This document shows, in pieces, positions 1-20,000 of a stretch of 20,000 nucleotides of DNA. A program made the translations under genes and the position numbers. The notes below the pieces were generated by a model. The model had not been told where the DNA came from. It saw nothing but the letters and a program-made list of their open reading frames with translations, and made no database searches. Location: the IMG/VR virus record IMGVR_UViG_3300025418_001062; one strand, given 5' to 3'. The first letter of the stretch is position 1, and each line of letters starts with the position of its first letter. This DNA comes from an uncultured virus (IMG/VR IMGVR_UViG_3300025418_001062). Taxonomy: Duplodnaviria; Heunggongvirae; Uroviricota; Caudoviricetes.

Positions 1-1
1 C

Positions 2-30
2 TTGACACGGGCTCGAGGGTGTGGTATCTT
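2..30 (+). promoter_or_regulatory. sigma70/SigA-type promoter
   Basis: TTGACA(2-7)-17 bp-TATCTT(25-30) with TG extension; RBS AAAGGAG before ATG 74. Confidence 0.7.
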
Positions 31-73
31 TGAATCGAACGCATTGGGGCGTTCTAAAGACAAAAGGAGTGAC

Positions 74-487
74 ATGAAAATTACAGCACCATTTCAACGG
101 AGTTCTAAGACCAGCCGAGAGGCCGCAGAATCTGTTGAACACTTGGTTGAAACCCAACTGGAAAAAGTTTACTCGCTCATTAGCGAAAAGCCACGCACCG
201 ACCAAGAAGTAGCCAAGGTTCTTGGTATGCAGATTTCTTCCATTACCGCTCGACGCCGAGCATTGGTTCTTGAGGGACGAGTTCGAGACTCTCAACTGCG
301 TCGCAAGAACTCATCGGGTCGCAATGCTGTAATCTGGGAGGCCGGCGAAGCAGCAGAGCCAAGTCGCCCATCTCGGAGCGAACTGGAACGCCGAATTGAA
401 AAGGCTATTATGCACATCGAGACCGCCGGCTACCAAGAAGTAGGCAATTTCCGTGCTAATCTGCAAAACATCTTGAAGGGAATCTAG
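74..487 (+). CDS. winged helix-turn-helix DNA-binding protein (phage type)
   Basis: Start reassigned to ATG 74 (AAAGGAG RBS). TSREAAES...RTDQEVAKVLGMQISSITARRRALVLEGRVRDS..RRKNSSGRNAVIW resembles the common phage wHTH family. Confidence 0.7.
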   Translation: MKITAPFQRSSKTSREAAESVEHLVETQLEKVYSLISEKPRTDQEVAKVLGMQISSITARRRALVLEGRVRDSQLRRKNSSGRNAVIWEAGEAAEPSRPSRSELERRIEKAIMHIETAGYQEVGNFRANLQNILKGI

Positions 488-591
488 TGCGAGAAGAATA
501 CACACCCGACCCTGTTGAGACGTGGCACTGCGAAGAATTTGGTGAAGTGCCATGGAAGTGTGAAGACTGCAACCCAGAGGAGGAAGAATAG
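487..591 (+). CDS. small acidic Cys-containing hypothetical protein (34 aa)
   Basis: GTG overlapping upstream TAG; MREEYTPDPVETWHCEEFGEVPWKCEDCNPEEEE; part of a coupled chain. Confidence 0.5.
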   Translation: MREEYTPDPVETWHCEEFGEVPWKCEDCNPEEEE

Positions 592-659
592 TGTTAGTTG
601 CAATTCTATGTACATTGCTTTTTATTACGGCAATTGGAAATATTGGGAGGGGTCGATGA
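591..659 (+). CDS. tiny hydrophobic peptide (22 aa)
   Basis: GTG overlapping TAG, GGAGG upstream, ATGA overlap with next ORF; MLVAILCTLLFITAIGNIGRGR. Confidence 0.35.
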   Translation: MLVAILCTLLFITAIGNIGRGR

Positions 660-736
660 AATACGCATGGGAACTCTGGCTTTTTTTGGTGCCTATCGTG
701 GCGCTGATTACGCTCTACGTCTGGCTGGACCGATGA
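656..736 (+). CDS. small single-TM peptide (26 aa)
   Basis: GGAGG RBS, ATGA overlaps at both ends; MKYAWELWLFLVPIVALITLYVWLDR. Confidence 0.5.
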   Translation: MKYAWELWLFLVPIVALITLYVWLDR

Positions 737-843
737 CGTTGTTGCCAGAAATGGGTGTGTTTGCTTCTTTAGCAAACAACGAAACTCAAGCATCGGTTAG
801 CGGTCTAAAAGACTTCTGCCCCAAGTGCGGAGAGAAACTATGA
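733..843 (+). CDS. small protein ending in half Zn-ribbon (FCPKCGEKL)
   Basis: ATGA-coupled ORF; C-terminus shared with ORF 840-1160. Confidence 0.55.
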   Translation: MTLLPEMGVFASLANNETQASVSGLKDFCPKCGEKL

Positions 844-878
844 CCCCCGACGAACGCCAAGCCCTACGAGAGAAGCAC
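816..878 (+). repeat. 63-bp direct repeat, copy 1 (gene junction)
   Basis: ctgccccaagtgcggagagaaactatgaccccc...gccctacgagagaagcac, repeated at 1133-1195. Confidence 0.9.
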
Positions 879-1160
879 AGCCAGGACGAAAAGAATCAAT
901 GTTCTTACTGTTTGTATGAAAGGTACCCCTGCGACGTAATCAAGGTGCTGGACGAAGTAGACCAAGCAAACTTTCAAGCGGCAATAAATTACGAACGTGG
1001 ATACGATGACGGTTATAAGGTACTGGACGCTACCGAAAACCTAAAGTTTAACGACCTAAAAACTAAAGTTGAGTGCGAACACCTATGGCTCAGTAGAGCC
1101 AATGCTAAATACCAATGGACTGTTTTCACCTACTGCCCCAAGTGCGGAGAGAAACTATGA
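840..1160 (+). CDS. Zn-ribbon/Zn-finger-containing hypothetical protein
   Basis: ATG 840 coupled to upstream TGA; H...CSYC...YPC and CEH...YCPKCGEKL motifs. Confidence 0.75.
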   Translation: MTPDERQALREKHSQDEKNQCSYCLYERYPCDVIKVLDEVDQANFQAAINYERGYDDGYKVLDATENLKFNDLKTKVECEHLWLSRANAKYQWTVFTYCPKCGEKL

Positions 1161-1195
1161 CCCCCACCGAAATCAAAGCCCTACGAGAGAAGCAC
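1133..1195 (+). repeat. 63-bp direct repeat, copy 2 (gene junction)
   Basis: near-identical to 816-878. Confidence 0.9.
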
Positions 1196-1324
1196 CAGCC
1201 CGTGTTTCAGAACATTGGCAGGGCTGGTGACGTTAATTACTGCGCCGGCTGTAAGGGTCCCAATGGCACCTTGATTCAAACGTGGCCCTGTGAAGTGCTG
1301 CGGGTACTGGAAAGTACCTTCTAA
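1157..1324 (+). CDS. small Zn-binding hypothetical protein, paralog of N-terminus of 840-1160
   Basis: MTPTEIKALREKH...CAGC...WPCEVLRVLE vs MTPDERQALREKH...CSYC...YPCDVIKVLD. Confidence 0.7.
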   Translation: MTPTEIKALREKHQPVFQNIGRAGDVNYCAGCKGPNGTLIQTWPCEVLRVLESTF

Positions 1325-1371
1325 AAATAAGTATGGTCATGGTACTCGACAAAAGTGCCGATGATATGTAC

Positions 1372-1400
1372 TTGCATTGCCCCAAAACCTGTGCTATAAT
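1372..1400 (+). promoter_or_regulatory. sigma70/SigA-type promoter
   Basis: TTGCAT-17 bp-TATAAT with TG extension, upstream of AAAGGA RBS and ATG 1433. Confidence 0.75.
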
Positions 1401-1432
1401 AGACGGGTAACAAACAACAGAAAGGATTACAA

Positions 1433-1579
1433 ATGATTTTGCTACTAGAATTGCTGTTTCCTGCTCTGTTCTTCGCAATGGTTGGCTATTTTGCTTACCG
1501 CTGGAACAAGGCAGTTAAGGCTGGCATCTTTCAGAAGGGCCAGTTTACTCGACACATTATCAAGGGGAACAACCGATGA
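1433..1579 (+). CDS. small membrane protein (48 aa)
   Basis: Not in ORF track; MILLLELLFPALFFAMVGYFAYRWNKAVK...; RBS and ATGA overlap with next gene. Confidence 0.7.
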   Translation: MILLLELLFPALFFAMVGYFAYRWNKAVKAGIFQKGQFTRHIIKGNNR

Positions 1580-1827
1580 CACCCGAACAGGCACAAGACC
1601 CAGAGTTTCTGGCACACCTGCAACAGAAGTACCGTGAGACTCTAGAGTTTCTAGAGCCACTCGACCCCGAACTTCAGGCTGAAGTCTACCGTGAGGCGCT
1701 TATTGCCCTTGCCGGTGGCCTTGCAAACCTGTCGGGCGAGCACGCAGAAGCGCAGTACAAGAGCCTATTCGTAGGCGCAATCAAGACCGGTCGTGAACAA
1801 GCCGGATTATCCGAAGAGGAGAAGTAA
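1576..1827 (+). CDS. hypothetical protein
   Basis: coupled ORF, 83 aa, helical composition. Confidence 0.75.
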   Translation: MTPEQAQDPEFLAHLQQKYRETLEFLEPLDPELQAEVYREALIALAGGLANLSGEHAEAQYKSLFVGAIKTGREQAGLSEEEK

Positions 1828-1961
1828 TGGAAGAAGTAGACCTCGTACAGATTGGCGCAATGCTTTTCAACGGCATTGGAGCCTTGTTGCTCAAGGCCGG
1901 GCTTGACGAAGAAGGCATTGGAAAGTCGCTTTCCACCGCGTTCAACCCACCAGAGCAGTAA
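1827..1961 (+). CDS. hypothetical protein (44 aa)
   Basis: TAATG overlaps at both ends, GAGGAG RBS; MEEVDLVQIGAMLFNGIGALLLKAGLDEEG... Confidence 0.65.
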   Translation: MEEVDLVQIGAMLFNGIGALLLKAGLDEEGIGKSLSTAFNPPEQ

Positions 1962-2155
1962 TGTCCGCAATCGACCGCGCCATCCTTGAGTTAGAAACAC
2001 TACACCGGCAGTTGGCTGGGCTAGAGCATTTTGCCGCCACCCTGCAAGCACCGGAGTGGCTCGGCTACAAGGGCGGCGTGGAAGATTGCCGCATGCACAT
2101 CAGACTAACTATCGAAAAACTAGAAGGAGAAAAAAATGGCTTTCAAGGCCACTAG
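1961..2155 (+). CDS. hypothetical protein
   Basis: coupled ORF, 64 aa. Confidence 0.7.
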   Translation: MSAIDRAILELETLHRQLAGLEHFAATLQAPEWLGYKGGVEDCRMHIRLTIEKLEGEKNGFQGH

Positions 2156-2405
2156 CGACAATGTGATTCTTCGCATGGAGCACAAAGAAAAGACCACAGA
2201 GACGGGTCTCGTAATTCCACAGGGCGCAGTACCACTGCCCGACATTGCTGAGGTTATCTCAGTTGGCCCCGACGTTGAGGGCATCAGTGAGGGCGACAGT
2301 GTTGTCTTCAAGCACGGTTTGGCATACGCAGTTGAGATTGCCGGCGTCAAGTACGTTCAGGTCCCAGTTGCCGGCATCGTAGCGGTGCTCGACAAGGATA
2401 ACTAA
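2136..2405 (+). CDS. groES: co-chaperonin GroES/Cpn10 family protein
   Basis: DNVILR..KEKTTETGLVIP (mobile loop)...AEVISVGP...EGDSVVF...VEIAGVKY...IVAVL follows the Cpn10 pattern; AAGGAG RBS. Confidence 0.85.
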   Translation: MAFKATSDNVILRMEHKEKTTETGLVIPQGAVPLPDIAEVISVGPDVEGISEGDSVVFKHGLAYAVEIAGVKYVQVPVAGIVAVLDKDN

Positions 2406-2638
2406 TGCAGGTAAAGTTCAAGACTACTAGCAACCTGACGTTTGCTATCTTCAGTTTTCTGATGTGGCCTCTCGCCGCATTGGTGGGCGGACTGGTGACG
2501 ATGCTTTTGGCGGGCGACATTCATCGCTGGGCGCCCCAGTTCCGACCTATGGGCTTCTGGCAGGCCACGTTCATCTACGCCCTTCTCTACGCCTTTACGA
2601 GCGGCCTAACGCCGTTCAAGAAGCGTGGCGACAACTAA
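2405..2638 (+). CDS. membrane protein (2 predicted TM)
   Basis: two hydrophobic segments; TAATG coupling. Confidence 0.7.
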   Translation: MQVKFKTTSNLTFAIFSFLMWPLAALVGGLVTMLLAGDIHRWAPQFRPMGFWQATFIYALLYAFTSGLTPFKKRGDN

Positions 2639-2641
2639 TAG

Positions 2642-2905
2642 ATGAATACAAACAAAACTATTAATAAGCCCCCGTTATTGATTAAAAAATTTTGGTCAAA
2701 AATTAGGAGTTTCAGAACTGCAACTAAACTTTCAATTGGCTGGTTCGCCGGCCTCGCAACATGGTTTGCGATTTGCAATTGGAAAGTAATTGTGGTATCA
2801 TTGGTATTCCTGATTACCGCTTGCACCTTTATCCAACTGGTGTGGGCAATAAATCGGGAGTTAGACAAACAAGAGAGTGAGAGGATGCGCCACTATGGCA
2901 AGTAA
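2642..2905 (+). CDS. membrane protein
   Basis: basic N-terminus then hydrophobic segments; AT-rich. Confidence 0.6.
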   Translation: MNTNKTINKPPLLIKKFWSKIRSFRTATKLSIGWFAGLATWFAICNWKVIVVSLVFLITACTFIQLVWAINRELDKQESERMRHYGK

Positions 2906-3098
2906 GAAAGAACTGAAGTATCGTATTGACATGTTGGAGACCAAGTTGTATGAGTTGCAACAGCGTATTAACGTTGTTCGACTTGTCACAAAAGAGCCCA
3001 GCGCCGAGGCCCGGACGTTTCACGAGGGCAAGAAAACTGTTCGTATTGACTTCCTCGGCCACATTGACCCAGTGTGGGAAGAAGAGGACAACCAATGA
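2895..3098 (+). CDS. hypothetical protein, short coiled coil
   Basis: start reassigned to ATG 2895 (GAGG upstream): MASKKELKYRIDMLETKLYELQQR. Confidence 0.7.
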   Translation: MASKKELKYRIDMLETKLYELQQRINVVRLVTKEPSAEARTFHEGKKTVRIDFLGHIDPVWEEEDNQ

Positions 3099-3550
3099 CA
3101 GTCCTTCACAGCAGGGTCACTGAGATTTTGAATCGGGCGCACCAAACGGCGTTAGCGTATTACGAGATTGCCAAAACCACCGAAGACAAGATGTATTGGA
3201 TGGGCTATCGTCGTGGCCTACAGCACATTGACGAGCAAATCCACAGCAACTTTGAGCAGGATACTCGCCCCCGTTATGACTTTACAACTCACACAGTCGG
3301 CACACGAGTCACGGACAAGCCTCTCAAGCCTTTTGTAAAGGAAGACGGGCTCGAGCGCCAACTGGAAGAAGTACGTCAGTTTGGTATCCAAACAGCCGAA
3401 GACTTGGCATACGCTGAAACCAACATCGAGCAACTGCTTTCAGACGTTATGGTGCTAAAGCAACGCATTGCAGAATTAGAGGGGCAACCAAAGGAAGACT
3501 GGAAGCCCTACCCTGAGCGTTGGCGCAACTACTGGAAGGAAGCAAACTAA
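3095..3550 (+). CDS. hypothetical protein with C-terminal coiled coil
   Basis: ATG 3095 with GAGG RBS, overlapping upstream TGA. Confidence 0.75.
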   Translation: MTVLHSRVTEILNRAHQTALAYYEIAKTTEDKMYWMGYRRGLQHIDEQIHSNFEQDTRPRYDFTTHTVGTRVTDKPLKPFVKEDGLERQLEEVRQFGIQTAEDLAYAETNIEQLLSDVMVLKQRIAELEGQPKEDWKPYPERWRNYWKEAN

Positions 3551-3551
3551 C

Positions 3552-3791
3552 GTGAGTGACCAGCCCAGCGAGTTTGACCTAGACCTAGCACAACGCCTTC
3601 TAAGCCTCTCTGAAGTATTAGTAGAGACGGTACGACGTGTTGAGTATCTCGAAGGCAAGCCAAAGCCATCAGATGCCAGCCTAGAAGAACGCATTGAGCA
3701 AGCCGTGGCTATTATTGCCCCCAATTACCCTGAGATGACCGAAGAAGAAGAAGCCATCGTGAACCTTTTGTGGGGTTATCCTGATGAGTAA
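3552..3791 (+). CDS. hypothetical protein
   Basis: GTG start, AAGGA RBS, acidic. Confidence 0.7.
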   Translation: MSDQPSEFDLDLAQRLLSLSEVLVETVRRVEYLEGKPKPSDASLEERIEQAVAIIAPNYPEMTEEEEAIVNLLWGYPDE

Positions 3792-4062
3792 TTTTTTTGA
3801 GGGGGGCAACCAAGAAGAGGAAGCAACCGGGGCTTATTCAGGCAACTCAATAGAAGACCTACAGAACTACTTAGTAGACTTATACAACGAGACAATGACT
3901 AAGAGTGGAATAAACCCAGAGACAGGTGAGCAGTTGAACACCGAAGTAGATGGAACGAAGGATATTGAACGCCTAGAGGCTCAGATTGATACGTTTCTGA
4001 ACGCATGGGGAAATAGCCTGACGGAGCGGGACCTTGATAATAAAGGCAAGTGGAATGAGTAG
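3784..4062 (+). CDS. acidic hypothetical protein
   Basis: overlaps upstream stop; last gene of + strand block. Confidence 0.7.
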   Translation: MSNFFEGGNQEEEATGAYSGNSIEDLQNYLVDLYNETMTKSGINPETGEQLNTEVDGTKDIERLEAQIDTFLNAWGNSLTERDLDNKGKWNE

Positions 4063-4163
4063 CGATGGGAACCATAAAAAACCATAAAAAACCATGTCAA
4101 TACGCCCGTCTAAACGCACATTCCCGCGCGTATAGGGTACCCACCCCCGCATAACCCCCAGTT

Positions 4164-4205
4164 ATCGTACCAATATTTGACATGAATGTCAATTTATGAT
4201 ATACT
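4164..4205. promoter_or_regulatory. overlapping bidirectional promoters
   Basis: palindrome TTGACA-TGAA-TGTCAA (4177-4192); + strand TTGACA-17-TATACT(4200-4205); - strand TTGACA-17-TACGAT(4164-4169); both have TG extension; no convincing ORF downstream of either. Confidence 0.55.
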
Positions 4206-4468
4206 ATTAGTATGATAACGTACCAATTGTGGCCGAAACCACAAGTAATAAGGCCGGCCCTAATAGCGTAATTTTTCCCCATATTTAGGTCAAAAACTGC
4301 CAGTGGCCACACAGAATAAATTTTCCCCACATTTTTTTGAAAAACTGCCAGGTCCCAGACATTTTTCTAAAGAACCGGCCCTTCGCGTATACGCGATATA
4401 TATACGCGATTCGCGTACGCGATACGTATACACACGCGAGGCTTTGATTTGAGACATTTTGGGGCACT

Positions 4469-4556
4469 GGCTAGGCAGTCTATCCGGTTTGGATAATACG
4501 GGCACTACAGGGCAATACAGGGGCACTACAGGGGATTTTGGATAGACTACCTAGCC
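4469..4556. repeat. 17-bp inverted repeat enclosing three GGGCA(C/A)TACAG direct repeats
   Basis: ggctaggcagtctatcc (4469-4485) vs ggatagactacctagcc (4540-4556), 16/17 complementary. Confidence 0.8.
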
Positions 4557-4572
4557 GAGACTAGGGCACTAC

Positions 4573-4629
4573 TTAGAAGTATTCGTCACACAGGTCACAA
4601 ACACCTACAAACTCTGAGCCGTCGCTCAT
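4573..4629 (-). CDS. possible CxxC micropeptide (18 aa)
   Basis: coupled to stop of 4629-4826; MSDGSEFVGVCDLCDEYF. Confidence 0.3.
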   Translation of the reverse strand: MSDGSEFVGVCDLCDEYF

Positions 4630-4826
4630 CATTCTGACTCCTCCACGAAGTAGTCATCGTACCAGCCATCAACCCATTCGGGGCTGTCTTCGTCTGGTTC
4701 GGGCTTTGCGACGTAGATAAAGTCCCACGCTTCCTCAAAACTGTTGAACGATAGGTTCGGGTCATTGCTCCCGAACTCTGTCCACAGTCGGTTGCCCGCC
4801 CAGTCTTTGATAATCCACTTACTCAT
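4629..4826 (-). CDS. acidic hypothetical protein
   Basis: GGAGG RBS, TGATG coupling, 65 aa. Confidence 0.75.
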   Translation of the reverse strand: MSKWIIKDWAGNRLWTEFGSNDPNLSFNSFEEAWDFIYVAKPEPDEDSPEWVDGWYDDYFVEESE

Positions 4827-5050
4827 CAGTAGCCTCCTTCTTCGTTTAGTTTGCGGATGTAATGCAGTAGCGCCGAATAAAGGTTGGCGTCGTATTCCCT
4901 AAATCCCTGGTCAGGGATACGAAGATACTCTTGTAGGTCTTCATCCCAGATACAGCCGTCAGGAAACTGTGCTTCCAAGACGTCGGTGTCGCAAAAGAAC
5001 CCACGGTCTTTGTGGTAGCCCACCACAAAATAGTGCGTGTAGGTACTCAT
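4826..5050 (-). CDS. hypothetical protein
   Basis: coupled ORF, 74 aa, GAGG RBS. Confidence 0.75.
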   Translation of the reverse strand: MSTYTHYFVVGYHKDRGFFCDTDVLEAQFPDGCIWDEDLQEYLRIPDQGFREYDANLYSALLHYIRKLNEEGGY

Positions 5051-5217
5051 TACAGCACCTCGACGTGGAAGTCATTGGGGTTTGCGCCCGTCTGGTCGTT
5101 GAAAAGCCCGTCAGCGTACATCAGCGCCTCATCAGCGTTTTCAGCGATAACGCTTACGGTGTAGGTGTAAGAGACCTCCATGTATGGCGTCCCGTCGGTG
5201 TCATAGTTTACAGTCAT
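5050..5217 (-). CDS. acidic hypothetical protein (55 aa)
   Basis: Not in ORF track; TAATG overlaps at both ends; MTVNYDTDGTPYMEVSYTYTVSVIAENADEAL... Confidence 0.7.
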   Translation of the reverse strand: MTVNYDTDGTPYMEVSYTYTVSVIAENADEALMYADGLFNDQTGANPNDFHVEVL

Positions 5218-5435
5218 TATTGTTCTCCTCCGTAGGTGTAGTCGGTGTCAATAGCCCAGTTGTAGGGGTTGAAACCGTATTCTTGAAAAATCTTTCGTGA
5301 TGCAAGTTCCAGCAGAACGTCTTCAATGTCCGCTTCCAGCCGGTCGTCGTCGGGCGTTCTGTCGTAGTAGACAACAGTGTTTAGAACCATGTGGTCGCAA
5401 GTAATGCTTACGAAGTAAACGTGGTGCTCTCCCAT
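5217..5435 (-). CDS. acidic hypothetical protein
   Basis: AAAGGA RBS, first gene after promoter 5481-5509. Confidence 0.8.
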   Translation of the reverse strand: MGEHHVYFVSITCDHMVLNTVVYYDRTPDDDRLEADIEDVLLELASRKIFQEYGFNPYNWAIDTDYTYGGEQ

Positions 5436-5480
5436 TTTGTATCCTTTCTGTCTGTCACCACCGCTTTTCGGTGATGAACC

Positions 5481-5509
5481 ATTGTACCACGGGTTTTTTG
5501 CTTTGTCAA
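5481..5509 (-). promoter_or_regulatory. cassette promoter + AAAAG-loop leader hairpin
   Basis: TTGACA-17-TACAAT, TG extension; hairpin CATCACCG-AAAAG-CGGTGGTG. Confidence 0.85.
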
Positions 5510-5512
5510 GTC

Positions 5513-5992
5513 CTAGTGGTGAAAATCTACCAAGACTAAGAATTGACGAGTGGGGTCTGTTTCCATGCGCTCACGGAGATACTTGAAGTCTTCGCACCAT
5601 TCTTTCAGGTCGTAGAAGTAGGCATCGTGCTTTCCGTTGCCCTCGGCAATGGCAATAGCCTGACGGAGATGGTAAAAATCAAGACTGCGTCCGGCATCAC
5701 GGCCATCAAAGTTGCGCACTTCTTCAATGATTGCCTCGGTGTCAATGTTGCTCAACAGAAACTTGATTTCATTCACTCGGTTGAGACGGGCACGCTCCAA
5801 AAAGTCCTCAAACTTTGTGGGGTCGTCTGCGTAGCAGTGAACCTCGCCCTCGTCCTCCCAGCGCCCCCCGATTTCTGCCCAGTCGCTCCACGGAAAAACG
5901 GGGTTGTCATCGTGCGTCAAAGCAATGTCTACTTGAGAGATTGCGTCTTCGGCGTTGTCAGCCTCTACTGCGATAAAATGTAATACGTGCAT
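5513..5992 (-). CDS. hypothetical phage protein (159 aa)
   Basis: start reassigned to ATG 5992 (AAAGGAG RBS); WSDWAEIGGRW motif and C-terminal LVDFH. Confidence 0.85.
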   Translation of the reverse strand: MHVLHFIAVEADNAEDAISQVDIALTHDDNPVFPWSDWAEIGGRWEDEGEVHCYADDPTKFEDFLERARLNRVNEIKFLLSNIDTEAIIEEVRNFDGRDAGRSLDFYHLRQAIAIAEGNGKHDAYFYDLKEWCEDFKYLRERMETDPTRQFLVLVDFHH

Positions 5993-6034
5993 TATGCTCC
6001 TTTGTCTCTGCACCGGCTTTTCCGGTACTCATCT

Positions 6035-6063
6035 ATTATAACAGGGGTTTTTTACTTTGTCAA
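6035..6063 (-). promoter_or_regulatory. cassette promoter (perfect consensus) + leader hairpin
   Basis: TTGACA-17-TATAAT, TG extension; hairpin ACCGG-AAAAG-CCGGT. Confidence 0.9.
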
Positions 6064-6064
6064 G

Positions 6065-6229
6065 TCAGTGGTCAAAGAAATCGAAAACTTTGTCCGTGAC
6101 TGCTACGTTCCACTGTAGCATCTCTACTAGCAAAGAATACAGCAGTTCGTTGGCTTCCGTCTCCTCGCCGTGAAACTTGCGCTCGGCGTATAGGATAAGG
6201 GCGCTCGACGCCTCGGTTGCGCTCCTCAC
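6065..6229 (-). CDS. hypothetical protein (54 aa)
   Basis: Not in ORF track; GTGA overlap, GGAGG RBS; MRSATEASSALILYAERKFHGEETEANELLYSLL... Confidence 0.6.
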   Translation of the reverse strand: MRSATEASSALILYAERKFHGEETEANELLYSLLVEMLQWNVAVTDKVFDFFDH

Positions 6230-6396
6230 TCTAAGCCCTCCCAGTCGTCGCTCGTCGCCCGTAGGTAAAACTCGGCGGGGTCTTCATCAAAAAGGTGCAG
6301 TTGCGCCTCGCTAAAATCCTCGGTGTCGAAGATAAAGAGGTCGTAATCCTCGGCGCTACCATAGTTGCCGTCAAAGCCTACATACATTTTTGCCAT
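6226..6396 (-). CDS. highly acidic small protein (56 aa)
   Basis: Not in ORF track; AAGGAG RBS; 16 D/E vs 2 K/R. Confidence 0.7.
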   Translation of the reverse strand: MAKMYVGFDGNYGSAEDYDLFIFDTEDFSEAQLHLFDEDPAEFYLRATSDDWEGLE

Positions 6397-6542
6397 TATT
6401 CGCTCTCCTTTAGAACGCCGTCAATGAATGAATAGTTGGTGTAAATGATGACCTGACCCTCGTTGTCAAGGTCAATGTCGCAATTCGGGAGTGCTTTCTG
6501 CACCGCCTCTACTAACTGCTCAATAGTGGTGTAGTTGGTCAT
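6396..6542 (-). CDS. small hypothetical protein (48 aa)
   Basis: Not in ORF track; GGAG RBS, TAATG coupling; MTNYTTIEQLVEAVQKALPNCDIDLDNEGQVIIYTN... Confidence 0.7.
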   Translation of the reverse strand: MTNYTTIEQLVEAVQKALPNCDIDLDNEGQVIIYTNYSFIDGVLKESE

Positions 6543-6748
6543 TAGTTCTCCTCCACGTCAATGCTGTATACTGATGCAAAACCCTTGTAGTCTTCGTAGC
6601 GCCAGCCCTCGGCTTCCGCTTCCGCTTCGCCGTCGGCATCTACGTCAAACCGGTACTCAACCATTACCGTCACGCTGTACGACGTAGGGCTGTCATCTTC
6701 AGTATCCTGAACCTCGGTGCTTACAACTTTCTTAGTGGCTGTCGCCAT
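6542..6748 (-). CDS. acidic hypothetical protein (68 aa)
   Basis: start reassigned to ATG 6748 (MATATKK; AAAGGA RBS). Confidence 0.75.
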   Translation of the reverse strand: MATATKKVVSTEVQDTEDDSPTSYSVTVMVEYRFDVDADGEAEAEAEGWRYEDYKGFASVYSIDVEEN

Positions 6749-6794
6749 TGGTAATCCTTTCGGTAAATTGCCGAGACGTTTTCTCGACCCAAAC

Positions 6795-6823
6795 AGTATG
6801 ACACACGCCGACGTCAATGTCAA
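6795..6823 (-). promoter_or_regulatory. cassette promoter + leader hairpin
   Basis: TTGACA-17-CATACT, TG extension; hairpin CGAGA-AAACG-TCTCG. Confidence 0.8.
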
Positions 6824-6920
6824 ATCATTTTCCCCATTTTTTTTTGAAAAACTCTTCGCGTACGCGATTCGCGTACATGCCCACGCGATACGCGATTTCG
6901 CGTATGCGCACACGCGATAG

Positions 6921-6955
6921 GGGGAGATTGCCCCCAAACTTCGGGGGCAACCTCC
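6921..6955 (-). terminator. GC-rich hairpin after ORF 6955-7227
   Basis: GGAGGTTGCCCCC...GGGGGCAATCTCC stem directly after stop; no clear U tract. Confidence 0.6.
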
Positions 6956-7227
6956 TAGTCCAATTCTTCCAACTCTTCGTCCTCGACCACAGTTTCCTCG
7001 CTCCACGGCTTGACTGTGATGTAGTAGCCCATTCTGTTCACAATGTGGTAGCCGTTCACAATGGTTCCGTCGTCCAGTTCCGTCCACACCATCTCGACGG
7101 GCTGACCCTGAACAAACTCCAGTTCCTCGCCGTAGGTCTCGAACATCTTGACAAAGTAGTATGCCCTAGATTGGAAATGATTATCTAGGGGCTGATACTG
7201 GTTCCACCAATCCTCGAACTTCATCAT
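6955..7227 (-). CDS. hypothetical phage protein
   Basis: ATGA-coupled; FETYGEELEFV...VWT...GYHIVNRMGYYITVKPW. Confidence 0.85.
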   Translation of the reverse strand: MMKFEDWWNQYQPLDNHFQSRAYYFVKMFETYGEELEFVQGQPVEMVWTELDDGTIVNGYHIVNRMGYYITVKPWSEETVVEDEELEELD

Positions 7228-7610
7228 ACCGCTACCACGGGGAGAAAGTCAAGGACAAACTCGTGAAACGACTTAGGCTCATAGACGGGTCGCCAGTGAC
7301 TGTCCGCAAAGTCTTCGCTGTAGACACGCTCATAGATAGAAACTTCTTCCTTTACGTGGTCTACTTCTACCAAGCGCCAAGCGTCGCCAGCCTCACGGGT
7401 ACTGATGCCGTAAGAAAGGTTGCTCTCGTCGCCTCCGAGGAGCGTCTGAAAGATGATACGATTGAGGTAGTCCTCATCGCCCCACCGGTCACGCCCCTTG
7501 TCCAGCCCCTGCGCCACAATTTCGGGCAGTCGGTAAGCAGTCCAATGAGTGTAAAAGTAAATCGGCTGTCCGTATTCACTAACTAACTTGATGTTTCCAC
7601 GGTCTCCCAC
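7224..7610 (-). CDS. hypothetical phage protein (128 aa)
   Basis: start reassigned to GTG 7610 (AAGGGA RBS); GDRGNI...IYFYTHW...RWGDEDYLNRIIF. Confidence 0.85.
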   Translation of the reverse strand: MGDRGNIKLVSEYGQPIYFYTHWTAYRLPEIVAQGLDKGRDRWGDEDYLNRIIFQTLLGGDESNLSYGISTREAGDAWRLVEVDHVKEEVSIYERVYSEDFADSHWRPVYEPKSFHEFVLDFLPVVAV

Positions 7611-7655
7611 GGTAATCCCTTCTGATAAAAGCACCGGCTTTTCCGGTACTCAACC

Positions 7656-7684
7656 ATTGTATCAGGGGTTTGTGTCCTTGTCAA
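7656..7684 (-). promoter_or_regulatory. cassette promoter + leader hairpin (overlaps 3' end of upstream ORF)
   Basis: TTGACA-17-TACAAT, TG extension; hairpin ACCGG-AAAAG-CCGGT. Confidence 0.85.
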
Positions 7685-7952
7685 GCCAAGTCCAACCTTT
7701 TTCTTCAAGGTCTTCTCGGAACTCCTGCGCCGCCTCTGGTGTGGTGAACGCTGTGGCCTTAGTTAGTGCAACTGCGTCTGGGCGAATACCCTTGTCACGC
7801 TGTAGCAGTCGCATAACCTGCGACTTCGGATTAGGCTTCTCTACGGCTTCCTGCAACTCTGTCCAAGTCACCTCGTCACTGCGCACAAGCAAAAGCCCGT
7901 CAGCGATGCCTATAAGCCCGTCTGCCGTCACGAAATACAAGTTCTGTGTCAT
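7662..7952 (-). CDS. hypothetical protein
   Basis: ATG 7952 with GGAAGG RBS; only an extended -10 (TGTCATACT, 7992-8000) upstream. Confidence 0.7.
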   Translation of the reverse strand: MTQNLYFVTADGLIGIADGLLLVRSDEVTWTELQEAVEKPNPKSQVMRLLQRDKGIRPDAVALTKATAFTTPEAAQEFREDLEEKGWTWLDKDTNP

Positions 7953-8011
7953 CTGATACCTTCCCATAAATAACCCGTCTGAGGGGCTTACAGTATGACA
8001 CGTAATTATTC

Positions 8012-8040
8012 TTGACTTTCACTCACGCATACGCTATAAT
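8012..8040 (+). promoter_or_regulatory. ORF-less divergent promoter
   Basis: TTGACT-17-TATAAT pointing into the CGCG block. Confidence 0.65.
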
Positions 8041-8171
8041 TAGTCGTGCGATAATTTTTCCCCATCTTTTTCTCAAAAACTGGCTACTTTCGCCCGTAGT
8101 TTCTTTAGAAATCCTCTCGCGTACGCGATTCGCGTACCCGCGCCTACGCGATTCGCGTATACACGCACGCG

Positions 8172-8221
8172 AAAAAAATGGCGGAGCCGGAGCGAACACA
8201 CGTTCGCCCCGACCCCCTGCC
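8172..8221 (-). terminator. terminator of ardC containing LexA-box-like palindrome
   Basis: hairpin + T7 on - strand; CGAAC-ACAC-GTTCG at 8193-8206. Confidence 0.65.
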
Positions 8222-8222
8222 A

Positions 8223-9113
8223 CTACTCGGCTTCCACCGTCTCCGTCTCTGCGCCGGTGATGAAGTTCGTAGCCTTCTGCGCCCGACCCACTGCCTTGAC
8301 TAGCATCTTCGGGTCGTTCTTCAGAACCTTCAGCCAAGACTTGATGTAAGCGGTGCTGTTGTCCAATGTCTCGGGCAGTACACCGGTCTCACTGCACAAA
8401 AACGCACTCGTGAACTCTGCCACCAATTCCTCTTCGCTGTAGAGTTCGCTACCGAAGTAGTGGTTTTCCACGATGCCGTCACGGTTCAGGCGTGACTTGT
8501 GACCGGTTGAGTGACCCATCTCGTGAAACGCCGTTGCATAGAACGAACTATCGCTCACGAAGTTGGACTGCTGGGGAAGTTGGATACCGTCTCGACTAGG
8601 TGAGTAGTAGGCTCGGTTTCCACCAAAGGCTAGGCTCGGTGCATTGTCACGGGCGAAGTAGTTGTCCATAATCTTCTGGGCGCTCTCGACGACCTCTACG
8701 GAATTGCGCGCAGTGGGCTTTTCGTAGGCTGGCGCTTTCCCGTCTTCCCACGTCGCTTGCTGGGCGTTGAACACGGTGAAGTAGCGCATCACCACTGCCT
8801 TCTTCTTGTCCCCGTCAGCGTTTTCGGTCTCAAACTGCTTCCACAGGACTACGGGAGTGCCCCTCTCGCCCTTCGTGACCACGCCTCCACGCTCGGTAAT
8901 CTGCTTGAACGTTCCCCACCACGGGCTTTCGTAGCCCTTGTCCATAGCCTCAAACGTCAAGAGCATAAAGTTCATACCCTTGTAGGTCTTGCCACTGCTC
9001 ATTGACTTAGGCTTGTATCCGTAGGCTATCCATTCCTTGCGCCACGGTGCGACGTTGTTTTCCAGTTGCTTGATGATAGTCTGGGCGACTACCTCGTAAG
9101 CGGTCTTGCTCAT
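8223..9113 (-). CDS. ardC: antirestriction protein ArdC (ssDNA-binding N-domain + zincin-like metallopeptidase domain)
   Basis: IIKQLE...PWRKEW, YKGMN, W.TFKQ..G..V.KGERG, YFTVFN..Q, AYYSP..D.I.LP, FHEMGHSTGHKSRLNR (HExxH), YSEEELVAE, YIKSWL. Confidence 0.93.
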   Translation of the reverse strand: MSKTAYEVVAQTIIKQLENNVAPWRKEWIAYGYKPKSMSSGKTYKGMNFMLLTFEAMDKGYESPWWGTFKQITERGGVVTKGERGTPVVLWKQFETENADGDKKKAVVMRYFTVFNAQQATWEDGKAPAYEKPTARNSVEVVESAQKIMDNYFARDNAPSLAFGGNRAYYSPSRDGIQLPQQSNFVSDSSFYATAFHEMGHSTGHKSRLNRDGIVENHYFGSELYSEEELVAEFTSAFLCSETGVLPETLDNSTAYIKSWLKVLKNDPKMLVKAVGRAQKATNFITGAETETVEAE

Positions 9114-9158
9114 TTGCTTGCTCCTTTGATTAGTTGCTCCGCATTTCGGAACGTATCC

Positions 9159-9187
9159 ATTATGACAGGTCTCGGCGTCGCTGTCAA
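9159..9187 (-). promoter_or_regulatory. ardC promoter + leader hairpin
   Basis: TTGACA-17-CATAAT, TG extension; hairpin TCCG-AAATG-CGGA; AAAGGAG RBS. Confidence 0.85.
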
Positions 9188-9234
9188 GTCAAAACGTATC
9201 TTTTTTTTAGATAGGGACTATCTGCCTTTGATAC

Positions 9235-9263
9235 TTGACTTTTGGTGTGGCCTATGGTATAAT
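9235..9263 (+). promoter_or_regulatory. ORF-less divergent promoter
   Basis: TTGACT-17-TATAAT with TG extension. Confidence 0.7.
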
Positions 9264-9388
9264 TTCCCCATACGTTTTCTAAAAATCCTCGGGTCGCTTC
9301 GCGTGCATACGTACGCGATACGCGATTCGCGTGCCTACATACGCGAAATCCCCCAATTGGGGGCAGGCTTGCGCCCACCCCCAACCGA

Positions 9389-9784
9389 TTAGAACGGGTC
9401 GCTGGTCACGCCCCAGTCGCAGAGGATACTGATAATCTGATAACTGTCGGTAGGCTCATCACCCCACGACATACCGCCGGTAATCACATACTCCTTACCG
9501 CCCAAGTTGAGAGACGCAACGTCACGAACCCAGCCCCTACCGAAGACTGACCTCACCTGCTCCAAGAGTTTGTTCAGAACGGTCTGGCGTTCTTCAGCGT
9601 CTTCTTTTTCATCACCGGTCTGCTCAACCCAGACACCGAAATCTTCCAACTCCTCCCAACGCTCAACGAACATTTCAGAGAAACGCTCGCAAACCTTCTC
9701 AGCCAATTCTGTGCTACTCTGCAGAGAGTAGCCCGTCGCATCAAACGGCCACTCACACACTGCGTAAGTAAAATCTGCACCCAT
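9389..9784 (-). CDS. acidic hypothetical protein
   Basis: AAAGGAG RBS; MGADF...ITGGMSWGDEPTD. Confidence 0.85.
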   Translation of the reverse strand: MGADFTYAVCEWPFDATGYSLQSSTELAEKVCERFSEMFVERWEELEDFGVWVEQTGDEKEDAEERQTVLNKLLEQVRSVFGRGWVRDVASLNLGGKEYVITGGMSWGDEPTDSYQIISILCDWGVTSDPF

Positions 9785-9826
9785 TGTAATCTCCTTTTCT
9801 CTGGTAGCACTTTTTGCTACTCAACC

Positions 9827-9855
9827 ATTATACAGACACCCTGACTAAATTGCAA
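9827..9855 (-). promoter_or_regulatory. cassette promoter + leader hairpin
   Basis: TTGCAA-17-TATAAT; hairpin GTAGCA-AAAAG-TGCTAC. Confidence 0.8.
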
Positions 9856-9962
9856 GTCATCTTTTCTAAAATCTCCTCGCGTACGCGATAACGTGCCTAT
9901 ACGCGAACTAAACCCAACGGGTCATCGGGGGCTGGGCTTTCGCCCAACCCCCTACCCGTTGC

Positions 9963-10370
9963 CTAAGCGAGACCCCTCAGGTTGTCTAGGGCGTTCTCCA
10001 AGTCCGCAAGCGAACTCTCAAGGTTGCTACTTGCATCTTCGGCGCTACTCTCAACGCTGTCGGCGCTCCGCTTCAGGTCATAGATTTCAGACTGCAAATC
10101 ATCAATAGCCGCTTTGCTATCCTCGGAGTTAGAGATAGCCGTCTCCACCAAATCAACCAAAGTATCAAAGTCTTCACGCTGAACGACGATAACGTCATCA
10201 CCCATCAGGGACTTAGCCAACTCAATAATCTGACCCTTGACATTTGAGAGGTATGCTTCACGCTCGGAGAGGTCATTCTCCTTAGCGGTCAATGTCCGGT
10301 ATCGGGCTTCCAACGCCAACTCGGTGCTGGTCTTTGAGGTCTCCTCAACCCCGTTGATGAACTGCTCCAT
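9963..10370 (-). CDS. acidic coiled-coil protein
   Basis: AAAGGA RBS; heptad-like helical sequence throughout. Confidence 0.85.
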   Translation of the reverse strand: MEQFINGVEETSKTSTELALEARYRTLTAKENDLSEREAYLSNVKGQIIELAKSLMGDDVIVVQREDFDTLVDLVETAISNSEDSKAAIDDLQSEIYDLKRSADSVESSAEDASSNLESSLADLENALDNLRGLA

Positions 10371-10418
10371 TGCTGTATTCCTTTCGGTAATTTGTCTCGG
10401 CGTTTCCTCGACCTAACT

Positions 10419-10447
10419 AGTATGCCATAGGTCGGGGCAAAAGTCAA
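10419..10447 (-). promoter_or_regulatory. cassette promoter + leader hairpin
   Basis: TTGACT-17-CATACT, TG extension; hairpin GTCGAGG-AAACG-CCGAGAC. Confidence 0.8.
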
Positions 10448-10494
10448 ATCGTTTTCCAACTATTTTTGAGATAGGGGCTATCTCCTTTTGATGC

Positions 10495-10523
10495 TTGACT
10501 TTTGTGGCCCCGTGTGCTAAAAT
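10495..10523 (+). promoter_or_regulatory. ORF-less divergent promoter
   Basis: TTGACT-17-TAAAAT with TG extension. Confidence 0.65.
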
Positions 10524-10653
10524 CTCCCCAACTTTATTTGTAAAATCTCCTCGCGTGCGTGTTCGCGTGTATGTGTACGCGATACGCGATTCGCGTGTAT
10601 GCGGGCATACGCGAAGGGGGTGTTTCAGGTGGGGGTCGCCCCCCACCCTACTC

Positions 10654-11112
10654 CTACTCGTCGTCTCCCTCATTCCACGGCACTACCTCAAACATCGCAC
10701 CCATTTCGTCGTGGCTAGAGCGAACGACGGTCAGGGTCTTGTTGTCTTCGCTCAACTCCCAGCGAAGAATGAAGTCCCCGTTCAGGGTCAGGTTGTTCAG
10801 CAGTTCCCTGAACGCGGTCAGTCGTCCCGTGTGTCCGCTACCGTTAGTCCAACCCATACGCCGACCATAGATAGCAAACTCGTCGGTTTCGTTCGCCAGG
10901 CACCACGGAGTAAAGGCGTTGTAGGCAAAGTCTTCGGTTGCGAAGTCCCAGCACTCGCCGGAGCAGGACTCATAGGCAGGTGTGCAGGGTGTCCCGCAGT
11001 CGCAGTTTTCGGGATAGGTGTCGTCCGTGAAAGTCATCTCGCAACTAGGGCAGTGGTAGCAGGTGCAACTAGAGGTGATTACTCCCTTAGCAGGGTAAGT
11101 GGTTGTGGTCAT
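10654..11112 (-). CDS. Cys-rich (probable Zn-binding) hypothetical protein
   Basis: AAAGGAG RBS; CTCYHCPSC...CDC..C....CSGEC; C-terminal RSSHDEMG. Confidence 0.85.
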   Translation of the reverse strand: MTTTTYPAKGVITSSCTCYHCPSCEMTFTDDTYPENCDCGTPCTPAYESCSGECWDFATEDFAYNAFTPWCLANETDEFAIYGRRMGWTNGSGHTGRLTAFRELLNNLTLNGDFILRWELSEDNKTLTVVRSSHDEMGAMFEVVPWNEGDDE

Positions 11113-11152
11113 TGTTTCTCCTTTTCGTTATACCGCTTTTCGGTATGTATCC

Positions 11153-11181
11153 ATTATGGCAGGTGCAGGGAAGAAAGTCAA
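11153..11181 (-). promoter_or_regulatory. cassette promoter + leader hairpin
   Basis: TTGACT-17-CATAAT, TG extension; hairpin ATACCG-AAAAG-CGGTAT. Confidence 0.85.
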
Positions 11182-11228
11182 GCCGGTTTCAATCTTTTTT
11201 TGAGATAGGCATTATCTGTAGAATTGAC

Positions 11229-11257
11229 TTGACTTGTGGCCGACGTTATGGTATAAT
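11229..11257 (+). promoter_or_regulatory. ORF-less divergent promoter
   Basis: TTGACT-17-TATAAT with TG extension. Confidence 0.7.
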
Positions 11258-11368
11258 TTTTCCCCAACTTTATTTGTAAAATTGCCATTGTCATCTCGTG
11301 CACGCGATTCGCATACGCGATTCCTGCACGCGATTCGCGTACGGGTGCACACACGCGAAAAAGAGAGT

Positions 11369-11428
11369 GGGGATACCTCAAGGGGGCGGGGTCAAGTGAC
11401 CCCACCCCCTCGGCGTATCAGTGAGGGG
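11369..11428. repeat. 60-bp duplication copy 1 (terminator hairpin + ardA 3'-end-like bases)
   Basis: 58/60 identical to 11945-12004. Confidence 0.9.
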
Positions 11429-11453
11429 GTGCTGTGATAGCCACCCCACTCCC

Positions 11454-11759
11454 CTAGTCTTCCCCGAAACCCTGTTCAATCAGAACGGTGAAACCCTTGT
11501 TAGGGTCTTCACCCTCTAGTGCGCTCCTGACAGACTGAACGAAGCGCAGACTGCAAGACTCCTCAAACCATTCCTCAACCGCGCAAAGCATCTCGTACTC
11601 GCTGGCGCTGTCCAGTGTGATGACGTGTTCGTACTGGTAGCCGACCATTTTATCCACTTGTTCATCGTCCATCAGAACGTAGATTTTGTGGCAACCGTCC
11701 CAGGCAACGCCCTTAGCAACACTAATGGCGTCCTCTACGTCGTACCATACAGACTTCAT
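11454..11759 (-). CDS. acidic hypothetical phage protein (101 aa)
   Basis: start reassigned to ATG 11759 (AAAGGG RBS); AWDGCHKIY...WFEESCSLRFV. Confidence 0.85.
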   Translation of the reverse strand: MKSVWYDVEDAISVAKGVAWDGCHKIYVLMDDEQVDKMVGYQYEHVITLDSASEYEMLCAVEEWFEESCSLRFVQSVRSALEGEDPNKGFTVLIEQGFGED

Positions 11760-11797
11760 TTTTTCCCTTTCGCTACCGACGTTTTCGGTATGCAAAC

Positions 11798-11826
11798 ATC
11801 ATAGCAGGTGTTTTTCCAAAAGTCAA
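11798..11826 (-). promoter_or_regulatory. cassette promoter + leader hairpin
   Basis: TTGACT-17-TATGAT, TG extension; hairpin TACCGA-AAACG-TCGGTA. Confidence 0.85.
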
Positions 11827-11944
11827 GTCACCTCGAAGATTTTTTCCCCATCTTTTTTTGTAAAATCCTCATCGCGTGGCCGATTACGCGATTCGCGCGC
11901 GCCTACGCGATTCGCGTACAGGGGCATACACGCGAAAAAAATGG

Positions 11945-12004
11945 GGGGATACCTCAAGGGGGCAGGGTCAAGTGACCCCACCCCCTCGGCGTATTAGTGA
12001 GGGG
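11945..12004. repeat. 60-bp duplication copy 2 (ardA terminator and last codons)
   Basis: 58/60 identical to 11369-11428. Confidence 0.9.
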
Positions 12005-12308
12005 AGAAGACGAAACCGTCGGAGATGTAGTAGCCGTCCATCTCCAAGTCTCGCCACACCGCCGCATAGTCAATGTAGTAGCGCAGGTTTTCGGGAATGT
12101 CTAGGGTATTGTCAAACAGTTCCTCGGCGTATTCCTTGCCGTCTGAGTATTCACCCTGATAGGCATCTTCGCACGCTCGGACAATGTTGTCAGCGTCTTC
12201 GGTAGCCCAGTAAAAAGCGTCATTTTCATAGAATGCCGTAAGCGCACCCTCGGAAACCGTGTAGTTGCGCTCCTCATTAGCCGCTAGGGCCTCTTCCAAT
12301 GTAGCCAT
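11994..12308 (-). CDS. ardA: ArdA-like antirestriction protein (short, C-terminal domain type; acidic DNA mimic)
   Basis: YQGEYSDGKEYAEELFD...IPENLRYYIDYAAVWRDLEMDGY..DGFVF matches the ArdA C-terminal signature; strongly acidic. Confidence 0.8.
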   Translation of the reverse strand: MATLEEALAANEERNYTVSEGALTAFYENDAFYWATEDADNIVRACEDAYQGEYSDGKEYAEELFDNTLDIPENLRYYIDYAAVWRDLEMDGYYISDGFVFSPH

Positions 12309-12350
12309 TTTTTTGCCTTTCGTTTTTGTACCGCATTTCGGTACTCAACC

Positions 12351-12379
12351 ATTATGGCAGGTCTTCGGCACTTTGTCAA
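12351..12379 (-). promoter_or_regulatory. ardA promoter + leader hairpin
   Basis: TTGACA-17-CATAAT, TG extension; hairpin GTACCG-AAATG-CGGTAC. Confidence 0.85.
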
Positions 12380-12427
12380 GTCGGTTTCTAATCTTTTTTT
12401 GAGATAGGCGTTATCTCTAAAATTGAC

Positions 12428-12456
12428 TTGACTTTTCCCCGCTCGTGTGGTAAAAT
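12428..12456 (+). promoter_or_regulatory. ORF-less divergent promoter
   Basis: TTGACT-17-TAAAAT with TG extension. Confidence 0.65.
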
Positions 12457-12570
12457 TTCCCCACATTGTTTGTAAAATCCTCTTCGCGTGGCCTTAGCGT
12501 ACGCGAAGCATACGCGATTCCTACGCGATTCGCGTATACACCTACGCGAAACAATGGCCGTGAAAAAAAG

Positions 12571-12590
12571 TTTTCCACAGGTTATCCACA
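12571..12590 (+). promoter_or_regulatory. tandem DnaA boxes
   Basis: TTTTCCACA (12571-12579) and TTATCCACA (12582-12590), both fit TTWTNCACA; 11-bp period. Confidence 0.6.
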
Positions 12591-12630
12591 GGGGGTCGGG
12601 CGAACCAACCCGACCCCCTGCACCTGCTCT

Positions 12631-12987
12631 CTAGCCGTAAATCAGTTTCCCGAAGAGGGCATACTGCAAAACGTAGTCGGATACACAGGCGTCCCAGTCG
12701 CTCACGTCTGACGAGACCGGCTGGCCACAGTGATACTTACCCTCGCTCAAAATCTGCGAGTAAGCCTTAGCCAAGTCCTCAACGGTGACGACGGTGCGCC
12801 CGCTCATTTCGCCCTCGTCGCCCGAAGGGTCGTCGTAGATGACCTCAACGGCGGTCTGCGCTGGCACTGCCTGCCAGTCCCAGTCAATCTGACCGACCCA
12901 CGGGCTACTGCTCTGCCACAGGTTGTCAAACACACCACTCATAAGCCGGTTGTCCTCAACCTCAATTTCGTAGATTACCTTTGCCAT
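12631..12987 (-). CDS. hypothetical phage protein (118 aa)
   Basis: start reassigned to ATG 12987 (AAAGG RBS); C-terminal DACVSDYVLQYALFGKLIYG. Confidence 0.85.
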   Translation of the reverse strand: MAKVIYEIEVEDNRLMSGVFDNLWQSSSPWVGQIDWDWQAVPAQTAVEVIYDDPSGDEGEMSGRTVVTVEDLAKAYSQILSEGKYHCGQPVSSDVSDWDACVSDYVLQYALFGKLIYG

Positions 12988-13025
12988 AACTGCCTTTCTT
13001 GTCTCGGCGTTTCCTCGACTTATCC

Positions 13026-13054
13026 AAGATACCATACCCAGCCCAGAATTGCAA
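13026..13054 (-). promoter_or_regulatory. cassette promoter + leader hairpin
   Basis: TTGCAA-17-TATCTT, TG extension; hairpin GTCGAGG-AAACG-CCGAGAC. Confidence 0.75.
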
Positions 13055-13091
13055 ATCACAAAAATAGATAGCGGCTATCTCTAAAATTGAC

Positions 13092-13121
13092 TTGACAAGG
13101 TTGCCCGCCGTGTGGTATAAT
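13092..13121 (+). promoter_or_regulatory. ORF-less divergent promoter
   Basis: TTGACA-18-TATAAT with TG extension. Confidence 0.7.
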
Positions 13122-13252
13122 GTTTCCCCAGTTTTTTTCTAAAAACTCCTTCGCGTGTGTGCGTGTATGTACGCGAGGTATACGCGATTCGCGTGCGCGT
13201 ACGCCCCTATACGCGATGGGGGTTTGGCTGTCTCCCGACAGTCACCCCTTGC

Positions 13253-13534
13253 CTAATCCTTGCAACAGCCCCCGCAGTCACCGCAGTCACCGCACCGCCC
13301 ATCTCGGCTAGAGAGGTCATAGGGCGCTTCGCAGGTGTCGCACTCTCCTGTTACATCATTATCATACACAGTTAGGTCAGTCAATTCACAGTCGTAGTGA
13401 TAATAGTCTCCATCTGTATAAGTGCTAATGGCATGTGTTTCTGGTGTCTCTCCCTGGGCTAAATCGCTCTCAAAGAAATCCACTTCGTAGTAGCGCACCG
13501 TTCGCACAATCGCACTGTAGTGTTTCTCTCCCAT
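13253..13534 (-). CDS. acidic protein with C-terminal Cys cluster (93 aa)
   Basis: ATG 13534 coupled to upstream TAA; CDTC...CGDCGDCGGCC. Confidence 0.75.
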   Translation of the reverse strand: MGEKHYSAIVRTVRYYEVDFFESDLAQGETPETHAISTYTDGDYYHYDCELTDLTVYDNDVTGECDTCEAPYDLSSRDGRCGDCGDCGGCCKD

Positions 13535-13710
13535 TACTTGCGCCCCCTTCCAGCGCCCTGACGAGTTCCACGCATCGCTTGCTTGTGGTTGCGACGTGCG
13601 CACTTACCGCACACAGTCCCTGATAGGTAGCCCAATGGGTCATTGTGCCCACATCGTGCGACCATTGTGTCTAGCGCCTCTAACGTGCGCTCTAATTGGT
13701 TAGTCTTCAT
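13534..13710 (-). CDS. small basic Zn-finger-like protein (58 aa)
   Basis: Not in ORF track; AAAGG RBS; RCGH...CGKC and basic tail. Confidence 0.7.
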   Translation of the reverse strand: MKTNQLERTLEALDTMVARCGHNDPLGYLSGTVCGKCARRNHKQAMRGTRQGAGRGRK

Positions 13711-13747
13711 TTCTGCCTTTCATCGCCGGTCATTTACCGACCTAAAC

Positions 13748-13776
13748 AGTATGCCACGCCCAGCCAAGAATTGCAA
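13748..13776 (-). promoter_or_regulatory. cassette promoter + leader hairpin
   Basis: TTGCAA-17-CATACT, TG extension; hairpin CGGT-AAATG-ACCG. Confidence 0.75.
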
Positions 13777-13874
13777 ATCATTTTGAGAGATAGCAAGTAT
13801 CTTTTTTCTAGATACCTCGAGACTTCGCGTACGCGCGTAGGCGGGCGCACACGCGAATGGGGGGCAGAGTAGAG

Positions 13875-13888
13875 CGAACGTGTGTTCG
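13875..13888. promoter_or_regulatory. LexA (Cheo/SOS)-box-like palindrome inside terminator hairpin
   Basis: CGAAC-GTGT-GTTCG. Confidence 0.5.
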
Positions 13889-13902
13889 CCCTACCCTTGC
13901 GC

Positions 13903-14070
13903 CTACCGTGAGAGAAACTCTTCCACGCTCTCCCGTGAATACGTCCCGCCCTCTTCGTCATCTTGTTCTGAGAGAAACGCCATAATCGCCTGATTAGTCA
14001 CCCAGCCCATTCCGCCAAAGTGTTCCCCGATAGCCTTAGCCACCTCGGTCATCGTCATAGTGTCTTCCAT
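13903..14070 (-). CDS. acidic small protein (55 aa)
   Basis: Not in ORF track; AAAGG RBS, own promoter and terminator; MEDTMTMTEVAKAIGEHFGGMGW... Confidence 0.75.
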   Translation of the reverse strand: MEDTMTMTEVAKAIGEHFGGMGWVTNQAIMAFLSEQDDEEGGTYSRESVEEFLSR

Positions 14071-14106
14071 AGTTGCCTTTCTTGTCGGTCATTTACCGAC
14101 AAAACC

Positions 14107-14135
14107 AGCATAGCAGGGGCAGACAAAAAAAGCAA
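14107..14135 (-). promoter_or_regulatory. cassette promoter + leader hairpin
   Basis: TTGCTT-17-TATGCT, TG extension; hairpin GTCGGT-AAATG-ACCGAC. Confidence 0.75.
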
Positions 14136-14205
14136 GTTCATTTTCCAAAAACTTCCTCGGGCACGCGATTCGCGTAAGTGCGCACGCGAACCCCCCTTCC
14201 TGCCT

Positions 14206-14460
14206 TTACCAGCGCAGGGCGTTGAGGTGATAGCGGTTCCCGCCGAGACGGTCTCCACACAAGTCACAAGGGGCGTAGGAGAATGAGGGGCTATCGTTAT
14301 ACTCCACGCTGAATGAGGTGCGAGGCCACTCGTCAAGGCCGGCCAAAATACGTTCTTCGTCAGTAGGGTCTAAGTCCATCTCACGGACACCGTACTGGCT
14401 CGCATAAACGCAGTCGGGGCAAACAAGAAGGGTGATTACTTCATAAACTTCGTTAGGCAT
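14206..14460 (-). CDS. Zn-binding hypothetical protein
   Basis: CPDC...FSYAPCDLCGDRLGGNRY; GAGG RBS. Confidence 0.85.
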   Translation of the reverse strand: MPNEVYEVITLLVCPDCVYASQYGVREMDLDPTDEERILAGLDEWPRTSFSVEYNDSPSFSYAPCDLCGDRLGGNRYHLNALRW

Positions 14461-14500
14461 AATTTCCTCTTTTCTCTTAGGGCGTTTTCCCTATGCAACC

Positions 14501-14529
14501 ATTGTACAGGCTCCCCCCAACTTTGTCAA
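14501..14529 (-). promoter_or_regulatory. cassette promoter + leader hairpin
   Basis: TTGACA-17-TACAAT; hairpin TAGGG-AAAACG-CCCTA. Confidence 0.8.
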
Positions 14530-14663
14530 GTCGGGCACGCGAGAATAATTTCCCCCCATTTGCTTTGTAAAATCTCCAAATCTCGCGCGCTGTACGCGTT
14601 CGCGTGCGAGCGTACGCGATTCGCGTGCGCGGGCGTGCGTGCGCATACGCGAGGCTTCGACGT

Positions 14664-14706
14664 AAAAAAAGTCGGGGCAGTCAGTCCTGAGACCGACCAC
14701 CCCGAC
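14664..14706 (-). terminator. intrinsic terminator
   Basis: GTCGGGG...CCCCGAC stem followed by T7 on - strand. Confidence 0.75.
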
Positions 14707-14714
14707 CCCTTTGC

Positions 14715-14909
14715 CTAGTAGATAGAAACGAGGTGATGCACAGCGAGGTAATCGTTGTTGTTGTTGTCGTTGGGGGCGAGACCAAGACCTTCCAGCAGGG
14801 CGTTGAGGTGCTTTGCCAATTCGGTTGCTTCTGCTTCCGGATAGTCACCGGCGAGGTAGATGACTTCGTCGTTGTTATCCAGCACCGCTACACAAAACAG
14901 TTTTTCCAT
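14715..14909 (-). CDS. small hypothetical protein
   Basis: AAAGG RBS, own promoter and terminator. Confidence 0.8.
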   Translation of the reverse strand: MEKLFCVAVLDNNDEVIYLAGDYPEAEATELAKHLNALLEGLGLAPNDNNNNDYLAVHHLVSIY

Positions 14910-14946
14910 TGTTGCCTTTCGTTGCCGGTCATTTGCCGACCCTAAA

Positions 14947-14976
14947 ATTGTGCCATACGGAGAGGGTCGGCGTCAA
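14947..14976 (-). promoter_or_regulatory. cassette promoter + leader hairpin
   Basis: TTGACG-18-CACAAT, TG extension; hairpin GTCGGC-AAATG-ACCGGC. Confidence 0.65.
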
Positions 14977-15117
14977 TTCCATTTGAGAGATAGCCACTAT
15001 CTGTTTTCTAGATAACCCAAAACTCTCCCGCACGCGATTCGCGTAAACACGTACGCGAGGTATTGTCCCTGAAATCTCGCGTGCATACATACGCGAAGAG
15101 AGGGGGGAGACCGAGGG

Positions 15118-15131
15118 CGAACACTTGTTCG
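15118..15131. promoter_or_regulatory. LexA-box-like palindrome inside terminator hairpin
   Basis: CGAAC-ACTT-GTTCG. Confidence 0.5.
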
Positions 15132-15147
15132 CCCTCAGCCCCTCTGC

Positions 15148-15348
15148 CTAGATAACCTTGATGAACTTGCGGTTGTCAAAGGCGTTTTGCGCCGACGTGA
15201 TGAACGCCTGCGCTTGGTCGGCGTGGTCGAAGAAGAACGTCACGCCTGCGAACGATACCGTCACGCTCCGTGTCAAATCGTTGCAGACAACTTCCGTAAT
15301 CTCCTCTTGCGAAGGGAACACATCTACGCTGTGAATGTTGCTAATCAT
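15148..15348 (-). CDS. small hypothetical protein (66 aa)
   Basis: start reassigned to ATG 15348 (MISNIHSVDVF). Confidence 0.75.
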   Translation of the reverse strand: MISNIHSVDVFPSQEEITEVVCNDLTRSVTVSFAGVTFFFDHADQAQAFITSAQNAFDNRKFIKVI

Positions 15349-15387
15349 TGCTGTCTCTTTTCCTACCGGCTTTTCCGGTATGTATCC

Positions 15388-15415
15388 ATTGTAGCAGGTT
15401 TTCGGCACGATGCAA
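15388..15415 (-). promoter_or_regulatory. cassette promoter + leader hairpin
   Basis: TTGCAT-16-TACAAT, TG extension; hairpin TACCGG-AAAAG-CCGGTA. Confidence 0.7.
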
Positions 15416-15535
15416 CTCAAAAAGACAGATACCCCTTATCTTTTTTTGAGATACCCCAAAGCCTCGGGTGCGCGATTCGCGTGCGCACATACGCGAATCG
15501 TGTGCGCCCGTGCACGTACGCGAGGGGGGTACTGC

Positions 15536-15730
15536 TTATTTTTTGGGTAGCCAGACCCCCTCGCCCTCGCTGTCGCACTCCTCTTCGAAGCATGAGAACC
15601 ACACGGGGCAGTCCTCACCCTCTTCGGGAATGAACTCCCCTAGACCCATCTCCCCGCATTCCATGCACCGCACACGGTACTCGTCAAAGGTTGAGTTGTA
15701 GGTGATGGTGTAAGAGGTGAACTTTGCCAT
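15536..15730 (-). CDS. acidic Cys-containing small protein
   Basis: AAAGGAG RBS; CMEC...C...C...C. Confidence 0.8.
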   Translation of the reverse strand: MAKFTSYTITYNSTFDEYRVRCMECGEMGLGEFIPEEGEDCPVWFSCFEEECDSEGEGVWLPKK

Positions 15731-15770
15731 TGGTGGCTCCTTTTGTTTGGGGCGTTTCCCCGTTGGAACC

Positions 15771-15800
15771 AGTGTAGCACGTCAATCCGGCAATTGCCAA
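15771..15800 (-). promoter_or_regulatory. cassette promoter + leader hairpin
   Basis: TTGGCA-18-TACACT, TG extension; hairpin GGGG-AAACG-CCCC. Confidence 0.65.
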
Positions 15801-15924
15801 TCAAAAGGGCAGATACCGCCCATCTATTTTGTAGATACCTCGAGGTCTTCGCGTGAGCGGGCGGGCGGGCACGTACGCGAATCGCGTGCGCGGGTAGGCG
15901 CACACACGCGAGAGGGGCGATAGC

Positions 15925-15957
15925 AAAAATCGGGGGCAGTCCGAAGACTACCCCCGA
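15925..15957 (-). terminator. intrinsic terminator with cUUCGg loop
   Basis: TCGGGGGTAGTCTTCGGACTGCCCCCGA + T5 on - strand. Confidence 0.8.
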
Positions 15958-15969
15958 CCCTACTGTTTA

Positions 15970-16065
15970 TTAGTCTTCGTTGTATCCGCCAACGTCGTAG
16001 CGGTCAGCGAGACCGCTAATCCAAGAGGTCACACCGTAGTCTTCGTAGTTGTCAAAGTCTTCCAT
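15970..16065 (-). CDS. acidic micropeptide (31 aa)
   Basis: Not in ORF track; AAAGGAG RBS, own promoter and terminator; MEDFDNYEDYGVTSWISGLADRYDVGGYNED. Confidence 0.7.
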   Translation of the reverse strand: MEDFDNYEDYGVTSWISGLADRYDVGGYNED

Positions 16066-16104
16066 TTTGTTGCTCCTTTGTCGAGGCGTTTCCCCAACAC
16101 TTCC

Positions 16105-16133
16105 AAGATACCAGCCTTTTTGCACTTTGTCAA
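16105..16133 (-). promoter_or_regulatory. cassette promoter + leader hairpin
   Basis: TTGACA-17-TATCTT, TG extension; hairpin GGGG-AAACG-CCTC. Confidence 0.8.
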
Positions 16134-16300
16134 GTCAATTTGTCGTGCACGCGAGAATAATTTTTCCCCTTTGGTTTTGTAAAATCTCCTCATCGTGTGC
16201 GTTGCGTACGCGATTGCGCGGGTGCGCACGCGATTGTGCGGGTGTGCGCACACGGTCGCGTATGTGCGGGTGCGCGCGGGCACGCGAAGCGGTGTTGTGT

Positions 16301-16338
16301 AAAAAATCGGGGAGCCGAGCCGAAGCCCGACCCCCCGA
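16301..16338 (-). terminator. intrinsic terminator
   Basis: imperfect GC stem with CTTCGG loop + T6 on - strand. Confidence 0.7.
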
Positions 16339-16342
16339 CCCC

Positions 16343-16579
16343 CTACAGACTTGCGAAGCCCTGACGAACGTAGTTCATCTGCTTTGAGGTGGTGCGAGAG
16401 TACTTTTGCTCATTGACCCACTTTGCGCCGGTCTTAGGGCAGTATGAGGCCATCAGTGTCCAGTAGGAATACACGGCATACACGCCGTTTTCCCACGTCC
16501 CCCTAAGGTTTGACCCCTGGAACTCCTTGAGGTTTGCAATCGCCTTTGCGCTTGCGTTGTTTGCAATGTGCTTTGCCAT
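16343..16579 (-). CDS. small basic phage protein (78 aa)
   Basis: start reassigned to ATG 16579 (AAAGGAG RBS); VYSYWT...KYSRTTSKQ motif. Confidence 0.85.
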   Translation of the reverse strand: MAKHIANNASAKAIANLKEFQGSNLRGTWENGVYAVYSYWTLMASYCPKTGAKWVNEQKYSRTTSKQMNYVRQGFASL

Positions 16580-16617
16580 TTTGGCTCCTTTTGTTGAGGC
16601 GTTTCCCCGACCTAAAC

Positions 16618-16646
16618 AGTATGCCACAGGTCGGCGAGAATTGCAA
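16618..16646 (-). promoter_or_regulatory. cassette promoter + leader hairpin
   Basis: TTGCAA-17-CATACT, TG extension; hairpin GTCGGGG-AAACG-CCTCAAC. Confidence 0.75.
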
Positions 16647-16805
16647 ATCGTTTTGAGAGATAGACACTATCTCCCCAATAGATACCTAAAAACCTAGAGG
16701 TCTTCGCGTACGCGGGGGCGTGCGTGCGTACGCGATTGCGGGTATGCGCGTGTTCGCGTGCGCGTGTGTATGCGCATACGCGAATGGGTGGGGTTGGTCA
16801 GGGAG

Positions 16806-16819
16806 CGAACACCTGTTCG
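16806..16819. promoter_or_regulatory. LexA-box-like palindrome inside terminator hairpin
   Basis: CGAAC-ACCT-GTTCG within GGTCAGGGAG...CTCCCTGACC stem. Confidence 0.5.
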
Positions 16820-16836
16820 CTCCCTGACCTGTTCGG

Positions 16837-17001
16837 CTAGTAGCCGAGGAAGGTGGCGAGTTCTCCCCACGTCACGAAGCGGGGCGTTCCGTCCTCTTTC
16901 CACAGCGAGACGTGATGCACGCCGTAGCGGGCGAGAATGGCACGAGTGCGCTCAGGGGTAAGAACAGTCTCACGACTACTTGGGATAAGGTTGTTTGCCA
17001 T
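16837..17001 (-). CDS. small hypothetical protein (54 aa)
   Basis: start reassigned to ATG 17001 (AAAGGAG RBS). Confidence 0.8.
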   Translation of the reverse strand: MANNLIPSSRETVLTPERTRAILARYGVHHVSLWKEDGTPRFVTWGELATFLGY

Positions 17002-17039
17002 TTTGGCTCCTTTTGTTGGGGCTTTTCCCCGACCTAAAC

Positions 17040-17068
17040 AGTATGCCACACATCTAGGCGGATTGCAA
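17040..17068 (-). promoter_or_regulatory. cassette promoter + leader hairpin
   Basis: TTGCAA-17-CATACT, TG extension; hairpin GTCGGGG-AAAAG-CCCCAAC. Confidence 0.75.
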
Positions 17069-17160
17069 ATCATTTTAGCAGATAGGTATTATCTCCCCTA
17101 GAGATACCCAAAAATCTCCAAAGTCTTCGCGTGTGTGCATACGCGATTGCGCCCGCGTGC

Positions 17161-17244
17161 GTGTTCGCGTGCGTGCGTGTGCGCCCGCGTGTTCGCGTGC
17201 GTGCGTGTGCGCCCGCGTGTTCGCGTGCGTGCGTGTGCGCCCGC
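17161..17244 (+). repeat. perfect tandem repeat 3 x 28 bp
   Basis: gtgttcgcgtgcgtgcgtgtgcgcccgc x3. Confidence 0.9.
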
Positions 17245-17267
17245 GTACGCGAGGCAATGCTAGGGCG

Positions 17268-17299
17268 AAAATCGGGGGCAGTCCGAAGACCACCCCCGA
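17268..17299 (-). terminator. intrinsic terminator with cUUCGg loop
   Basis: near-identical to 15925-15957. Confidence 0.75.
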
Positions 17300-17309
17300 C
17301 CCCCCCCGA

Positions 17310-17540
17310 CTAAAAACGCTCGGTGAAGATTGCCCACCAAGTAAAGATTGAGTAGGGCAGTGAGGCCGCCAGTCCCACGAAGCACACAAGGCGAGACAGG
17401 AACGAAGCCGGCGGTGTCGAAACGAACAGGTAAGCAGTGAAGAAGCACATTACCACAAGGAACGAAAAGCCGATAAGGCAAAAGGCGTAGAGCAACTTAG
17501 ATACGATGCGCTTACGCTTACGGCGGGAGATGCGTGACAT
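17310..17540 (-). CDS. small 2-TM membrane protein with basic N-terminus
   Basis: MSRISRRKRKR + two hydrophobic segments; own promoter and terminator. Confidence 0.75.
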   Translation of the reverse strand: MSRISRRKRKRIVSKLLYAFCLIGFSFLVVMCFFTAYLFVSTPPASFLSRLVCFVGLAASLPYSIFTWWAIFTERF

Positions 17541-17580
17541 TGGAACTCTCTTTCTTGAGGGGCGTTTCCCCTACCTAAAT

Positions 17581-17609
17581 AGATTAGCACAAGGCAAGGA
17601 CAAAAGCAA
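17581..17609 (-). promoter_or_regulatory. cassette promoter + leader hairpin
   Basis: TTGCTT-17-TAATCT, TG extension; hairpin AGGGG-AAACG-CCCCT. Confidence 0.7.
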
Positions 17610-17747
17610 ATCACTTTCACAGATAGCCATTATCTTCCCCAGAGATACCCTAAAACTCCTCGCGTGCGCCCGTGTGCGTGCGGGCACGCGATTGCGCAGG
17701 TGTTCGCGTGCGCGGGCGTGCCTACATACGCGAAGCAATGTTATGCG

Positions 17748-17782
17748 AAAAAAAATCGGGGGGCCAAACTTCAGCCCCCCGA
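17748..17782 (-). terminator. intrinsic terminator
   Basis: TCGGGGGG...CCCCCCGA stem + T8 on - strand. Confidence 0.75.
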
Positions 17783-17790
17783 CCTTCTCC

Positions 17791-17949
17791 CTAGCCGATG
17801 ACAACCTGGACGCTCTCGGAAGCGCCGTTGGCCTTCAGTTCTTGCAACCAGGTCAGCCGACCGGCCTCGGCCTCGGCGGTGTTAGCAAAACCGGAACGGA
17901 TACCATAGCAAGTACCGTCAAGGACAAGGAACAAAGCAATGCGGGGCAT
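17791..17949 (-). CDS. small hypothetical protein (52 aa)
   Basis: Not in ORF track; MPRIALFLVLDGTCYGIRSGFANTAEAEAGRL...; own promoter and terminator. Confidence 0.7.
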   Translation of the reverse strand: MPRIALFLVLDGTCYGIRSGFANTAEAEAGRLTWLQELKANGASESVQVVIG

Positions 17950-17990
17950 TGGAACTCTCTTTCTTATCGGGGCGTTTCCCTGATGTATCT

Positions 17991-18019
17991 AGATTAGCAC
18001 AGGGCACTAGCAAAGTCAA
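17991..18019 (-). promoter_or_regulatory. cassette promoter + leader hairpin
   Basis: TTGACT-17-TAATCT, TG extension; hairpin ATCAGGG-AAACG-CCCCGAT. Confidence 0.75.
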
Positions 18020-18173
18020 ATCACTTTTACAGATAGTCCCAATCTTTTTTTTAGATACCCCAAAACCCTTCGCGTCTGCCCGTGCGCGCGTGCGTACGCG
18101 ATTGCGTAGGCGTGTGTGCGCTCGCTATCGCGTGCGCGTGTGTGCGTGCGCGTACGCGATGGGTCTCTATCAG

Positions 18174-18208
18174 AAAAATCGGGGGCTACCCCTAAGGGCA
18201 ACCCCCGA
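18174..18208 (-). terminator. intrinsic terminator
   Basis: TCGGGGG...CCCCCGA stem + T5 on - strand. Confidence 0.75.
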
Positions 18209-18217
18209 CTTTTCCGA

Positions 18218-18373
18218 CTAGGCGAAGACTACGCTGGCGCGTGGCTTGGTGCTGATGCCTGCGTACTGCTCGTTGAGTTCGCTTGCGCGCTCAAGAGCGG
18301 CCTCAAGGTCATCATAGATGCCGGCGGAGATAAAGCCGGCGGAGTTGCTAAAAACAACGGAGATGCGGAACAT
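18218..18373 (-). CDS. small hypothetical protein (51 aa)
   Basis: Not in ORF track; MFRISVVFSNSAGFISAGIYDDLEAALERASELNEQY... Confidence 0.7.
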   Translation of the reverse strand: MFRISVVFSNSAGFISAGIYDDLEAALERASELNEQYAGISTKPRASVVFA

Positions 18374-18412
18374 ACTGCCTACTTTCTATAAGGGCGTTTC
18401 CCTTATGTATCC

Positions 18413-18441
18413 ACTATACCAGCCCAACGGCAAAACGTGAC
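18413..18441 (-). promoter_or_regulatory. cassette promoter (extended -10, weak -35) + leader hairpin
   Basis: TGG-TATAGT; hairpin ATAAGGG-AAACG-CCCTTAT. Confidence 0.6.
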
Positions 18442-18601
18442 ACAAAAAAACAGATAGGTCACATCACTAAAAGAGATGGCACTTTCTCTGAAAATCCTCG
18501 CGTCTGCCCGTGTGCGTGCGCGTACGCGATAGGGTGCGCCCCCACACCCCCGCGCAATCGTGTGCGCCCGCGTGTGCGCGCCTACGCGAAGCAGTGGCGA
18601 G

Positions 18602-18638
18602 AAAAAAATCGGGGGCAACTCCTAAGAGCGACCCCCGA
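18602..18638 (-). terminator. intrinsic terminator
   Basis: TCGGGGG...CCCCCGA stem + T7 on - strand. Confidence 0.75.
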
Positions 18639-18642
18639 CCCT

Positions 18643-18780
18643 TTACAAAATCTCAACCACAACTCGGTCTTTCGGGTAGAACGTGCGCGCGCTCTCGAAG
18701 AAAAACTGAACTTCCTGCTTGTCCTGAAGCGGGAACGTCTTCTGTGCGCCATTCTCGCTAGTCACGATTGCTTGGAACAT
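18643..18780 (-). CDS. small hypothetical protein (45 aa)
   Basis: Not in ORF track; AAAGGGG RBS; MFQAIVTSENGAQKTFPLQDKQEVQFFFESARTFYPKDRVVVEIL. Confidence 0.7.
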   Translation of the reverse strand: MFQAIVTSENGAQKTFPLQDKQEVQFFFESARTFYPKDRVVVEIL

Positions 18781-18822
18781 TGGAACCCCTTTGATAACCG
18801 CCGGTCATTTACCGACCCTAAA

Positions 18823-18851
18823 AGTATCTCACACATTTCGGAAAAAGTCAA
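18823..18851 (-). promoter_or_regulatory. cassette promoter + leader hairpin
   Basis: TTGACT-17-GATACT, TG extension; hairpin GTCGGT-AAATG-ACCGGC. Confidence 0.7.
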
Positions 18852-19001
18852 GTCGTGCACGCGATAAATTTTCCCCAACGCTTTTTGGAAAATTGCCACT
18901 TCGCGTGCGTCACATACGCGATTTGTGCCCGCACCCGCGCAATCGCGTGCGCCCGCACACGCACACACACGCGAGGCAAAATCGGAGAAAAAATCAGGGA
19001 G

Positions 19002-19015
19002 CGAACACACGTTCG
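19002..19015. promoter_or_regulatory. LexA-box-like palindrome inside terminator hairpin
   Basis: CGAAC-ACAC-GTTCG; stem followed by T6 on - strand. Confidence 0.5.
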
Positions 19016-19031
19016 CCCCCCGACCTTTCTC

Positions 19032-19208
19032 CTACTTCACGGACATAATGCTCGGGTGCGTGAGGTAGTCAGCGAACTGGTCAATCTGGTAGAGCGCCTC
19101 GTTATCTACGGGGTCAAGGTTCCCGTTCGTGACGTAGTGCATACCTGCCCAGTGAAATGCGCCACGAACCAAAGCAAACTGCTCGGGGGTGAGGGTGAGG
19201 GTAATCAT
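19032..19208 (-). CDS. small hypothetical protein (58 aa)
   Basis: start reassigned to ATG 19208 (AAAGG RBS). Confidence 0.8.
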   Translation of the reverse strand: MITLTLTPEQFALVRGAFHWAGMHYVTNGNLDPVDNEALYQIDQFADYLTHPSIMSVK

Positions 19209-19246
19209 AACTGCCTTTCGTTTCGGGGCATTTCCCCGATACATCA

Positions 19247-19275
19247 AAGATACCACCCCCAGCCGGTAATTGCAA
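19247..19275 (-). promoter_or_regulatory. cassette promoter + leader hairpin
   Basis: TTGCAA-17-TATCTT, TG extension; hairpin TCGGGG-AAATG-CCCCGA. Confidence 0.75.
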
Positions 19276-19949
19276 ATCATTTTGAGAGATAGTTGCTATC
19301 ACTCCCAGAGATACCCCCAAATCCCCAAGCGGTTCGCGTGCCCGCGCACGCACGCGCGTACGCGAAGGATAAAATTTCCCACACTTGTTTTGAAAAACTC
19401 CTCTTGCATGCCCGCAAAGAACGCGATTCGCGTCATATATTGCGCACGCGAAAAAAAATGAACGCCCGCGCGTACGCGAAAAAAAAGATTGCCCGCACTC
19501 GCGCAAAAAAAACTCGCGTGCGATACGCGCCCCCGCACATACGCAAAAAAATCTTGCGCGTCACATACGCCCGCGTAATACGCCCCCGCACCTTGCGTGA
19601 AAATCCTCGCGTGCCACACGCGCACACGCGTTAGAACGCCCGCACACGCCCCTAAAACGCCCTCACGCGCCCGCGACACGCGCACGCGATAAATCGCCCC
19701 CGCACTCGCGTAAAACTCCTCACACGCCCGCACAGGGGTTTATTTTCCCCACATTGTTTCTAAAATCTCCTCGCGTCTGCACGCACGCGCACGCGAAAAA
19801 AACCCGCGCACGCGCGCAAAAAAAACGCGCGCCCGCACACGCCCGTAAATCGCGTAGGCGCACACGCACGCACGCACGCGATACGCACACACGCCCGCAC
19901 ACGCACGCACGTTCGCGTAGGCGCACGCCCGCGCACACGCGAAGGGACT

Positions 19950-19991
19950 TTTTCCACAAGTTTTCCACAGGTTTTCCACAAGTTTTCCACA
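19950..19991 (+). promoter_or_regulatory. four tandem DnaA-box matches at 11-bp period
   Basis: TTTTCCACA at 19950, 19961, 19972, 19983. Confidence 0.65.
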
Positions 19992-20000
19992 GGATAATTT

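Follow-up and report, generated by a model that had tools for sequence, protein, structure and literature searches.

A tandem array of small-gene cassettes with a shared spacer module in an uncultured freshwater tailed phage

The available text of two papers (Arbiol et al. 2010, PMC2839356; Comeau et al. 2014, PMC4122927) describes PeSL (promoter-early stem-loop) as mobile regulatory cassettes of T4-type phages. In the relevant sections of PMC2839356, indels and replacements between near-identical T4-type phages end in these motifs, and an analogy with integrons is drawn. PeSL is the closest known system to the array described here, which was found in a stretch of 20,000 nucleotides (the window) from a non-T4-like, freshwater, tailed, uncultured phage. 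Sheath, tape-measure and capsid genes are present on a related contig; the capsid protein of the phage matches SU10_MCP weakly, and a DnaB-type helicase, a bacterial-type RecA and an Erf are also present.

SPO1's host-takeover module was reportedly presented by Stewart et al. in 1998. As outlined in the available part of PMC6873191, it comprises 26 genes for host takeover. Lambdoid phage morons (Hendrix et al. 2000, as summarised in parts of PMC2839356) are single genes with their own promoter and terminator, and plasmid leading regions appear in the accessible text of Samuel et al. 2024 (PMC11541004) as anti-defence islands.

Anatomy of the array

When the - strand of positions 4573-20000 was read through and every spacer extracted, 26 promoter units were counted (Table 1), in agreement with the original prediction of about 26 co-oriented - strand promoters. 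A full spacer module is present in 22 of the 26. Its order is GC hairpin, hexamer block (TCGCGT/ACGCGA), in many cases an operator of the form AGATA-N5-TATCT, sigma-70 promoter close to consensus and carrying TG, 5' hairpin with an AAA-N-G loop, RBS and ORF. The first cassette is preceded by a leader of about 700 bp, conserved in the relative L115 and similar to one in contig L041 (5680-6100), and three units consist of a bare promoter and hairpin. Spacers are 135-341 bp long and account, as non-coding DNA, for 42% of the array; their pairwise identity is only about 60-90%, and subfamilies are present.

The promoters follow the pattern TTGACA/TTGCAA, 17 bp, TG and -10, with an A-rich stretch upstream. 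A generic scan gave 40 promoter-like sites versus 14.1 +/- 4.2 in shuffles. A script anchored on start codons placed 24 of the 26 promoters correctly (that of 17540 was placed by hand and that of 7967 is atypical), with 8-12 of 12 consensus matches, a TG element in 22 of these 24, and 36-48 nt between the -10 end and the ATG in 23. CGCGAATCGCG occurs 17 times, 16 of them on the - strand, versus 0.03 expected. Such near-consensus, A-rich-flanked promoters of host sigma-70 type would fire transcription of each cassette, presumably through the host RNA polymerase.

The operator, a palindrome AGATAG-N3-CTATCT found in about half of the units, is centred near -54 or -64, a position that suits one dimeric regulator. 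The pattern AGATA-N{4,7}-TATCT was counted 11 times versus 0.01 expected, with N5 in all 11. It had been predicted to occur often; of the 25 units examined, 13 have the strict form, and the others carry a degenerate version (about three, by eye) or none. Six modules also have a strong + strand (antisense) promoter, which that prediction had missed, and the operator lies about 54 bp upstream of the divergent promoter pairs. Such a dimeric regulator could act on all operator-bearing units simultaneously and might also control the back-to-back antisense promoter where present.

In the alignment of 25 5' hairpins, 91.3% of cells are paired, versus 53.3% in shuffles and 33-47% with the partner slid, the loop position having been picked by the script to maximise pairing. 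The stems covary in six of six pairs, and loop positions A9, A10, A11 and G13 are invariant. The transcript is predicted to start a few bases from this stem-loop with its fixed AAA-N-G loop, which may be a 5' stabiliser and could double as a protein handle; a strong Shine-Dalgarno sequence would follow 10-15 nt past it.

A GC-rich hairpin is expected to close each unit. Of the 22 spacers, 10 have a T-run immediately after the hairpin, 3 have it at a displaced position, 7 have only the hairpin and 2 have neither (9 of 22 without a T-run); a generic terminator scan showed no enrichment (25 versus 22.7). One frame for nearly every small ORF, with a terminator in each cassette, had been proposed: the frame holds for the 22 full modules, but only about half of these spacers have a canonical terminator.

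Table 1. Features of the array in window coordinates. Promoters are on the - strand unless marked +; "full" gives the start codon preceded by a full-module spacer.
Feature	Span	Strand	Spacer	Elements	ORFs
DnaA-box-like repeats	19950..20000	-		four (TGTGGAAAA), 11-bp period, directly upstream of leader; same layout in L115 1967-2008	
Leader	19373..19949	-		non-coding; alternation of CGCG-rich segments and T-runs, degenerate pieces of the module (GAGGAGATTTTAGAAA..TGGGGAAAA)	
Cassette 1	19032..19372	-	leader, start 19208	hexamer block, degenerate operator, promoter 19247-19275, hairpin 19221-19241	19032-19208 (58 aa)
Cassette 2	18643..19031	-	full, 18780	terminator, block, promoter 18823-18851, hairpin	18643-18780 (45 aa)
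Cassette 3	18218..18642	-	full, 18373	promoter 18413-18441	18218-18373 (51 aa)
Cassette 4	17791..18217	-	full, 17949	promoter 17991-18019	17791-17949 (52 aa)
Cassette 5	17310..17790	-	full, 17540	operator, promoter 17581-17609	17310-17540 (76 aa, basic, hydrophobic)
Cassette 6	16837..17309	-	full, 17001	block, operator, promoter 17040-17068	16837-17001 (54 aa; best conserved cargo)
Cassette 7	16343..16836	-	full, 16579	operator, promoter 16618-16646	16343-16579 (78 aa; phrog_5643)
Cassette 8	15970..16342	-	full, 16065	no operator, promoter 16105-16133	15970-16065 (31 aa)
Cassette 9	15536..15969	-	full, 15730	operator, promoter 15771-15800	15536-15730 (64 aa)
Cassette 10	15148..15535	-	full, 15348	no terminator hairpin, operator, promoter 15388-15416	15148-15348 (66 aa)
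Cassette 11	14715..15147	-	full, 14909	operator, promoter 14947-14976	14715-14909 (64 aa)
Cassette 12	14206..14714	-	full, 14460	no operator, promoter 14501-14529	14206-14460 (84 aa)
Cassette 13	13903..14205	-	full, 14070	shortest spacer (135 bp), promoter 14107-14135	13903-14070 (55 aa)
Cassette 14	13253..13902	-	full, 13710	two genes; operator, promoter 13748-13776	13534-13710 (58 aa), 13253-13534 (93 aa)
Cassette 15	12631..13252	-	full, 12987	antisense + promoter 13092-13121, operator, promoter 13026-13054	12631-12987 (118 aa; phrog_2355)
Cassette 16	11994..12630	-	full, 12308	two DnaA-like boxes 12571-12590, + promoter 12428-12456, operator, promoter 12351-12379	11994-12308 (104 aa, ArdA-like)
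Cassette 17	11454..11993	-	full, 11759	no operator, promoter 11798-11826	11454-11759 (101 aa)
Cassette 18	10654..11453	-	full, 11112	+ promoter 11229-11257, operator, promoter 11153-11181	10654-11112 (152 aa, 10 Cys)
Cassette 19	9963..10653	-	full, 10370	+ promoter 10495-10523, operator, promoter 10419-10447	9963-10370 (135 aa; weak matches of coiled-coil type; G002 has a diverged N-terminus)
Cassette 20	9389..9962	-	full, 9784	promoter 9827-9855	9389-9784 (131 aa)
Cassette 21	8223..9388	-	full, 9113	+ promoter 9235-9263, operator, promoter 9159-9187	8223-9113 (296 aa, ArdC)
Cassette 22	7662..8222	-	full, 7967	full block, + promoter 8012-8040, atypical - promoter	7662-7967 (101 aa)
Unit 23	6955..7684	-	bare, 7684	promoter 7656-7684, hairpin	7224-7634 (up to 136 aa; phrog_31860), 6955-7227 (90 aa)
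Unit 24	6065..6954	-	full, 6748	module 6749-6954, promoter 6795-6823	four overlapping (68, 48, 56, 54 aa)
Unit 25	5513..6064	-	bare, 6063	promoter 6035-6063 (consensus 12 of 12), hairpin	5513-5992 (159 aa)
Unit 26	4573..5512	-	bare, 5509	promoter 5481-5509, hairpin	five overlapping (72, 55, 74, 65, 19 aa)

Cargo proteins and variation among relatives

No paralog pair was detected at E<=0.01 among the 34 cargo proteins, which bears out the claim that the cargo ORFs are mutually unrelated; 27 of them have a pI below 5. The cargo also becomes shorter rightward, as had been noticed, since single-gene cassettes encode 31-93 aa right of 13.2 kb versus 101-296 aa in the middle. Family matches were limited to two cargos and confirmed the presumed ArdA-like and ArdC proteins, the latter (cassette 21) combining ArdcN with a zincin peptidase carrying HEMGH, and these two are the only cargos of the 34 with an anti-defence annotation. 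The cargo genes are real and under purifying selection, with dN/dS of 0.10-0.51 in all six ortholog pairs. Neighbouring cassettes have dS values 10-fold apart (0.10 versus 1.02; 0.39 versus 2.34), which indicates a mosaic history.

Three differences in cassette content separate the window from contigs of 97-99% identity: a gained cassette, a lost cassette and a replaced ORF. In G002 and L115, a further 143-aa cassette is present at the promoter site of cassette 18, and a 35-bp direct repeat of the promoter core (2 mismatches) flanks it. G002 lacks a 564-bp cassette (cassette 20; window 9355-9918), the junction being the first TCGCGT of the block, and the same joint, with sides of 45 nt, is present in runs X15 and X22. 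The second ORF of cassette 14 (93 aa) is swapped for an unrelated 58-aa ORF in L115, X7, X15 and X22; this replacement ends at the start codon and the terminator, outside the conserved spacer core. Junctions lie inside shared elements in two of these three cassette-scale differences. Loss and replacement were found again in independent freshwater runs, in joints taken from assembled contigs, where mis-joins are possible at repeats; joints were accepted with sides of 30 nt or longer (X7, 30 nt; main-support runs, 45-255 nt), or when IMG/VR or JGI contigs also contained them. In the block of cassette 6, populations differ in the number of copies of a 40-bp tandem unit.

In the more distant contig L062 the order is 16579-like, new, new, 17001-like, new, 14460-like and 14909-like, that is, four homologous cargos reordered with respect to the window plus three new ones, the 14460 homolog being preceded by a different promoter class. 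Contig L041 shares the module grammar (hexamer block with CGCGAATCGCGTA, TTGACA promoter, small ORFs, and an AAACG-loop hairpin in three of four units); no protein shared with the window, L115 or G002 was detected in it. Scans for relatives were pattern-based, and the contigs compared here give a lower bound for the range of the family. The modular cassettes with gain, loss and shuffling that had been foreseen were thus recovered as gain, loss, replacement and reordering: order and content vary among relatives, most mapped breakpoints fall in shared spacers, and a fixed order was not seen.

Hexamer blocks and explanations of the array

Array coding DNA contains no TCGCGT/ACGCGA hexamer, versus 117 in the spacers, and 7 copies of CGCG where about 49 would be expected, versus 171 in spacers. 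In a 56.9-kb relative, all 37 hexamers are confined to the first 7.6 kb. The block, located between hairpin and promoter, consists of 1-4 units of TCGCGT-N8/N20-ACGCGA with a single A as joint. It may be a phased binding array for some protein or a topological insulator.

The array is likely a hyperplastic early (host-takeover/anti-defence) region whose autonomous cassettes recombine via their shared spacers, early timing and promoter use being predictions from the sequence. Recombination between spacers would delete, insert, replace and reorder cassettes, and expression would stay intact because all spacers share the same elements; PeSL cassettes of T4-type phages have been proposed to rearrange in this way. 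Likely agents of the recombination are three proteins of the phage itself, namely RecA, a RecE-like exonuclease and an Erf-like annealase; G002 encodes RecA (PF00154, 1.5e-111) together with RecE-like and Erf-like genes. For RecA-type exchange, the longest repeat at a junction (35 bp, 2 mismatches) is short. Junctions occur at differing points of the module, which fits general homology-driven exchange better than a site-specific system.

A phage "integron", with the blocks as attC-like sites for a putative cassette-moving recombinase, is highly improbable. The blocks begin with TCGCGT in 22 of 22 cases and end with ACGCGA in 16, forming after each ORF an inverted-repeat bracket of variable length as attC does; the 564-bp deletion joint lies at the first hexamer, and the hexamers, exclusive to the array, are yet common to the otherwise unrelated L041. 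However, there is no fixed junction point, as promoter core, block start, and start codon plus terminator were each used, and a promoter is present in each cassette, which is not so in integrons. Moreover, scans of the 34 cargo proteins, 14 + strand window ORFs, two ORFs taken from relatives and a set of large G002 ORFs turned up no integrase or other recombinase family, and single-strand folding of the blocks gave weak z-scores (-0.5 to -3.0 in 11 of the 22), modestly beyond shuffles, which do not support a defined structure. Many strong promoters and small ORFans are common in phage early regions, for instance in the 26-gene SPO1 module as the available text of PMC6873191 presents it, and the spacer subfamilies could reflect duplication. 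It is nevertheless very unlikely that this is an ordinary early region with spacers that were left by serial tandem duplication of a single regulatory region and have no role in rearrangement, and with indels due to random illegitimate events: hexamers, operator half-sites, loop and -35/-10 are fixed while the remainder drifts to 60-70% identity, hairpin stems covary, two of the three cassette-scale differences have their junctions inside shared elements (one with a flanking direct repeat), and the grammar is kept in L041, a contig without shared proteins.

REP/BIME repeats and gyrase sites are parallels to the hexamer blocks. The hexamers alternate in orientation (> < > <) with fixed spacings of 14, 26 and 7 bp, purine-pyrimidine alternation reaches 0.756 versus 0.50 +/- 0.012 in shuffles, with runs up to 30 nt, and the blocks are placed after gene ends. 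However, a scan for the double-unit pattern in one genome per species (185,579 species) gave 8 single chance-like matches, all in high-GC genomes, and no host genome with such repeats; in addition, the blocks are downstream of the terminator hairpins and would therefore rarely be in mRNA. Selfish or host-type REP/BIME-like palindromes that spread into the spacers and act mainly on DNA topology (as a gyrase site or Z-DNA sink) or on mRNA 3' ends, with no regulatory or recombination role in the phage, are thus unlikely.

The array and known cassette systems

The array resembles integron cassette arrays in its tandem short unrelated ORFs, the repeated elements between them and a content that varies among relatives. 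In contrast, no IntI was found among the ORFs scanned, the cassettes have promoters, the blocks fold weakly and the junctions are not fixed. The blocks also appear to lack the attC core sites.

Morons, in the summary given by PMC2839356, are likewise expressed independently from their neighbours, but they are solitary insertions without conserved flanks, whereas the array has 22 co-oriented tandem units with one flank grammar. The SPO1 module, as far as the available text of PMC6873191 goes, is similar in its approximately 26 small early genes in about 12 kb, promoters and RBS of highly expressed type, and small products mostly of unknown target. It differs in being a terminal genome region organised in operons, and that text describes no conserved composite spacer or cassette shuffling. 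According to the accessible text on plasmid leading regions (PMC11541004), these share with the array ArdA-/ArdC-type genes beside many small unknown genes placed for early expression; however, they enter as ssDNA and use ssDNA promoters, whereas the array belongs to a dsDNA phage with duplex sigma-70-type promoters.

The comparison originally drawn, integron-like logic without an integrase, is reasonable, but the concept was already in the literature with the PeSL cassettes of T4-type phages (available text of PMC2839356). Judging from that text, both systems have a repeated intergenic motif in which a strong early promoter of sigma-70-like type is combined with AT-rich DNA upstream and a stem-loop terminator rich in G/C. 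The motif precedes ORFans of a hyperplastic region and is where indels and replacements end in either system, and the integron analogy applies to both with no dedicated recombinase. Beyond the compact promoter/stem-loop motif of PeSL described there, the spacers of the array contain hexamer blocks, palindromic operators, antisense promoters and, as a separate element, a fixed-loop hairpin at the 5' end of the transcript, and the cassettes form one contiguous run of 26 units. What is new is the occurrence in a non-T4 phage, the 135-341 bp spacers, the array-exclusive hexamer blocks, the conserved 5' loop, and the placement of the operator upstream of divergent promoter pairs.

Organization of the array and its cargo

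With the strand read and every spacer cut out, the array is co-oriented on the - strand from ~20000 down to 4573. One element order is common to 22 spacers of 135-341 bp, and the spacers constitute 42% of the array. It opens with the preceding ORF's stop codon, followed by a GC-rich hairpin and a block that starts with TTCGCGT and is built of TCGCGT and ACGCGA hexamers. It continues with an A/T-rich piece (GAGGAGATTTTACAAA...TGGGGAAAAATTAT), an AGATAG-N3-CTATCT palindrome in many spacers, and a promoter of the type -35/17 bp/TG/-10, and it ends with a short stem-loop, an A-rich linker, an AAAGGAG-type ribosome-binding site (RBS) and ATG. A non-coding leader of ~700 bp precedes the first cassette (start codon at 19208), and three further units (promoters 7684, 6063 and 5509), with small operons downstream, carry promoter, hairpin and RBS only. 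The 22 full modules, the first cassette and these three bare units give a total of 26, as the original prediction (~26 promoter units) had it.

A generic scan detected 40 promoter-like sites versus 14.1 +/- 4.2 in shuffles. At the sequence level, a script anchored on start codons located 24 of the 26 promoters correctly, and these agree with the consensus at 8-12 of 12 positions; the promoter of cassette 17540 was placed by hand and that of 7967 is atypical. TG is present in 22 of the 24 script-placed promoters, and the distance from the end of the -10 to the ATG is 36-48 nt in 23 promoters. The sequence CGCGAATCGCG occurs 17 times (0.03 expected), 16 of them on the - strand. Many cassettes have GAAAGG or AAAGGAG as RBS, for which the best pairing is presumably a 16S 3' end reaching to CCUCCUUUCU. 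The RBS type and the frequent TG-extended -10 suggest a non-enterobacterial host. Small spacer ORFs starting with ATGGGG were set aside as genes, since they show no conservation between modules.

The cargo had been described as mutually unrelated, and no similar pair was indeed found at E<=0.01 among the 34 proteins. The pI is below 5 in 27 of them, four (ORFs at 17540, 17001, 16579 and 13710) are basic, and in 32 no Pfam match passes the curated cut-off, the two with a family match being ArdC and an ArdA-like protein. ArdC is composed of an N-terminal ArdcN domain (PF08401, 1.6e-32) and a C-terminal zincin peptidase domain (PF18818, 4e-37) with HEMGH (HExxH) in the translation, and it matches phrog_7245 (9.4e-79); its tblastn matches are all below 60% identity. 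The ArdA-like protein (104 aa, net charge -20) matches PF07275 (2.9e-12) at profile positions 74-154 of 155, that is, the C-terminal half. A basic cargo of 54 aa has no homologs in the viral scan, and a protein search gave four clusters at 70-91% identity. The small ORFs are real genes, with dN/dS values of 0.10-0.51 in each of six ortholog pairs. No tRNA was found. To the left of the array, the + strand genes include one of 89 aa that is Cpn10/GroES-like (PF00166, 1.1e-12). The array thus offers a compact catalogue of ~34 small, mostly acidic, putatively early proteins beside ArdA and ArdC, which makes it a good place to seek new anti-defence or host-takeover functions.

Regulatory elements of the spacers

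The hexamers are concentrated in the spacers. The 8,976 coding bases contain CGCG 7 times (~49 expected under a Markov model) and the 6,452 spacer bases 171 times, and TCGCGT/ACGCGA is absent from coding DNA versus 117 occurrences in the spacer bases. TCGCGT opens all 22 blocks and ACGCGA closes 16 of them; the purine-pyrimidine alternation of the blocks is 0.756 versus 0.50 +/- 0.012 in shuffles. Measured start to start, TCGCGT-to-ACGCGA distances peak at 14 (14 cases) and 26 (13 cases), and ACGCGA-to-TCGCGT distances at 7 (15 cases), so that the unit is TCGCGT-N8 or N20-ACGCGA, with a single A joining the next unit. Same-sense hexamers therefore repeat every 21 or 33 bp, roughly on one helix face. 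All 37 hexamers of a related 56.9-kb contig lie within its first 7.6 kb, with none in the other 49 kb, and hexamers are also found in L041, an otherwise unrelated contig whose proteins show no similarity to those of the window. The block at 17127-17252 contains three tandem ~40-bp units, and sequencing runs X15 and X22 have one such unit fewer (joint 17174>17215, 255-nt sides). The double-unit pattern gave eight single matches in genome contigs, from high-GC genomes, which were judged to be chance and provided no host or prophage clue; a literature search on the hexamers returned just unrelated primer-type matches. The block can be read as a protein-binding array or as a topological element.

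AGATA-N{4,7}-TATCT occurs 11 times (0.01 expected), with N5 in every case. With the -35 hexamer numbered from -35 at its first base, the palindrome centre is at -53/-54 in nine units and at -64/-65 in four, and it is at -54 relative to each of five abutting antisense promoters. Such + strand promoters, with 10-12 of 12 matches, are present in six modules. The one upstream of ArdC is retained as TTGACA-17-TATAAT in L120, a relative contig 81% identical to the window, despite the drift around it. A dimer on the palindrome would occupy the UP-element zone of both back-to-back promoters. The six strong antisense promoters face into the hexamer block and into the terminator that ends the previous cassette. 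The predicted antisense transcripts contain the complement of GAGGAG (CUCCUC); Rfam gave no matching family, with no score close to a gathering threshold.

Positions of antisense promoters and of further sequence features in the window and in the contigs G002, L115 and L041
Feature	Contig	Coordinates	Strand	Source
Antisense promoter	window	8012-8040	+	promoter scan
Antisense promoter	window	9235-9263	+	promoter scan
Antisense promoter	window	10495-10523	+	promoter scan
Antisense promoter	window	11229-11257	+	promoter scan
Antisense promoter	window	12428-12456	+	promoter scan
Antisense promoter	window	13092-13121	+	promoter scan
CGAAC-N4-GTTCG in terminator hairpin	window	8193-8206		
CGAAC-N4-GTTCG in terminator hairpin	window	13875-13888		
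CGAAC-N4-GTTCG in terminator hairpin	window	15118-15131		
CGAAC-N4-GTTCG in terminator hairpin	window	16806-16819		
CGAAC-N4-GTTCG in terminator hairpin	window	19002-19015		
GAACATTTGTTC directly upstream of phage recA	G002	18353-18364		
GAACATTTGTTC upstream of first array gene	L115	1081-1092		
GAACATTTGTTC upstream of first array gene	L041	4898-4909		
Four TGTGGAAAA copies at array head	window	19958-19999	-	
TGTGGATAA + TGTGGAAAA inside one spacer	window	12571-12590	-	
17-bp inverted repeat	window	4469-4485, 4540-4556		
Two opposed, overlapping promoters	window	4164-4205		
Cpn10/GroES-like gene	window	2136-2405	+	

In 25 aligned units, 91.3% of the cells of the 5' hairpin are paired, a figure somewhat inflated by a script that chose the best-pairing loop, versus 53.3% for shuffled and 33-47% for slid controls. 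Each of the six stem pairs shows changes on both sides, and the A, A, A and G of the loop never vary. Stems that vary while the loop stays fixed indicate that a single-stranded (RNA) element, and not a duplex operator, occupies the extreme 5' end of each transcript. Transcripts are predicted to begin 6-8 nt past each -10, at the hairpin's base, and to stop at the GC hairpins; on the + strand, starts are expected ~7 nt past the six antisense -10 boxes. The fixed loop is possibly an antitermination handle of the lambda N/boxB type; neither a boxA nor an N-like gene was identified. Hairpin promoters of the N4 type, recognized by a virion RNA polymerase, were rejected, since the 57-kb relative has no giant polymerase ORF and a perfect sigma-70 promoter stands 6 nt upstream of each hairpin.

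The terminator claimed for each cassette is the weakest part of the proposed grammar. Of the 22 spacers, 20 do have a GC hairpin after the stop codon, but a T-run adjoins it in just 10; the T-run is displaced in three, seven spacers have the hairpin without a T-run and two have neither, and a generic terminator scan gave no enrichment (25 vs 22.7). Genome entry driven by a T7-style polymerase was also considered, and terminators after each unit speak against it. Five terminator hairpins contain a perfect CGAAC-N4-GTTCG, which we take to be the LexA (Cheo) box of Gram-positive type, and GAACATTTGTTC is found upstream of the recA and first array genes listed in the table. These LexA-type boxes may hint at SOS control and at the identity of the host.

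Carrier phage and rearrangements among relatives

The nearest record, IMGVR_UViG_3300025400_000022 (G001, identical to G002), encodes a tail sheath, a tape measure, collagen-like fibres and a capsid protein with a weak SU10_MCP match; this capsid protein has no Gp23 match in the contig, which is ~65% complete. Its replication and recombination genes specify a DnaB-like helicase, a replication initiator, a bacterial-type RecA (1.5e-111), a RecE-like exonuclease and an Erf-like annealase. Judged by this gene content, the carrier is a tailed phage that is not T4-like. The array is present in 24 freshwater DNA runs, with no RNA run on record among them, and megablast of the array against phage GenBank gave no match.

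GATC and AGCT are absent from the window and from the 45-kb core of G002 (12001-56895), where 65 and 140 are expected, and GATC is also missing from L041 and L115. This looks like strong restriction-site avoidance, which would fit the ArdA/ArdC cargo. DnaA-box-like repeats of 11-bp period are found at the array head and inside one spacer; they may represent an origin, a DnaA sink or iterons. The 17-bp inverted repeat surrounds three CTGTAGTGCCC-type repeats at a point where + and - strand genes converge, and the two opposed promoters are near it. Upstream of the array L115 has divergent genes; the head-of-array genes of L115 and L041 share no detectable homology, and PHROG scans of the flank genes of both contigs were uninformative. 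Contig depth is flat over the array, a weak hint on the termini since depth is one figure per contig.

The shared spacers had been proposed to act as homology patches, with gene content and order expected to vary among relatives at breakpoints inside them. Both do vary, and most mapped breakpoints are in shared spacer elements. For instance, G002 is 99% identical over window positions 1-9386. In its 11112 unit an extra cassette with a 143-aa ORF separates the -10 from the hairpin, and a direct repeat of the promoter core (35 bp with 2 mismatches) stands on either side of this cassette. G002 lacks window 9355-9918 (a 131-aa cassette), the joint being at the first TCGCGT of the block. L115, a JGI contig 95-99% identical, has 18 cargos in window order plus the extra cassette of G002, and an unrelated 58-aa ORF replaces the 93-aa ORF at 13253-13534; the limits of this replacement are the ATG and the terminator. 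Four further runs have Logan contigs with the 564-bp skip also seen in G002 (X15 and X22, 45-nt sides), the replacement of the 93-aa ORF (X7, X15 and X22) and a 58-bp skip (X22). Identical cassette-minus and cassette-swapped forms thus occur in separate metagenome runs, which is evidence from natural populations.

More distant contigs differ further. L120 keeps the order 10370-9784-ArdC-7967, with dS of 0.10, 1.02 and 1.04 for the last three. L062 has the order 16579-like, new 58 aa, new 66 aa, 17001-like (91%), new 57 aa, 14460-like (68%) and 14909-like (56%), so that two neighbour pairs are swapped with respect to the window and three cargos have no tblastn hit in it; its 14460 homolog lies behind an operator-type module, whereas the window counterpart is operator-less. 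L041 (IMG/VR, GC 0.45) has the same grammar minus the AGATA operator, and its proteins show no similarity to those of the window, L115 or G002.

Since they join repeated module pieces and are perhaps assembly cross-links, joints with sides <30 nt (e.g. 6853>13179 and 5490>11130) and a joint that goes back (19980>13117) were left out. Many loose ends at module positions (e.g. 11153, 13225 and 15364) hint at further variants. Contigs of X7 and X12 run from 8052 leftwards into sequence like window ~4233-4262 via a shared AATTTTTCCCCA piece, and this joint is either a 3.8-kb deletion variant without units 22-26 or an assembly cross-link. No single fixed position is common to the mapped breakpoints, a pattern that speaks for homology-driven exchange rather than for a site-specific system. 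On a further, rather unlikely reading, a phage or host factor bound to the blocks, as a dedicated protein-binding array, would insulate the cassettes and direct exchange to the spacers; this would make the array a recombinase-poor "phage integron", its spacers moving between unrelated phages of one host. The array is confirmed as observed and its interpretation is partly supported, the modular variation being the part that stands.

Comparison with known systems

The array had been called integron-like in logic, with no integrase visible. Tandem unrelated ORFs of variable content agree with this likeness; the recombinase search and the promoter arrangement do not. No IntI or other recombinase family was found among the 34 cargos, the 14 + strand ORFs of the window, two ORFs from relatives and the large ORFs scanned in G002. 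With respect to attC, the blocks are bracketed TCGCGT...ACGCGA, and single-strand folding of 11 of the 22 was modestly better than in shuffles (z -0.5 to -3.0). Instead of promoterless cassettes with a common promoter, every cassette has its own. What remains of interest are the array-exclusive hexamer blocks, the operator ~54 bp upstream common to back-to-back promoters, and the fixed 5' loop. The spacers might also serve as ready-made, insulated expression parts.

The promoter-early stem-loop cassettes (PeSLs) of T4-type phages are, in the portion available of Arbiol et al. (2010, PMC2839356), repeated sigma-70-like early promoters and G/C stem-loop terminators before ORFans in hyperplastic regions. 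Recombination between PeSLs was proposed there for the indels between RB49 and phi1, minicircles were detected and the comparison with integrons was made; Comeau et al. (2014), as far as available, extended this work within T4-like phages. The array appears to work similarly. Strong sigma-70-like intergenic promoters with an AT-rich upstream region are repeated at the sequence level, they precede ORFans (32 of 34 cargos without a Pfam family) in a region of variable content, and the indels and replacements of close relatives end in motifs (promoter core and block start, one replacement at ATG/terminator). It differs from PeSLs, as these sources describe them, in its carrier, which is not of the T4 type, and in the size and content of its spacers. 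The idea of regulatory spacers as linkers of modular phage evolution is in this way extended beyond T4-type coliphages, to an uncultured freshwater phage unrelated to them. In the part of the source available, SPO1's host-takeover module (PMC6873191), with its ~26 small early genes of strong expression, is the nearest functional analogue of the array, whose own early expression is predicted.

Follow-up and report, generated by a model that had tools for sequence, protein, structure and literature searches.

A predicted 5'-terminal RNA hairpin with a conserved loop on 25 early messages of an uncultured actinophage, most likely protecting them from decay

PeSL (promoter-early stem-loop) cassettes have been described in the T4-type phages RB49/phi1, T4/PST and KVP40/nt-1 (PMC2839356; PMC4122927). 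The available parts of these reports describe a strong host-type promoter, a stem-loop and a Shine-Dalgarno (SD) sequence repeated before small ORFans in a variable region. The repeats are recombination joints there, and genes are gained, lost and swapped with crossovers inside the repeat. Recombination from one PeSL repeat to another also yields mini-circles. The PeSL stem-loop lies mostly between the -35 and -10 elements or over the -10, and it terminates upstream transcription. The locus described here resembles PeSL in its repeated promoter, stem-loop and SD and in the use of the repeats as joints. A second known type is the 5'-terminal stabilising stem-loop, which includes that of Escherichia coli ompA. 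In the available part of the report on Mycobacterium tuberculosis DrrS, a stem that pairs +1 stabilises the RNA and gave a three-fold increase in a reporter, and the addition of at least two 5' nucleotides destabilises the RNA (PMC5360333).

The window is the whole stretch of 20,000 nt that was analysed, from an uncultured actinophage (IMG/VR IMGVR_UViG_3300025418_001062). The annotated phage collection contained no DNA relative of it, and tblastn with the capsid and a second late protein gave no match there. The window contains an early anti-defence array with ArdA and ArdC. Each cassette consists of a host-type promoter, a hairpin, an exposed SD, one or more short genes and usually its own terminator. 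The array promoters are near the sigma-A consensus. Every cassette has its own promoter, and about 20 of 26 gene ends have their own terminator. The main features of the array are as follows.

4629..19290, minus strand: early/anti-defence array of promoter-hairpin-SD-gene-terminator cassettes
8183..8216, minus strand: GC-rich terminator hairpin and U-tract, an example of the type after most cassette stop codons
8223..9113, minus strand: ArdC anti-restriction gene (ArdcN and MPTase-PolyVal domains)
11994..12308, minus strand: ArdA-like anti-restriction gene (PF07275)

The sequence-only reading of this DNA had reported 25 hairpins downstream of the -10 and near the predicted transcription start site (TSS). 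All 25 were recovered. They are on the minus strand of the array, between 5456 and 19240, and each lies 12-13 nt downstream of the -10 hexamer. The loops are those reported: AAACG (n = 10), AAAAG (n = 7), AAATG (n = 7) and AAAACG (n = 1).

5456..5476, minus strand: leader hairpin, loop AAAAG at 5468-5464; -10 ends at 5481; ATG 5435
6010..6028, minus strand: leader hairpin, AAAAG; ATG 5992
6770..6788, minus strand: leader hairpin, AAACG; ATG 6748
7631..7649, minus strand: leader hairpin, AAAAG; GTG 7610
9136..9152, minus strand: leader hairpin, AAATG, ahead of ArdC
9804..9820, minus strand: leader hairpin, AAAAG, A-U closing pair; ATG 9784
10394..10412, minus strand: leader hairpin, AAACG, 2x2 GA/GA internal loop; ATG 10370
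11130..11146, minus strand: leader hairpin, AAAAG; chimeric cassette, crossover within -10 to -1 relative to G002
11773..11791, minus strand: leader hairpin, AAACG; ATG 11759
12328..12344, minus strand: leader hairpin, AAATG, ahead of the ArdA-like gene
13001..13019, minus strand: leader hairpin, AAACG, 2x2 internal loop; ATG 12987
13725..13741, minus strand: leader hairpin, AAATG, U-A closing pair; ATG 13710
14084..14100, minus strand: leader hairpin, AAATG; ATG 14070
14477..14494, minus strand: leader hairpin, hexaloop AAAACG; ATG 14460
14924..14940, minus strand: leader hairpin, AAATG, C.A closing mismatch; ATG 14909
15363..15381, minus strand: leader hairpin, AAAAG; ATG 15348
15746..15764, minus strand: leader hairpin, AAACG, 4 bp, 3 unpaired 5' nt; ATG 15730
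16080..16098, minus strand: leader hairpin, AAACG, two G.U pairs; ATG 16065
16593..16611, minus strand: leader hairpin, AAACG; ATG 16579
17015..17033, minus strand: leader hairpin, AAAAG; ATG 17001
17556..17574, minus strand: leader hairpin, AAACG; ATG 17540
17966..17984, minus strand: leader hairpin, AAACG; ATG 17949
18388..18406, minus strand: leader hairpin, AAACG; ATG 18373
18800..18816, minus strand: leader hairpin, AAATG; ATG 18780
19222..19240, minus strand: leader hairpin, AAATG; ATG 19208

Region 5400-19300 was scanned for an AAA[ACT]G loop with at least 5 of 6 flanking positions paired. The scan gave 23 matches on the minus strand and 1 on the plus strand; 200 dinucleotide shuffles gave a mean of 1.96 and a maximum of 7. 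A search of Rfam 15 returned 14 matches at E<=5, none of which reached the gathering threshold. Literature searches found no description of this AAAHG leader-hairpin element.

The stems covary and keep their pairing, as had been claimed; the set comprised 63 different hairpins, drawn from the window and its relatives. Paired cells made up 87.3% (51.4% when shuffled), double-sided changes numbered 152 (46.5 when shuffled), both sides had changed in 7/7 pairs, and slid-register controls were 33-45% paired; because the hairpin copies are related, these figures are not p-values. Across 85 leaders, observed pairing against column-shuffled pairing was 0.74/0.48 at +1, 0.86/0.68 at +2 and 0.81/0.40 at +3. 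Upstream of the predicted +1 it was at chance, with 0.31/0.32 at -1 and 0.24/0.22 at -2. The covarying pairing starts at the predicted +1, which fits a 5'-terminal RNA stem and not a DNA hairpin. In the window, 20 of the 25 hairpins have no unpaired 5' nucleotide at the predicted TSS, four have one, and one has three. The predicted +1 is a purine in 24/25. The SD lies 0-10 nt and the AUG 13-23 nt downstream of the stem; both float relative to it, whereas the distance to the -10 is fixed. The evidence supports a genuine RNA structure, under selection and placed at the predicted TSS.

Column changes were counted on a tree of cassettes. Loop positions 1, 2, 3 and 5 changed 0-3 times each, and stem columns changed 8-22 times. 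The scan behind this count required A1 and G5 but left positions 2 and 3 free, and these changed 2 and 3 times. Loop position 4 changed 17 times, and spacer columns changed 18-37 times, except for the extended -10 TG. At position 4, C/U predominate and G is avoided. Of the AAANG loop originally proposed, A1-A3 and G5 are kept; all 83 pentaloops in the first set have A, C or T as the N, and none has G. The array of the relative G138 has a single AAAGG. A loop-blind matrix retrieved 82 array promoters, of which 72 carry AAAHG. From these sequences, the loop appears to be more conserved than shared descent alone would explain, and the data support this.

Fold stability does not explain the loop, because terminators of the same cassettes frequently use UUCG, GAAA or GCAA loops. 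The closing pair is G-C in 65/85 leaders and C-G in 1/85. This is contrary to a published pentaloop model, which favours a C-G closing pair and gives the A.G first mismatch no bonus (PMC9074901). Catalogued pentaloop families were also considered and rejected: G[AAAHG]C matches 0/10 consensus sequences, and the nearest, GUAAMKC, has U at loop position 1 (PMC9830547).

Many phages related to this one also have the motif, and its consensus is bound to lineage. G138, a complete relative, has G[RNRNG]C in 11/12 hairpins and AAAHG in only 4. In G135 the loops are ACAAG and C[AARUM]G; a whole-hairpin class has spread there recently, and the second loop class has 4-5 unpaired 5' nucleotides. G139, a more distant relative, keeps the 5' hairpins with variable loops and has the motif in 0/11. 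Of 63 promoter-like sites that lie on the opposite strand or beyond the arrays, 16 have a 5' hairpin, mostly with other loops. The claim that the hairpin is absent from the plus-strand promoters is corrected: promoter 2-30 has a hairpin, and only the AAANG loop is absent there.

37..54, plus strand: 5'-terminal hairpin, loop ATTGGG, promoter 2-30; internal control; also G002 row -11714

The loop consensus varies in G138 and G135 and is absent from G139, and 5' hairpins with other loops occur at other promoters of these phages. The best reading of the stem is therefore a 5' stabiliser, a role to which the sequence-only reading had given little weight. We slightly favour an RNA 5'-end protector in a repeated, shuffled early-gene cassette, with a loop that would need no dedicated reader. 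Host sigma-A RNA polymerase would start at a purine 7 nt past the -10, judging from the spacing. The first 17-19 nt are predicted to fold into a stem of 6-7 bp in which +1 itself is paired; selection for this pairing is shown by the covariation. By analogy with DrrS, 0-1 free 5' bases may confer resistance to RppH-type depyrophosphorylation and to 5'-dependent attack by RNase J/E. The short anti-defence genes would then give more output just after entry. The SD is left unpaired, 0-10 nt 3' of the stem. Purifying selection would act separately on the loop as a structural motif, which takes the form G[RNRNG]C across the family and AAAHG in the lineage of the window. It would be compact, purine-rich, non-SD and reliably folding, would spare the SD, and would spread by cassette duplication. 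Several observations weigh against this account, among them the closing-pair preference and the terminator loops described above. The 2 and 3 changes at loop positions 2 and 3 indicate strong constraint for an inert loop, and G139 does without the motif. The excess of G.U over A.C (29 against 21) as a test of strand is weak. The second class of G135, with its unpaired 5' nucleotides, is poorly suited to RppH protection.

The promoter-leader repeat also serves as a joint at which recombination exchanges genes among cassettes, as two junctions show. Crossovers were mapped at G002 504/1084 against window 11140 and at L134 812 against window 19233/17977. Gene swaps have junctions at the -10/leader and at the SD, and both mapped crossovers fall outside the loop. 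The phage encodes RecA, a RecE-like exonuclease and Erf.

It is possible, if doubtful, that the stem has a second function besides 5'-end protection, presenting the loop as a tag to one particular partner, in all likelihood encoded by the phage as a protein. Once bound, such a partner would occupy the border of the 30S footprint and repress translation or trigger timed decay of all early messages together; the distance from stem end to AUG favours a partner near this footprint. The near-invariance of A1, A2, A3 and G5 while stems turn over favours a reader, as do the loop-blind recovery of AAAHG, its position outside the known extra-stable and catalogued families, and the lineage-specific consensus (AAAHG here, two others in G135, none in G139). 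G010, labelled Ca. Aldehydirespiratoraceae, is presumably of the class Acidimicrobiia, and each of 121 genomes of its class gave 0-5 matches, a level similar to that of the reversed control. With no enrichment in this likely host class, a host regulon was rejected. Across bacterial genomes, a strict promoter plus GAAANGC pattern gave 104 matches, only 8 of them with stems of at least 5 bp. Against a reader, G138 tolerates GCAAG, AGAUG, AAAGG and AAGCG in one genome, and the array cassettes L103 and L160 have no hairpin. No candidate protein emerged from the one conserved neighbour tested. This neighbour, one of the genes that phages with the motif have and G139 lacks, has 110 aa and a confident predicted fold (pLDDT 94.7); it is acidic and has no Foldseek match in the PDB. 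The actinophage papers searched yielded no RNA-tag regulon of this kind. A conserved anti-SD small RNA is encoded just left of the window. As a partner of the loop it was rejected, since it matches ribosome sites and not the loop, nor early genes in particular. Antisense kissing to the loops by the seven plus-strand promoter units was likewise rejected; only 8012 was above shuffle (p 0.01), with 9235 at p 0.08 and the remainder at p 0.5-0.64. More speculatively, a phage-encoded reader of the G[RNRNG]C loop, acting at the sealed 5' end of each early mRNA, and the small RNA might together form a post-transcriptional early-to-middle switch, in which reader and loop co-evolve by lineage.

The remaining alternatives are improbable to varying degrees. 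The loop could be neutral baggage of duplicated, recombination-homogenised cassettes, with template switching repairing stems and mimicking covariation. Neighbouring copies do share stems, cassettes are swapped, a whole-hairpin class has spread in G135, and recombination genes are present. Conversion would homogenise the arms along with the loop, yet the arms and position 4 change far more often than the other loop positions, and repair by template switching would be expected to continue past +1. The change counts on the cassette tree already largely refute this unlikely reading. A role in initiation has similarly little to recommend it. The purine-rich initial transcript and early RNA hairpin would help polymerase escape, and near-consensus promoters and G-rich 5' arms favour this. 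The escape window of transcription initiation is +7 to +12, where the loop falls. However, the loop tracks the stem apex, starting at +7 to +12 across copies and not fixed from +1, and the C/U preference and G avoidance at position 4 also speak against it. The boxB/nut-like antitermination tag proposed earlier, read by an N-like protein, is very improbable. Short stems, purine-rich pentaloops near the promoter and terminators after most genes favour it. With boxB, a boxA lies upstream, and there are one or two sites. Here no transcribed sequence precedes the stem, and read-through would be redundant because every cassette has its own promoter and most have their own terminator. BoxB loops are GNRA-like, G1..A5 (PMC12550061, PMC9830547), and the phage loop is A1..G5 in 83/83 pentaloops of the scan that required these two bases. 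PHROGs and Pfam scans named no N-like arginine-rich protein, a type easily missed. The earlier suggestion of a template-strand or cruciform DNA hairpin, as a signal for an N4 virion-polymerase-like enzyme or as a recombination site, has almost no probability left. The DNA is palindromic, and A.C mismatches (template-strand G.T) are not rare, with 21 against 29 G.U, a small difference. But pairing above chance goes no further than the predicted +1, the hairpin lies downstream of intact -35/-10 boxes, the mapped crossovers avoid the loop, and no phage RNA polymerase was found among 48 G002 proteins scanned (record 65% complete). CRISPR-repeat/Racr mimicry was dropped on background knowledge, as GAAAN sits in the loop and not in a 3' tail.

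Most likely, then, the 5' hairpin on these 25 early messages seals the first base for protection from decay. The phage clade would have hard-wired a cap-like 5' RNA hairpin into a modular cassette that expresses anti-defence genes and can be plugged in, and the hairpin would be a compact, portable stabiliser. The dozens of natural compensatory variants are a ready test set for the rules of 5'-end decay in Actinobacteria, where the available part of the DrrS paper describes the RppH enzyme as not yet identified (PMC5360333). Should a loop reader exist, the phage would have a novel means of controlling its early mRNAs all at once.

Several known systems share parts of this design. N4-type promoter hairpins are DNA hairpins upstream of the start site that are read by the virion polymerase. 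This identity was rejected, as the actinophage hairpin lies downstream of the -35/-10 and its pairing is confined to transcribed bases. Lambda/P22 boxB also has a short stem near an early promoter and a purine-rich pentaloop in which one position varies. It differs in its G1..A5 loop; the actinophage hairpin has A1..G5, lies at +1 and occurs at 25 sites with their own promoters. ANTAR-target RNAs of Actinobacteria, in the available part of their description, also have a conserved loop A and G in 5' leaders (PMC8164766). They have two tandem stems with hexaloops (A1/G4), and this candidate was rejected because the phage element is a single stem (A1/G5) with a pentaloop in 24/25. The SAS/ESAS and intergenic repeats of Cluster K mycobacteriophages and Microbacterium phages EC/EF/EG/EI also lie upstream of small-gene starts (PMC7302621). 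They are conserved in sequence and of unknown function, and a covarying 5'-terminal stem is not described in the available part of that report. Unlike in PeSL, the actinophage hairpin is at +1 of the new transcript, has no U-tract and has a conserved loop; a separate terminator follows the stop codon, and the host is an actinobacterium. As in the available account of DrrS (PMC5360333), the stem starts from the first nucleotide, with 0-1 unpaired in 24/25 hairpins at the predicted TSS, and the SD is free. From that account and general background, DrrS/ompA-type stabilisers need no fixed loop, whereas the actinophage has kept one loop over 25 copies with covarying stems.

The window comes from an uncultured tailed phage (G- and L-numbers below denote related phage records and contigs). 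G002, 99% identical to the window, extends it leftwards. Its gene products include two WhiB-like factors, a tail sheath, DnaB, RecA, a RecE-like exonuclease, Erf and an Rpf-type transglycosylase domain. This gene content points to an actinobacterial host; the closest named cellular relatives of RecA are labelled Actinobacteria/Acidimicrobiales, which is only a hint. An array of short minus-strand genes (window 4629-19290) is an early, anti-defence region and contains the following genes.

8223-9113, inside the minus-strand array, ArdC
11994-12308, inside the minus-strand array, ArdA-like gene

A co-chaperonin GroES gene (window 2136-2405, plus strand) adjoins the array in relatives too and was not found in G139.

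The sequence-only reading had reported 25 leader hairpins with AAANG-type loops, and these are real (AAACG, 10; AAAAG, 7; AAATG, 7; AAAACG, 1). A simple scan retrieved 23 on the minus strand and 1 on the plus strand; shuffles gave a mean of 1.96 (n = 200). Every copy lies 12-13 nt past the -10 hexamer. The Shine-Dalgarno sequence (SD) is unpaired, 0-10 nt 3' of the stem, and the start codon is 13-23 nt 3' of it. Strong GC-rich hairpins directly follow about 20 of the 26 gene ends examined by eye. Many of these terminator-type hairpins have a U-tract, and their loops are often UUCG, GAAA or GCAA. These positions define a unit of promoter, 5' hairpin, SD, gene(s) and terminator. Two leaders (window 10394-10412 and 13001-13019) have stems interrupted by a tandem GA/GA 2x2 internal loop, which relatives retain. 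The unit of gene 7952-7695 (window 7695-7997, minus strand) has a -10-like CATACT at 7997-7992 but lacks an AAANG hairpin and a clear -35, and it overlaps a plus-strand promoter at 8012.

Units are also exchanged. The cassette at window 11140 combines the promoter of the G002 504 unit with the hairpin and gene of the G002 1084 unit, and the crossover lies within 12 shared bases from -10 to -1. The L134 unit at 812 has a promoter and hairpin of the 19233 type and a gene of the 17977 type, with the junction at the SD. From these two mapped junctions, the leader acts as a recombination joint. L103 2600-2640 is a decayed empty cassette, with a promoter and a hairpin minus one base but no gene, that abuts the next promoter.

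A candidate small RNA, ~100 nt long and conserved, adjoins the window.

G002 (L033) ~11829-11745, minus strand, candidate small RNA immediately left of window base 1
G003 2802, G006 19590, L115 1496, L123 2429, L124 5201, G138 47715, G139 71946, G132 4797, other copies

It contains, in order, its own -10 (TATACT), a covarying 5' hairpin with a C-rich loop, an anti-start-codon/anti-SD stretch (CAU..UUCCUUUC; anti-SD absent in G006) and a terminator. Complementary stretches of 10-13 nt occur at several phage ribosome sites, including window 5452, with no early-gene specificity. The array also contains strong plus-strand promoters with no gene behind them (window 8012, 9235, 10495, 11229, 12428, 13092 and 4177). 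They face CGCG repeats and the terminator of the upstream cassette, and are retained in L097, L134 and L156. Seven such units showed no consistent complementarity to the hairpin loops. Spacers in window 4300-20000 are modular, with 184 CGCG (versus 4 in 1-4300), 52 TCGCGT and 71 ACGCGA; promoters are preceded by 13 TTCCCCA..TTT..AAAA boxes and 11 AGATAG/CTATCT palindromes. G138 and G139 are CGCG-rich too. These spacer elements are possibly protein-binding or decoy sites. DnaA-box-like 9-mers (TTTTCCACA, TTATCCACA) occur twice at window 12571/12582 (12571-12590) and four times in tandem at the right end (19950-19991).

Pattern scans found the same cassette in G003, G006, L158-L160, L103/L124, L134, L155/L156, L097, L123 and other contigs; the core proteins in G003 and G006 share ~30-88% identity with those of G002. 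After 16 rows had been dropped, comprising hits outside arrays, false registers and the ATAGG hairpin at G002 11915, the set contained 85 leaders with 66 distinct hairpins, including all 25 window copies. The compensatory stems noted at first reading held up. Among the distinct pentaloop hairpins (n = 63), paired cells made up 87.3% versus 51.4% after shuffling, and 152 cells versus 46.5 had double-sided changes; the sequences are related, and neither comparison is a probability.

Counting the 7th base past the -10 as the predicted +1, 24 of the 25 window copies have a purine there. Excess pairing over column-shuffled expectation begins at this base (0.74 versus 0.48) and is absent upstream (-1, 0.31 versus 0.32; -2, 0.24 versus 0.22; -3, 0.74 versus 0.70; -4, 0.42 versus 0.53). 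Of the 25 window hairpins, 20 are paired from the first base, 4 leave one 5' base unpaired and 1 leaves three. Pairing that ends at the start site favors a 5'-terminal RNA stem over the template-strand DNA hairpin also proposed, which would have no reason to end there. A strand test separated the two only weakly (G.U 29 versus A.C 21 overall; 11 versus 5 in the window). The hairpin is well supported as a structure.

The loop is under selection. When the 85 leaders were placed on a tree, changes at loop positions 1-5 numbered 0, 2, 3, 17 and 0 (the underlying scan required positions 1 and 5); stem columns changed 8-22 times and spacer columns 18-37 times, the extended -10 TG excepted. A loop-blind promoter matrix found AAAHG at 72 of 82 array promoters, and at 20 of 20 in the window. 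G is absent from position 4 in this set (0/83 pentaloops), though A to G is a transition; its avoidance is plausible because AAAGG is the SD core. The closing pair is G-C in 65 of 85 leaders and C-G in 1. The available text of a published pentaloop model favors C-G closure and gives no A.G bonus (PMC9074901), and the loop matches none of the 10 structural families in the accessible part of PMC9830547. Known stability rules, as given in those texts, thus do not explain it. L103 (113 and 816) and G003 (15215 and 21975) have promoters whose sole hairpin places the SD within the loop, e.g., CCG AAAGG CGG; the AAAHG loop may have arisen from such hairpins.

The stem is confined to the predicted transcript, pairs +1 and is under selection; the SD is free, terminators are separate and cassettes are exchanged. 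Transcription would start at the predicted +1 and the leader would fold in vivo. By analogy with DrrS, the +1-paired stem may guard the mRNA from RppH/RNase J/E decay. That the stem is a 5' stabilizer, common to both leading readings, is quite probable. We lean slightly towards a stabilizer whose loop is selected for its structure and has no dedicated reader. A stabilizer whose loop is also recognized by a specific reader is possible but rather unlikely, and all remaining readings are improbable even jointly.

A reader would fit the 0-3 changes at loop positions 1, 2, 3 and 5. Several results speak against a fixed protein tag. Of 63 promoter-like sites outside arrays or on the opposite strand, 16 have 5'-terminal hairpins, with other loops except in L123 and L164 (AAAATG/AAAAG). 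These 16 include the plus-strand promoter at window 2-30, first read as lacking the hairpin; its 5'-terminal hairpin does differ from AAANG in the loop (ATTGGG). The consensus also shifts in more distant members, retrieved via RecA (8 of 16 records searched, some in part). In the complete G138 (RecA 68%), a loop-blind scan found 12 5' hairpins, 11 of them G[RNRNG]C (GCAAG, AGATG, AGACG, AAGCG, AAAGG, AAACG, AAAAG) and only 4 AAAHG; it missed four extra AAACG copies found by another scan. In G135, G[ACAAG]C occurs in four copies and G[AAACG]C in one, alongside a second class, C[AARTM]G, in ~11 copies with 4-5 free 5' bases. The complete G139 (RecA 63%) has array hairpins with the motif in 0 of 11 and many cassettes without any hairpin, and some L103 and L160 cassettes lack it. 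The AAANG hairpin was not enriched in 121 genomes of the likely host class. No reader was identified among conserved array-neighbor genes, by gene-content comparison with G139 or by a structure search of one candidate. Single AAANG-loop 5' hairpins occur at promoters of L065, L066, L067, L075/L328, L077, L078, L082, L090, L129 and L164 (36-66% GC), in a search whose pattern itself required the loop. L059 encodes a conserved acidic 110-aa ORFan adjoining the array (11718-12047; 14 homologues); its confident model (pLDDT 94.7) had no Foldseek PDB match. The unexplained loop selection and the neighboring candidate anti-SD RNA are still surprising.

In the available text on DrrS, stability comes from a +1-paired stem, which raises a reporter three-fold, and is lost with at least 2 added 5' bases (PMC5360333). 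The boxB-like antitermination tag suggested earlier has the wrong loop polarity by the portion of PMC12550061 available, and boxB terms had no match in PMC12591593. An ANTAR target does not fit, as ANTAR needs a dual hexaloop (PMC8164766, available portion). SAS/ESAS differ in being sequence motifs in the available text of PMC7302621; a related hairpin in its supplementary figure S10 is possible. PeSL promoter/stem-loop repeats likewise serve as recombination joints (PMC2839356, PMC4122927), but their stems, as described in the accessible text, are terminators in or over the promoter. The leader cassette is a variant of phage promoter/stem-loop cassettes and of 5' stabilizer hairpins.
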